Source: an uncultured delta proteobacterium (lineage in GTDB: Bacteria; Myxococcota_A; Polyangia; Polyangiales; Polyangiaceae). From it: a DNA stretch of 30,072 bases. The stretch covers positions 577,029 through 607,100 of the forward strand of contig CAVXQJ010000016.1 in the NCBI GenBank assembly GCA_963763745.1, written 5' to 3'. Positions 1 to 30,072 of this stretch are shown one piece after another; position 1 is the first letter of the stretch, and each line of letters begins with the position of its first letter. The notes beneath the pieces were generated by a model. It saw nothing but the letters and a program-made list of their open reading frames with translations. It was not told the DNA's origin and did no database searches. Both the position numbers and the translations under genes were made by a program.

Positions 1-364
1 CGCGGGCGCGATGCCGAAGGACGGCCCTTCCGCTGGCGTGACGATGTTCACCGCGCTCACCTCGATGCTCACGGGCATCCGCGTGCGCCACGACGTCGCG
101 ATGACGGGCGAAATCACGCTGCGCGGCCGGGTCCTCCCGATCGGCGGCTTGAAGGAGAAGGTCCTCGCGGCACACCGCGCGGGCATCAAGCGCGTCATCG
201 TTCCGGATCGAAACAAGGCGGACCTCGACGAGGTGCCCGCCGAGGTGAAGAGCGATCTCGAGTTCGTCTTCGTCACGAAGATGGAGCAGGTGCTCGAGGC
301 CGCGCTCGAAGAAATGCCGAAGCCGAAGCCCAGCGAAGCCGCGGCGCCCGCGCCGGCGAACTGA
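1..364 (+). CDS. lon: ATP-dependent Lon protease, C-terminal S16 proteolytic domain (5' part lies outside the window)
   Basis: The frame of ORF 11..364 stays open to the window edge. Motifs PKDGPSAG (catalytic Ser) and [19 protein letters not shown] (catalytic Lys) align to the Lon peptidase domain. Stop TGA at 362-364. Confidence 0.9.
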
Positions 365-384
365 GCCGAACGCCAGAAGAAGGG

Positions 385-424
385 AAACGCGCTGCATCGC
401 GAGATGCGGCGCGTTTCGTTTTTT
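385..424 (+). terminator. Rho-independent terminator after lon
   Basis: GC-rich hairpin AACGCGCTGCATC (386-398) / loop GCGAG / ATGCGGCGCGTT (404-415), followed by the T-rich run tcgTTTTTT (416-424). It sits between the convergent lon and kinase genes. Confidence 0.6.
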
Positions 425-458
425 GTCACCTGTCAACGCCGCGCCGCGGCGAGCATCG

Positions 459-2069
459 TCACTTCCGCCCGCGACGGGTGACCTCGGCGCACGCGCGCGC
501 GTTTCCGTTGCGACATGCGTAGCGGAGGTTGTCGCAGTCGACCGTGCCTTGCGCCGGGCTGCGGTCGGCGCGGAAGCCCGAGCAGCTCGCGCCCTCCATG
601 CCGAGGAACGCGTCGCCGGCCGTGCAGGGCAGACACGAGGAGAGCGTGCCGTTCGGCTCGTGCGTGTTGATGAGCTTACCGGCGCGCGTCGTGTCGCCCG
701 TGTAGCCGTCACACGGGTCGCCGTCTTTCGCGGTGAGCGTCTTGCCGTAGACCTCGTCTGCGCACGTCGGAGAGTCGTCGTTCGTCCACGGTGTCTTGCA
801 GAGCGAGACACCGGACGAATTGGTGCACTTGCAGAGAGACGGACCAAGCTTCTCTCGCGCGCACAGGGTCGCCGTGCTGCCGGAGACCGGAAGACACAAG
901 CACCCGAGCTCGCCCGCGAGCGCAGGCGACGTCGTCGCGGCAGTCCGCGCGCTCGCTTGCGGAGCGGGCTCTGCGACCGCGTGCGTGTCGGCTGCGGAAG
1001 TCGCGCTCGCGCTCGGAGCTGCAGACGCGATGGGTGTATTCTGCACATTCACGCTCGGAGCGCTCGTGGGCGATGGCGCGCGACGCGCGGCGAAGAAGAC
1101 CGCGGTCGCGCCAACCGCGAAGGCCGCCGCGGCGACGATGGGCATCGGTGAGCGACGAACATTGCCGGTGGAGGTTTGCTGCGGCGTCGCGTGGAGCGCG
1201 GCGGTCGTCGCGACGTTCTTCGCGCCCGGATTCGGCTCGGGCAGGATCGCAAGCGAGCCCGTCGTGGCGCCGAGCGCGCGCGCGACTTCGGCCATGTCGG
1301 CGTGGCGCTGCGCGGGGTCGATCGACATCGCGCGCGCGATCGTCAAGCTCACCTCGACCGGCACCTCGCGCAAGAACGCGTGGAGCAGCGCAACGTCCCC
1401 GGTGCTGGGACGCATTCCGCTCAAAAGCTCGTACGCGGTGACGCCCCACGCCCACTGATCCCACAGCGGGCTTGGCGTCGAGCCGGCGCGCTGCTCCGGC
1501 GCCATGTACGCGCTCGTTCCGACGACGCGTCCCTCCGCCGTCCGCACGCTCATCGGAACGTCCGACGTCGGCGCCGACGTGTCGACCGCGACGATGCGCT
1601 TGGCGATGCCGAAATCGAGCACGCGGATTTGGCCGTCGTCCTTCGCGACGATCACGTTCTCGGGTTTCACGTCGCGGTGCACGATGCTCTTGGCGTGCGC
1701 AGCGGCAAGCACGCTCGCGAGCTGTTTGAGCCACTCGAGCTTGAGCGTCACCGGCCCGCTCGCGCCGACGTATGCGCGCAACGTTTGGCCATCGATGTAT
1801 TCCATCGCGAGAAACGGGACGCCGTCGATCTCGCCGGCGTCGAGGAGCGTCACCGCGTTCGGATGTTTGAGCGCCGCGGCCGAGCGCGCTTCGGAGAAGA
1901 GCCGCGCGACGGCTTCGGGTTTGTTCTTGTCGCGCCGCACGATCTTGAGCGCAACGAGACGCTGGAGCATCGTGTCGAACGCGAGCATGACCTCGCCCAT
2001 CCCGCCCGTGCCGAGCGGCGCGCGGATCTCGTAGCGTCCGAAGCGCGTGCCGACCTCCATGATCGCCAT
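459..2069 (-). CDS. Hanks-type Ser/Thr protein kinase, single-pass membrane protein with Cys-rich C-terminal (extracytoplasmic) domain
   Basis: Kinase motifs GTGGMGEV, VALK, HRDVKPEN, DFG, TSAYMAPE. Ala/Pro linker, a predicted TM segment (MPIVAAAAFAVGATAVFFAA), then ~150 aa with 14 Cys. The ORF extends to 2105; starts at 2069 or 2060 fit kinase N-termini better. Confidence 0.85.
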   Translation of the reverse strand: MAIMEVGTRFGRYEIRAPLGTGGMGEVMLAFDTMLQRLVALKIVRRDKNKPEAVARLFSEARSAAALKHPNAVTLLDAGEIDGVPFLAMEYIDGQTLRAYVGASGPVTLKLEWLKQLASVLAAAHAKSIVHRDVKPENVIVAKDDGQIRVLDFGIAKRIVAVDTSAPTSDVPMSVRTAEGRVVGTSAYMAPEQRAGSTPSPLWDQWAWGVTAYELLSGMRPSTGDVALLHAFLREVPVEVSLTIARAMSIDPAQRHADMAEVARALGATTGSLAILPEPNPGAKNVATTAALHATPQQTSTGNVRRSPMPIVAAAAFAVGATAVFFAARRAPSPTSAPSVNVQNTPIASAAPSASATSAADTHAVAEPAPQASARTAATTSPALAGELGCLCLPVSGSTATLCAREKLGPSLCKCTNSSGVSLCKTPWTNDDSPTCADEVYGKTLTAKDGDPCDGYTGDTTRAGKLINTHEPNGTLSSCLPCTAGDAFLGMEGASCSGFRADRSPAQGTVDCDNLRYACRNGNARACAEVTRRGRK

Positions 2070-2673
2070 GGTACGCTCGACGGCCATGCACGACGGCGTA
2101 TTCATCCACGAATCGGCCTACGTCGACGAGCCATGCACGATCGGCGAGGGGACGAAGATCTGGCATTTTTGCCACGTGCAGCGCGGCGCGAAGATCGGAC
2201 GCTCGTGCGTGCTCGGGCAGAACGTCAACGTGTCGAACGACGTCACGATCGGCGATCGCGTGAAGATCCAGAACAACGTGTCGGTCTACACGGGCACGAC
2301 CGTCGAGGACGACGTGTTCCTCGGCCCGTCGTGCGTGCTCACGAACGTGTCGAACCCGCGCTCGGAGATCAACCGCAAGGCCCAATACGAACGAACGCTC
2401 ATTCGGCGCGGCGCGACCATCGGCGCGAACGCGACGATCGTGTGCGGCGTCGCGATCGGTCGTTACGCGTTCATCGCGGCGGGCGCGGTCGTCTCGCGCG
2501 ACGTCCCCGACTTCGGTCTCGTGATGGGCGTGCCCGCGCGTCGCGTCGGTTGGATGAGCAAGCATGGCCATCGCCTCGAGAACCCCGACGCGGACGGCGT
2601 GATGACGTGCCAAGAGGGCAAGCTCAGGTACCGCGAAGAAAGCGGCGTGCTCCGCTGTCTCGACGAAGCATGA
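2047..2673 (+). CDS. Hexapeptide-repeat (left-handed beta-helix) sugar N-acetyltransferase, WbpD/PglD-like
   Basis: Repeated [LIV]GxxxxI hexapeptides (IGEGTKI, IGRSCVL, IGDRVKI, IGANATI, IGRYAFI). GTG at 2047; alternative ATG starts at 2059, 2068 and 2086. Stop TGA 2671-2673 overlaps the next ATG. Confidence 0.8.
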   Translation: MPTSMIAMVRSTAMHDGVFIHESAYVDEPCTIGEGTKIWHFCHVQRGAKIGRSCVLGQNVNVSNDVTIGDRVKIQNNVSVYTGTTVEDDVFLGPSCVLTNVSNPRSEINRKAQYERTLIRRGATIGANATIVCGVAIGRYAFIAAGAVVSRDVPDFGLVMGVPARRVGWMSKHGHRLENPDADGVMTCQEGKLRYREESGVLRCLDEA

Positions 2674-3758
2674 TGCGCATTCCATTCGTCGACTTGCGCC
2701 GCGACGTGCGCGACGACCGAGAGCTCGAGGCCGCGTTTCGTCGCGTGCTCCAGAGCGGGAAGTACATCCTCGGCGAAGAGGTCGAAGCGTTCGAGCGCGA
2801 GTGTGCGCGCGTCGTCTTTGCGCGTCACGCGATCGGCGTGTCGTCGGGCACCGACGCGCTGCTCGCGTCGCTGATGGCGCTCGGCATCGGGCCGAGCGAC
2901 GAAGTGATCTGCCCCGCGTATACGTTCATCGCGACGGCCACGGCGGCATCGCGTTTGGGCGCGACGCCGGTCTTCGCGGACGTGAGGCCGTGCTGTTTCG
3001 GTCTCGACGCAGACGACGCGGCGCGCAGGATCACACGGAAAACACGGGCGATCATCGTCGTGCATCCGTTCGGGCAAGTCGCGCACCTCGAGGCCATCGA
3101 GCGCGTCGCGCGCGAGCACGGCATCGCGCTCGTCGAGGACGCCGCGCAATCGATCGGCGCGCCGCAACGCGTCGCTGGACGCGTCTCGTGTCTCTCGTTC
3201 TTTCCGTCGAAGAACATCGGCGCGCTCGGCGACGCGGGCCTCGTCGCGACGGACGACGACGAGCTCGCGGCGATCGTGAGGTCGCTCCGCGTGCACGGCG
3301 CCGTCGCGAAGAACGATCACGTGCGCATCGGCGGCAACTTCCGCATGGATGCGCTGCAAGCCGCGCTCCTTCGCGTGAAGCTCCGTCGCATGGACGAAAT
3401 CACGAACAAGAGGCGCGCGAACGCGACGCTCTACGACGAGCTCCTCGCGGGCGCGACCGGCGTGAGCACGCCGAAGCGGTGCTCGGGCGCGCACGTCTTC
3501 AACCAATACATCGTGCGCTCGAACGCGCGCGATGCGCTCCGCTCTCGCCTCGCGGACGCGAGCATCGAGACGGCCATCTACTACCCGCGCCCGCTCCACG
3601 AGCACGCGTGCTTCGCGCACCTGCCGCGCACGAGCCTGCCGGTCGCAGAGGAAGCCGCGAGGACGACGCTCGCGCTCCCGATTTTCCCGGAGCTCACGGA
3701 GGAAGAAATCCGTCACGTCGCTTCTCAGGTCGCTTCGAGCACCGAGCGAAGCAAGTAG
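2670..3758 (+). CDS. PLP-dependent sugar aminotransferase, DegT/DnrJ/EryC1/StrS family
   Basis: 362 aa. Family-typical N-terminus (IPFVDL...), the PLP-Lys context SFFPSKNIGALGDAG and the C-terminal YYPRPLHE...LPIFPELTEEE. ATGA start/stop overlap with the upstream acetyltransferase. Confidence 0.85.
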   Translation: MMRIPFVDLRRDVRDDRELEAAFRRVLQSGKYILGEEVEAFERECARVVFARHAIGVSSGTDALLASLMALGIGPSDEVICPAYTFIATATAASRLGATPVFADVRPCCFGLDADDAARRITRKTRAIIVVHPFGQVAHLEAIERVAREHGIALVEDAAQSIGAPQRVAGRVSCLSFFPSKNIGALGDAGLVATDDDELAAIVRSLRVHGAVAKNDHVRIGGNFRMDALQAALLRVKLRRMDEITNKRRANATLYDELLAGATGVSTPKRCSGAHVFNQYIVRSNARDALRSRLADASIETAIYYPRPLHEHACFAHLPRTSLPVAEEAARTTLALPIFPELTEEEIRHVASQVASSTERSK

Positions 3759-6727
3759 AGCGCTTCGGCGCGCTCGACGGGGTGTAGCTCCGCGAGCGGC
3801 TTCACGACTTGGAGACGAAAGCCCGTGCACATCGTCTTGCTGTTCATCCACTTCGTGTCGGCGTGGAGCTGGACGGCGCCTTGCTCGCGGCTCATCTGGT
3901 ACCAGTTGCTCACGCCTTGCTCGCTGAGCACGCGCTGGAACGCGGAGTAGAAAATCGGCTGCGAGAGCTCGCGCCGGATCTCTTGCTTCGCGTCGTCGTC
4001 CGCCGCGATCGGGAGCGGCGTGCGCGCGAGCTGCGCGACGGGTTGAATGAGCCCGTAGTCGGTGAACGTGCGCGCCCACGTGTCGAGCGTCTTCGTGTCG
4101 AGCTCGGCGAAGTGCGGAACGCGGACCAACTCGGTGTCGCCGAGCGTGAGTGCGGAGTCTTCGATGTCAGCGAGCGAGCTGTCTTCCGCGACGCGAAACG
4201 TGACGAGCGCGCCGTCGCGCTCGACGGCCCAGACCATCGCGCGCGCTTGATGCTTGCCGAGCGGGTGATTCGCCCAACCCGCGAGGAACCGCGGCGCGGG
4301 AACGCGACGAGCGCTGCGCATCGCATCGACGAGACCGCGAGCGCGAAGACGCGCGATCGTGCGCACGTCTTCTTTGAGCTCGTCCCACCGCTCGCGCGCG
4401 AGGCGAATCGCGATCGGATCATCGGACGATTGCGCGCGCGGTATCGCAGCGAGCCTCTTTTCGCCGAGAAATAGAATCGGCGCGAGCGTCGTGTCGAACC
4501 CGACTTGTAGCGTGCGCGCGCCGTATTCGAGCGACGTCGTGCCCTCTTCGGCGAGCGCGGTCGTCGGCAGGAGCGTCTCGACGATCGCGTCGACGGACGT
4601 CGAGAGGCCGGTCGCGACGTTGCGCATCGAGTGTGGAGCGTCGCCGCGTTCGTGCGCGGTCGCGATCTCCATCGACGCGGAGCGCACGCCGCGAATCGCG
4701 AGGTGCTCGAGGACGCTATGAATCGTCGTGTGCTTGAGCGCGGGCGTGAGGCGACGAATCACGAGGTCGTTCGCGAAATGAACGAGCGACCAACGCATCC
4801 ACTCGAGCGCATCTTGTCGCCATCGCTTGGCGCTGTCCGCGAACGCGGCGAGGTCCCACACCATCTCCGCCAGCGAGTCCGGATCGCATGCAGCTTTCAA
4901 GTCCTCGAGGCCTGCGTACGGTTCTTCGATCGGCGAGAACGAGAGGATCTCGAGGACCCGCTCGTGCGCGTCGTCGGCGAACATTCGCCCATCGCGAAGT
5001 CGCGCGTGCTTGACGTGCGGCGCTTGCCCGAGCTTCACGGATTGCGAGGGAACGTCGAGGCGCGCATCGCGATCGAGGAGCTCCGCGATCATCGCCGTGT
5101 GCTCCGTCGGCACGAACGAGAGAATCGTCTCGCGATGACCGAGGCGCGCGAGCTTGCGGAGGGCGAGCACGCACGCGTGCTGGTAGTTGGGCTCGTGAAC
5201 GTGGGCGAGCAAACCGAACGCGGCTGCGCGCGGCTGCGCTTCGAACCACGACCACGTGTGTTGTCGCGCGAGCCACGCCGTCGCGAGGCCGAGCGCGATG
5301 CCCGCGTCGTCGATGCGATCGCGCACCTCGCGTTCGAGGTACGCGGCGCGACCCGTCTGGCGCAGGCCGGGGAGCGCGCGCTCGCCGAACGCGCCGAGCA
5401 TCAGCACGTCGATCGTGCCGGACCAGCGTCCGGCGTTGTAGAAGGCAAGCACCGTCTCGATCGGTATGGCGGCGTCGGCGAACTGGAACGAGTACACCGA
5501 GCCTTTCGCGCCTTGCGCGCCCATGAACTCGTTCAGCTGCTCCGCGTTCATGTACGGCTTGCCGCTGCGCTGCCTATCGAGCTCAGCGAGCGCTTTGTTC
5601 TTTTGTTCTTCCGAGACCTCGAGGCGCGATGACCACGTGGTGACATCGAGCCCGAGCTTCGGAAGCGCGAGCGCTCCTTTTCTCCACGGCGCGTCGCGCA
5701 GCACGGCGGGCATCGCGGGATCGTCCAGCGCGACGGTCTCGCCGGGCTCGGCGCTCGTCTGATCGCCGCAGATCTTGATGAGAAGCTCCTTCGCGAGCGC
5801 TGCGTTCCGCGATGCGCCCTCGCTCGCGGCGGGGAGCACTGCGGCCGCGAGCTTCTTGTCGTGCGTGAAGTAGTCGCCGATGATCTTGCGCGTCGGTGGA
5901 TTCGAGATTTGCTTCGCGAGGTGCTTCGCGGACGTTTCGTTGACGATGACGCTCATCGCGAGTGCGTGCGACAAACGGCGAGCGTGGCCCGTCGCGGCGG
6001 GCGCGAGCGAGAGCAAGATGGGGAGCGCGTCTTCGCCGAGCGACGCGACGATCTCGGGGTACGCGATCGCGTCGCTCTTCGTCGCGCGCGCGACGAGCGT
6101 GCGCATCGCGTCCTTGTCGCGCACGATCGCGAGCTGCCTCGAGTCGAACTTCGGCGCTTGGTCGAGGATCTCCGCGGCTGCCTGCGCGCGCCACGCCTCG
6201 TCGTCGAAGAACGCGTAGGCGAGGTGCTCGTGGACTTCGACGTCGCCGGCGTCCCACGTGGCCTGCGCGAGCTCGCGACACTTCGCGCGCACCGAGGCGT
6301 CGCGCTCCGACGCCAAGAGGATGCGCAGCATGTCGCCGTTCGGGCGTTTCTTGGCCGGTTTGATCACGCCGTCCACGTTCTCGAAGCGAGGCGTGATGAG
6401 AAGCGGCGCCACGCGTGCGGTCCCGAAGTGCTCCGCGAGCCACTCGCACGTGCGATCGCCGCCGGTCGCCACGGCGAAGACCGCGAGCTCGTCATCGGTG
6501 AGCGCGGTCGGGGCGTTTTCGAATTCGACGACGCGCGCGAGCACCGCGGCGATTGCCGGATCGTCTGCGCGAAGCGAGCGCTTCGCCCAATCGACCATGT
6601 ACTTGATGCCGCTCCACTCGCTGTAGCGCCAGCGGCCGCGGTTGTCCTTCACGTCGGTCGAGTTGCGCGGCGCGATGCAAATGCGCGCGGCGGTGTGCCA
6701 ATGAAGCGTCATTGGGAATGCGCGCAT
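3725..6727 (-). CDS. Large (1000 aa) alpha-helical protein of unknown function (possibly DUF4132-like C-terminal region; unverified)
   Basis: Uninterrupted 3-kb ORF with coding-like composition and no recognisable catalytic motifs. Starts 6 nt after the EBP stop. Its 3' end overlaps the convergent aminotransferase by 34 bp. Confidence 0.7.
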   Translation of the reverse strand: MRAFPMTLHWHTAARICIAPRNSTDVKDNRGRWRYSEWSGIKYMVDWAKRSLRADDPAIAAVLARVVEFENAPTALTDDELAVFAVATGGDRTCEWLAEHFGTARVAPLLITPRFENVDGVIKPAKKRPNGDMLRILLASERDASVRAKCRELAQATWDAGDVEVHEHLAYAFFDDEAWRAQAAAEILDQAPKFDSRQLAIVRDKDAMRTLVARATKSDAIAYPEIVASLGEDALPILLSLAPAATGHARRLSHALAMSVIVNETSAKHLAKQISNPPTRKIIGDYFTHDKKLAAAVLPAASEGASRNAALAKELLIKICGDQTSAEPGETVALDDPAMPAVLRDAPWRKGALALPKLGLDVTTWSSRLEVSEEQKNKALAELDRQRSGKPYMNAEQLNEFMGAQGAKGSVYSFQFADAAIPIETVLAFYNAGRWSGTIDVLMLGAFGERALPGLRQTGRAAYLEREVRDRIDDAGIALGLATAWLARQHTWSWFEAQPRAAAFGLLAHVHEPNYQHACVLALRKLARLGHRETILSFVPTEHTAMIAELLDRDARLDVPSQSVKLGQAPHVKHARLRDGRMFADDAHERVLEILSFSPIEEPYAGLEDLKAACDPDSLAEMVWDLAAFADSAKRWRQDALEWMRWSLVHFANDLVIRRLTPALKHTTIHSVLEHLAIRGVRSASMEIATAHERGDAPHSMRNVATGLSTSVDAIVETLLPTTALAEEGTTSLEYGARTLQVGFDTTLAPILFLGEKRLAAIPRAQSSDDPIAIRLARERWDELKEDVRTIARLRARGLVDAMRSARRVPAPRFLAGWANHPLGKHQARAMVWAVERDGALVTFRVAEDSSLADIEDSALTLGDTELVRVPHFAELDTKTLDTWARTFTDYGLIQPVAQLARTPLPIAADDDAKQEIRRELSQPIFYSAFQRVLSEQGVSNWYQMSREQGAVQLHADTKWMNSKTMCTGFRLQVVKPLAELHPVERAEALYLLRSVLEAT

Positions 6728-6733
6728 CGTACC

Positions 6734-8056
<1,323 letters not shown>

Positions 8057-8071
8057 CGGTCGATCATACTC

Positions 8072-9591
8072 TCAAAGATAAGGATTCGGCGGTGGGCCCG
8101 ATGCGGTCGCTGCCGGCGTCGTCGCGGTCGCAGTCGCGGTCGCGCTCGGCACGAGTCGCGGTCGCGTCGTGCGCGTCGTCATCGAGGCCGTCGCGCTGGC
8201 CACATCCGCGCTGTGCGCCGTGAACGTGAGCGACGCGATCGCCGGCTCGGCGATCGACGCGGTCGGAAGCGGGCTCTCTGCCGACGCGGCAGCTCTCACG
8301 GGCGGCGGCTTGTGCGTTGCGAACACGACCGCGCTCGCACCCGCGAGGAGCGCGATGCCCGCGACGACGACGACCACCGTGAGCGGTCGCGCGCGCGACG
8401 GGACTCCCGCGGGCGCGAGCGCGTCCGAAGTCGTTGGCTCCGCGCTTCCATAAACCGCCGTGTGCGCGGGCGCGGCGACGTTCGGGATCAGCACCGGTGC
8501 ATCGATCTCCGTCGTCGCCACCGCGGCCGGCGCGGCGGAGGGCGCGCTCGACGGCACGCTCGACGGAATGCTCGGCGGCTCCGCGCCCATCAAGCTCAAA
8601 AATCCCGGCTCCGACGCGAGCCGCTCGCGCACCTGCGCGCGGCGCGCCTCGAGCTGCGTCGCGGCGACGCGTTTGACGATCTCCGACACCTCCGCGTGCG
8701 ACGCGACGAGCCCCGCGCGCGCCGCGCACGACTCGAGCGCCGCTGCGAACGCGCGCGTCGTCGAGAAGCGTCGCTCCGGATCCTTGTCGAGCGCCGTCAC
8801 GAACACGTCGTCGAGCGCGGCGAGCTCCGGCGCGCCCGCGGACACGCGCAGCGCCTCGTGCGTCATGATCCGCTGCGCCGTCTCGACCTCGTTCTCGCCG
8901 CGGAACAACCGCTTCCCCGCGAGCGCCTCCCAACCGACGACGCCGAGCGCGAAGACGTCGACGCGGCGATCGATGCGGCGCCCTTGAACGTACTCGGGCG
9001 ACATGTACGCGAGCTTGCCTTTGAGCATGCCGCTGTTCGTCACGGCCATCGCCGTCGCCTTCGCCACGCCGAAGTCGGACACGCGCGTCGCGCCGTCGAT
9101 GCCGATGAGGAGATTCTGCGGCGACACGTCGCGATGCACGAGCCCGACGGGTCGTCCCTTTTCGTCGAGCAGCTCGTGCGCCGCGTGAAGCCCCGCGCAG
9201 GCTTCGAGCAAGATGCGAACGACGACGCGCGCCGGCACCTTCTCGTTCGCCTTGCTGGCGAGCACGAGCAGCTCGCCGAGCGACGCGCCCTCGATGTAGT
9301 CCATCACGAGCCGGATCTCTTCGTGCCGCCTTCGCCGGACGTGACGTACACGTCGCGCACGTCGACGACGTTCACGTGATGAATGAGCGACGCGAGCCGA
9401 GCCTCCGCCACGAGCTCCTTGCGGTAGCTCGGATCATCGAGCAGGTGCGGATGGGGTTCTTTGATCGCGACGATCTGGCGGAAGCCCATCGAGCCGCGCG
9501 CGGCGCCGACGTAAACGGTGGCCATCCCGCCCGACGCCAGCTTGAACAAGATGTCGTAGCGGGCGTCGCTCTTCCGCCGCTCCGTCGCCAT
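8072..9591 (-). CDS. Hanks-type Ser/Thr protein kinase with C-terminal TM segment and Ala/Ser/Thr-rich tail; reading frame interrupted by an apparent 1-nt deletion near 9311-9330
   Basis: Subdomains I-IV (GGMATVY, VAIK) lie in ORF 9304..9591. Subdomains V-XI (LVMDYIEGASL, HRDVSPQN, DFG, SPE) lie in ORF 8072..9307, in another frame. Restoring one base between ...SGEGG and EEIRLVMDY rejoins them. Confidence 0.75.
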
Positions 9592-9605
9592 CCCAGAACA
9601 CTACG

Positions 9606-10559
9606 TCAGAAGGACATTCTCCAAAAGATCGCAGCGCCATGCGTGCTCGGGGCCACCTCGACCGTCGCGTGCCATCGCGTGAGGGCTCCCGCGACGATCG
9701 TCCACACGGCCGCTGCGATCGAGACGCCGAGGAGAGCGTCGCCCGTGGCCATCGTCGCCGTGCCCGAGCTCGCGAGCGAGTTGCACGAGGCCGTCGTTTG
9801 CGTGGCGCACGACTGCGAGACGAACGAGTCGTGCGTCGACTGCGTCACGGCGAGCAGGATCGCCGACGCCGTGCCGAGCGCCACCGTCGCGCCGAGGCTC
9901 GCCCAAAACACCGCCGGCGGAAGACCCTTCGCGCGCGCGCGCAGGGCGATGGGTTGCTCGCTCGGCGCGATCGTCACGAGCGGCGGTGGCGGCGTCACGT
10001 CGGTTCGCGTGTAGATCGTCGGTGGTGTTTGCGGCGGCGGCGATGGCTCGATCGCGACCTCCGCGTCCGCCGTGACGTCGATGGCGCGCGCCTCGCTTCG
10101 GCCATCGATCGAAAACGTGATCGCATGCGTCCCCACCGCGACCCAGCGCGCGCGTCCGATGTCGAGCGCGACGCCATCCATCGTCGCCGTGCACGCCGCG
10201 GGACACGCTGCTTTCACGCGGCCCGCGCGATGCGCGAGCTTCGCCTCCGCGGCGCGTACGGACGCCTCGAGCGCGCCGCTCGCGTCTCGCGATCGCGCGC
10301 GCTCGAGGAGCTCCGCGCCGAGCACCGCGTCGTCGGCCTTCACGCACGCGTCGAGCGCCGCTTGAAGCGCCACGGGGCTCGGCGCGATCGCGTCCGCGCG
10401 CGCGTACGATGCGGCGGCCTTCGCGAGCTCGCCGCGCGCGTATTCGCGCGTGCCCTCGTCGTACGCCGCGCGTGCTCGAGCGCGATCGTCGTCGGCGTGG
10501 GCCGCGTGCGCCAGCGCCATCGCGACGGCGATCGCGCCGAGGGTCGCGCGCGCTCTCAA
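9606..10559 (-). CDS. Secreted/membrane protein: signal peptide, helical periplasmic region, Pro-rich linker, two TM segments
   Basis: TTG start at 10559-10557 overlapping the upstream TGA (TTGA), with an alternative GTG at 10565. Signal peptide MRARATLGAIAVAMALAHAAHA. PPPQTPPT/PPPP linker. Hydrophobic segments AVFWASLGATVALGTASAILLAV and LLGVSIAAAVWTIVAGAL. Confidence 0.6.
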   Translation of the reverse strand: MRARATLGAIAVAMALAHAAHADDDRARARAAYDEGTREYARGELAKAAASYARADAIAPSPVALQAALDACVKADDAVLGAELLERARSRDASGALEASVRAAEAKLAHRAGRVKAACPAACTATMDGVALDIGRARWVAVGTHAITFSIDGRSEARAIDVTADAEVAIEPSPPPQTPPTIYTRTDVTPPPPLVTIAPSEQPIALRARAKGLPPAVFWASLGATVALGTASAILLAVTQSTHDSFVSQSCATQTTASCNSLASSGTATMATGDALLGVSIAAAVWTIVAGALTRWHATVEVAPSTHGAAIFWRMSF

Positions 10560-10978
10560 TGGCACCCCGCGCCCGTGCACGAGCAGCCCGCCCCCGTGCA
10601 CGTGTCGTTGCACGTCCCGTCGCACTGAAACGAGCAACCGCCTCCGCTGCAAGACACGTTGCACACGGCGCCCGCCGCACATTCGACCGAGCAGCCGCCT
10701 TGGTCGCAAGAGAGGTTGCACGTCGAGCCGGCCGGGCACTTGTAGTCGCATCCGCCGCCCGCGCACGATCCGTTGCACACGTCGCCCGACGAGCAGGCCA
10801 AGCTGCACCCGCCCGACGCGCACGTTCCGTTGCAGATGTCGCCCCCGCACGTGTAGCCAACGGGCGCTTGCGCGTCGCCTGGCGGCGGTTTGTTTTCGCC
10901 GCCCACGCTCCAGTCGTAGAGACACGAGACGAGCAGCGCGCTCGTCACACTCGCTACGATCGCTTGCCTCGCGCGCAC
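10556..10978 (-). CDS. Small lipoprotein with tandem 19-aa Cys repeats (C-x3-C-x4-C-x3-C-x5)
   Basis: GTG start at 10978 with an AGGAG Shine-Dalgarno 7 nt upstream. Signal peptide plus lipobox LVSC. About four repeats of CN[GLV][ST]C-xxGGC-xxxC-xxGxx; 20 Cys in ~95 mature residues. Confidence 0.7.
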   Translation of the reverse strand: MRARQAIVASVTSALLVSCLYDWSVGGENKPPPGDAQAPVGYTCGGDICNGTCASGGCSLACSSGDVCNGSCAGGGCDYKCPAGSTCNLSCDQGGCSVECAAGAVCNVSCSGGGCSFQCDGTCNDTCTGAGCSCTGAGCH

Positions 10979-10982
10979 TCGC

Positions 10983-11633
10983 TCACTCCTTCGACAGCGT
11001 GAACGAACCCTGCTCGGGCGAAGAGCCGTTCGTGTGCCTGTAGTTCATGCCGTTTCCCTGCACGCAGAAAGCGTACTCGTTTCCGTCGCCCGTGACGATC
11101 GTGTCGCCTTGCACCGTGTAGGTCGTCGAGCCTTCGTCGCTGAGCGTGGTGGTCACGTCGCACTTGCATCCACTGCTCCCGTCGTCCGCACACGACGCGG
11201 TCGTGGTGCCCGCGGCCATGTCGCTCTGCACCGCGGCGCATCCGCCGGCGGGCACGGAGCACGAAGCGGGGACGTCGAGCGTCGCTTTTCCCGTCACCGT
11301 GTATGCGCGCGAGACGTTGCCTCCTGCGAACGCGACCTGCGCGGTGACGGTCGCCGACGTGTTCGTGATCGACGCCCCGGGACACGCGCTCGTCAAGCCG
11401 GAGAGATCGAGCTCGGCGCAACCGCCCGTGTAGCTCCATGTGCCTTCCACCGCGCCGCCGCACGAGGTCGTGCTCGGACACGACGCTTCGATGCTCACTT
11501 GCGCCGGCTGCGGGGCGCTCGCCTGTGAGTCGCCCGCCTTGCCTGCGTCGCCTTGGCTCGCGGGAGCGGAGCTGCACGCGAAGAGCCCGAACGTGAAGAG
11601 AATCGAGAGTGCCCGAAACGATGAGTGGCGCAT
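10983..11633 (-). CDS. Secreted lipoprotein, Ser/Thr/Gly-rich with 10 Cys, unknown function
   Basis: ATG at 11633 preceded by GGAGG (9-nt spacing). Signal peptide MRHSSFRALSILFTFGLFAC with lipobox LFAC. The stop lies 4 nt before the next gene's GTG. Confidence 0.65.
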   Translation of the reverse strand: MRHSSFRALSILFTFGLFACSSAPASQGDAGKAGDSQASAPQPAQVSIEASCPSTTSCGGAVEGTWSYTGGCAELDLSGLTSACPGASITNTSATVTAQVAFAGGNVSRAYTVTGKATLDVPASCSVPAGGCAAVQSDMAAGTTTASCADDGSSGCKCDVTTTLSDEGSTTYTVQGDTIVTGDGNEYAFCVQGNGMNYRHTNGSSPEQGSFTLSKE

Positions 11634-11705
11634 GGGATGGAACCTCCACACGCTTCCTCTTCAAGTCGCGTTCCACACGAAACATGTTGAAAATAGGCGT
11701 TTGCG

Positions 11706-11765
11706 TGCGTCACGCGTGACCGCTTTCGGCGACCCCGCGCGAGGTGCATGCGTCACGGGTGACGC
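11706..11765. promoter_or_regulatory. Two 16-bp palindromes GCGTCAC-NN-GTGACGC (11706-11721, 11750-11765) in divergent intergenic region; candidate operator / enhancer sites
   Basis: The palindromes are near-perfect and perfect inverted repeats, centres 44 bp apart. A weaker third half-site pair lies at 11785-11797 (ATGACGCGTGTC). Both 16-mers are conserved exactly in the right-arm copy (16123-16138, 16162-16177) although the surrounding sequence has diverged. Confidence 0.4.
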
Positions 11766-11816
11766 ACCGCTGGTATCGTGAGCGCATGACGCGTGTCTCG
11801 TTCTGTTCCGTATTCG

Positions 11817-11832
11817 CGGCACGCCGTTCGCC
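11817..11832 (+). promoter_or_regulatory. Candidate sigma54 (-24/-12) promoter cGGCACGccgtTcGCc upstream of the Nudix gene
   Basis: Matches TGGCACG-N4-TTGC at GGCACG and the T-GC positions, with correct GG-N10-GC spacing. It lies 37 bp before the ATG at 11869 and 55-110 bp downstream of the tandem palindromes. The match is weak. Confidence 0.2.
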
Positions 11833-11868
11833 ACGCTCGAATATCCGCGCACGTGCGCGAGCTGCAAG

Positions 11869-12331
11869 ATGCAGACATGGGCGAATCCGATTCCCGTGTC
11901 GGTCGTGTTGTTGCCCGTGCGACACCGCGCGCGCGAAGGTTTGCTCGTCGTGCGACGCGGCATCGAGCGGGTCTCGGGGAGCTCGCGATCGTCGGAGGAT
12001 TCCTCGAGGAGCACGAGACGTGGGCGGAGGGCGGGGCGCGCGAGCTTCGCGAGGAGACTTCGGTCGTCGTCGACGCGAAGACGCTCGAGCCGTTCTGGTT
12101 CACGTCGACCGGCCGAAGCCGAATCGCGTTCTCTTGTTCTCGCTCGCGCCGCCTGTCGATTCGAGCGGGCTCGCGCCGCTCGCCCCGAACCACGAGACGC
12201 TCGCGCGCGGTCTCGTGTTCGGTCCGCGCGGTCTCGACGACGTCTTCGCGTTTCCTCTGCACGCAGAGGCCGCGCGGAGATTCTTCGCGTCGCGCAACGC
12301 ATCGGGGGAACATGACTTCGCCGAAATATGA
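11869..12331 (+). pseudogene. Nudix hydrolase interrupted by two 1-nt deletions (near 11968-11970 and 12098-12110)
   Basis: The N-terminus NPIPVSVVLLPV...GLLVVRRGIE reads in frame 1. The Nudix box GGFLEEHETWAEGGARELREETSV reads in frame 2. The C-terminus NRVLLFSLAPPVD...FFASR reads in frame 3. The right-arm copy reads RRGIEPGLE straight through the first break. Confidence 0.6.
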
Positions 12332-12932
12332 TCTCCTCGCGGCGTGGCACGCGCGCGCCGATGTCTTGCTCGACGAAGCGCTCGCGCTCCTCGTCGATCA
12401 CGAGGAGTTGCCTTTTGCGGACGGCGAGTGGGTGCGTCAGCTCGCGCGATTTCGATTCTCCGCGCAGCACGTCGCGCCGGTCGTCGCGCTCATCCGCAAA
12501 CGCGATCCGTTCCTGTGCGAGGCGGGTATCGTGCTCGCGGCATCGCTGCTCGAGCGGAATCGCGACGCGGCGGCGGAAGTGGACGCAGCCGTCGCATCCG
12601 TGTTCGAGGCGCCGCCCGTCAATCCGTGGATCCTCGAAGCAATCGCGTCGCTCGCATCGCGCCACGCGGAGCTCGCGCGGTTCCCGCTCACGTATCGCCG
12701 GCTCGTCGTCGAGCTCGAGGCGCGCCCATCGATCGCGATGGAGCCGCAGCGCATCATGCGCAATCGCGCGATCGCTCCGCATCGCAGGTTCATCGGAATG
12801 TTCGAGCACCACATCCTCAGCGCGCAAACGCAGACGGAGCGCGAGCGTCTCGTCCTTCCGCTCGTCGAAGCTGCGCTCGGCACGCGCGGATTCGAAGCGA
12901 CGCGCGACGCGCTCGCTCGACGCTTCGGATGA
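12312..12932 (+). CDS. Hypothetical protein (~206 aa, alpha-helical, no recognisable motifs)
   Basis: Intact ORF from ATG 12312 to TGA 12930-12932 with coding-like composition. It overlaps the Nudix 3' end by 20 bp. Confidence 0.5.
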   Translation: MTSPKYDLLAAWHARADVLLDEALALLVDHEELPFADGEWVRQLARFRFSAQHVAPVVALIRKRDPFLCEAGIVLAASLLERNRDAAAEVDAAVASVFEAPPVNPWILEAIASLASRHAELARFPLTYRRLVVELEARPSIAMEPQRIMRNRAIAPHRRFIGMFEHHILSAQTQTERERLVLPLVEAALGTRGFEATRDALARRFG

Positions 12933-12965
12933 TGGCCATCGGCGCCGGAGGCGCCAGAGCATGTG

Positions 12966-13910
12966 ACTAATGAACCGGTGGCAGCGAGATCTTGAACACG
13001 TCCCACGCAGGGCGTGTGGTTGTTCTCCGGCCGCGGGTTGGTTCCCACAGGTAGAGCGCGGCATACGTCGTGCACGGTTCCGTTCGCGACGACGACGGGC
13101 GTCACGTAGAGCTGTGGGTTTCCCGCTTCGTCCCGCACCGAGCTGAAGACGACCCAGTAGAACGTGCGGCTGCCGCTCGCGGGCGACGCTTGCGGCGCCC
13201 ACTTCGGCCAGCTGTTCGTCACGCCCGGGAGATTTTTTCCCGGTGCACGCGGGCGGATCGTTCGCGGCGAGTCGCGTCGCCGTTCCGCCGCTCGCGGGAA
13301 TGGACGAACACCTCCGCTTGCGGCTGGTTGTACATGTTCAAGTTGTGCCGATGCGATCGAACGCGAGGAGCTCATGGTCGGGCGAGTACGCCGGGGTAGT
13401 ACTCTTCGTAGTTCGCGTCGGGACGCGCCGGAGATCGGCGTCGCCGTGCCGCCCGCGCGGTTCGCGTACGGGATCGAATAGAGATCGGCCGAGCCGTTGT
13501 CGAGGCGACCGGTGACGACCGCCGTCGTCGAGCACGTAGACGATCGTGTTGCCGTGGTCACTACACGCGGCGCCGCGCCTTTGCGCGTGTCGCCGGTGCG
13601 CAGAAACGTGCCCGTCGCGGTGCCGTTCGCGACGCCGAGGAATCGACCCCAGCTCGAAATCGGAGTCGTTGAACGTCGTCACGACGACGTAGTCGTTCTG
13701 CGGCCCAATGCGCGGGCGGACGTCACGCTAATCCCGCGCGGCGCGTGCTCGACGCCGCTTTGCCCGCCGCGCCAGAGAAACGGCGGAACTTGTCCGACGG
13801 TGTTCTGCTCGATCGAGGCGATCGCGTTGTTCCAGCCGTTCGAAGTGCTGAGCTCCGCGTAGAGGCCATCGGCATGCGAGCATGCTGGCAGCCGATGCAC
13901 GATGCGCCGA
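12966..13910 (-). pseudogene. Fragment of a PD40/TolB-like beta-propeller protein, multiply frameshifted and truncated at the palindrome centre
   Basis: Protein-like segments sit in three minus-strand frames: ...PAYSPDHELLAFDRIGTT...; DLYSIPYANRAGGTATPI; LPGVTNSWPKWAPQASPASGSRTFYWVVFSSVRDEAGNPQLYVTPVVVANGTVHD. The frame runs across the centre as GAIVYWTTEGRIFAQ. Confidence 0.4.
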
Positions 13911-14019
13911 ACTCCTGCACTTGCGACGGCACGAGCACCGGCACGACGCTTATTCGTCGCCAAAATGGGCAAATCCCTTGAGCGAAGATCCGCCCTTCAG
14001 TCGTCCAGTAGACGATCGC
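13911..14019. other. Unique ~110-bp centre (spacer) of the palindrome
   Basis: Flanked by 13890-13910 (CCGATGCACGATGCGCCG) and its reverse complement at 14020-14045. The spacer itself is not self-complementary. Confidence 0.6.
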
Positions 14020-14029
14020 GCCGGGCGCA

Positions 14030-14910
14030 TCGTGCATCGGCTGCCACACGTCGACGCCCGATGGCCTCTACGCGGAGCTCAGCACTTCGAACGGCTGGAA
14101 CAACGCAATCGCCTCGGAATCGAGCAGAACACCGTCGGACAAGTTCCGCCGTTTCTCGGCGCGGCGGGCAAAGCGGCGCTCGAGCACACGCGCCAGCGCA
14201 GGGAGGTCGCGTGAGACCCCGCGTCGCCCTGGCCGCGAACAACTGCATCGTCGTGCAGCGACGTTCCAACGACTCCGATTTGAGCTGGGTCAATCTCGGC
14301 GTCGCGAACAGCACGCGGAGCCTGCGCACCGGCGACACGCGCAAAGGCGCGGCGCCGACGTGGAGCCACAACAGCAACACAAATGCGTACGTCTGCCGAC
14401 GACGGCGGTCGTGGCCGGGTCCGCTCGACAACGGCTCGGCCAAAGAATGTCTATTGGAAAAGTGCGTACGCGAACCGCGCGGCAGCACGGCGACGCCGAG
14501 ATCTCCACGCGCGTCCGACGCGAAGCCAAAGAGCCGCGGTCTCGCCCGACAATCAGCTGGTCAGCATTCGAATCGCATCGGCAAACGACTGAACATGTAC
14601 AACCAGCCGCAAGCGGAGGTGTTCGCAGTCTGCAATTTCCGCGAGAGCGGCGGAACGGCGACACGACTGGCCGACGAAGATCCGCCCGCGTGCGCCCGGG
14701 AAAAATCTCCGGGCGTGACGAACAGCTGGGCCGAAGTGGGCGCCGCAAGCGTGCCACCCGCCGCGGCAGCCGCACGTTACCTACTGGTCGTCTTTCAGCT
14801 CGGTGAGGCTACACGTGACACCCGGGTCATTGCCGGTCCGCGAACGGAACCGTATCGCGCTACTGTGGAACTAACCCGCGGCGGAGGACAAAAACCACAC
14901 ACCACGTAGG
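14030..14910 (+). pseudogene. Decayed copy of the PD40-like fragment
   Basis: Contains SGGTATRLADEDPPACAREKSPGVTNSW matching the left-arm GGTATPI...LPGVTNSWPKW. The 3' end is diverged. Confidence 0.35.
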
Positions 14911-14949
14911 ACGTGTTAGAATCCCACAGCCACCAGTTGGTGACCCCAC

Positions 14950-15560
14950 ATGTATCACACGCTCCAGCACCGGAGTGGGCCATGTCCGAAGCGTCGAGCA
15001 AGCGCGTCCGCGCGTCCGCTTGCGATCCACACATCCGAGGCGCCACTTCGACAAGCAGGAAGGACGAGGAGACGCTCGCGCTCCGTCTGCGTTTGCGCGC
15101 TGAGGATGGTGCTCGAAGATCTCAAATAAACATGCGATGCGGAGCAATCGCGCGATTGCGCATGATGCGCGCTCGGCTCCATCGCAATCGATAGGGCACC
15201 CTCAACTCGACGACGAGCCACAAAATTCGCCGGCAAGCTTCCGCGGTGAGATGCGACAACGCGAATGTCTTCAAGAGGATCCACGAAAATAGACAGGCAG
15301 CGCCCGTCGAACACGGATGCGACGGCTGCGTCCCAGTCTCCACCGCCTCCGCAGCGATGCCGCGAGCACGATCCCCACCGCCGGCGTCGCGGTAAGCCGG
15401 AGACGACCAGGGGTGAGCTGCGCGGAGAATGGAAAGGACATCGCGAGGCTGACATTGCACCACATACAAAGGCAACTCCTCGTGAGAATGGAGCAAGAGA
15501 GGCAAGCGCCTCTTCGTCGAGCAAGACATCAGCACGCGCCGTTTGCCACGCCGCGAGGAG
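14950..15560 (-). pseudogene. Decayed copy of hypothetical protein 12312-12932
   Basis: ORF 14955..15767 has VDLLAAWQTARADVLLDEEALASL and ...ILSAQTQTERERL matching the left-arm protein. It reads continuously from the Nudix C-terminal copy. Confidence 0.4.
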
Positions 15561-16010
15561 ATCGACCATTCGGGCGAAGTTCCCCGATGCGTTGCGCGAC
15601 GCGAAGAATCTCCAGCGGCCTCTGCACCGTGCAGAGGGAAACGCGAAGGACACATCGAGAGAACCGCGCGGACCGAACACGAGACCGCGCGCGACACTCT
15701 CGTGAGTTTCAGGGCGAGCAGCGCGGGGCCGGCTCCGAAATCGACAGGCGGCGCGAGCGAGAAGCAACGCGATTCGGCTTCGGCGCGGTCAACATGAACC
15801 AGAAGCACGGCTCGAGCGTCTTCGCGTCGACGACGACCGATCCGCGAAGCTCGCGCGCCCGCCGCCACGTCTCGTGCTCCTCGAGGAATCCTCCGACGAT
15901 GGCAAGCTTCGAGACCCGGCTCGATGCCGCGTCGGCGCGCGACAAGCAAACCTTCCGCGCGCCGTGTGCGCACGGGCAACAAGACAACCGACGCGGGAAT
16001 CGGATTCGCA
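15540..16010 (-). pseudogene. Decayed copy of Nudix hydrolase
   Basis: NPIPASVVLLPVRTRRAEGLLVARRRGIEPGLE in ORF 15122..16036 and KLAIVGGFLEEHETW...VVVDAKTLEP in ORF 15709..16074, in different frames. Confidence 0.45.
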
Positions 16011-16122
16011 TGTCTGCATCTTGCAGCTCGCGACACGTGCGCGGATACTCAAGCGTGGCGAACAGCATGCGCAAATCGAACAGAACGAGTCACGCGTCCA
16101 TGCGCTCGCGATTGCCGGCGGT

Positions 16123-16177
16123 GCGTCACCCGTGACGCATGCACGCAGGGGTCGCCGAAAGCGGTCACGCGTGACGC
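16123..16177. promoter_or_regulatory. Mirror copy of the two 16-bp palindromic sites, each conserved exactly
   Basis: GCGTCACCCGTGACGC at 16123-16138 and CGGTCACGCGTGACGC at 16162-16177 are exact reverse complements of 11750-11765 and 11706-11721. The spacing between them is 5 bp shorter than in the left arm. Confidence 0.35.
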
Positions 16178-16229
16178 ACGCGAACGCGACTTGGAAGAAG
16201 AAAAGTGTGGTAAGTTGCCGCATCCAGTG

Positions 16230-16835
16230 CGCCACTGGCAATTTTTTCGGGGCCGTTTGTCGATTCTCTTCACGCAGCTTCGCGTGCAGCTCCGCGAGCC
16301 AAGGCGAGACGCGGGCAAGGCGGGCAACTCACAGGCGAGCACCGCACAGCCCGCGCAAGTGAGGCAGTTGGAACCGTCGTGTCGACGGCGGCGCGGTGGG
16401 AAGGCGCATGGAAGGTACACGGGCGGTTGCGCCGAGCTCAAAATCTCTGCAAGCGCGCGTGTTCTGGCGGAGGAACCCGGCGACCCGTCACCGCGCAGTT
16501 CGCAGGAGCATTTCTCGCGCGCATTGGTACGCAGTTGTGACGGGAAGGCGAACACTGCAACATCCCCCTGCCCGCCGGATGTCGGTGCAGAGCGACATGG
16601 CCGCGCACGCGACCACCGTCGTGTGCGGACGACGGGAGCAGTGGATGCAAGTGCGAACGTGACCACCACGGCTCGCGACGGAAGGCTCGACAACCTACAC
16701 GGTGCAAGGCGATTTTAGCGGGCAAAATTAGGAAAACGAGTAGCTCTCGTGCAGGGGAAACGGCATGAACTACAGGCACACGAACGGCTCTTTGCGCACC
16801 GAGGGCCGGTTCGTTCACGCTGTGCGAAGGATGAC
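16230..16835 (+). pseudogene. Decayed copy of lipoprotein 10983-11633
   Basis: The fragment VQSDMAAHATTVVCGR in ORF 16396..16662 matches AAVQSDMAAGTTTASCADD. The reading frame is broken. Confidence 0.4.
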
Positions 16836-16837
16836 AA

Positions 16838-17270
16838 GTGCGCGCGAGGGCGGAAAGCAAAATGCGTAGCAAGAGTGTCAGACGGAGCAGGCGGTTGCTG
16901 GTCTCGTGTCTCTACGACTGGGAGAGGCGTGGGCACGAAGAAAACAAAATGCACGCCAGGCGAAGCGCAAGCGCCCGTTGCTGGCCATGTGCGGGGGCGA
17001 CATCTGCAACGGACGGCACAGTCGGGCGGGTGCAGCTTGGCCTGCTCGTCGGGGCGACATGTGCAACAGGAAGTGTGCGCGGGCGGCGGGATGCGAACTA
17101 CAGTGCCCCACCACTCAAAGCCTCCGCTTGCAACCTCTCTTGCCGACCAAGGCGGTACTCAGTGCGAATGTGCGGCGGGCACCATGTGCAACGTGTCTTG
17201 CAGCGGAAGACGGAATGCAACAACACATACAGGGCACTTCCGTGCACGGGGCGGCAGATCGTAGTTGACG
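16838..17270 (+). pseudogene. Decayed copy of the Cys-repeat lipoprotein
   Basis: MRAR...LLVSCLYDW signal/lipobox at 16838. GGDICNG..., SGGCSLACSSG and GGTQCECAAGTMCNVSCSG are scattered over three frames. Confidence 0.5.
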
Positions 17271-17289
17271 CACACAACCCTGGGCATGC

Positions 17290-18207
17290 GCCAGGTCGCG
17301 ATGGCGCTGGCGCACGCGGGCCCACGCCAACAAACAAGGGATCCACCGCCTCGACACACGCACAGCATACGACGAGGCTAGCGCGAATACGCGCGGCGGA
17401 GCTCAGCCAGCCGCATCCTACGCGCGCGCGGACGCGATCGCGCCGAGCCCGTGGCGCTTACAAGCAGCACTAGACACGTGCGCGAAGGCCGACGACGCGG
17501 TGTGCGCGCGGGAGAGCGCGATCGGCGAAACGGGTTCGAGCATCCGTACGCGCCGCGGGAGGGAAGGCTCCGCGCATCGCGCGGGGCCACGGTGAGGGAA
17601 AGCAGCGTGTCCGCGGCGGTGCAGGCGACGATGACACTCAACATGCGGACGCGCGCGCGCTCGGGTAGGCATCCGAATCACGTTTTCAATCGATGGCCGA
17701 AAGCGAGGCGCGCGCGCCGTGAGCGCTCCAGCAGGCGGACGCGGAGGTCGCGATCAAGCCATCGCCGCCGCCGCAAACACCACCGACAAATCTACACGCA
17801 AACCGACGCAGCGTGACGCCGCCACCGCCGCTCGTGAGGAGCGAAGTCGGCGCCCAGCGAGCGACCCATCCGCCTGTGCGCGCGCGCGCGAAGTCCGGGC
17901 CACCTCGGCGCGACGGGTGGGGCGCTCGGCACGGCAAGGCGATACCTGCTCGCCGAGTGACATCAACACACCGTTAGGTTCACTCTGGCGGGATCCGTGC
18001 GCAGCAGTTTGAACGACGGCCTCGTGCAACTCGCTCGCGAGCTCGGCGCGACGATGGCCACGGGCGAAGTTGTCGGCGGTTCTCAAGGAATCGCAGCGGC
18101 CATGTCGACGATGGGTCCGCACGGATTCTGCCGCGCGATGGCACGCGACAGGTCGAGGTGGCCCGGGCACCGTGGCGCTGCAAACATTTTGGAGAATGTC
18201 CTTCTAA
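17290..18207 (+). pseudogene. Decayed copy of membrane protein 9606-10559
   Basis: 17431-17520 encodes ADAIAPSPWRLQAALDTCAKADDAV. ORF 17997..18212 has ATMATGEVVGGSQGIAAAMST matching ATMATGDALLGVSIAAAV. Confidence 0.45.
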
Positions 18208-18221
18208 CGTAGTGTTCTGGG

Positions 18222-19490
18222 ATGGCGACGGAGCGGCGAAAGCGACGCCCCAGCTACGACATCTTGTCGAGCTCAGCATCAGGCAGGGATGGCCACCGTT
18301 TCTGCGCGCGCGCGGCTCGATGGGCCAGGAAGTGGGAAAAAAAACCCCAGATCCCGCACCTGCTCGATAATCCCACCGCAAGGGACTCGTGGCGGAGCTA
18401 CGGCTCACATCGCTCCATTCATCACGTGAACGTCGTGGACGGTGCATGTACGTCAGCATCCAGCAAAGGCGGCGCGAAGAAATCCAGCTCGTGATGCGAC
18501 TACATCGAGGGCGCGTCGCTCGGCGAGCTGCTCCGTGCTCCGCCAGCAAGGCGAAGCGAAGGTGCCCGGCGCGTTGGTGGAACCTCACATCTTGCTCAAA
18601 AGATTCCACGTGCAAGCTGAGGCAACAGCCACCGCGCGGCATGCTCAAAGGCAAGCTCGCCGTTACATGTCGGCCCGAGTTTGAGGGCACCACATCAATC
18701 ACCGCGTCGACGTCTTCGCGCTCGCGTCGTCGGTTGGGAGGCGCTCGCAGATGGGGTTCTTCGCGGGGCGAGCGAGGTCGAGGAGCGGCACAGCGGATGC
18801 CGCGCGAGGCGCTGCGCGTCCGCGCAGCACCGACGACGTGTTCGTGACGGCGCTCGACAATGCGGAGCAACGCTTACGACGACGCGCGCGTTCGCAGCGG
18901 CGCTCGAGTCCGTGCGCGGCGCGCGCGGGGGCTCTGCACGTCGGCACGCGGAATACGAGGGAATCCATCCCCAAACGCGTGGCGCAGGCTCAAAGGCGCG
19001 CCGCGCAGGTGCGCGAGCGGCTCGCGTGGTTGGAGCCGGATTTTTAACTTGATGGGCGCGGAGCCACCAACTATCCGAGTCAAGCATGCCAGTCGAGCGC
19101 CGCCGCGCCGGCCGCGGTGGCGACGACGGGACGCACAAAGTCGCCGGTCTAATACCCGAACGTCGCCGCGCCCGCCGCGCGCCGCGGTTTATGGAAGCGC
19201 AAGTTCGGACGCGCTCGCGCCGGCGGATCCCCGTCGCGCGCGCGACTGCTCACGGTGGTCGTCGTCGTCGCGGGCATCGCGCTCCTCCACGAGTGCGAGC
19301 GCGGTCGTGTTCCAGCAACGCACCGTGAGGGGTCCCCGCGTCGGCAGAGAGCCACTTCGTGAATCACCAACCACAGCAATCGCATCACTCACGTTCACGG
19401 CGCACGCAGATGGCGGCGCAACAGGCCTCGATGACGACGCGAGACCGCGAGCTCGACGGGCGCGCGCATCCGCCGAATCCTTATCTTTAA
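18222..19490 (+). pseudogene. Decayed copy of Ser/Thr kinase 8072-9591
   Basis: MATERRK start at 18222. Kinase fragments in several frames. ~250 bp are missing, mostly from the low-complexity tail. It ends ...PNPYL-TAA at 19488-19490. Confidence 0.5.
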
Positions 19491-19505
19491 AGTATGATCG
19501 AGCCG

Positions 19506-20855
<1,350 letters not shown>

Positions 20856-20861
20856 ACGATG

Positions 20862-23800
20862 CGCGCATTCCCAATGACGCTTCATTGGCGGCACACCGCC
20901 GCGCGCATTTGCATCGCGCCACGCAACTCGACCGACGTGAAGGACAACCGCGGCCGCTGGCGTACGGCGATTGTGGAGCAGCATCAAGTACTGGTGTAGA
21001 AGCGCTGGCTTCGCGCAGACAATCCGGCAATCGCCGCGGTGCTCCGCGCGCGTCGTCAAAGATCAAACGCCCCGACCACGCTGACCGATAACGAGCTCGC
21101 AGGGCGCAGCAATGGCGAGCAGGTGCAAGTGCAGCTACAAAGCCTTCGGGACCGCGCGCGTAGGCGCCGCTTCTCATCACGCCTCGCTTCAAGAACGTGG
21201 ACACGGTGATCAAACCAGCCAAGAAACACCCCAAAGCGCGACATGCTCCGCGTGTCTTGGCGTGGGAGGCGCGACGCCTCGGTGCGCGCGAAGTGTCGCG
21301 AGCTCGCGGGGGCACGTGGGACACCCGCGACGTCGAAGTCCACGAGCACCTCGCCTACGCGTTCTTCAACAACGATGCGTGGCGCGCGCAGGCCGCCGCG
21401 GAGAGAATCAACCAAGCGCCGAAGTTCAACTCGAGGGCAGCTCGCGATCGGGTACGACAAGGACGCGATGCGCACGCTCCGTCGCGCGCGCGACGAAGAG
21501 CGACGCAATCGCGTAGCCCGAGGAATCGTACCGTCGCTCGGCGAGGACGCACTACCCATCTTGCTCTCGCTCGCGCCCGCCGCGACGGGCCACGCTCGCC
21601 GTTTGTCGCGCGGGGGCGTGGTGGGCACCAAAACAACGAAACGTCCGCGAAGCACCTCGCGAACGAAATCTCGAATCCACCGACACGGCAAGATCGTCGG
21701 CGACTACTTCACACGAACAAGAACTCGCGGCCAGCAGTGCTTCCCGCCGCGAGCGAGGGCGCATCGCGGAAAACACGAATTTCGACATGTTCCGGCGATC
21801 AGACGAGCGCCGACGCCGGCGAGACCCGGTCGCGCTCAAGGACAATCCCGGGGCGCTGCGCCAGTGCTGCGCGACGCGCCGTGTAAAAGGAGGCGCTCGC
21901 GCTTCCGAAGCTCGGGCTCGATGTCACCACCGTGGTCATCACACTCCGAGATCTCGGAAGAGAAAAGAAGAGGGGGACACCGAACTCGATAGGGCAGCGC
22001 CAGCTGCAGAGCCGTACGTGAACACAACCTAAGCTGAACGAGTTCCATAGGCGCGCAAGGCGCGAAAAGGCTCGGTGTACTCGTTCCCAGTTCGCCGAGC
22101 ACCGCCATACCAATCGAGACGGTGCTTGCCTTCTCAACGAATCGCCGGACGCTGGTCCCACACTAATCGACGTGCTGATGCTCGGCGCGGGCAGCGAGCG
22201 CGCGCTCCCCGGCCTGCACCAGGGGAGCTCGCGCCGGGTACCTCAAACGCGAGTTACGCGATGCGCATCGACGACGCGGGCATCGCGCTCGGCCTCGCTG
22301 ACAGCGGTAGGCTCGCGCGGACAACACACGTAGTAGTGGTTCGAAGCGCAGGGGGGGGCCCTCGTTCAAGCCCAGGGCTCTACCAGCACGCGTGCGTGCT
22401 CGCCCTCCGCAAGCTCGCGCGCCTCGGTCATCGCGAGGACGGTTCTCTCGTTCGTGCCGACGGAGCACGCGGCGAAAATCGCGGAGCTCCTCAATCGCGA
22501 TACGCATCTCAAAGCGCAGGTTCCCTCGCAAATGCGTGAACTTCGGGCAAGCGCACGGGCGTCAAGCACGCGCAAAAGCTCATGTTTCACCGAGAGAGCA
22601 GACGAGCAGGTGATGGAGATGCCTCTGTTCTCACCAAAAATCGAACCATTACACAGCCTCGAGGACTTGAAAGCTGCATGCAATCCAGAACTCGGCTCAG
22701 CGAGGAGATGGTGTGTGGGGGAGGCTCTCGCCGCGTTCGCGGACAGCACCAAGGCGAGATCGCGACAAGATGCACTCGAGTGAATGCGTTGGTCACTCGT
22801 TCATTTCGCGAACGACCTCGTGATTCGTCGCCTCACGCCCGCGCTCAAGCGCGCGACAAATTCATAGCGTCCTCGAGCACCTCGCGATTCGCAGCATGGA
22901 AACCGCATCAATGGAGGGGATCCGCGACCGCGCACGAACGCGGCGACGCTCCACACTCGATGCGCAACGTCGCGACCGGCCTCTCGAAGTACCAGTCAAC
23001 GCGATCGTCGGAGACGCTCCTCCCAACAACCGCGCTCGCCGAAGAGGGCACGACGGGGGGCTCAGCGCGCGCACGCTACACTCCGGGTGCTCGCGGCGAG
23101 TCTATTTCTCGGCGAAAAGAGGCTCACTGCGAGAGCTACCGCGCGCGCAATCGTCCATTGATCCAATCGCGGAGACCCGCCTCGCGCGCGAGCGGTGGGG
23201 GGGGGGACAAGCTTCGATCCGCGCGGGGCCAAGTCTTCGCGCTCGCGGTCTCGTCGATGCGATGCGCAGCGCTCGTCGCGTTCCCGCGGGGCGGGTCCTC
23301 GCGGGTTGGGCGAATCACCCGCTCGGCAAGCATCAAGCGCGCGCGATAGTCTGTGGCCATCAAGCGCGACGGCGCCCAGCTGCGTAGTGCGTCGCGGAAG
23401 ACAGCTCCACTCGCGTGGCATCAAAGCTCAGCAGCTCACGCTCGGCGACACCCGTAGGTCACGAGTTCACACTTGGGCGAGTTCCGAACACGAAGACGGC
23501 TCCGAACCGTGGGCGCGCACGTTGGGGGCCTACGGGCTCATTCAACCCGTCAGGGCAGGCTCGGCCCGCGCACGCCGCTCCCAATCGCGGCGGACGACGA
23601 CGCGAAGCAAGGAGATCCGGCGCGAGCTCTCGCAGCCGATTTTCTACTCCGCGTTCCACACCGTGCTCAGCGAGCAAGGCGTGAGCAACTGGGAGTGATT
23701 GAGCCGCGAGCAAGGCGGGGGACAAATCAAGGGGCACGAAGTGGATGAAGCGCCAAGACGATGTGCACTGGCTTTGGTCTCCAAGTCGTGAAGCCGCTCG

Positions 23801-23869
23801 CGGAGCTACACCCCGTCGAGCGCGCCGAAGCACTCTATTTGCTTCGCTGGTGCTCGAAAAACAACGTGA
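20862..23869 (+). pseudogene. Decayed copy of the 1000-aa protein
   Basis: ATGCGCGCATTCCCAATGACG at 20862 (MRAFPMTLHW). C-terminal VVKPLAELHPVERAEALYLLR at 23761-23848. Many frame changes and G-runs of 6-10 nt. Confidence 0.55.
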
Positions 23870-24770
23870 CGGATTTCTTATTCCGTGAGCTCCGGGAGAA
23901 TAAGACTACTCTGCGACCGGCAGGTCCGTGCGCGGCAGGTGCACAAACACACGTGCCTGCGGGGCGCGGGCGCGGGTAGTAGATGGCCGTCTCGATGCTC
24001 GCGTCCGCGAGGCGAGAGCAGACGCATCGCGCGCGTTCGAGCGCACGATGTATTGGTTGAAGACGTGCGCGCCCGAGCACCGCTTCGGCGGCTTGCTCGC
24101 GCCGGTAGGGGGGGCGAGGAGCTCGTCGAAGTGCGTCGCGTTCGCGCGCCTCTTGTTCGTGATTTCGTCCATGCAACAGAGGTTCTTCACGCGAAGGAGC
24201 GCGGGCTTGCCGCATCCATCAGGAAGTTGCCGCCGATGCACACGTGATGGTTCTTTTCGCGACGGCGCCGTGCACGCGGAACAATTCTGGCGAATCGCCG
24301 GCGAGAGCTCCGTCGTCGTCCGTCGCGGAGCGAGGGCCCGCGTCGCCGAGCGCCGGCCGATCCTGTTGCAACAGGAAAGAACGAGAAAGCGAGACGCATC
24401 CAGCGACGCGTTGCGCGGCGCGCCAATCGATTGCGCAGCATCCTCGACGAGCGCGATGCCGTGCTCGCGCGCGAGGACGCCGCTGGATGGCCTCGAGGTG
24501 CACGACTTGCCCCGACGGATACAGCAACAAAGTAGGATGGCCATTGGTTTCCGTGTAATCCTGCGCGCCGCGTCATTGTCGAGACCGAAACAGCACGGCC
24601 TCCACGTCCGCGAAGACCGGCGTCGGCGCCCCGACGATGCCGCCGTGGCCGTCGCGATGAACCTATACGCGGGGCAGAATGGCTTCATTGCAGTTTCCAG
24701 CCGATGCCAAGCGCGCGACGCGAGCAAGGTGCCCGACGACACGCCGAGTGCGCAAGACGACGCGCGCACA
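23835..24770 (-). pseudogene. Decayed copy of DegT aminotransferase
   Basis: FCPAYRFIATATAAS, HGIALVEDAAQSIGAP and RLADASIETAIYYPRP...ERSK-stop at 23835. It keeps the ~34-bp convergent overlap with the neighbouring copy. Confidence 0.55.
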
Positions 24771-25350
24771 CTCCGCGCTCAAACACTTCCGACCTTTCGC
24801 CGAGGATGTACTTCCCCGCTCTGGAGCACGCGACGAAACGCGGCCTCAAGCTCTCGGTCCCATCGCACGTCGCAGCACCATGAAGTGGAATTGCATTACC
24901 GCTTCTTCGGCGAGTACGTGAGCTTGCCCTCTGTAGGGCACGTCATCACGCCGTCCACGGTCGGCGATGGCCATGCTTGCTATCCAACCGGGCGCCTGTA
25001 GCGACCAAAGTGGGGACGTCGGCGCGAGACGATCCGCGCCCGCCGGCAATAAAGGCGTGACAAAGCCGGTGCAGCGAATGGCACACAAATACGTCCGTTC
25101 ACACACCGAGGTGGGCTGGCGCCACACCGAATGATATTGGGCTTGCAGATCTCCAAGCGCGGGTTGCGCGTTTCGTGACACACATCATCCTCCCCGACGA
25201 TGGTGCCCGTGTAGACCGACACCATATTTATGAATCTTAGCACAGAATGGTTGACATGGTTCGACGCCCGAGCACGTCCGAACTTCCGCGCCGCTGCACG
25301 TGGCGGAGTTGCCAAATGTCATCCTCGCCAATCGTACCATCGTCCTCGTG
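24770..25350 (-). pseudogene. Decayed copy of hexapeptide acetyltransferase
   Basis: ORF 24980..25315 has NMVSVYTGTIVGEDDV... matching NVSVYTGTTVEDDVF. Confidence 0.45.
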
Positions 25351-26920
25351 GATCCGCCGTCCGTGGCGTACCATCACAAATGGTGAAGTGGCACCGGCTT
25401 CAGACGCTGCGAATCCGCCCGTTCGGCACAGGCGGGGATAGGCCGGTAGTGTTCACGAGTTCGACACGATGCTCCAGCGTCTCGTTGCGCTCCGAGGACA
25501 TAGTGCGGCGCGACAAGAACAAAACCCAAAGCCGTCGCGCGCCTCTTCTCGGAAGCGCGCTGCGGCCGCGGCTGGCGTAACCCGAACGCGGTAGGGCACG
25601 CTCCTCGACGCCGGCGACATCGACGGCGTCCAGGCTTACCGCGATGAATGCATCAATAGCCAACGCTACGGCGCTCAGTTCGCGCGAGCAGCTGCAGTTG
25701 AAGCCAAGCTCCGAGTGGCTCCAAACAGCTCGCGAGCTGCGCACGCCAAGAGCATCGTGCACCGCGACGTCAAAGTCCGAGAACGTAATGGTCGCGAAGG
25801 ACGACGGCCAATCCGCGTGCTCGATTTCAGGAATAGCGGCATCGTCGCGGTGTCGACACGTCGGCGCCGAACATGCGGACGGTTGTGAGACACTGCGCAC
25901 GGCGGTTCGTCGGAACGAGCGCGTACATGAGGCGCCGGAGCAGCGCGCCGGCGCAAAGTTTCCTGCTGTGGGAGTGCGTGGCGGTGGGCGCGTGCCACAA
26001 TGGTCCCAGCACCCGGATATTCGCTGCTCCACGCGTTCTTGCGCGAGGTGCCGGTCGAGGTGAGCTTGACAATCGCGGCGCGCGATGTCGAATCGACCCC
26101 GCGCAGCGCCACGCCGACATGGCCGAGAGTCCGCGCGCGCGCTCGGCGCCACGACGGGCTCGCTTGCAATCCTCCCGAGCCAATCCGGGCGCGAAGAACA
26201 TCACGACGACCGGCCGGGCACGGTCCACGCGACGCCGCAGCAAACCTCCACCGGCAATGTTGGTCGGCTCCGCCGATCCATGGTCCACCACGGCGGCCTT
26301 CCGCGGTTGGCGCGACGCGGTCTTCTTCACCGCGCATTCGCGCGCCATCACGGCCCACGAGTGCTCCGAGCGTAATATACAGATACACCCATCACATTAC
26401 TGCAGCTCCGAGGCGCAAGCGCTCTTCCGCACGCGGTCGCAGAGCCCGCTCCGCAAGCAAGCGCGCCGACTGCCGCGACGACGTCACCGCGGGCGAGCTC
26501 GGGGTGCTTGTGTCTTCCGGTCTCCGGCAGCACGGCGGAGCCTGCTGGTCCGTCTCTCTGCAAGTGCGCCAATTCGTCCGGTGTCTCGCTCTGCAACACC
26601 GTGGACGAACGACGACTCTCCGACGTGCGCAGACGAGGGTGAATACGGCAAGACGCGAAGTTTCCGTGTGAGACGCTACACGGGCGACACGACGCGCGCC
26701 CGTAAGCTCATCAACACGCACGAGCCGAACGGGCACGCTCTCCTACAGCCTCTGCCCTGCACGGCCGGCGACGCGTTCCTCCACATGGAGGGCGCGAGCT
26801 GGGGCTTCCGCGCCGACCGCAGCCCGGCGCAAGGCACGGTCAACAACCTCCTACGCATGTCGCGACGGAAACGCGCGCGCGCGCGCCGAGGTAGACCCGT
26901 CGCGGGCGGAGGTCGGACGA
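25330..26920 (+). pseudogene. Decayed copy of receptor Ser/Thr kinase 459-2069
   Basis: NVMVAKDDGQ and VGTSAYM kinase fragments. The Cys-rich tail TPWTNDDSPTCADE...YTGDTTRARKLINTHEPNG...LPCTAGDAFLHMEGAS has frameshifts. Confidence 0.55.
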
Positions 26921-26951
26921 TGCTCGCCGCGGCGGGGCGTTGACAGGTGAC

Positions 26952-26991
26952 AAAAAACAAAACGCGCAGCATCTCGCAATGCGGCGCGTTT
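26952..26991 (-). terminator. Mirror copy of the lon terminator hairpin (6 substitutions in 80 bp relative to 361-440)
   Basis: AAACGCGCAGCATCTCGCAATGCGGCGCGTTT preceded by AAAAAAC on the top strand. It retains a stem but has one disrupted pair. Confidence 0.4.
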
Positions 26992-27011
26992 CCTTTCTTC
27001 TGGCGTTCGGC

Positions 27012-29400
27012 TCAGTTCGCCGGCGCGGGCGCAGCGGCTTCGCTGGGCTTCCGCTTGGGGCTTTTCTTCAAGCGCTGAGAGAGCACCTGCTCCATCTTCA
27101 GATTGGTGGCGAGAGCGAATTCGAGATCGCTTTCACCTCGGCGGGCACCTCGTCGAGGTCCGCCTTGTTTTCCGAAGATCCGGAACGATGACGCGCTTGA
27201 TGCCCGCAGCGGTGTGCCGCGAGGACCTTCTCCTTCAAGCCGCCAATCAGCTCCGGCCGCGCAGCCTCACCAGTCATCAGTGAGGTAGGCACTAGTGGTC
27301 AAGGTGAGCGCGGTGAATTTTTCGGAAGGGCCATATTTCGGCACCGCGCCCGGCGGGGATGTGGATGTGGATGTCACGCTTGTGGAAGTCCTTGGCGATG
27401 CCAAACTCTCCGGTCCGCGCGGGACCGTAGCTGAGGGCCGCTTGCGCAGACTGCTTCATAACATCACCGAGCTGACCCGTGAGCTGCAGCTTGCCGGAGC
27501 CGGGCCCCGCGTGCTCCCAGTCGCTTGCCCGAATAAAGGAATCTCTCCCGCCGACGCTCGTCCGTGCGCTCCGCGACTTCCGACAAGCGTTGCGCGCCGA
27601 GCACCTGCTCTTCGGTTTCGAATCTTGCATAGGCTGAGGTTCGGAGGAGCCCTGCGCGACACCGCGGATGACGCTCGCCACTTGGCGCTCGAGCGTACGA
27701 ACGCCCGGCTTCAGCGGCATCCTCTGATCCGATTGAGTGTGCATGTGGAGAGCGCCCTTGTCCGTGATGTCGAGCTGCTCTTTGGAGATGCCAGTGCTCC
27801 TCGAGCTGCTTGGATGAGGTGGCGCTTGGCGATGCGCAACTTTCTGCCACTTTTCCGGTGACACCGGGATCTCGAGGAATCTCCAGTGCGTCGCGGAGCG
27901 GACGGGAAGTAGGATCCCCAGCGATGTTGGCCGTCGCGAACAAACATCACGTCATAGGGACGCTGCGAAGGAGTAGTGAATCCGCGAAGCTCAAAGTCTG
28001 CTCGGTGGAGCAGCTTCGAGCAAATGCGGCCGCGGGGTCCTGGCGGAAAAGCAATTCAAGACCTCGTCGAAGAGCATGAAGACCAGGTAGTGGTTCCGAC
28101 CTTCTTCATGCCTTGGAATCTGCTCCGGGCAGCGCGCCAACGAACGTACTGCAGCGGCATAGTTCACGATCCACGCCTGGTCCGTGAACACCGCCAAGGC
28201 GATGCAGTCGAATTTGCGACCAAGCGAGCGCGCAATCAATCGACCAAGACGACGTCTTACCAGGGGCGAGCCGATGAGACAGAGGATCGGACCCTTCTTG
28301 TCCTTCTTCTACGAGCTTGCGAACGGCGCACGAGGATGCGCTTAGCAGCCATGGTGAAATTCATCCGAGCTCCGCAATCTGGATTATGCAGGGGTCTGCT
28401 GAGTTCACGGCAAATCGTAGAGATCCAATCAAAAATCTAATGCAGACAACGGTGTACTCCGCCGACACTCCATGTTGCGGAGGCGCTTGAGTTGCTTCTT
28501 GGCGGGGACTCCTGCCGGCCTCTTGGGAGGCTCGCCTTGGCGATTTGAAATCCTCGAGAACCATGAAGGTCCACCTTGAGATACACCATCATCCTCAGCC
28601 AACTATCTTTAATCGCCTTGAGCTGTTGAGCAGAACGTACTCGCGCTGGTTCTTGCCCATCTCTTCTTTGAGAATCTGCAAGTTGATGCGGTCGCGCATC
28701 TTGGCTGCCCGAGCTGCCGCACGTGAGAAGACGCAGCACCTTGCGGATGCGCTCTTTTCCAGCATCAACCGTCTGCGAGCAGCGCCCCACCTTCTCGTCG
28801 ACCGGCGCGTCGAGGTTCGCCGCGGACGGAATCCGCGACACACCAGGCGCTTGGAATACAATCAATAAGCGAGCCCTTCGCGCGGCAGCTCGGGCATGAG
28901 CTGGATAACTGCTTCGCGATGTCGCGGTACCGCATCGTCGCCGACGGGTTCGAGCTTGATCTTTCACCTTCATGTACGGCGCGCCTTCGTCCGCATCGCT
29001 GACTGGATGCGCGTGAGGCAAGATGAGCGAGTAGATTTCCACTCGAATACTTAAGCGCCTTCGGCACGGCGCACCGCGCACCTGATAAATGGTCTTCCAC
29101 CCGCGATAGTCGAGTCGACGGACCTGCGCGAAGAATCGCAATGATGGGCGACGTCAGATTGTCAACGTCTTCAACAAGCGCGACCCATTTCTCCGCGGCC
29201 CCGTCGAAGCGGGCGACCCGCGCCCGGAAAGAGCACGGCATTGCGAATCGCACAGCTTCATCGCCGAACACGACCGGTTCGGCAAGTGCGTCACAGCCTG
29301 CGGGCGGCGGGGGAGCTTTCCTTCTCGTCGTCGGTGGGACCTTATAGTCTATCCAATGAACTAACTCGGAAGCAGACACAAGGAAGGTCCACACAGCCAC
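27012..29400 (-). pseudogene. Decayed Lon protease gene (mirror of lon; extends beyond what the left arm shows)
   Basis: Minus-strand fragments run from C- to N-terminus. [14 protein letters not shown]...[13 protein letters not shown] (27098-27292). GKLQLTGQLGDVMKQSAQAALSY and GVRTLERQVASVIRG (27292-27864). IARSLGRKF...LVFMLFDEV of the AAA+ region (27991-28239). QREYVLL (28595-28861). GC falls from ~60% to ~50% across it. Confidence 0.55.
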
Positions 29401-30072
29401 CTCTTTTCTGGGTGCGGCGGAGCAGCATTAGAACGCGAAAACCTGCGTTGAAGTAGACATTTCTCAGCACCGAAGCCAAAGTTAGCGAAGAACTGCCTGA
29501 CTGGATGCGCAGTTCACAAGAGAGCAGACGCCGCGGAAGAAGAAGAGCTTCCCTTGGATTTGCCACGCTGAAGTGCACGCCCCTCTGCGGGCCGTCAAAG
29601 ATCAGTTGATGCCAAATCGTCGAGGCGCCGCGCGACGCGGCCGTTGCGAAACGGAAACGCCAAGTGGTCACCGCGCGGAGTGACCGTTTCGATCCATGTA
29701 GTATGATTGCGGCCGATGTCGAAGCCTTCCGCACGAAGCCGAGGACCAAGCCGTCGTGTCTGCCGGTGAAGTGGTAGCCAAACTCGAGCATCGCAGGGTG
29801 CGAATACGTTTGCGTTCCCGCCGACGGATATGCCAGTCCACACGCCGAACGAGAGCTCGCCCTTGCACGTAGAAAAGGACCACGCGTCGGAGTCTTCGAA
29901 CGCGCGCGCGGGAGACGCCGTGGAATGCGGCGCCCAAGTGCAAGGGCAGCGCTGAAGGCGGCGAGCTCGAACGCATGAGTCGGTACCTATACCGCGTCCG
30001 GTGGTATACGTGACGCATAGAAGCTGGGAATCAACTTTGGGACGACGCAGAGGCCACTGCATCAACAAATGT

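Follow-up and report, generated by a model that had tools for sequence, protein, structure and literature searches.

The stretch of DNA analysed here (the window; 30,072 nt from an uncultured delta proteobacterium) reads as a gene cluster followed by its own mirror image, which raises the question of whether the genome carries this cluster twice or whether the second copy arose during sequencing and assembly. Comparison of the window with its own reverse complement (blastn) revealed extended collinearity and so upheld the giant palindrome described in an earlier, sequence-only reading. Two collinear HSPs were obtained: 118-9033 pairs with 27265-18636 at 80.2% identity with 363 gap openings, and 9203-18600 is self-palindromic at 76.3% identity. 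Together, they place the mirror of 118-13910 at 14022-27265, around a unique centre of ~110 nt, whose borders differ by only two nucleotides from the 13911-14019 proposed before (Table 1). The mirrored gene order on the opposite strand is likewise supported by both self-alignment and gene annotation. Mirrored coordinates sum to 27383 at the outer end and to 27932 at the centre (13910 + 14022), so that the right arm is 549 nt shorter, in agreement with the earlier estimate of ~550 bp. Identity between the arms averages ~80%, with the worst 100-nt bins at 57-70%, and peaks next to the centre, as also noticed before: it reaches ~97% between 13788-13910 and 14030-14152, the first ~120 nt past the turn (about 96% in the earlier estimate), and is ~80% thereafter. 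The palindrome does not end at 27376, as had been thought. A degraded Lon on the minus strand (27384-30072), recognisable by Lon_C positions 34-103 at ~27349-27567, a Lon_lid fragment and a Walker-A-like stretch, extends the mirror further; since this wrecked lon runs to the last nucleotide of the window and mirrors DNA to the left of it, the arms must be at least 16 kb long.

Table 1. Features of the window, in nucleotide positions counted from its first letter.
Feature	Position	Strand	Basis or remarks
Left arm, probable first-pass copy	1-13910	+	Pfam, orthologue tblastn, self-alignment
Clean stretch, probable multi-read consensus	1-9300		GC3 0.85-0.95, zero frameshifts in any gene
lon 3' end	2-364	+	
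Ser/Thr kinase	459-2105	-	
Hexapeptide acyltransferase	2047-2673	+	
DegT aminotransferase	2670-3758	+	
DUF4132	3725-6727	-	
FHA-sigma54 activator (EBP)	6734-8056	-	
Second Ser/Thr kinase	8078-9591	-	
Two hypothetical proteins	9609-10601 and 10986-11633	-	
Nudix gene	~11869-12400	+	Split over three reading frames
PD40-like fragment	~12990-13950	-	
Non-mirrored centre, probable fold-back turn-round	13911-14021		Alignment
Right arm, reverse complement of left arm	14022-27383	+	Every gene copy shattered over three frames
Purine homopolymers, right arm only	18337-24114	+	A8 at 18337, G8 at 22351, G10 at 23197, G7 at 24108
Right-arm sigma54-activator (EBP) copy, deviant error profile	19470-20990	+	AT>GC bias, fewer indels
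Right-arm continuation, degraded lon and upstream region	27384-30072	-	G+C 0.58-0.62

The differences between the arms bear on the kind of process that separated them. Relative to the left arm, 14022-27383 carries ~10% substitutions, 7.4% missing bases and 4.4% extra bases, and no coding periodicity was seen in it. Over 13.8 kb, 1374 substitutions are accompanied by 654 indel events, which amounts to about one indel event per 2.1 substitutions and one per 21 nt, far denser than the frameshift every 100-300 bp reported from the sequence alone. More than half of these events (364 of the 654) involve a single nucleotide; missing bases (1020 nt) exceed extra ones (605 nt), with a tail of deletions reaching 35 nt. 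The substitutions are strongly strand-asymmetric: G>A changes outnumber C>T changes by 372 to 74 (rate ratio 5.1, p=8e-50), A>G versus T>C and C>A versus G>T each differ 2.2-fold, and the right arm has an excess of A and a lowered G+C content. The ratio of transitions to transversions is 0.92, and the three codon positions are hit nearly evenly (309/245/326 substitutions, 31% of them synonymous). As mutation of duplex DNA should affect complementary classes near-symmetrically, the unequal classes point to error on a single strand. Taken together, the differences have the character of miscalled bases on a single sequenced strand and lack that of mutations in double-stranded DNA.

According to the sequence-only reading, the right arm is biological and decayed: the cluster would have been duplicated in inverted orientation long ago, and mutation would since have reduced the second copy to pseudogenes. 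Such decay would fit the mirrored gene order and a right arm that is ~20% divergent, shorter and broken in all its genes, and some right-arm variants in the EBP segment do resemble real homologue states. However, an arm of pseudogenes should differ mainly by substitutions, symmetrically between strands, with an excess of transitions and with orthologue states shared evenly along its length, and the arm observed here shows the reverse on each count: its differences are indel-rich, deletion-skewed, biased five-fold towards G>A, poor in transitions and almost indifferent to codon position, its purine homopolymer insertions are confined to one strand, and, except in the EBP segment, it agrees with orthologues no more often than expected by chance. 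The ~97% identity beside the centre is also unlike uniform ancient decay, and the left arm, too, is frameshifted near the centre. We regard ancient duplication followed by decay as having a practically negligible probability.

The left arm behaves as genuine sequence over most of its length. Orthologues align to its genes within single reading frames (tblastn, 51-80% identity), whereas the right-arm copies yield only fragments at 30-60%; the left-arm EBP aligns to its orthologues in one frame at 77-80% identity. Independent confirmation comes from a Logan contig (run ERR11594405), in which the DegT and DUF4132 proteins of the left arm are residue-identical. Quality declines towards the centre, with no frameshift in the first 9.3 kb, then one, then two in the Nudix gene and nine within the 480 nt adjoining the centre. 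The single frameshift (at ~9316-9337, near 9325) lies in the second kinase, on the minus strand, and puts the N-terminal 85 aa in another frame, while orthologues of this kinase are intact at 486-494 aa. In the Nudix gene (~11.87-12.4 kb), only profile positions 21-69 of 134 are matched in one frame. Frameshift-aware alignment to P0125 placed the nine frameshifts in the PD40-like coding sequence at 12990-13474 (minus strand, ~480 nt), and the mirror copy at 14400-14990 contains eight. Near the centre, both arms are therefore of raw-read quality, and the long intact open reading frames formerly ascribed to the left arm as a whole hold for 1-9300 but not beyond, where the kinase, Nudix and PD40-like regions are frameshifted. 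An apparently intact 212-aa open reading frame at 12328-12966 is probably no gene, as no homologue of it, not even the protein itself, was found in the protein collection. Low arm-to-arm identity near the centre was discarded as a gauge of left-arm error, because it is equally low at 9.6-10.6 kb, where the left arm is intact.

One segment of the right arm departs from the general error profile. At sites where the arms differ, the right arm carries the orthologue state in 33% of cases within the EBP copy, compared with 10-17%, or about chance, elsewhere. Owing to these orthologue-like variants at 19470-20990, the right arm cannot be purely raw sequence, and an origin from a single read then requires the additional assumption of mis-polishing. 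The segment was probably mis-polished with reads of homologous genes: the highly conserved sigma54 AAA+ domain could have allowed such reads to align, which would have pulled the right arm towards the homologues at this place. An origin of the entire right arm from the orthologous region of a related species was rejected in view of the near-even codon positions and the chance-level orthologue agreement outside the EBP copy; it is also contradicted by the ~97% identity at the centre and by the joining of the arms at one mirrored point.

We then consider the centre itself. An open reading frame crosses 13911-14021 without a natural gene start, and no convincing self-complementarity was found in these ~110 nt, even though the flanks are ~97% concordant. 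Nanopore ligation, rapid (Mu-end), PCR and 2D-hairpin adapters as well as the PacBio SMRTbell adapter were scanned along both strands of the whole window, and the centre was not the top match for any of them. Positions 13968-14019 do align end to end with a concatenated bottom-plus-top nanopore adapter, the alignment stopping where the right arm begins. Its score of 18 compares with a background of 11.6±2.3 and falls in the top 1.65% of tiles, which lacks significance once the number of attempts is taken into account; against one variant, 12% of the shuffled palindromic adapters do equally well. This weak sequence resemblance gives a hint of a possible nanopore adapter junction. The top score of the window belongs to an adapter-like 25-mer at 11793-11817, which is intergenic and present in both arms and was taken as a chance or genomic match.

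Other long-read artefacts could also place a mirror in a contig. A missed SMRTbell adapter in PacBio CLR sequencing, or an inverted chimera from multiple displacement amplification, might replace the nanopore fold-back, both being known sources of palindromic long reads (10.1101/173872; PMC13265396). A missed PacBio adapter should leave a SMRTbell sequence at the centre and errors dominated by insertions. Errors in CLR data are insertion-rich, whereas those observed here are rich in deletions and substitutions, and no SMRTbell-like sequence was found at the centre, which is not among the tiles with the highest scores for this adapter. This origin is highly improbable; a multiple-displacement chimera read on a nanopore, on the other hand, would be indistinguishable here and forms a sub-case of the explanation that we prefer, a nanopore-type fold-back read.

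Alternatively, the centre could be the covalently closed hairpin telomere of a linear replicon, with the other strand written by the assembler as an inverted extension. Hairpin telomeres are found in linear bacterial replicons and phages (Borrelia, the linear chromosome of Agrobacterium, N15), and reading through such a closed end likewise yields an inverted terminal duplication in an assembly. Reads of a single orientation would account for the good quality of the first arm and the poor quality of the second, and the observed error pattern is compatible with this. A hairpin tip, however, should be a perfect palindrome with few unpaired bases, while the window has an asymmetric, non-palindromic spacer of 60-110 nt there, right beside base calls that are ~97% concordant. 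Moreover, PD40-like coding sequence reaches the turn and an open frame passes through it, no telomere resolvase (protelomerase) was found within the window, and the quality of the left arm collapses towards the tip, where a real end would be well covered. We consider a hairpin telomere very unlikely.

Among GTDB species representatives, only a 36%-identical relative of the DUF4132 protein was found instead of the cluster. An exact 39-mer adjoining the centre is absent from JGI metagenomes, and no independent contig across the centre was found, although the Logan contig described above carries the left-arm DegT and DUF4132 sequences exactly. Three relatives (L002-L004) share a p204-p335-kinase(-EBP) block, with synteny stopping before the Nudix/PD40 region. 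The close relatives originate from ENA metagenome assemblies whose contig names are Flye-style (contig_31385, contig_65831), which is consistent with a long-read project.

The error spectrum alone does not prove an artificial junction, since a physically real fold-back would be base-called with equal degradation. We weighed a fold-back present in the DNA of this uncultured, Myxococcota-like bacterium itself: a linear replicon might end there in a closed hairpin, or at least 16 kb might have been duplicated in inverted orientation very recently, with the divergence of the second arm being a nanopore artefact in both cases. Taken together, these possibilities appear unlikely. The duplication by itself, near-perfect and with a spacer of ~110 bp, is quite unlikely. 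Bacterial chromosomes are not known to tolerate long, perfect palindromes around short spacers, which undergo SbcCD-dependent cleavage. Reads from the far side of a true duplication would furthermore give a good right arm, but the observed one is uniformly bad; the loss of left-arm quality towards the centre suggests very low support; the right arm merely retraces the left one outwards, beyond the start of the window; and the junction lies within the open frame lacking a natural gene start. In favour of a true duplication, the ~97% identity by the centre shows that both arms have a common source sequence, and genuine inverted duplications gave the same read behaviour in earlier work (Spealman et al, PMC7229812).

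In our assessment, the palindrome is very probably an assembly artefact, a stretch of contig derived from one fold-back long read and left unpolished. The second arm looks like the badly read opposite strand of the same DNA molecule. The inner arm ends, 13910 and 14022, lie ~110 nt apart on opposite strands, within the ~200 bp typical of fold-back reads; accuracy drops sharply after the junction, with missed bases, following a left arm that is clean for 9.3 kb; and the errors are strand-specific, both in G>A versus C>T and in purine homopolymers occurring only on the plus strand. Mirror structure, error spectrum, quality gradient and the independent confirmation of the left arm are direct observations, from which we infer a nanopore-type platform, support by a single read and a position at or near the end of the contig. 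A single molecule would have been sequenced first as one strand and, beyond the fold-back junction, as its complement; the resulting read would have extended the metagenome contig, so that 14022-30072 would represent a second pass, with poor base calling, over a locus already read. Once through the pore, the first arm may pair with the second, leading to faster translocation and to missed and wrong base calls. Polishing would then have failed on the right arm because genuine reads of this region find a better match in the correct left arm. Read support for the true locus presumably dwindles towards the junction, which would lower the left arm to single-read quality.

With the gene cluster present in one copy and not two, the palindrome would have no biological importance, and ~16 kb of a 607-kb contig in the public record is apparently noise. 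Through gene calling, this noise has been deposited as "proteins": the protein collection includes right-arm open reading frames of 743 aa and 335 aa, and a protein search found the former, the longest in the right arm, on record nowhere else. Arms of this kind make genomes look larger and richer in genes than they are, add spurious pseudogenes and singleton protein families, and could pass for structural variation or gene decay. Long-read metagenome assemblies could be screened for mirrors with indel-rich, strand-asymmetric differences, with purine homopolymers in one arm and a quality gradient towards the turn as further signs.

Several known systems resemble the window. Fold-back artefact reads make up ~0.55-0.6% of nanopore reads of genomic DNA, their halves map within 200 bp of each other on opposite strands, and less than half of all reads flagged as artefacts, counting fold-back and chimeric ones alike, contain sequence between the aligned segments; if not cleaned, they can tangle assembly graphs, according to the authors (Heinz, Meyerson & Li, 2026; PMC12870357). 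The window shares with them opposite-strand halves ~110 nt apart without a clear adapter in between, but its artefact would be fixed in an assembled contig, whereas theirs are seen in individual reads. Across the junctions of inverted duplications, nanopore reads are normal up to the junction, beyond which phred scores are low and bases are mismatched or missed, over a stretch that matches the length of the part before (Spealman, Burrell & Gresham, 2020; PMC7229812). Similarly, the window is usable before its junction and afterwards rich in mismatches and missed bases (a net loss of 549 nt), with degradation starting shortly past the junction and continuing over a length comparable to the first arm. 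That study, however, dealt with true genomic inverted duplications in yeast and human and with signal-level evidence (current uplift, fewer samples per base), while the window offers a consensus only. Inverted chimeric molecules from whole-genome amplification and reads with missed hairpin adapters also produce forward-plus-reverse-complement reads and corrupted assemblies (10.1101/173872; PMC13265396). The window differs from these in showing no evidence of amplification, no SMRTbell at its centre and errors that are not dominated by insertions.

Comparison of the window with its own reverse complement by blastn returned two collinear matches, in agreement with the giant imperfect palindrome that the sequence-only reading had proposed. 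Positions 118-9033 pair with 27265-18636 (80.2% identity, 363 gap openings), and 9203-18600 forms a self-palindromic match with 76.3% identity. Paired arm coordinates add up to 27932 at the centre but to 27383 at the outer end, which leaves the right arm short by 549 nt, and fine alignment places the inner arm ends at ~13910 and ~14022, on either side of a centre of ~110 nt that has no mirror counterpart; the earlier estimates of a ~110-nt unique centre and a ~550-nt right-arm loss both hold. Identity is indeed highest beside the centre, reaching ~97% in the fine alignment of 13788-13910 with 14030-14152; farther out it is ~80%, with the worst 100-nt bins at 57-70%. The palindrome does not end at 27376, as had been read. 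A broken Lon protease occupies the minus strand of 27384-30072, beyond the mirror limit at 27383: Lon_C profile positions 34-103 directly adjoin the sequence that mirrors the Lon_C end of the left arm and are followed by a lid fragment and then a Walker-A-like stretch. Thus, only the edge of the window truncates the left arm, and each arm measures at least 16 kb.

The left arm is an ordinary high-G+C gene cluster (G+C 0.66-0.73), whose genes were assigned by Pfam and orthologue comparisons. The names of the organisms in which its homologues occur suggest that it probably belongs to a Myxococcota-like bacterium.

Features of the window, with the positions of the putative signalling block in related contigs (L002-L004)
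Feature	Sequence	Position (nt)	Strand	Placement
lon 3' end	window			first left-arm gene
Ser/Thr kinase (first of two)	window			left arm, after lon 3' end
Hexapeptide acyltransferase	window			left arm, after first kinase
DegT aminotransferase	window			left arm, after hexapeptide acyltransferase
DUF4132 protein, 1000 aa	window	3725-6727	minus	left arm
FHA-sigma54 activator	window			left arm, after DUF4132
Ser/Thr kinase (second)	window			left arm, after FHA-sigma54 activator
Two hypothetical proteins	window			left arm, between second kinase and Nudix
Nudix	window	~11.87-12.4 kb		left arm
PD40-like fragment	window			left arm, last before centre
Signalling block	window	6734-11633		
Signalling block	L002	8041-12819		
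Signalling block	L003	8056-11470		
Signalling block	L004	6107-13016		
Motif GCGTCACGCGTGAC	window	11707-11720		
Motif GCGTCACGGGTGACGC	window	11750-11765		
25-mer TGTCTCGTTCTGTTCCGTATTCGC	window	11793-11817		
ORF, 335 aa	window	13902-14909		right-arm noise
ORF, 743 aa	window	18860-21091		right-arm noise

An independent 4.7-kb Logan contig (run ERR11594405) encodes both the DegT and the DUF4132 protein with no residue changed. At its 3' end, the DUF4132 gene shares a 34-nt overlap with the convergent DegT gene. Among GTDB species representatives the DUF4132 protein has a single relative, encoded by a Myxococcales MAG (L001), with 36% identity across the DUF4132 region. The 204-aa-type protein ends in a C-terminal part (~10986-11300, minus strand) made up of a run of short Cys/Gly-rich repeats (…CNGTCASGGCSLACSSGDVCNGSCAGGGCDYKCPAGSTCNLSC…) without a Pfam match. 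In the divergent intergenic region between this minus-strand gene and the plus-strand Nudix gene lie two palindromic motifs, GCGTCACGCGTGAC and GCGTCACGGGTGACGC, near-identical and ~43 bp apart, which resemble paired operators for a dimeric regulator.

The closest relatives found were ENA metagenome assemblies with Flye-style names (contig_31385, contig_65831) and a forest-soil scaffold. The block of 204-aa protein, 335-aa protein and Ser/Thr kinase is kept in three related metagenome contigs (51-90% protein identity over aligned segments). The FHA-sigma54 activator directly follows the kinase in L002 (77%), is separated from it by two additional genes in L004 (80%) and has no gene call in L003. 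This arrangement looks like a conserved signalling module. At the expected activator position, L003 has only a 99-aa call (12514-12813), and several adjoining genes are short fragments, which hints that this sibling long-read assembly is likewise frameshift-affected.

With the left arm as reference, the right arm differs by 1374 substitutions; bases are deleted in 300 events (1020 nt, with a tail of longer events reaching 35 nt) and inserted in 354 (605 nt). The right arm is broken, as had been noted, but with indel events ~21 nt apart on average, the majority of them single-base, rather than a frameshift every 100-300 bp. The ts/tv ratio between the arms is 0.92. Scored on the plus strand of the right arm, G>A outnumbers C>T (372 versus 74; rate ratio 5.1, p=8e-50), and both A>G over T>C (149 versus 62) and C>A over G>T (120 versus 54) show a 2.2-fold excess. 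The right arm is A-rich, lower in G+C and contains A8, G8, G10 and G7 runs without left-arm counterparts. Substitutions in well-defined genes are spread over codon positions 1/2/3 as 309/245/326 (31% synonymous), third-position G+C periodicity is absent from the right arm, and its gene copies are each scattered across three frames. Mutation of double-stranded DNA is expected to leave a nearly strand-symmetric, substitution-dominated pattern, whereas single-strand reading errors need not. Against this expectation, the indel-rich, strand-asymmetric spectrum argues strongly against evolutionary decay; it contradicts the earlier view of the right arm as an ancient decayed copy, which retains practically no probability.

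One right-arm stretch, the copy of the sigma54 activator at 19470-20990, departs from this pattern. Its substitutions are AT>GC-biased (GC>AT elsewhere) and its indels rarer than in the rest of the arm; frameshifts are still present. Here, the right arm agrees with the L002 orthologue at 33% of arm-differing sites, compared with 10-17%, roughly chance level, for the kinase gene and both hypothetical genes. The simplest reading suggests mis-polishing by homologous-gene reads: since cognate reads map to the left arm, which is correct, polishing would draw this highly conserved, multi-copy AAA+ domain closer to homologue-derived reads.

Quality also drops stepwise along the left arm towards the centre. 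Positions 1-9300 contain no frameshifts (GC3 0.85-0.95), so the intact ORFs ascribed to this arm are present there; beyond, the description fails. The second kinase has one frameshift (~9316-9337) relative to three intact orthologues (486-494 aa), Nudix is spread over three frames, and the PD40-like region 12990-13474 has nine frameshifts in ~480 nt. Frameshift-aware alignment to a PD40-like homologue (P0125) gives nine for the left arm and eight for the mirror copy, and the right arm holds frame better in places. This fall is as expected if read support thins to a single read at the centre. A genuine recent inverted duplication would show the same degraded reading, but opposite-side reads should then have yielded a good right arm and bacteria are not known to maintain long near-perfect palindromes with short spacers; we consider it improbable. 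A hairpin telomere at the centre, for which one-directional reads are likewise expected, is harder still to credit: the ~110-nt centre is asymmetric, PD40-like coding sequence reaches it and an open frame crosses it, no resolvase is in view in the window, and left-arm quality is poor beside the tip.

No independent assembly spanning the centre was found among GTDB species representatives or, by exact 39-mer, in JGI metagenomes. The centre weakly matches a nanopore adapter junction and lacks SMRTbell-like sequence; the latter, together with errors that are not insertion-dominated, makes a missed PacBio adapter unlikely. The window's best match to the nanopore top adapter is TGTCTCGTTCTGTTCCGTATTCGC (score 16 versus background 8±1.6). 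Since it lies between genes and has a mirror copy in the right arm (~16080-16100), it is probably a chance match or genuine genomic sequence rather than untrimmed adapter.

Because the window fits two published descriptions of nanopore reads, given below, we conclude that the contig was very probably extended by a single fold-back read, running down one strand and back along its complement, the second arm of which would have stayed uncorrected. Single-read support and a contig-end position of the palindrome are predicted. Although the deposited sequence does contain the structure, the organism itself most likely does not. The structure serves as a warning: about 16 kb of apparent noise, called "proteins" included, sits inside a public contig of 607,100 bp. 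Two right-arm-noise ORFs (335 and 743 aa), one spanning the fold-back centre, are singleton clusters in a public protein collection; thus, the artefact has already yielded deposited "proteins".

Fold-back artefact reads account for ~0.55-0.6% of nanopore genomic reads, probably originate in library preparation and, if uncleaned, can tangle assembly graphs; their halves lie on opposite strands within 200 bp of each other, and fewer than half of flagged artefact reads (fold-back and chimeric) have any searchable sequence between aligned segments (Heinz, Meyerson and Li, PMC12870357). The window likewise has a ~110-nt gap between opposite-strand halves. Nanopore reads are of typical quality before an inverted-duplication junction and of low quality after it, with mismatches and missed bases over a stretch whose length correlates with the pre-junction length, which was attributed to faster translocation caused by the two arms pairing once beyond the pore (Spealman et al, PMC7229812). 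Similarly, the first arm of the window is usable, the arms agree well for ~120 nt past the turn, and at least 16 kb of deletion-skewed collapse follows.

Follow-up and report, generated by a model that had tools for sequence, protein, structure and literature searches.

Introduction

Ser/Thr kinases number in the hundreds in myxobacteria and sigma54 activators in the dozens, and to our knowledge the inputs or targets are known for very few of them. Mycobacterial PknB with FhaA or GarA is one example of a membrane Hanks-type Ser/Thr kinase with an FHA partner. The kinase of the locus analysed here is like PknB in being a single-pass protein whose catalytic domain is cytoplasmic and whose juxtamembrane linker could be phosphorylated; in both cases an FHA protein is encoded close by. 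However, its outer part is a low-complexity tail ending in PPPNPY with no PASTA or other folded sensor, a Ser takes the place of the catalytic-loop Lys, and its FHA partner is a transcription activator.

FHA-domain NtrC-like enhancer-binding proteins (EBPs) have been reported from Myxococcus xanthus (Jelsbak, Givskov & Kaiser 2005, PNAS 102:3010, as cited in PMC11980068 and PMC4320627), which has 52 EBP homologues (PMC4880591). As in these proteins, an FHA N-domain replaces the receiver in the activator of our locus, the sigma54 AAA+ core contains GAFTGA, and HTH_8 is present; the input of the activator is likewise presumed to come from the Ser/Thr kinases of the myxobacterial kinome. Nevertheless, it belongs to a different orthologue group from uncultured Polyangia, its FHA domain lacks the canonical Arg, and its gene shares a probable operon with the genes of three envelope proteins that are uncharacterised, under a conserved candidate autoregulatory promoter and palindrome. 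We know of no studied member of this orthologue group. An autoregulated sigma54/EBP cascade of M. xanthus is that of Nla28, whose binding site is CT(C/G)CG(C/G)AG (PMC7910581, PMC9765219). The likeness to this cascade lies in the -24/-12 promoter, which is putative at our locus, in the 8-bp half sites that lie upstream of it in tandem or as a palindrome, and in an activator gene that would be controlled by a promoter of its own class; however, the half site GCGTCA/TGACGC differs and the input would come from a Ser/Thr kinase and not from a histidine kinase.

The DUF4132 family (PF13569) includes E. coli MolR/YehI-type proteins and WGR-DUF4132 fusions. A 1000-aa protein encoded at our locus shares the C-terminal DUF4132 domain with this family, and WGR-DUF4132 fusions are among its homology matches. 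However, it has no WGR domain, and its long helical N-terminal region is common only to about eight metagenomic orthologues.

We analysed a 30,072-nt stretch of DNA (the window) from an uncultured Polyangia-type myxobacterium, for which an original prediction had proposed a novel six-gene signalling locus.

Results

Gene content of the locus

As shown in Table 1, the genes of the locus lie on the minus strand, with spacings of 4, -4, 14, 15, and 6 nt (negative value, overlap) as calculated from the coordinates, and GC3 was 0.8-0.9 for all ORFs of the set in their stated frames. The six packed genes with gaps or overlaps of 4-15 nt that had been predicted are real in their ORFs and spacings; however, the kinase is spread over two frames and is not one ORF. 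The start of tm3 may equally be a GTG at 10565. Rfam and tRNA scans of the window gave no match.

The kinase and EBP calls of the original prediction were supported by Pfam profile search. The kinase matched Pkinase (PF00069) with 105 bits against a cut-off of 31.7, and the activator matched Sigma54_activat (PF00158; 233 bits, cut-off 20.2), FHA (PF00498; 63.5 bits, cut-off 20.7, residues 44-107), and HTH_8 (PF02954; 27.6 bits, cut-off 22, residues 395-429), the Walker A/B motifs and GAFTGA being read in the translation. No recorded protein was identical to the activator in an exact look-up.

Table 1. Features of the locus, with positions in the window
Feature	Position	Strand	Description
Upstream palindrome 1, TGCGTCACccGTGACGCA	11749..11766	n/a	Core GCGTCA-N4-TGACGC; candidate activator binding site
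Upstream site 2, GGTCACGCGTGACGCA	11706..11721	n/a	Second copy of the palindrome motif; conserved block GTGACGCA in the four-locus alignment; exact 8-mer positions
Sigma54-type -24/-12 element, TGGAACGcgacTTGA	11661..11675	-	42 nt 5' of the lipoprotein 1 ATG; sole TGGNACG-N4-TTGM match in the window
Lipoprotein 1, 216 aa	10983..11633	-	Lipobox, low-complexity linker, ~165-aa domain with 10 invariant Cys
Lipoprotein 2, 140 aa	10556..10978	-	Lipobox, conserved YDW, 19-aa Cys repeats, C-terminal CxCTGxGC
tm3, 317 aa	9606..10559	-	Signal peptide; TPR-like bundle of five helices; beta-sandwich; linker rich in Pro; loop with a C-x7-C pair between two hydrophobic helices
Hanks-type Ser/Thr kinase, ~506 aa once repaired	8072..9591	-	Frame broken by a 1-nt indel at ~9310-9335
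FHA-AAA+(sigma54)-HTH_8 enhancer-binding protein, 440 aa	6734..8056	-	GAFTGA present; FHA G-R is G-S
DUF4132 protein, 1000 aa	3725..6727	-	Backbone gene adjoining the module, outside the conserved set

Five genes recur together as a conserved module

The order lipoprotein 1, lipoprotein 2, tm3, kinase, and activator was repeated in L007, L008, L009, and L010, four further Polyangia-type contigs from metagenomes or MAGs, and partial sets were present in about ten further loci, including L011-L015 and L017-L019. In L007-L010, the identities were 52-62% for lipoprotein 1, 38-47% for lipoprotein 2, 47-56% for tm3, 55-66% for the kinase, and 64-80% for the activator, whose orthologue in L014 falls within the same range. 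The flanking genes were different at every module locus, and the gene 3' of the activator varied. When the gene neighbourhood was compared in this way, synteny was conserved for five genes and not for the 1000-aa gene, and the predicted arrangement of a kinase next to an FHA-sigma54 activator with envelope genes ahead proved to be a conserved unit. These five genes are probably a conserved operon of soil myxobacteria, and the module is a genuine but uncharacterised variant of a theme known from myxobacteria, the kinase/FHA-activator pair. The description of the locus as novel was overstated for the pairing of kinase and FHA activator; for the three envelope proteins it is justified.

An anti-phage defence system was also considered. 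Since the PADLOC matches were only generic, to kinase domains (PD-T4-6, mad6) and AAA+ proteins (RtcR/PspF), and neither the three envelope proteins nor the DUF4132 protein gave a PADLOC match, this reading was rejected.

A putative promoter and a palindrome are conserved ahead of the module

The sigma54 consensus is TGGCACG-N4-TTGC(T/A), in which 1-bp deviations in the GC/GG dinucleotides are tolerated (PMC7910581). A sigma54-type -24/-12 element was present 30-42 nt ahead of the first gene in seven of the eight loci that include the 5' end of the module. In five loci TGGAACGCnnCTTGA occurred 40-42 nt before the ATG, at an identical position in L007, L008, L009, and L010. The five closest loci have TGGAACG-N4-TTGA (GG-N10-GA), that is, a -12 of TTGA rather than TTGC, and L012 and L013 have a canonical GG-N10-GC at the equivalent position; no clean -24/-12 match was found in L011.

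The core GCGTCA-N4-TGACGC, with at most one mismatch, had 11 matches in 251 kb. Each of the eight loci had one of these matches at 94-176 nt upstream of its first module gene, which accounts for eight of the 11, and the palindrome lay about 90 bp upstream of the -24/-12 element. Both motifs stand out as islands of identity within otherwise diverged intergenic DNA. A scan of positions 3400-12400 for sigma70 promoters and terminators gave matches not above chance. Since the -24/-12 element and the palindrome are conserved ahead of the module, autoregulation by the encoded activator is indicated. Judged from these motifs, the encoded activator probably switches on its own operon promoter, and a regulator other than this activator could bind the palindrome.

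Three envelope proteins precede the kinase

Both lipoproteins, including the one with the 19-aa Cys repeat, were as predicted. By sequence pattern, the lipobox of lipoprotein 1 is GLFAC (LFAC in the core) in the window and LAAC and VVAC in orthologues, and that of lipoprotein 2 is LLVSC (LVSC in the core) in the window and LLAGC and LASC in orthologues. The lipoprotein 1 orthologues in L007-L011 were 35-62% identical. Translation and alignment of lipoprotein 2 revealed the repeat CNxSCxxGGCxxxCxxGxx in 3-4 copies; its frame has a GC3 of 0.85, and the protein was found in L007-L013, L015, and L016, although its gene is usually overlooked by public gene callers. Neither lipoprotein had relatives in PDB, Pfam, or NCBIfam, and matches to thrombomodulin (E 0.55) and PLipase_C_C (below cut-off) were treated as chance. 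The single-sequence AF2 model of lipoprotein 1 was unusable (pLDDT 41).

The tm3 protein has a TPR-like fold, its N-terminal domains being confidently modelled and TPR helix-turn-helix repeats being present. Its topology is ambiguous, as the positive charges ahead of the first hydrophobic helix clash with a periplasmic N-domain. No Pfam model covers the tm3-like family, which at 50% identity comprises more than 1000 clusters. A VKOR identity of the membrane hairpin (E 0.12) was rejected because the match was seen in just one of 41 family members.

The kinase and its relation to the FHA activator

The kinase carries VAIK at residue 41, HRD at 153, DFG at 173, and SPE at 198. Its Gly loop is degenerate (ASGGMATV rather than the canonical GxGxxG), and its catalytic loop is HRDVSPQN, with Ser in place of the Lys of HRDxKxxN. 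The form HRD(V/I)SPQN was present in all 120 of the closest relatives, and a literature search found no mention of HRDVSPQN. The cytoplasmic kinase domain is followed by one predicted TM helix (residues ~399-427) and an outer tail rich in S, T, A, and P that ends in PPPNPYL; an ending of PP(P/A)NPY occurred in 84 of the 120 closest relatives. The juxtamembrane EPTTSD is conserved as EPT(T/V)(S/T)(D/E).

It had been predicted that the FHA domain binds phospho-Thr and that the adjacent kinase is its obvious input. The adjacency is indeed conserved, being retained in six loci. However, the G-R motif of the FHA domain is G-S (VGSS), with Ser in all four orthologues at the position aligned with the Arg of the FhaA motif IGRG. 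Since the FHA domain is without this Arg, canonical pThr binding is uncertain, and the predicted input is weakened further by the more distant tm3-kinase pairs that have no activator alongside, as in L012, where lipoprotein 2, tm3, the kinase, and a sigma54-like promoter are present but the activator is not adjacent.

The kinase and the activator might then be co-expressed with no pThr-FHA relay between them, the FHA-like domain serving in regulation or oligomerisation independently of phosphorylation, as in the T3SS protein YscD, and the real partner of the kinase being tm3, with substrates elsewhere. Besides the Ser replacement, the N-domain scored 56.7 bits on Yop-YscD_cpl, nearly its FHA score, tm3-kinase pairs are far more widespread than the linkage to the activator, and two genes separate kinase and activator in L009. 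Nevertheless, the domain keeps the other pThr-contact motifs, S-R-V-H (S-R-x-H) and T-N-G, and the cytoplasmic linker of the kinase has a conserved T-x-x-D/E motif; the adjacency in six loci also speaks for a relay. The best PDB matches of the domain were the FhaA FHA structures 3po8 and 2lc1. We regard the absence of a relay as possible but doubtful.

The kinase frameshift and the quality of the assembly

The kinase span 9591-8072 is 1520 nt, which is no multiple of 3. One frame holds its N-terminal 95 codons (9591 to a stop at 9304-9306) and another its C-terminal 411 codons (9307-8072), and in the deposited record only the 410-aa C-terminal piece is called (P0020). Since all orthologues are single ORFs (uninterrupted, 486-495 aa, 62-70% identity), programmed frameshifting was rejected.

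Were the frameshift real, the kinase would be a pseudogene, and in the source genome the module would be decaying and the pathway non-functional. The lesion is present in the deposited assembly, and the second copy of the region shows no extra base at this spot. That copy belongs to an assembly fold-back, in which 14024-27352 repeats 3-13908 in inverted and noisy form; because this inverted arm is unpolished, with one indel per ~24 nt, it cannot settle the frameshift. Moreover, the kinase has a single 1-nt lesion, and in both halves GC3 stays at ~0.86 and the identity to intact orthologues is 62-66% along the full length. The neighbouring NUDIX gene is split across three frames by two more frameshifts within 150 nt, and an unpolished fold-back is typical of long-read assembly error. 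A decaying module is thus unlikely; the frameshift is most likely an indel error of the long-read assembly. The fold-back and the indel errors call for caution in users of this contig.

The DUF4132 gene is a neighbour of the module

The 1000-aa protein, to which no function had been considered assignable, can be assigned to the DUF4132 family (PF13569; 97.8 bits against a cut-off of 27, E 9.5e-28, residues 757-919), for which no function is known. It had also been put forward as the output or partner of the switch. However, the DUF4132 gene was present in none of the 13 other module loci, and no module was present at the six DUF4132-orthologue loci or beside any of the eight orthologues (45-60% identity) examined in context. 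In relatives without the module (L001, L003/L004, and L006), the gene is part of a backbone PD40-(NUDIX)-DUF4132-DegT-hexapeptide, the NUDIX gene being absent in L006, and the same backbone flanks the module of the window. Therefore, the DUF4132 gene is a neighbour and not an output. Only in the source genome does the module lie between backbone genes.

It is highly improbable that all six genes are one functional unit in which the kinase/FHA-activator switch has the DUF4132 protein as its dedicated output or partner: the DUF4132 gene has the orientation of the activator gene and starts 6 nt after its stop, terminator-like sites did not exceed chance, and an independent Logan assembly confirmed the activator-DUF4132-DegT junction, but 0 of 8 DUF4132 orthologues were accompanied by the module, 3-4 of them share the flanking backbone, and the other module loci have a variable downstream gene that is never DUF4132. 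At most, the DUF4132 gene is probably transcribed by read-through from the module in the source genome, across the 6-nt gap.

Discussion

We consider it rather probable that the region 6734-11766 is a self-contained sigma54-dependent signalling operon of Polyangia-type Myxococcota, with a proposed sensor-kinase-activator feedback and with the DUF4132 gene outside it. In the circuit that we propose, the exported lipoproteins and the TPR/beta-sandwich domain of tm3 would form the extracytoplasmic sensing part, and tm3 would be the constant partner of the kinase, possibly via the PPPNPY tail or the membrane helices. The kinase may autophosphorylate in its cytoplasmic linker, where the conserved T-x-x-D/E (EPTTSD) is the best candidate site, and its phosphorylation would control the FHA-AAA+ activator. 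The activator would bind the palindromes and remodel sigma54-RNA polymerase at its own operon promoter, which would give positive feedback.

A broader and more tentative idea is that the tm3-like proteins and the HRDxSPQN kinases with a PPPNPY outer tail are a widespread, unrecognised co-receptor/kinase pair in Myxococcota. The periplasmic TPR would read the PPPNPY peptide of the kinase, the Cys-rich lipoproteins would be ligands or redox-sensitive modulators, and one clade would have been wired to an autoregulated sigma54 switch via the Arg-less FHA domain.

The analysis defines three unannotated protein families, including lipoprotein 2, and highlights a large subfamily of kinases in which the catalytic loop is unusual and the outer C-terminal peptide is conserved. 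For the signalling of these myxobacteria, the module offers a compact and testable circuit, consisting of a putative promoter, GCGTCA-N4-TGACGC as the candidate operator, a kinase that carries a possible docking motif, and three conserved extracytoplasmic candidate sensors.

Gene layout and the kinase reading frame

Since the G+C content of the window is ~68%, the ORF lists were noisy, and the genuine frames were picked by third-position GC (GC3). Except for the kinase, the six minus-strand ORFs of the original prediction were exact in their coordinates and clearly coding by GC3 (see the table), and the spacings proposed for the unit (4, -4, 14, 15, and 6 nt) were correct as well. The kinase had been taken as a single ORF, but its 1520 nt (9591-8072) fell into two frames on translation, and the phase switch in the frame plot coincided with this break. 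In the contig's public record, only a 410-aa C-terminal piece of the kinase is called (P0020).

Features of the window and their coordinates
Feature	Position	Strand	GC3	Remark
Lon protease fragment	2-364	+		C-terminal part
Second Ser/Thr kinase	459-2105	-		548 aa
Hexapeptide transferase	2047-2673			backbone gene
DegT	2670-3758			backbone gene
1000-aa ORF (DUF4132)	3725-6727	-	0.8-0.9
Activator	6734-8056	-	0.8-0.9
Kinase, other 411 codons	9307-8072	-		different frame
Kinase, N-terminal 95 codons	9591 to stop at 9304-9306	-		one frame
tm3	9606-10559	-	0.8-0.9
Lipoprotein 2	10556-10978	-	0.8-0.9
Lipoprotein 1	10983-11633	-	0.8-0.9
TGGAACGCnnCTTGA	11661-11675			candidate promoter element
Palindrome copies	11706-11721; 11749-11766
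NUDIX	11836-12328	+		backbone gene
206-aa ORF	12310-12932	+		3' of NUDIX
PD40	13007-13879			backbone gene

The kinase frame is broken by one 1-nt indel, in a GGCGGCAC context, within a large imperfect inverted repeat. In this repeat, 3-13908 (arm 1) and 27352-14024 (arm 2) pair with 77-80% identity, and a gap opens approximately every 24 nt. Arm 2 extends to ~29330, has no codon periodicity, and shows an AT skew of ~+0.25, a substitution spectrum biased from C to T, and indels of mostly 1-2 nt. The centre of the repeat, ~13966, interrupts the PD40 gene. The most likely origin of the repeat is a fold-back chimera, left unpolished in the long-read assembly of the deposited contig. If the frameshift were genuine, the kinase would be a pseudogene, and arm 2 indeed shows no extra base at the site. 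However, restoring one base gives a loop of the same length as in L007 and L009, two other loci with the module. Furthermore, the NUDIX gene of arm 1 is also split over three frames by two frameshifts within ~150 nt, while L001 and L003 have intact orthologues, and this is evidence for indel errors in the same stretch of the assembly. A pseudogene is thus the distinctly less probable reading, and an assembly error is considerably likelier.

A conserved five-gene module

The contexts of the module were located by tblastn with the window proteins. Lipoprotein 1, lipoprotein 2, the membrane protein tm3, the kinase, and the activator were found in this order in L007, L008, and L010, and also in L009, where two extra genes precede the activator. 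L011 holds lipoprotein 1 through the kinase, where the contig ends; L014 holds tm3, kinase, and activator; L012, L013, and L015 hold lipoprotein 2, tm3, and kinase; L017, L018, and L019 hold tm3 and kinase; and L016 has lipoprotein 2 and tm3 without the kinase. The kinase lay immediately 3' of tm3 in 13 of the 14 loci with downstream DNA, and its orthologues (486-495 aa) were 62-70% identical over the full length. All these loci come from MAGs labelled "uncultured delta proteobacterium", "Myxococcales bacterium", or "Polyangiaceae bacterium". The flanking genes were different in every locus; the activator is followed by DUF4132 in the window, by the gene of a 258/260-aa protein in both L014 and L009, and by a convergent gene in L008. 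These five genes are a conserved module. The two extra genes that separate the activator from its kinase in L009 (9558-11645) are a lipoprotein-like gene of 143 aa and another kinase in the opposite orientation.

The 1000-aa protein, which the original prediction had placed in the unit as its unexplained output or partner, matched DUF4132 (Pfam/NCBIfam, E 9.5e-28, residues 757-919) and had eight full-length orthologues with 45-60% identity. We inspected the gene context of six orthologue loci (L001-L006), and in none of them did a kinase, an FHA activator, or the module's lipoproteins adjoin DUF4132. The order PD40-(NUDIX)-DUF4132-DegT-hexapeptide was seen in L001, L003/L004, and L006 (in L006 without NUDIX); the neighbours in L002 and L005 differ. 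The gene therefore falls outside the unit, belonging to this backbone in relatives, and the role of output is unsupported. The same backbone flanks the window locus; thus, a 5-kb block, from 6734 to ~11770, sits between NUDIX and DUF4132 in this genome. Since the same activator-DUF4132-DegT junction occurs in a Logan assembly built independently from a run of the source, the activator-DUF4132 adjacency is real but confined to this lineage.

The Lon fragment and its L001 counterpart shared 98% identity, so that the two organisms are close relatives; only one of them has the module at this site. The second Ser/Thr kinase of the window, which combines the canonical loop HRDVKPEN with one TM helix and a C-terminal domain rich in Cys, is syntenic with an L001 kinase adjoining the hexapeptide/DegT genes (65% identity). 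The codon bias of the 206-aa ORF was good, and Pfam gave no match for it at E<=1; small genes lacking annotation occupy the corresponding position in L003 and L004.

Kinase and activator

The repaired kinase matched Pkinase (105 bits), and the activator matched FHA (63.5 bits), Sigma54_activat (233 bits), and HTH_8 (27.6 bits) in Pfam/NCBIfam, with GAFTGA and Walker motifs visible in the latter protein. The kinase has the VAIK, HRD, DFG, and SPE motifs and one TM helix (~residues 399-427); its outer tail is rich in S/T/A/P and terminates with PPPNPY. All 120 closest relatives (P0020-P0139) carry HRD(V/I)SPQN, with Ser at the position of the Hanks catalytic-loop Lys, and in 84 of them a low-complexity extracytoplasmic tail leads to a terminal PP(P/A)NPY. 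Together, the two motifs are apparently the signature of a large, undescribed kinase subfamily; no mention of HRDVSPQN was found in the literature searched.

T-x-x-D motifs are a class of FHA ligands, and the EPT(T/V)(S/T)(D/E) conserved in the cytoplasmic linker of the kinase fits this class. The FHA domain of the activator retains S-R-x-H and T-N-G; the Arg of its G-R motif, aligned with that of IGRG in FhaA, is replaced by Ser both in the window and in each of the four orthologues. A kinase-to-FHA relay is hence plausible, but less "obvious" than was assumed.

Envelope proteins

Neither the lipoproteins nor tm3 matched Pfam or NCBIfam. Lipoprotein 1 has 10 invariant Cys, and lipoprotein 2 bears the 19-aa Cys repeat noticed earlier (CNxSCxxGGCxxxCxxGxx, 3-4 copies). 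Public gene calls miss lipoprotein 2 in the window, in L009 (P0140), and in L013 (P0141): because the tm3 frame, which differs from that of lipoprotein 2, stays open further upstream, the callers give tm3 a spurious Arg-rich extension at its N terminus, across the lipoprotein 2 region. The more distant loci L012 (6031-6929) and L013 (2101-3239) have two tandem or divergent lipoprotein 2-type genes without lipoprotein 1.

In an exhaustive search, tm3 relatives made up 1012 clusters at E<=1e-3 and 89 clusters at E<=1e-30, with no Pfam family apart from weak TPR matches. The signs of membrane topology in tm3 conflict: it has a clear signal peptide, yet positive charges precede its first hydrophobic helix. 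Since TPR domains frequently bind C-terminal peptides, a contact between the TPR domain of tm3 and the PPPNPY tail of the kinase would be an attractive hypothesis.

Putative promoter region and novelty of the module

When the 220 nt preceding lipoprotein 1 in four loci were aligned, identity islands stood out amid otherwise diverged sequence. TGGAACGCnnCTTGA precedes the ATG by 40-42 nt; nothing else in the window matches the relaxed pattern, and the element also occurs in L007, L008, L009, and L010. At the equivalent position, L012 and L013 have the canonical GG-N10-GC (TGGCATGCGGCGTGCT and TGGCGAGCGGCGTGCT, respectively). In M. xanthus, promoters are documented that depart from the sigma54 consensus, TGGCACG-N4-TTGC(T/A), by a single base in the GC or GG dinucleotide (PMC7910581). 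Two copies of the palindrome GCGTCA-N4-TGACGC lie upstream of TGGAACGCnnCTTGA. With at most 1 mismatch, the palindrome occurred 11 times in 251 kb of fetched DNA. Eight of these occurrences precede the first module gene by 94-176 nt, and each of the eight loci containing the 5' end of the module has one. By sequence, the -24/-12-type element and the upstream palindromes would form a classic activator-dependent sigma54 promoter layout, of which the simplest reading may be autoregulation, the operon's own activator acting on its promoter.

M. xanthus has 52 EBP homologues (PMC4880591), and pairing a kinase with an FHA-sigma54 activator is a known myxobacterial theme, according to Jelsbak et al. 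2005 as cited in PMC11980068. PADLOC returned generic domain matches only. What is new is a conserved five-gene module including three unannotated envelope protein families, together with a defined candidate promoter and operator in front of it, an FHA domain without the G-R Arg, and a kinase from a large subfamily marked by HRDxSPQN and the PPPNPY tail.

Follow-up and report, generated by a model that had tools for sequence, protein, structure and literature searches.

The DUF2807/DUF4097 'putative adhesin' proteins are beta-helix lipoproteins of which several structures are available (PDB 3pet for BF0245, 3jx8, 3ljy), and a DUF2807 component is present in the Legionella Dot/Icm outer-membrane core (7muc). 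According to the structural model they share their fold with the Cys-repeat protein described here, but sequence identity is 3-9% and their hydrophobic core has neither Cys ladders nor the C-x3-C-x4-C-x3-C-x5 signature. The Cys-repeat protein gave no match at the Pfam and NCBIfam cut-offs for these proteins; among 60 members of its family two reached DUF2807 with E 0.039 and one LiaG with E 0.046, and the family profile retrieved none of the corresponding PDB chains. A similarity confined to the modelled fold also exists with the RTX blocks of CyaA and region IV of the Marinomonas primoryensis antifreeze protein (MpAFP, 3p4g), which are Ca2+-dependent beta-rolls or beta-helices with turns of 18-19 residues. 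Bound Ca2+ and Asp/Gly-rich nonapeptides hold those turns together, whereas the arcs of the Cys-repeat protein appear to be closed by Cys pairs; it contains no GGxGxDxUx or xGTGND turns and shows neither a Pfam RTX match nor sequence similarity to these proteins.

Tenebrio molitor-type antifreeze proteins are Cys-rich beta-solenoids with a narrow core, one C-x5-C disulfide per turn and polar residues flanking the inward Cys on a flat face. An initial annotation of the DNA had compared the Cys repeat to insect antifreeze folds, and internal C-x5-C disulfides are indeed a probable common trait. The comparison is an analogy only: the insect-type turn has 12 residues (TCTxSxxCxxAx) and one disulfide, compared to 19 residues and probably two here, the proteins are eukaryotic and secreted rather than lipoproteins, and they have no sequence relationship to the Cys-repeat protein and are absent among the fold-search matches listed, the best of which are bacterial. 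Repeats of 19 residues likewise occur in the self-associating autotransporters TibA, AIDA-I and Ag43, but these have large, Cys-free, three-sided passenger domains that are exported by a C-terminal barrel. Kinship with AIDA-I was dismissed, as the one faint match among 60 family members (E 0.36) is noise. Exported myxobacterial proteins such as TraA also contain Cys-rich tandem repeats (TIGR02232/Pfam DUF4215, the Myxococcus repeat), which differ in length (ca. 37 aa) and Cys pattern. That the new repeat does not match TIGR02232, as the initial annotation stated, agrees with Pfam and NCBIfam searches in which the query found no match at E<=10 and none of 60 family members did so at E<=1.

Myxobacterial signalling pathways that combine a Ser/Thr protein kinase with an FHA-sigma54 activator have been described (Jelsbak, Givskov and Kaiser 2005, cited in PMC4320627), and the operon reported here encodes exactly such a pair. 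It differs in its non-canonical promoter element (-12 GA), and our literature search returned no description of a kinase/FHA-sigma54 pair with two dedicated lipoproteins and an exported membrane protein.

The Cys-repeat gene and its operon

The window, i.e. the complete stretch of 30,072 nucleotides that was analysed, harbors the following features.

11709-11763, no strand assigned: two palindromes, GTCACGCGTGAC at 11709-11720 and GTCACGGGTGAC at 11752-11763, as candidate enhancers to which the FHA-sigma54 activator may bind
11660-11675, minus strand: -24/-12-like element TGGAACGCGACTTGAA, sigma-54 type with non-canonical -12 GA (invariant block in a three-way upstream alignment)
10983-11633, minus strand: lipoprotein A, 216 aa from the ATG at 11633, first gene of the operon (open reading frame; also a 216-aa call in an independent Logan contig)
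10986-10991, minus strand: Shine-Dalgarno site AAGGAG, read from the sequence, overlapping the end of the upstream gene
10556-10978, minus strand: Cys-repeat lipoprotein gene, 140 aa plus stop (open reading frame and translation; unannotated in the source assembly)
10922-10978, minus strand: its signal peptide, residues 1-19, with lipobox L-V-S-C and Cys19 as predicted lipid anchor
10850-10921, minus strand: flexible Pro/Gly-rich tether, residues 20-43 (low pLDDT; length and sequence variable among orthologues)
10559-10849, minus strand: predicted beta-solenoid domain, residues 44-140, about five turns of C-x3-C-x4-C-x3-C-x5 and a C-terminal cap, CSCTGAGCH
9606-10565, minus strand: exported membrane protein, ca. 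318 aa, with signal peptide, periplasmic domain of ca. 190 aa and two C-terminal TM helices (open reading frame and TM prediction)
8072-9591, minus strand: Ser/Thr protein kinase, frameshifted near 9304-9433 (Pfam Pkinase)
6734-8071, minus strand: FHA - sigma-54 AAA+ - HTH_8 enhancer-binding protein, 445 aa (Pfam FHA, Sigma54_activat, HTH_8)

Synteny shows that the Cys-repeat gene is the second gene of a conserved predicted operon: two loci from independent genomes, L024 and L025, carry all five genes in one order and orientation with orthologous protein products. The open reading frame starts with GTG, 7 nt downstream of the Shine-Dalgarno site, and its stop codon is overlapped by the start of the membrane-protein gene. 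The signal peptide reads V-R-A-R-Q-AIVASVTSALLV-S-C19 and follows the bacterial lipoprotein pattern, in which a positively charged n-region precedes the hydrophobic core and the lipobox ([LVI][ASTVI][GAS]C). The earlier assignment as a lipoprotein is further supported by the orthologues, in which the lipoboxes are kept (GLASC, LLAGC), then C-[LF]-Y-D-[WF]. The syntenic L024 and L025 orthologues share 48-52% identity with the Cys-repeat protein and retain every Cys; the alignments, with dN/dS values of 0.40-0.63, show selection acting on the Cys scaffold.

Lipoprotein A has orthologues at the equivalent position in L024 and L025 (67% and 49% identity) and no significant match in Pfam. The exported membrane protein has 53 homologues (Polyangiaceae, Minicystis, Labilithrix) and is syntenic in L024-L026; neither the protein nor any of these homologues contains a Pfam domain. 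A VKOR identity (E 0.12) was rejected: the protein has no CXXC and no third or fourth TM helix, its conserved C-x7-C loop would lie on the cytoplasmic side, and the 53 homologues are all without a Pfam domain. A Rosetta-stone link of the membrane protein to the kinase-fusion family member P0147 was discarded as well, there being no similarity. The intact orthologue of the kinase is a 486-aa protein with one TM helix (387-405) and a short low-complexity outer tail. The window kinase is 85% identical to the single L024 kinase in its N-terminal part and 58% in its C-terminal part; it is split identically in the Logan contig, and because of the frameshift the pathway may be inactive in the source strain. 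The activator shares 77, 71 and 62% identity with its orthologues in L024, L025 and L026, respectively. In the Minicystis locus L026 the membrane protein, kinase and activator are kept and neither lipoprotein is present, so the lipoproteins are not essential to this core. At L012 a Cys-repeat gene also neighbours an activator, which is 46% identical to that of the window, and the genes beyond these two lack homology to the window's neighbours. Myxobacteria possess kinases and sigma-54 activators in very large numbers (PMC4320627), and the L012 adjacency could therefore be coincidence.

The upstream alignment shows conserved sequence motifs. TGGAAC-N5-CTTGA is preserved in the window, L024 and L025, and TGGAAC-N5-TTGA occurs within 428 kb at the three orthologous sites only. 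When a canonical sigma-54 promoter is taken as -24 GG and -12 GC spaced as in TGGCAC-N5-TTGC, the -24 GG is present but the -12 dinucleotide is GA, which makes the sigma-54 assignment tentative. The palindromes (GTCAC-N2-GTGAC) lie about 35-100 nt upstream of this element. They occur nowhere else in the left arm of the window, and have two mirror copies in the right arm. Their conservation extends to L024 and, allowing one mismatch, to L025, and Minicystis L026 has one of the palindromes upstream. Candidate enhancer sites and a putative cognate AAA+ activator encoded in the same operon, as is typical for sigma-54 systems, occur together, and the operon is probably, if tentatively, transcribed from a sigma-54-type promoter with the palindromes as candidate activator-binding sites. 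An ECF-type reading with GGAAC as -35 was rejected since the three loci share no conserved -10 CGT. Upstream of the L012 gene both dinucleotides are present (TGGCAC-N5-CTGCT); family-wide, canonical sigma-54 promoters were found for L012 and L013 only.

Repeat architecture, predicted fold and family

Starting from C49, the gaps between Cys residues are 3,4,3,5,3,4,3,5,3,4,3,5,3,4,3 and then 3,3,4,1,4, corresponding to three full 19-residue periods, a fourth period cut to 17 residues and the C-terminal cap. This series bears out the 3-4-3-5 spacing, the repeats and the cap given in the initial annotation, as does the translation for the Gly-Gly before every second Cys. The high Cys content was also recognized there; the count, however, is not twenty in about 95 residues but 22 in residues 44-139, or 23 including the lipid-anchor Cys. 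Cys autocorrelation has maxima at lags 19 and 38, and when the mature sequence was shuffled 200,000 times, three or more full-period matches never arose (shuffle maximum 2); the periodicity is far beyond chance. The turn arcs have the form x-G-G-x and x-x-G-[AS]-x, with Cys on both flanks and no conserved Asp.

AF2 predicts a beta-solenoid for the repeat region with high confidence, in line with the solenoid or beta-helix suggested earlier and with the structure prediction proposed as a check; pLDDT is below 50 at residues 2-39. The predicted solenoid is regular and strand-rich, with Cys at alternate, inward-facing positions, and its stacked turns of constant length with parallel strands at matching repeat positions would place it in the beta-solenoid class. 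It is probably right-handed, an indirect assignment, and its best structural matches are bacterial right-handed helices and rolls with turns of 18-19 residues.

Across the family the Cys residues behave as putative disulfide partners. The C-x5-C pair was lost jointly in 15 cases and singly in 3, whereas the C-x4-C pair is never lost; residues that replace lost Cys are small or hydrophobic. Each turn is probably pinned by two disulfide bonds. The earlier description as disulfide-stapled thus finds support in co-loss for C-x5-C, whereas C-x4-C pairing is assigned by elimination only, because that pair is invariant.

The repeat defines a populous, uncurated domain family of 782 cluster representatives at 50% identity, mostly from Myxococcota and with eukaryotic look-alikes. 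Its members are all labelled hypothetical and most have a lipobox. Neither Pfam nor NCBIfam nor the PDB contains it. The query had no relevant match in Pfam, NCBIfam or PADLOC, so that the profile searches called for initially revealed no characterized family, and PDB sequence searches with the query and the family profile gave noise only (TibA at E 3.9, a scorpion toxin, thaumatin). A metagenome scan with the single protein gave no match, one with the family alignment gave 9 mostly short loci, and a profile scan of genome contigs yielded one distant Polyangiaceae locus. A literature search for the C-x3-C-x4-C-x3-C-x5 repeat retrieved only papers on DUF4215, the CAA domain and antifreeze proteins. 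In P0147 the family domain forms the ectodomain of a Ser/Thr kinase, and fusions to OmpA, hydrolase and VWA domains also occur. One homologue adjoins an ECF sigma factor and FecR anti-sigma pair, another a redoxin (redoxin/thioredoxin gene) and LolA, and P0001, P0002, P0165, P0201 and P0176 sit among unrelated genes. Since the context is not conserved in the wider family, the kinase link may hold for the query's subgroup alone.

Proposed role and alternatives

We consider the protein to be a disulfide-laddered solenoid lipoprotein that serves as an envelope component of a kinase -> FHA-activator pathway, and give this explanation as a whole a probability of about 0.6; the disulfide pairing, the cellular location and the signalling role are deduced. 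After cleavage of the signal peptide and lipidation of Cys19, a tether of about 24 residues would hold a rigid right-handed solenoid of about five turns and roughly 2.4 nm. Each 19-residue turn would comprise two short strands (x-C-N-x-S-C and C-x3-C) linked by a Gly-Gly arc and a G-[AS] arc, with all four Cys and two hydrophobic residues pointing inward. Disulfides would be formed by C-x4-C across the Gly-Gly arc and by C-x5-C across the G-[AS] arc, giving two ladders along the rod that replace a larger hydrophobic core or bound Ca2+. If the model is right, this would be a new way of constructing a beta-solenoid, of interest to protein design and for very stable scaffolds. The conserved positions are almost all structural, and the domain may act as an extracytoplasmic scaffold or binding module. 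With an operon order of lipoprotein A, Cys-repeat lipoprotein, exported two-TM protein, single-pass Ser/Thr kinase without sensor domain and FHA-sigma54 activator, it would most likely be part of an extracytoplasmic input complex or a co-regulated output of the pathway. The five-gene module offers a testable entry to the way in which sensor-less myxobacterial kinases get envelope signals.

Alternatively, the protein could be a redox or oxidative-folding sentinel, in which the formation of 11 disulfides makes folding a read-out of the envelope redox state or Dsb capacity. The E. coli lipoproteins RcsF and NlpE are disulfide-containing sensors, and by analogy the folded or misfolded state might be read by the membrane protein and the kinase. 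The operon shared with a sensor-domain-less kinase, an exported membrane protein and an FHA-sigma54 activator would suit this function, as would the kinase ectodomain P0147 and the homologues beside the ECF sigma factor/FecR pair and beside redoxin and LolA. The case is purely contextual, however; most family members have no signalling neighbours and the OmpA, hydrolase and VWA fusions equally suit a generic scaffold, and we regard a sentinel function as unlikely. Slightly less probable again is the complete chain in which the lipoprotein is the sensing element for the ectodomain-less Ser/Thr kinase, its eleven disulfides report redox state or oxidative folding, and the signal passes from the membrane protein to the kinase and via phospho-Thr/FHA recognition to an autoregulating sigma-54 activator. 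If true, bacterial Ser/Thr kinase signalling would gain a new input mechanism, and an unannotated family of ca. 800 clusters, from Myxococcota to corals, its first function.

Periplasmic metal binding or storage, with 22 thiols coordinating Cu(I), Zn, Cd or Fe-S-like clusters as in metallothioneins and copper storage proteins, is very unlikely. The very high Cys content, the C-terminal C-x-C-x4-C-H and the redoxin/thioredoxin gene near one family locus would fit such a function, but Cys losses come in pairs rather than fours, with small or hydrophobic residues as substitutes, the terminal His is replaced by P and Q at the ends of the orthologues, and the lipobox points to export to an oxidising compartment. 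The regular, strand-rich AF2 solenoid with alternating inward Cys is also unlike a metallothionein-type or metal-cluster protein. Metal-homeostasis genes are not linked to it in the window or the L024-L026 loci, and the query and 60 family members matched no metal-binding family in Pfam or NCBIfam. The metal/redox-binding module considered in the initial annotation is thus disfavoured.

Prospects are slightly poorer still for a surface array, in which the Asn and Ser/Thr ladders that point outward from strand A would build a flat polar face of regular spacing and bind ice, mineral or polysaccharide, as beta-helical antifreeze proteins do with ice, or would represent N-glycosylation sequons. 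N-x-S/T occurs at one strand-A position (C-N-x-S/T-C) in all five query turns, in 4/4 turns of the L025 and 3/4 of the L024 orthologue, and the structural matches of the predicted fold include MpAFP and further ice-binding beta-helices. Family-wide, however, only 6% of the units have N-x-S/T at this position, and Asn ladders are also common, with a purely structural function, in beta-helix turns. Nothing points to a cold habitat, and ice would not be encountered by a lipoprotein that faces the periplasm. No N-glycosylation system is known to us from Myxococcota, and a Pfam scan of the window detected no N-glycosylation genes near the Cys-repeat gene.

Coding status and the second arm of the window

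The segment 10556-10978 is a real, unannotated gene for a small bacterial lipoprotein. In a six-frame scan the family HMM finds it at E = 4e-26; an exact look-up of the protein gave no matching record. GC3 is 0.84 in the Cys-repeat frame as compared to 0.54 and 0.69 for the two alternative frames on the same strand, so that the GC-rich non-coding artefact against which the initial annotation had advised a check does not apply. Gene callers skipped the gene in three related assemblies examined because a Cys/Gly-rich open reading frame loses to overlapping or antisense frames. That these callers passed it over and an overlapping frame is also open could suggest a GC-rich open frame that is periodic by chance or through a DNA-level tandem repeat, but this is effectively refuted by the frame-specific GC3, the translation and export signals with stop/start coupling, the Cys-retaining syntenic orthologues, the 782 homologous cluster representatives, and a periodicity that is exact in the protein while tandem repeats in the DNA are weak and partial.

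A second copy of the gene, initially described as decayed, exists in the right arm of the window.

16838-17270, plus strand: degenerate mirror copy of the Cys-repeat gene (alignment with many indels; broken in all frames)

It shows 83% column identity to the Cys-repeat gene with many small indels, does not score with the family HMM in any frame, and is not a functional paralogue. Rather, it belongs to a mirror image that comprises the entire window, the second arm of which has about one gap opening per 22 nt and looks technical.

The Cys-repeat gene and its right-arm copy

The small lipoprotein described here belongs to a large and as yet uncurated family of predicted disulfide-ladder β-solenoid lipoproteins. 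The initial annotation had placed a Cys-repeat lipoprotein in this reading frame, which translation confirmed together with Cys gaps of 3, 4, 3 and 5 residues, and its structural interpretation was largely right.

10556-10978, minus strand: Cys-repeat gene, GTG start, 140 amino acids
7 nt upstream of the GTG, minus strand: Shine-Dalgarno sequence AAGGAG, within the final codons of the gene before it

The protein starts with the lipoprotein signal VRARQAIVASVTSALLVS-C19, followed by a Pro/Gly-rich linker, and contains 22 Cys in the 96 residues from position 44 onward. Counted from C49, the Cys-Cys gaps are 3,4,3,5 (three times), then 3,4,3,3 and 3,4,1,4, so that three complete units of 19 residues are followed by one of 17 residues and by the cap CNDTCTGAGCSCTGAGCH. 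None of 200,000 shuffles of the mature sequence reached three full-period matches, and the autocorrelation of the Cys positions is highest at lags 19 and 38. Tandem repetition of the DNA is weak and partial, so the regularity resides in the protein. The GC3 value of the frame is 0.84, versus 0.54 and 0.69 for the remaining two frames of the same strand.

Gene callers missed the gene in all three assemblies examined (this contig and the orthologous loci on two large contigs, L024 and L025), in a different way each time: a neighbor was stretched to 358 amino acids, the gap was left uncalled, or an antisense ORF of 86 amino acids was called. The stretched neighbor is the downstream membrane protein, of which the NCBI entry is over-extended by 40 residues into the Cys-repeat ORF. 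Protein databases probably under-represent the family.

Almost the whole window consists of an inverted duplication, with region 118-13908 mirrored at 27265-14024 at 77-80% identity and the two arms meeting about 115 nt apart. A decayed right-arm copy of the Cys-repeat gene, also reported initially, is indeed present, but it gave no HMM match and the right arm holds no intact long ORFs. Alignment of the two arms opens some 650 gaps, about one in every 22 nt, and shows a G-to-A bias; the AT skew of the right arm reaches about +0.27. With about two substitutions per indel, the divergence differs from natural decay and is closer to what a fold-back chimera or a segment of unpolished long reads would show. 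The duplication looks like an assembly artefact of this kind rather than biology, and the right-arm copy is no evidence of a paralog. The left arm is corroborated by independent data: the exported two-TM protein encoded next to the Cys-repeat gene matches, at 100% identity, an entry from a 607-kb NCBI contig, and an independent Logan contig (ERR11594405) shows the same gene order with an uncalled 300-nt gap at the Cys-repeat position.

Predicted fold and protein family

AlphaFold2 (AF2) modeling with five sequences gave pLDDT values of 85-90 across the repeats, and with a 60-sequence alignment residues 38-140 reached a pLDDT of 90.5 and a pTM of 0.79. In the model each 19-residue turn is regular, with a 6-residue strand (x-C-N-x-S-C) and a 4-residue strand (x-x-x-C). 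Foldseek returned solenoid matches, all weak. The top match was 6x62, an unidentified component of the Legionella Dot/Icm outer-membrane core complex, and 7muc is a DUF2807 component of the same machine. Further matches were the 'putative adhesin' lipoproteins of Bacteroides and Parabacteroides (3pet, 3jx8, 3ljy), CyaA RTX blocks, the Ca2+-dependent Marinomonas antifreeze protein, TibA and Ag43. All share one architecture, that of compact right-handed β-helices or rolls, which makes a disulfide-stapled solenoid the best-supported fold for the modeled domain. The solenoid proposed initially is therefore retained, but these bacterial helices with 18-19-residue turns are closer analogs than the insect antifreeze proteins to which it had been likened. 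The β-solenoid class is known; the predicted disulfide-ladder variant would be new.

Disulfide pairing was approached through family variation, using turns flanked by intact context and 533 intact turns as reference. The C-x5-C pair consists of the final Cys in a short strand and the initial Cys in the long strand that follows; these two were lost together 15 times and singly three times, and no losses occurred in the C-x4-C pair. Lost Cys residues were replaced by A, V, S or L. Joint loss with such replacements is the behavior expected of disulfide partners. In a profile of 563 units drawn from 192 proteins, the four Cys are invariant, both intervening inward positions are hydrophobic, and the outward positions are polar and variable; one arc carries G-G (74% and 92%) and the other G-[AS] (58% and 84%). 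From this pattern we infer a core of two disulfide ladders beside a thin hydrophobic column. The metal-binding function considered initially is unlikely, because Cys residues disappear in pairs, with small or hydrophobic replacements, and the terminal His of the query is not kept in the orthologs.

No match to the query was found in Pfam, NCBIfam or PADLOC, including TIGR02232/DUF4215, which bears out the earlier distinction from the TIGR02232 Cys repeat. A word-indexed search gave just four weak relatives, sharing the Cys register and a C-terminal C-x-C-T-G-x-G-C motif. An exhaustive HMMER search with a profile built on five sequences retrieved 782 cluster representatives with E-values of 1e-3 or lower, of which 189 reach 1e-10 or below. 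Of the top 151 members, which are about 130-250 amino acids long and mostly possess a lipobox, nearly all contain the exact C-x3-C-x4-C-x3-C-x5-C unit, usually in 3-4 overlapping copies. In the annotated database, the named sources are Myxococcota, Polyangiaceae, Bradymonadia, 'Deltaproteobacteria' MAGs and one coral protein; the latter is mislabeled Tenascin-X and all others are 'hypothetical protein'. Comparison of 60 members with Pfam and NCBIfam at E<=1 revealed no recurrent family except two faint DUF2807 matches, next to single matches to LiaG and AIDA-I. The family profile matched no PDB chains, and literature searches found no published description of this Cys repeat.

Fusions of the repeat in a survey of 42 longer family members
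OmpA-type peptidoglycan-binding domain: 6 of 42
α/β-hydrolase: 2 of 42
Ser/Thr kinase with PEGA, the repeat being the ectodomain: one member (P0147)
CARDB, FG-GAP, VWA, DUF3060: one member each
7TM receptor: one eukaryotic protein

These fusions all place the repeat in an extracytoplasmic or envelope setting, as would suit a generic rigid scaffold or binding module. Related repeats occur in long, Lys-rich, eukaryote-like proteins (P0008, P0010, P0014, P0126, P0186 and a member of the family alignment with a 7tm_2 domain), a group that includes the coral 'Tenascin-X' and the 7TM-receptor fusion; most of these repeats have a register of 18 residues (C-x3-C-x4-C-x3-C-x4). No Pfam domain covers the repeat region of these proteins, and the resemblance may reflect homology, horizontal transfer or convergence.

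Operon and upstream region

The Cys-repeat gene lies in a tight array with all genes on the same strand. This operon, which includes a Ser/Thr kinase and an FHA-sigma54 activator, is conserved and had no earlier annotation.

11709-11763, upstream of lipoprotein A: two GTCAC-N2-GTGAC palindromes, conserved in orthologous loci
11660-11675, minus strand: TGGAAC-N5-CTTGA element, conserved in orthologous loci
10983-11633, minus strand: lipoprotein A, first gene
9606-~10565, minus strand: exported protein with two C-terminal TM helices, start overlapping the Cys-repeat stop
8072-9591, minus strand: Ser/Thr kinase, frameshift near 9304-9433
6734-8071, minus strand: FHA-sigma54-HTH activator, last gene

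In L024, L025 and Minicystis rosea (L026), the gene for the ortholog of the exported two-TM protein always precedes those for the kinase and the activator. Identities are 58-85% for the kinase, 77%, 71% and 62% for the activator (L024, L025, L026) and 67% and 49% for lipoprotein A (L024, L025); both lipoproteins are absent from the Minicystis cluster. A six-frame HMM scan located Cys-repeat orthologs (E about 1e-26) at L024 5678-6067 and L025 5576-6001, where gaps were uncalled or called antisense. The three orthologs share 48-52% identity, with dN/dS values of 0.40-0.63. A DUF4132 protein gene (1002 amino acids, 3725-6733, minus strand) directly adjoins the activator gene and is outside the cluster conserved in L024-L026.

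The kinase is split in two, its N-terminal part being an ORF of 95 amino acids and its C-terminal part an ORF in a different frame; in L024 the ortholog is a single protein of 486 amino acids. The Logan contig has the same split, which may be real pseudogenisation or a shared error. The kinase ortholog has a single TM helix and an outside part of just about 80 low-complexity residues, making the exported proteins of the operon plausible input components. Assignment of the exported two-TM protein to VKOR (residues 224-307, E 0.12, conserved C-x7-C loop) was rejected because of the wrong topology and lack of a CXXC motif; its homologs also contain no Pfam domains.

Alignment of the regions preceding lipoprotein A from the three clusters (window, L024, L025) revealed, some 30 nt ahead of the ATG, an invariant TGGAACGC-N2-CTTGA, and also palindromes of the type (T)GCGTCAC-N2-GTGACGC(A). 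In 428 kb searched, TGGAAC-N5-TTGA occurs at these three orthologous sites only, and in the left arm GTCAC-N2-GTGAC is found only at 11709 and 11752. No sigma-70-type promoter was predicted across the operon, and the few terminator-like matches on its strand are all inside coding sequence. The layout tentatively suggests a sigma-54-type promoter whose tandem enhancer sites would serve the FHA activator encoded in the operon itself; the promoter class is tentative because GA stands at -12 in place of GC.

A more distant member (L012, 40% identical) is again encoded beside a kinase and an FHA-sigma54 activator (46% identical), directly behind a near-consensus sigma-54 promoter sequence, TGGCAC-N5-CTGCT. 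Between this promoter-like element and the activator gene (about 4650-4850) lie ~15 tandem copies of the 15-nt unit GCTGCGAGAACGSCC, which could be an activator-binding array or a microsatellite. The neighbors of other family members examined are unrelated genes, so the signaling link is firm for this subgroup only.

Possible role of the Cys-repeat lipoprotein

The protein would be exported via the Sec pathway, lipidated at Cys19 and oxidized in the periplasm, its repeat domain forming a rod about 2.4 nm long that is held by a flexible tether. Outer-membrane sorting is read from the absence of Lys or Asp at lipoprotein position +2; neither is present here, which points to the outer membrane, though the rule is uncertain for this clade. 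Most likely the protein is a stable envelope scaffold or ligand-binding partner in a module running from kinase to FHA activator to sigma-54, where it would serve as input or as co-regulated output. The most interesting reading, which we consider improbable, is that of a redox sentinel whose disulfides report the redox or oxidative-folding state of the envelope.

Selection would act on the Cys and Gly scaffold, with the surface differing between lineages. All Cys, the number of turns and the Asn of the first strand are conserved in the three orthologs. In this lineage one face shows an Asn ladder that is conserved and a Ser/Thr ladder that is largely so: N-x-S/T recurs at the same strand position in every turn of the query (N50, N69, N88, N107, N124; 10559-10849, minus strand), in 4/4 turns in L025 and 3/4 in L024, versus 6% of units family-wide. 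Possible interpretations are an Asn ladder of structural importance, a binding face or a set of N-glycosylation sequons. The orthologs also have in common the mature N-terminus C-[LF]-Y-D-[WF], which covers the residues directly behind the lipid-anchor Cys (10910-10921, minus strand, in the window) and could be a sorting signal or interaction motif.

Follow-up and report, generated by a model that had tools for sequence, protein, structure and literature searches.

Tandem palindromes upstream of a lipoprotein-kinase-activator operon as probable enhancer sites of a sigma54-type promoter in an uncultured myxobacterium

Two short palindromes lie in the 152-bp intergenic region (11634-11785) between a lipoprotein gene on the minus strand and a Nudix gene on the plus strand, and they raise the question of which protein binds them and which of the two divergent genes they serve. 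A preliminary description of the locus had considered them as possible enhancer sites of the FHA-type sigma54 activator that is encoded nearby, acting on a plus-strand sigma54 promoter in front of the Nudix gene, and had named the divergent lipoprotein operon as an alternative target. Here, we examine these proposals in the window, i.e. the whole stretch of 30,072 nucleotides that was analysed, and in related loci.

The dyads and their mirror copy

The distal and stronger of the two dyads contains the site GCGTCACGGGTGACGC at 11750-11765, precisely the sequence and coordinates previously assigned to it, and this site is embedded in a perfect 18-bp palindrome, TGCGTCAC-GG-GTGACGCA, at 11749-11766. 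The proximal dyad, GCGTCACGCGTGACCG, is likewise present; its earlier position (11706-11721) is off by one and the true one is 11707-11722. In gene orientation it reads CGGTCAC-GC-GTGACGC, and only its inner 12 bp, GTCACGCGTGAC, form a perfect palindrome. With centres at 11714.5 and 11757.5, the dyads are separated by 43 bp from centre to centre, and not by 44 bp as had been reported. The weaker third site that had been proposed at 11785-11797 is the start of the Nudix gene, where ATG ACG CG encodes Met-Thr-Arg, and the same letters are found in L014, a Nudix locus without the operon.

We considered whether the palindromes are functionless chance features of G+C-rich DNA. If the full 16-mer pattern is allowed three mismatches, the window contains eight matches with nine expected, i.e. 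chance level, as such an explanation would have it. However, the exact core GTCAC-NN-GTGAC (GTCACNNGTGAC) has four copies in the 30-kb window, two in each of the two arms described below, while dinucleotide-preserving shuffles of the window give an expectation of 0.04 and none of them reached four copies. Because the exact core is ~100-fold over-represented, the dyads do not behave as a chance feature of G+C-rich DNA, and given also that their position, phase and sequence are kept in 12 loci (see below), we assign this explanation virtually no probability.

The exact recurrence of both 16-mers in a mirrored copy had been put forward as a sign of conservation against flanks differing by ~10%. 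The mirrored 16-mers are indeed present (16123-16138 and 16162-16177). However, the whole window is an inverted duplication, in which 118-13908 (arm 1) pairs with 27265-14024 (arm 2) around a centre near 13966, and the identity between the arms is only 77-83% by blastn. Their differences comprise 918 substitutions and 1681 indel bases. In the 2.9 kb around the dyads, there are 166 substitutions and 227 gap openings between the arms, whereas natural divergence, as seen between arm 1 and L010, a related contig of Illumina origin, amounts to 320 substitutions and 66 gap openings. The changes between the arms are asymmetric with respect to strand (302 C to T vs 50 G to A), the genes of arm 2 are fragmented, and the centre of the duplication cuts a PD40-like gene at approximately residue 240. 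Moreover, arm 2 extends beyond the mirror of the left edge of the window, into the N-terminal part of a Lon gene. Arm 1 is not free of frameshifts either: the Nudix gene has three and the kinase gene has one, and for the one at ~11970 the frame-restoring base is present in arm 2. Related contigs have names typical of long-read metagenome assemblies. Because the differences are dominated by indels and asymmetric between strands, the genes of arm 2 are broken, the centre falls inside a gene, and the contig names are of the long-read type, arm 2 is very likely a fold-back, i.e. an unpolished chimeric long-read stretch that arose as an assembly artefact.

Approximately one-sixth of all 16-mers are exactly kept between the arms and, therefore, the exact retention of both sites in arm 2 says little. 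Specifically, the exact inter-arm runs that contain the dyads measure 34 and 27 nt, and 68 such runs reach at least 28 nt. In this noisy mirror copy (16123-16177), the distance between the dyad centres has shrunk to 39 bp, and 29 nt of the spacer beside the dyads have been lost together with the adjacent promoter (TGGAAC). As judged from these features, the dyad pair of arm 2 is no independent functional copy. More generally, the deposited contig carries a fold-back that spans at least 16 kb, and "conservation" between its arms must not be counted as selection; used as evidence, it is invalid, the second arm being an error-ridden copy of the first.

The two divergent neighbours and related loci

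The plus-strand neighbour is a Nudix gene that starts with ATG at 11786; the ATG at 11869, from which the gene had been thought to begin, is an internal Met codon. The protein of 181 aa that we rebuilt across the three frameshifts from 11786 has >1000 homologues of 181-187 aa, with matches that are 65-80% identical over 97-100% of the length. These homologues are named Labilithrix or Polyangiaceae, and the source lineage is an uncultured, Polyangia-like group. The N-terminus has the pattern of a zinc ribbon, MTR(D/V)SFCSYCGT...YPRTC.SCK, in L010, L014, and L015, and zinc-ribbon matches to the reconstructed N-terminus in Pfam are below the cut-offs.

According to the preliminary description, the dyads enhance a plus-strand sigma54 promoter at 11817-11832 that drives the Nudix gene from ATG 11869. 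The element concerned, cGGCACGccgtTcGCc, has the GG and the GC at the right spacing with three mismatches. However, matches of this quality occur at the rate expected by chance (48 in the window vs 51 expected), and the element lies within the Nudix coding sequence, where it encodes Cys-Gly-Thr-Pro-Phe-Ala of the zinc ribbon, with the same codons in L010, L014, and L015. Moreover, dyads are absent from Nudix loci that lack the operon and are retained in operon loci that lack the Nudix gene. Thus, we consider a role of the dyads at this plus-strand element highly improbable.

On the minus strand, the gene next to the dyads is the first of five. It encodes a lipoprotein of 216 aa (10983-11633; ATG at 11633-11631) with the signal peptide MRHSSFRALSILFTFGLFAC, for which 16 clear homologues are present in the protein collection, one (P0001) being 100% identical and the 15 others 47-83% identical. 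The second gene (10556-10978, minus strand) encodes a Cys-rich exported protein of 140 aa that matches no Pfam family; it directly follows the lipoprotein gene in L001, L004-L006, and L010-L012, and a gene for 143 aa has this position in L016 and L017. The third gene (~9606-10682, minus strand; start approximate) encodes a membrane protein of ~330-360 aa with hydrophobic C-terminal segments, again with no match to a Pfam family. At the same position, a gene for 358 aa is called on the Logan contig that bears the identical lipoprotein, and genes for 314-388 aa are present in L001, L011, L012, and L016. The fourth gene (8072 to ~9590, minus strand) encodes a Ser/Thr protein kinase. In the window it is frameshifted, with the N-terminal part in another frame, and the Pkinase match begins at profile position 77; the orthologues in L001, L011, and L012 are 62-69% identical.

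The fifth gene (6734-8056, minus strand) encodes a protein in which Pfam identifies an FHA domain (E = 2.6e-17), an AAA+ sigma54 interaction domain (Sigma54_activat, E = 1.8e-69), and a C-terminal HTH_8 domain (E = 2.4e-6; 27.6 bits vs a cut-off of 22). The window protein and its orthologues share the Walker A motif GETGTGKD and the GAFTGA motif; the orthologues are 76-80% identical to the window protein, and the recognition helix of the HTH is invariant. By its domain content, we clearly predict this protein to be a sigma54 activator, i.e. an enhancer-binding protein, of the FHA-input class. No other protein of the cassette has a DNA-binding domain, and the activator was found in five of the five loci that extend far enough (the window, L001, L011, L012, and L016). 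In four of them, the activator gene directly follows the kinase gene, and in L012 two other genes intervene.

To compare the control region, we used 11 further distinct loci for which upstream DNA was available (L001, L004-L008, L010-L012, L016, and L017), and in which the lipoprotein is 47-83% identical to that of the window. In all 12 loci including the window, a distal dyad, a proximal dyad or half-dyad, the promoter block TGGAACG-N4-(T/G)TGA, and GGAGG precede the lipoprotein gene in the same order. The distal dyad has the consensus GCGTCA(C/G)-NN-GTGACGC, and within it GTCA..TGACGCA is invariant in an alignment of 10 loci and is also found in L016 and L017. At the proximal site, mainly the promoter-facing half, (G/A)TG(A/G)CGC, is kept in most relatives. 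The DNA between these blocks varies freely, giving the 10-locus alignment a mean column identity of 66% with invariant islands. The promoter block is found once in each operon locus with an upstream region and nowhere else in the 165 kb compared. All of these loci belong to one narrow lineage, and part of the conservation could reflect shared ancestry; yet the flanking bases have diverged freely.

The gene upstream of the control region changes from locus to locus and encodes a TPR protein, a histidine kinase, other proteins, or the Nudix protein, the last of these adjoining the module only in the window and in its closest relative, L010. In addition, L015 shares the gene order of arm 1 (Lon, kinase, Hexapep, DegT, DUF4132, Nudix, PD40) and is devoid of the five-gene run, such that DUF4132 directly adjoins the Nudix gene. 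Because a collinear locus exists without the operon and because the neighbours change, the operon and its control region appear to behave as a cassette. As negative controls, the two Nudix loci without the operon (L014 and L015) contain neither a dyad nor the promoter block. The same holds for L003, which is the one distant locus that a scan of the genome collection with the lipoprotein alignment recovered; it encodes a distant lipoprotein homologue (32% identity) and has no operon, kinase, or activator. In the 1.3-kb contig L009, homology begins only at residue 41 of the lipoprotein, and the upstream DNA is unrelated and contains no motif. Based on the conservation and specificity of the module, its changing neighbours, its cassette behaviour, the negative controls, and the linkage to the activator, we assign it to the lipoprotein operon and not to the Nudix gene, which on the same comparative grounds is an unrelated neighbour.

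An additional effect on the Nudix gene would be compatible with this assignment. Specifically, the activator bound at the distal dyad might also block or modulate a Nudix promoter in the genome from which the window derives. Only 19 nt separate the end of the distal dyad from the Nudix start codon in the 152-bp divergent region and, therefore, a Nudix promoter would have to overlap 11700-11785. Against such an effect, the juxtaposition is limited to the window and L010 and stems from the insertion of the cassette, conservation on the Nudix side does not reach beyond close relatives, and a scan of 11500-11900 identified no Nudix promoter. We regard it as doubtful.

The predicted promoter block and its spacing from the dyads

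The alternative target that the preliminary description had allowed for, the divergent lipoprotein operon, has a conserved block facing it, with a predicted sigma54-type core promoter TGGAACGCGACTTGAA on the minus strand at 11660-11675 that deviates at two positions from TGGCACG-N4-TTGCW. Its upstream part, TGGAAC (11675-11670), is invariant in 12 of 12 loci and supplies the GG at -25/-24 (11674-11673). TGGAACG-N4-TTGA aligns in register with TGGCACG-N4-TTGC, and the distance from the GG to -13/-12 is 10 bases, with no variation in length. The GC expected at -13/-12 is not found: the loci have (T/G)TGA, corresponding in the window to TTGA at -15 to -12, such that the G at -13 is kept and an A occupies -12 (11661 in the window) in 12 of 12 loci. 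From this block, transcription is predicted to start near 11649 on the minus strand, which would leave a leader of ~16 nt that begins just ahead of the ribosome site. This Shine-Dalgarno sequence, GGAGG at 11643-11647, lies 9 nt before the lipoprotein ATG; it is kept in all loci, 6-9 nt before the ATG. A hairpin in the promoter block, CATC-TTGA-GATG, was considered and rejected, the pairing being broken in the window, L010, and L017.

With the conserved GG counted as -25/-24, the arrangement of dyads and promoter block is regular. The centres of the two dyads are 42-44 bp apart across loci. The distance from the proximal centre to the G at -24 is 40.5-41.5 bp in nine loci, placing the dyad centres at approximately -108.5 and -65.5; in the window, these are the values for 11757.5 and 11714.5 relative to the predicted start. 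In L001, L016, and L017 this distance is 52.5 bp and both dyads lie exactly 11 bp further upstream, at approximately -118.5 and -76.5. The spacer that separates the promoter from the proximal dyad (11676-11706, minus strand) accordingly falls into two length classes 11 bp apart; it contains a semi-conserved T-rich sequence, CGT.TTT(T/C)C, which might bend the DNA or bind IHF. As judged by comparison of the loci, the dyads are in helical phase with each other and with the promoter, and the spacing changes only by a whole helical turn, as predicted for activation from one face of the helix. Two sites upstream of the promoter also agree with the usual arrangement of enhancers, which typically lie ~80-150 bp upstream, the proximal site at -65 being nearer than usual.

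Because a GAFTGA activator requires a sigma54 promoter, and because there is no convincing alternative, we take the block on the minus strand to be this promoter. A simple scan of 11500-11900 revealed no sigma70-like promoter. We suggest that the block is at best a non-canonical sigma54-type promoter, with A in place of C at -12. Three features speak against a sigma54 promoter, namely the near site at -65, the short (~16 nt) leader with its 5'-terminal ribosome site, and, as the main weakness, the A at -12.

These features raise the alternative that dyads and block are real control elements that serve a regulator outside the cassette, acting as repressor or activator, and another type of promoter or protein site, e.g. 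an ECF promoter. GGAAC resembles an ECF -35 element, and the conservation past -12, (A/G)(A/G)(A/T/G)GGA, is unusual for sigma54 promoters. The A at -12 breaks the sigma54 rule, as C occupies this position in 96% of known sigma54 promoters (PMC4551910); likewise, all listed targets of Nla28 in M. xanthus retain GC at -13/-12 (PMC9765219). However, no conserved -10-like element follows GGAAC at 16-17 nt, where the sequence is variable, and transcription from an ECF promoter would start on or after the GGAGG ribosome site. Moreover, the invariant TTGA lies exactly at the position of the sigma54 -12 element, and the block is the only sigma54 promoter candidate that travels with the GAFTGA activator. 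Altogether, we consider control by another regulator or sigma factor unlikely and favour the sigma54-type promoter.

With respect to the A at -12, a consensus C at this position restrains basal transcription and a non-consensus base is reported to loosen this block (PMC4551910, citing Wang, Guo and Gralla 1999). We tentatively consider, as a minority view, that the invariant A is functional rather than tolerated, either making the sigma54 promoter leaky or marking a non-sigma54 class of promoter that is served by a GAFTGA activator. If the promoter were leaky, we speculate that the leak could provide the start-up expression for an operon under positive feedback, and the locus would represent a conserved natural case of a sigma54 promoter that is leaky by design and linked to Ser/Thr-kinase signalling. 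The conserved A is a small but real oddity with respect to the rules for sigma54 promoters.

A working model and related systems

Our working hypothesis, which we consider probable, is that the dyads are enhancer sites of the minus-strand sigma54-type promoter that drives the lipoprotein-kinase-activator operon, and that this operon is autoregulated. What the model builds on was observed directly, i.e. the sequences with their conservation and geometry, the linkage in the operon, and the domain content of the encoded proteins; from there, we infer the binder of the dyads, the dependence on sigma54, the transcription start site, and the sign of the regulation. Specifically, dimers of the activator would bind the strong distal and the weaker proximal dyad via the C-terminal Fis-type HTH, with four helical turns between the dyads, which share one face of the DNA. 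The activator would then form an AAA+ ring, the GAFTGA loop of which would contact sigma54-RNA polymerase at TGGAACG-N4-TTGA (-26 to -12), and promoter opening would raise expression of the activator's own operon including the kinase. The FHA domain presumably reads phospho-threonine that is written by the co-encoded kinase. Thus, the original idea of an enhancer for the FHA-type activator gains support from the footprinting across 11 loci, the phasing, and the co-occurrence with the activator, while the promoter and the target gene had been misassigned.

The suggested arrangement has a well-known counterpart in the NtrC enhancer at glnAp2, with half-sites TGCACC-N5-GGTGCA, sites at approximately -108 and -140, and an activator that has a receiver domain and is paired with a histidine kinase. 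In both cases, a -24/-12 promoter is preceded by two dyads that share one helical face and suit a dimeric Fis-type HTH, and the activator has a GAFTGA motif; a strong and a weaker site could aid assembly of the AAA+ ring. The two differ in that the half-sites are GCGTCAC-NN-GTGACGC here, the sites lie nearer to the promoter (-65 and -108), the input is predicted to come from a Ser/Thr kinase via an FHA domain, and -12 is A and not C. The order FHA-AAA+-HTH is shared with the FHA-domain enhancer-binding proteins of Myxococcus xanthus that Jelsbak, Givskov and Kaiser reportedly described in 2005, which belong to the same phylum and share the presumed link to Ser/Thr kinases. To our knowledge, sites or targets are known for few FHA-type sigma54 activators.

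Autoregulation of activator operons that have tandem sites has been documented in Myxococcus for Nla28 (PMC9765219), and the locus described here resembles nla28S-nla28 of M. xanthus in that a myxobacterial sigma54 activator is encoded in an apparently self-activated operon with tandem upstream sites; the target loci listed for Nla28 include one for a putative lipoprotein (PMC9765219). Nla28 is, however, a response regulator that recognizes 8-bp repeats, CT(C/G)CG(C/G)AG, with variable spacers (PMC9765219), compared with dyads of 16-18 bp at a fixed spacing and a Ser/Thr kinase input via an FHA domain here.

A literature search with the half-site strings returned only primers and unrelated papers and no published site resembling GCGTCAC-NN-GTGACGC, and no reported binding site or target of this FHA activator was found in the literature search. 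Although a switch of this type would be of an ordinary kind for bacteria, the analysis yields a precise cis-regulatory map, open to testing, of a kinase-activator cassette from uncultured soil myxobacteria that had remained uncharacterised. This map consists of a promoter with its predicted transcription start site, a consensus for the sites (GCGTCAC-NN-GTGACGC), and the phasing between them.

We note two further dyad-like sequences in related loci. GTCACCGGTGAC is present inside the lipoprotein gene of L006-L009, where by codon reading it most likely represents Val-Thr-Gly-Asp codons, the peptide VTGDGN being kept in the family. GTCACGCCTGAC is found at the 5' end of the upstream gene in L016 and L017, this gene encoding a kinase in L017. 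We judge both to be coincidental.

The five-gene operon and its genomic context

The operon (lipoprotein, Cys-rich protein, membrane protein, Ser/Thr kinase, and FHA-sigma54 activator) and its control region are flanked exactly by the genes for DUF4132 and Nudix (window 6734-11785 vs L015 6886-10001). In L015, a relative that is otherwise collinear, DUF4132 and Nudix are directly adjacent, divergent, and about 30 bp apart. The operon neighborhoods in the related loci L001, L011, L012, and L016 are quite different, so the operon acts like a cassette that can be transferred or relocated.

In the control region, we compared the -12 base of the sigma54-like promoter among the window and the related loci L001, L004-L008, L010-L012, L016, and L017. 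All of these 12 loci have A at this position (window 11661, minus strand); C is found at -12 in 96% of known sigma54 promoters (PMC4551910). Conservation also continues for a few bases past -12, with the pattern (A/G)(A/G)(A/T/G)GGA.

Additional dyads in related loci

Four relatives also carry a perfect GTCAC-NN-GTGAC dyad within the coding region of their lipoprotein gene (L006 4764-4775, L007 2593-2604, L008 1280-1291, and, on a short contig, L009 945-956). There, the dyad most likely specifies the residues Val-Thr-Gly-Asp within VTGDGN, a conserved peptide, and so it probably reflects coding by coincidence and not regulation. In L016 (2115-2126) and L017 (1858-1869), the second gene upstream of the operon has a variant dyad, GTCACGCCTGAC, among its first codons; based on Pfam, this gene in L017 encodes a kinase. 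The variant may be a coincidence common to these two related loci, or it may be an extra site.

The inverted duplication and frameshifts

A giant inverted duplication spans the entire window, with arm 1 (118-13908) mirrored by arm 2 (27265-14024) around a center at ~13966, where a PD40-like gene is broken off near residue 240. Arm 2 extends further, to at least 29166, and its continuation enters the Lon N-terminal region, which is located to the left of the window. The two arms are 77-83% identical; their differences are dominated by small indels (1681 indel bases, 918 substitutions), and the substitutions are strongly strand-asymmetric (302 C to T vs 50 G to A). Arm 2 has a lower G+C content and a positive AT skew. 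Most likely, the duplication is a long-read fold-back or an unpolished stretch in the deposited 607,100-bp contig.

In arm 1, the Nudix gene contains three frameshifts (window ~11812, ~11970, and ~12110) and the N-terminus of the Ser/Thr kinase (~9310-9590) at least one. At ~11970, the Nudix frame is restored by an extra C in arm 2 (GAGCCGGG vs GAGCGGG). Together, the frameshifts and the frame-restoring C make both arms look like imperfect readings of a single true sequence. We note that in L011, from another long-read assembly, the activator gene (11428-12755) is split across two reading frames and was left uncalled as a gene, which suggests that frameshift errors are common across this assembly set.

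Other features of the window

Between the Nudix and PD40-like genes, the plus strand contains an ORF of about 205 amino acids (~12313-12932) for which the Pfam search returned no match, and L015 has no gene at this position. Just past the end of the Lon gene near 361, a hairpin rich in G+C that leads into a T run (AAACGCGCTGCATCGCGAGATGCGGCGCGTTTCGTTTTTT; window 385-424, mirrored at 26960-26999) looks like an intrinsic terminator.

What the first reader, a model, noticed from the sequence alone, without database searches (positions are those of the whole stretch)
14020..30072. Right-arm decay is graded along the coordinate and indel-dominated: looks more like a technical or constructed artefact than natural pseudogenisation
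Arm-to-arm differences are rich in single-base indels, often at homopolymers. Examples are AAAAAA/AAAAA and CCC/CC at 13201-13260 vs 14683-14745, and a GGG-to-G10 change at 23187-23196. Natural divergence is usually substitution-dominated. New long homopolymers occur only in the right arm: A8 at 18336-18343, G8 at 22357-22364, G10 at 23187-23196 and G7 near 24112. GC declines progressively within a single gene, the lon copy: ~60% at 27300-27900, ~55% at 28000-28500 and ~50% at 28500-29500, against ~70% in the left arm. The left arm itself shows frameshift density rising towards the centre: none in 1-8056, one in the kinase at ~9320, two in Nudix, three or more in the PD40 fragment. An error rate that increases monotonically with position is what a fold-back (template then complement) chimeric long read, an uncorrected low-quality contig end, or a synthetic mutated duplicate would produce. 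Conserved cores such as the EBP AAA+ region differ mostly by substitutions, so a genuine old paralogous duplication overlaid with errors cannot be excluded.
Basis: partly seen in the sequence, partly recalled or inferred. Interest (0 to 1): 0.7.

Follow-up and report, generated by a model that had tools for sequence, protein, structure and literature searches.

The report
Fold-back assembly artefact, noisy mirror copy
The right half of this window is an error-ridden reverse-complement copy of the left half. It is most likely a fold-back chimeric nanopore read built into a public metagenome contig, not a decaying natural gene duplication.

Summary
The window is a giant palindrome. Left arm 1-13908 and a unique 115-nt spacer are followed by a right arm, 14024-27355, that mirrors the left. 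The right arm runs on to 30072 as a copy of the lon gene lying left of the window.

The arms are 79% identical, with 1,149 substitutions and 893 indel events (1,909 bases). Differences fall evenly on all codon positions. On the right arm's own strand G>A (8.7% per G) and A>G (4.5% per A) dominate. That is the published read-strand error signature of nanopore sequencing.

The left arm is good sequence, and one of its proteins recurs exactly in an independent assembly. Right-arm ORFs, one spanning the centre, sit as singletons on the same public 607,100-nt contig. So the palindrome is in the deposit and was not built for this scan.

Several details of the finding fail:
- Decay is not monotonic.
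- Indels are not enriched at homopolymers.
- GC falls to 56-62%, not 50%.

One patch is different. The right-arm copy of a sigma-54 activator gene is a cleaner, consensus-like, ortholog-like sequence. I infer that reads from related organisms were recruited there.

Verdict: assembly artefact (about 0.85), of low biological interest.

The parts
1..13908 (.). Left arm, the reference copy. Genes in order:
- Lon C-terminus, 11-364 (+)
- Ser/Thr kinase, 459-2105 (-)
- DegT aminotransferase, about 2670-3758 (+)
- DUF4132, 3725-6727 (-)
- FHA-sigma54 EBP, 6734-8056 (-)
- Ser/Thr kinase, 8072-9591 (-), with one frameshift
- conserved hypotheticals, 9609-10601 (-), 10620-10916 (+) and 10986-11633 (-)
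- Nudix, about 11800-12300 (+), with two frameshifts
- hypothetical, 12312-12932 (+)
- a beta-propeller-like gene, about 12990-13900 (-), with at least 5 frame switches
   Evidence: Pfam hits. Ortholog tblastn. Frame translations. The EBP is 100% identical to P0001 on a 607,100-nt NCBI/ENA contig. The exact DUF4132 protein also occurs on an independent Logan contig from ERR11594405.
13909..14023 (.). Unique 115-nt spacer (loop) between the arms. It has lower GC than its surroundings. No significant match to ONT or PacBio adapter sequences.
   Evidence: The adapter sequences were recalled from memory. Best matches had p of about 0.05-0.1 against random windows.
14024..27355 (.). Right arm: a noisy reverse complement of left arm 13908-1. 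It is 79% identical, with about 52-77 indel events per kb. Every gene is shattered by frameshifts.
   Evidence: ORF products from 13902-14909, 15924-16718, 18860-21091 and 21243-21992 are singletons on the same 607,100-nt public contig.
27356..30072 (-). Continuation of the right arm past the mirror of window position 1. It is a degraded copy of the rest of lon (Lon residues about 120-690 map to about 27349-29050) plus upstream sequence. GC is 0.56-0.62 and CpG o/e is 1.16-1.38.
   Evidence: Frameshift-aware alignment to Lon proteins gives 21-27 frameshifts and 41-44% identity, collinear. PDB Lon match E=7.5e-5. Composition.
19506..20852 (+). Anomalous patch: the right-arm copy of the EBP gene.
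- It behaves as an independent, consensus-like ortholog rather than a noisy copy of the left gene.
- It has almost no G>A excess.
- It has about 5-7 times fewer private indels.
- GC3 is 0.95, against 0.87 in the left copy.
18337..18344 (+). A8 run replacing complex sequence of the left arm.
22351..22358 (+). G8 run replacing complex sequence of the left arm.
23197..23206 (+). G10 run. The left arm has GAGCTCGTCCCA at this place.
24108..24114 (+). G7 run replacing GCGGGCGCG-type sequence of the left arm.
9317..9336 (-). One-base frameshift in the left-arm kinase relative to four orthologs. The right arm shares it.

Best explanation
The right arm is not biology. It is a fold-back (palindromic) chimeric long read, most likely nanopore, that an assembler incorporated into a 607-kb metagenome contig.

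Proposed sequence of events:
1. The read ran along the genome to about 13908.
2. It crossed a 115-nt loop.
3. It continued on the complementary strand, back over the same locus.

Genuine reads polish the accurate left arm. The false mirror copy is supported by essentially one strand of one (or very few) reads, so it stays at raw-read accuracy. That accuracy is made worse because the second arm of an inverted duplicate translocates too fast and loses bases.

What is shown:
- The palindrome.
- The indel-rich, codon-blind, strand-specific G>A/A>G error spectrum.
- The good quality and independent reproduction of the left arm.
- The presence of the junction in the public contig.

What is inferred:
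- The sequencing platform.
- Single-read support for the right arm.
- That the window lies near a weakly covered contig end.
- That the cleaner, consensus-like EBP patch arose because reads from related, unassembled Polyangia-like organisms aligned to this gene and outvoted the single noisy read. It is the only stretch alignable at nucleotide level between these genomes.
For: - Arms 1-13908 and 14024-27355 are collinear reverse complements: 79% identity, 893 indel events and 1,149 substitutions.
- Substitutions are spread evenly over codon positions: DUF4132 101:74:94, DegT 21:23:27, kinase 21:22:29.
- Outside the EBP, at sites where the arms differ, the ortholog in L083 agrees with the left arm 424 times and with the right arm 101 times. 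So the right arm carries the derived changes.
- In the mirrored Lon C-terminus, all 12 right-arm differences go away from the family majority.
- On the right arm's + strand G>A is 8.7% per G and A>G 4.5% per A. All other classes are 0.9-3.4%.
- G2A and A2G are reported as the recurrent read-strand substitution signature of nanopore data (R9, R10, all basecaller models) and not of PacBio. C2T/G2A errors are strand-specific.
- Missing bases exceed extra bases (1,241 vs 668), with multi-base skips up to 49 nt.
- Spealman et al. describe missed bases and low quality once the junction of an inverted duplicate has passed the pore. Here the first 200 nt after the loop are about 90% identical, then identity drops to about 78%.
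- Fold-back artefact reads occur on ONT and PacBio, mostly without adapter between the arms, and can tangle assemblies.
- Right-arm ORF products are singletons on the same 607,100-nt contig. A left-arm protein recurs exactly in an independent assembly.
- Loci of four relatives have no inverted repeat of 60 nt or more.
- The EBP patch is consensus-like. Its mean identity to distant homologs is 0.674, against 0.60-0.64 for natural close relatives. It carries the family-majority residue at 61% of differing sites, against 30-37% in controls. It has 16 different nearest neighbours in 21 windows, and its best database hit is only 74%.
- The patch boundaries match the limits of nucleotide alignability with relatives.
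Against: - No reads, qualities or coverage are available, so single-read support and the platform are inferred.
- No adapter was found in the spacer.
- Indels are not enriched at homopolymers. That is unlike polished nanopore consensus errors, though it is compatible with raw low-quality, fast-translocation calls.
- A difference of about 20% is higher than typical modern raw-read error.
- The foreign-read explanation of the EBP patch is untested. It does not explain why the equally conserved lon copy is not also cleaned up.
- The kinase frameshift shared by both arms shows that at least one 'error' is either real or systematic.
- The G>A changes are concentrated at CpG (272 of 341). I could not match that context to a documented nanopore error motif.
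Confidence: 0.85

Rival explanations
1. The inverted duplication is real in the genome, but the right arm's decay is technical. Nanopore reads of a true palindrome have a degraded second arm, and the assembly fixed that degraded version.
For: Spealman et al. show this behaviour for genuine inverted duplications. The unique 115-nt spacer without adapter fits a template-switch or fold-back duplication in vivo. The junction is in the deposited contig.
Against: - With a true palindrome, reads of the opposite orientation traverse the right arm first and would polish it as well as the left arm. The extreme asymmetry (0-6 frameshifts/kb on the left against 52-77 indel events/kb on the right) implies that only one read strand supports the right arm.
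- The strand-specific G>A/A>G spectrum says the same.
- Relatives show no such repeat.
Confidence: 0.07
2. The right arm comes from a second, closely related low-coverage population with the same gene order. It was misjoined head-to-head to the main population's contig. Part of the divergence, notably the EBP, would be real allelic difference.
For: The right-arm EBP has natural-looking divergence: third-position and transversion-rich, conservative at protein level, star phylogeny with orthologs. Outside the EBP there is a small excess of sites where the right arm agrees with the outgroup (101, against a few dozen expected by chance).
Against: - The EBP copy has no consistent nearest relative and is more consensus-like than any natural sequence tested.
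- A single real allele would carry the same noise as its flanks. Yet G>A and indels drop sharply exactly within the gene.
- The two arms meet at one exact symmetric point with 98-100% complementary ends. A fold-back explains that more simply than a chance head-to-head join.
Confidence: 0.05
3. A genuine, old inverted segmental duplication whose right copy is decaying naturally by pseudogenisation. This might involve strand-biased cytosine deamination at CpG, with the EBP copy having been kept longer or converted from another paralogue.
For: Collinear arms of at least 16 kb. C>T at (T)CpG accounts for 272 of 341 such changes. The EBP copy shows selection-like divergence.
Against: - The indel to substitution ratio is about 1:1, with one indel event every 13-19 nt. 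From general knowledge, bacterial pseudogenes show several-fold to tens-fold more substitutions than indels.
- Indels are placed at random with respect to repeats.
- The spectrum is 5-fold strand-asymmetric and includes A>G, which deamination does not explain.
- Divergence 'ages' are incompatible between genes. The kinase and its flanks look recent, while the EBP split looks as deep as the split from other genera.
- Poly-purine blocks replace complex sequence.
Confidence: 0.03
4. A synthetic or constructed mutated duplicate, either a benchmark decoy or a generated sequence.
For: Indels are random with respect to sequence context. The EBP patch is consensus-like, as a generative model might produce.
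Against: Four right-arm ORF products, one spanning the centre, are in the public protein collection on the same 607,100-nt NCBI/ENA contig as the left-arm EBP. I suspected a regime change exactly at the mirror of window position 1, but checked it and it does not exist.
Confidence: 0.01

Closest known systems
Fold-back (palindromic) chimeric long-read artefacts (Breakinator study, PMC12870357; Pacasus for amplified DNA, bioRxiv 10.1101/173872)
   Same: One molecule reads forward and then back over the same locus. The junction has little or no foreign sequence and no detectable adapter. Such reads are known to tangle assemblies.
   Different: Here the artefact is seen only as its fossil in a deposited contig, not in reads. 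The arm is unusually long (at least 16 kb). The second arm carries about 20% error.
Degraded nanopore base-calling in the second arm of inverted duplicates (Spealman, Burrell and Gresham 2020, PMC7229812)
   Same: Normal quality holds up to and just past the junction. After that come missed bases, miscalls and low accuracy in the arm that passes second. Deletions exceed insertions.
   Different: That work concerned true duplications in yeast and human reads. Translocation speed and phred scores cannot be examined here.
Nanopore read-strand G>A / A>G substitution bias and strand-specific methylation-linked errors (bioRxiv 10.64898/2026.01.14.699587; PMC11610603)
   Same: G>A is the most enriched class and A>G the second, on one strand only.
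   Different: Published rates are 0.1-0.7% per base. Here they are 4.5-8.7%. The CpG concentration seen here was not matched to a documented motif.
Natural inverted segmental duplications with a pseudogenised copy; repeat-induced point mutation (RIP) in fungi
   Same: Two collinear inverted copies, one intact and one broken. C>T transitions are concentrated in a dinucleotide context.
   Different: Natural decay is substitution-dominated and strand-symmetric. RIP makes transitions only and no indels, and is unknown in bacteria. Here indels equal substitutions, and the spectrum is one-stranded and includes A>G.

Membership tests
Fold-back chimeric long-read assembly artefact | Two arms are reverse complements about a single centre, collinear over their whole length | tested here: met
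   Arms 1-13908 and 14024-27355, blastn E=0. The arm ends are 98-100% complementary.
Fold-back chimeric long-read assembly artefact | One arm has consensus quality and the other has read-level error, including errors specific to one strand | tested here: met
   Left arm: 0 frameshifts in 1-8056. Right arm: 52-77 indel events/kb. G>A is 8.7% against C>T 1.6% on the right arm's + strand.
Fold-back chimeric long-read assembly artefact | Differences are blind to coding constraint | tested here: met
   Codon-position counts are near uniform outside the EBP. Lon C-terminus changes all go away from conserved residues.
Fold-back chimeric long-read assembly artefact | The junction is supported only by chimeric read(s); ordinary reads run through into different sequence | not testable with these tools
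   No reads or coverage are available, and the source contig is masked in the look-up.
Fold-back chimeric long-read assembly artefact | The false arm is not reproduced in independent accurate data | tested here: inconclusive
   Right-arm ORF products are singletons on one contig. The left-arm DUF4132 protein recurs in a Logan assembly. However, the left-arm EBP is also a singleton.
Natural inverted duplication with pseudogenised copy | Substitution-dominated, strand-symmetric divergence | tested here: not met
   893 indel events against 1,149 substitutions. Five-fold G>A versus C>T asymmetry.
Natural inverted duplication with pseudogenised copy | A single duplication age across the segment | tested here: not met
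   The EBP shows a star phylogeny with orthologs from other organisms. In the flanks the right arm is sister to the left.
Natural inverted duplication with pseudogenised copy | Presence of the duplication in related genomes | tested here: not met
   No inverted repeat of 60 nt or more in L081-L084. Only four loci were examined, and synteny beyond the cassette is weak.
RIP-like hypermutation of repeats | Only C>T/G>A transitions and no indels | tested here: not met
   About 60 indel events/kb. A>G, C>G and other classes are present.
Synthetic or constructed duplicate | The sequence is absent from public records | tested here: not met
   Four right-arm ORF products are on the public 607,100-nt contig.

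The most novel reading that the evidence does not exclude
The palindrome is real. An uncultured Polyangia-like myxobacterium would carry an inverted duplication of at least 16 kb whose second copy was inactivated by a strand-specific, (T)CpG-targeted cytosine-deamination process. That would be a bacterial analogue of fungal RIP. The indels would be sequencing noise laid on top.
Probability: 0.02. Interest if true: 0.85.

Novelty: not a real feature. Interest (0 to 1): 0.12.

Why it matters
The biological interest is small. The practical interest is larger.

Consequences of the artefact in a public MAG contig:
- At least 16 kb of false sequence.
- Dozens of spurious singleton 'proteins' that now sit in protein databases. 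Four were found.
- A false gene-dosage and pseudogene signal.
- A chimeric, consensus-like EBP 'gene' that could mislead phylogenies.

The diagnostic combination used here can flag such fold-backs in deposited long-read assemblies without access to reads:
- arm-to-arm indel to substitution ratio;
- codon-blind differences;
- a one-strand G>A/A>G spectrum;
- an outgroup polarity test.

Tried and rejected
- Adapter search in the 115-nt spacer (ONT Y-adapter top and bottom, rapid adapter, SMRTbell, older ONT adapters, all recalled from memory). No significant match.
- The idea that the right arm 'knows' only the window, as expected for a generated sequence, because a 365-aa single-frame Lon HSP starts exactly at the mirror of position 1. 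Rejected: the HSP runs through out-of-frame stretches, and a frameshift-aware alignment finds 21-27 frameshifts.
- The idea that the lon copy is also a foreign-consensus patch. Rejected for the part that has a partner. Untestable for the rest.
- Search for a real donor of the right-arm EBP. None was closer than 74%.
- Fetching the source contig, or an independent contig across the centre. The look-ups returned nothing.
- Fetching the organism's full-length Lon. It returned only fragments, so generic Lon representatives were used instead.
- Pfam on the PD40-like fragments. No hit.
- tRNA and Rfam scans. Nothing found.

Full report
WHAT IS THERE

The window is one large palindrome. blastn aligns 118-9033 to 27265-18636 and 9203-13908 to 18600-14024 on the opposite strand, at 77-80% identity with more than 650 gap openings. 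The repeat finder shows the same thing as a ladder of 142 inverted pairs.

The arms end at 13908 and 14024. A 115-nt spacer lies between them with no internal symmetry. The right arm is longer than the part of the left arm held in the window. From 27356 to 30072 it mirrors sequence that lies to the left of position 1, namely the rest of the lon gene.

The organism is a high-GC myxobacterium of the Polyangia type, judged from the nearest homologs.

QUANTIFYING THE DIFFERENCES

A global alignment of the left arm with the reverse complement of the right arm gives these totals:

| Class | Count |
|---|---|
| Matches | 11,572 |
| Substitutions | 1,149 |
| Bases missing from the right arm | 1,241, in 439 events |
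| Extra bases in the right arm | 668, in 454 events |
| Identity | 79% |

- There are almost as many indel events as substitutions. Gap lengths fall off geometrically, with skips of up to 49 nt.
- Differences fall almost equally on the three codon positions of intact left-arm genes: DUF4132 101:74:94, DegT 21:23:27, kinase 21:22:29.
- This is not how bacterial paralogues or pseudogenes diverge. That statement rests on general knowledge; I ran no survey.

WHAT IN THE FINDING DOES NOT HOLD

- **Homopolymer context.** Indels are not concentrated at homopolymers. One-base deletions are adjacent to an identical base in 29% of cases (32% expected) and insertions in 54% (52% expected). The deletion rate is flat with run length.
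- **Monotonic decay.**
  - The first 200 nt beyond the spacer are about 90% identical, then identity drops to about 78%.
  - Measured as the fraction of left-arm protein residues recoverable from the right arm with a frameshift-aware alignment, quality is lowest next to the centre: 0.66-0.68 at 15-18 kb.
  - It rises to 0.75-0.83 at 21-27.3 kb. Indel events fall from 77/kb to 52/kb.
  - It is poor again in the lon copy, estimated at 0.6-0.7 after calibrating against natural Lon-Lon identities.
- **GC in the lon copy.** It is 0.56-0.62, not 0.50, and not progressive.
- **Long homopolymers.** They are real, occur only in the right arm, and are all purines on the + strand. They replace complex sequence rather than extend existing runs.

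WHICH ARM IS DERIVED

Orthologous loci from four related metagenomic organisms share a cassette of [~220 aa][94 aa][~320 aa][Ser/Thr kinase][FHA-sigma54 activator].

I used them as outgroups over left-arm positions 8100-11600. At sites where the arms differ, the L083 sequence agrees with the left arm 424 times and with the right arm 101 times. Sites where both arms agree against the outgroup are numerous. So the right arm is a sister copy of the left arm that carries nearly all the private changes.

In the mirrored Lon C-terminus, all 12 amino-acid differences replace a conserved family residue.

The left arm itself is good:
- There are no frameshifts in 1-8056 or in 9600-11650.
- Its EBP is 100% identical to a database protein on a 607,100-nt NCBI/ENA contig.
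- Its 1000-aa DUF4132 protein recurs exactly, with the same neighbours, on an independent Logan contig from run ERR11594405.

Left-arm quality does fall near the centre:
- one frameshift in the kinase at about 9327;
- two in Nudix;
- at least five frame switches in 12990-13900.

The kinase frameshift is shared by the right arm. It is therefore either real or a systematic error.

THE ERROR SIGNATURE

The spectrum is strongly one-stranded. Written on the right arm's own + strand and excluding the EBP gene, the rates are:

| Class | Rate |
|---|---|
| G>A | 8.7% per G (334 events) |
| A>G | 4.5% per A |
| C>T | 1.6% |
| T>C | 1.8% |
| All other classes | 0.9-3.4% |

- Inserted bases are purine-rich on the same strand.
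- A recent preprint reports that G2A, followed by A2G, is the recurrent read-strand substitution signature of nanopore data. It holds across R9 and R10 chemistries and all basecaller models, and is absent from PacBio.
- An earlier paper shows that C2T/G2A errors in nanopore reads are strand-specific.
- A double-stranded mutational process in a cell would be close to symmetric.
- The changes are concentrated at CpG: 272 of 341, with a 5' T preference in left-arm orientation. I could not tie this to a documented motif, and it remains unexplained in detail.

WHY THE SECOND ARM IS SO BAD

Spealman et al. showed what happens once the junction of an inverted duplicate has passed the pore. The strand re-anneals on the far side, translocation speeds up, and bases are missed or miscalled.

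That fits three features here:
- the excess of missing bases;
- the multi-base skips;
- the roughly 200 nt of decent sequence just after the loop.

Fold-back artefact reads are documented on both long-read platforms. They usually have no adapter between the arms and are named as a cause of assembly tangles. I found no adapter in the spacer.

NOT A CONSTRUCT

I looked up the exact products of ten right-arm ORFs. Four of them are in the public collection: 13902-14909 (which spans the centre), 15924-16718, 18860-21091 and 21243-21992. The palindrome is therefore part of the deposited assembly.

I briefly suspected that the right arm changes character exactly at the mirror of window position 1, which would have pointed to a generated sequence. 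A frameshift-aware alignment shows the lon copy has 21-27 frameshifts, like the rest of the arm. That idea is rejected.

THE ONE REAL ANOMALY

The right-arm copy of the EBP gene (19506-20852) follows different rules.

- **Sharp boundaries.** Within the limits of the gene, G>A almost disappears while other substitutions rise to 9-22 per 100 nt. Private indels fall to about 11/kb.
- **Natural-looking substitutions.** The substitution pattern looks natural: third-position rich and transversion rich.
- **Outgroup test.** Outgroups agree with the right arm as often as with the left: L082 gives 110 vs 130, L083 gives 89 vs 136.
- **Equidistance.** Pairwise identities are all about 0.80 (L-R 0.799, L-O82 0.806, R-O82 0.802).
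- **A plausible protein.** Corrected for frame, it encodes a full-length activator that is 72.5% identical to the left copy.
- **Not a natural lineage either.**
  - Its best hit among 5.8 billion proteins is only 74%, with a flat 65-71% to more than 100 homologs.
  - Its mean identity to distant family members (0.674) exceeds that of every natural close relative (0.60-0.64).
  - At sites where it differs from the left copy it carries the family-majority residue in 61% of cases, against 30-37% for natural controls.
  - Its nearest neighbour changes in almost every 40-residue window: 16 different proteins in 21 windows.
  - Its GC3 is 0.95, against 0.87 for the left copy.
- **Alignability.** The patch coincides with the only stretch where this genome and its relatives can be aligned at nucleotide level.

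My inference, which is untested, is that reads from related, unassembled community members aligned here. They outvoted the lone noisy read during consensus or polishing, giving a cleaner but chimeric consensus. A weakness of this account is that the lon copy, which is equally conserved, shows no such clean-up.

RIVALS

- **A true palindrome read badly.** Reads of the opposite orientation would polish the right arm. The one-sided quality and one-stranded spectrum argue against this.
- **A head-to-head misjoin with a related low-coverage population.** This would explain part of the EBP divergence. It does not explain the EBP copy's consensus-like nature, the drop in noise inside the gene, or the exact symmetric junction.
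- **Natural pseudogenisation, with or without a deaminase.** It fails on four counts: the indel load, the strand asymmetry including A>G, incompatible divergence ages between neighbouring genes, and poly-purine blocks replacing complex sequence.

No relative shows an inverted repeat.

VERDICT

This is an assembly artefact in a public long-read metagenome contig.
- Several of its supporting observations are not.
- Its 'synthetic' option is excluded.

Biological interest is low. The case is useful mainly as a warning about false sequence and spurious singleton proteins in databases, and as a recipe for spotting such artefacts from sequence alone.

Noticed in passing
window 19506-20852: The right-arm copy of the FHA-sigma54 activator gene is a cleaner, consensus-like, GC3-rich (0.95) ortholog-like sequence. 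It has no consistent nearest relative, and its boundaries sit at the gene ends. It probably reflects reads from other community members recruited onto a false duplicate. It is a chimeric 'gene' that now exists in public data.
   Followed up: yes
window 9317-9336 and mirror about 18480-18500: A one-base frameshift in the Ser/Thr kinase, relative to four orthologs, is shared by both arms. It is therefore either a genuine pseudogene or programmed shift in the organism, or a reproducible systematic sequencing error.
   Followed up: partly
window 6734-11633; L081 6566-11344; L083 3658-8438; L084 6388-11341; L082 2-3615: A conserved five-gene cassette recurs in related Polyangia-like metagenomic genomes: [~220 aa hypothetical][94 aa, opposite strand][~320 aa hypothetical][Ser/Thr kinase][FHA-sigma54 enhancer-binding protein]. 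The three small proteins have no Pfam family.
   Followed up: partly
proteins P0176, P0177, P0202, P0204, P0240: Several Lon fragments of only 116-194 aa sit on ENA contigs of 180-390 kb. This suggests that frameshift-broken genes are common in this class of long-read assemblies.
   Followed up: no
window 13909-14023: The spacer has lower GC than its surroundings and contains an A-rich stretch (CCAAAATGGGCAAATCCC). It gives only weak, non-significant similarity to nanopore adapter sequence. Whether it is native sequence or junk called at the turn-around is open.
   Followed up: partly
window 14024-27355, + strand: The G>A changes are concentrated at CpG: 272 of 341, with rates of 10% at CpG against 2.6-5% in other contexts. 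There is also a flanking-base preference, so CGA becomes CAA. This could mark CpG-type cytosine methylation in this organism or a basecaller k-mer bias. It was not resolved.
   Followed up: partly
window 3725-6727: A 1000-aa DUF4132 protein lies directly downstream of the activator gene. It recurs exactly in an independent Logan assembly of run ERR11594405. It is absent from the syntenic position in the four relatives examined.
   Followed up: no
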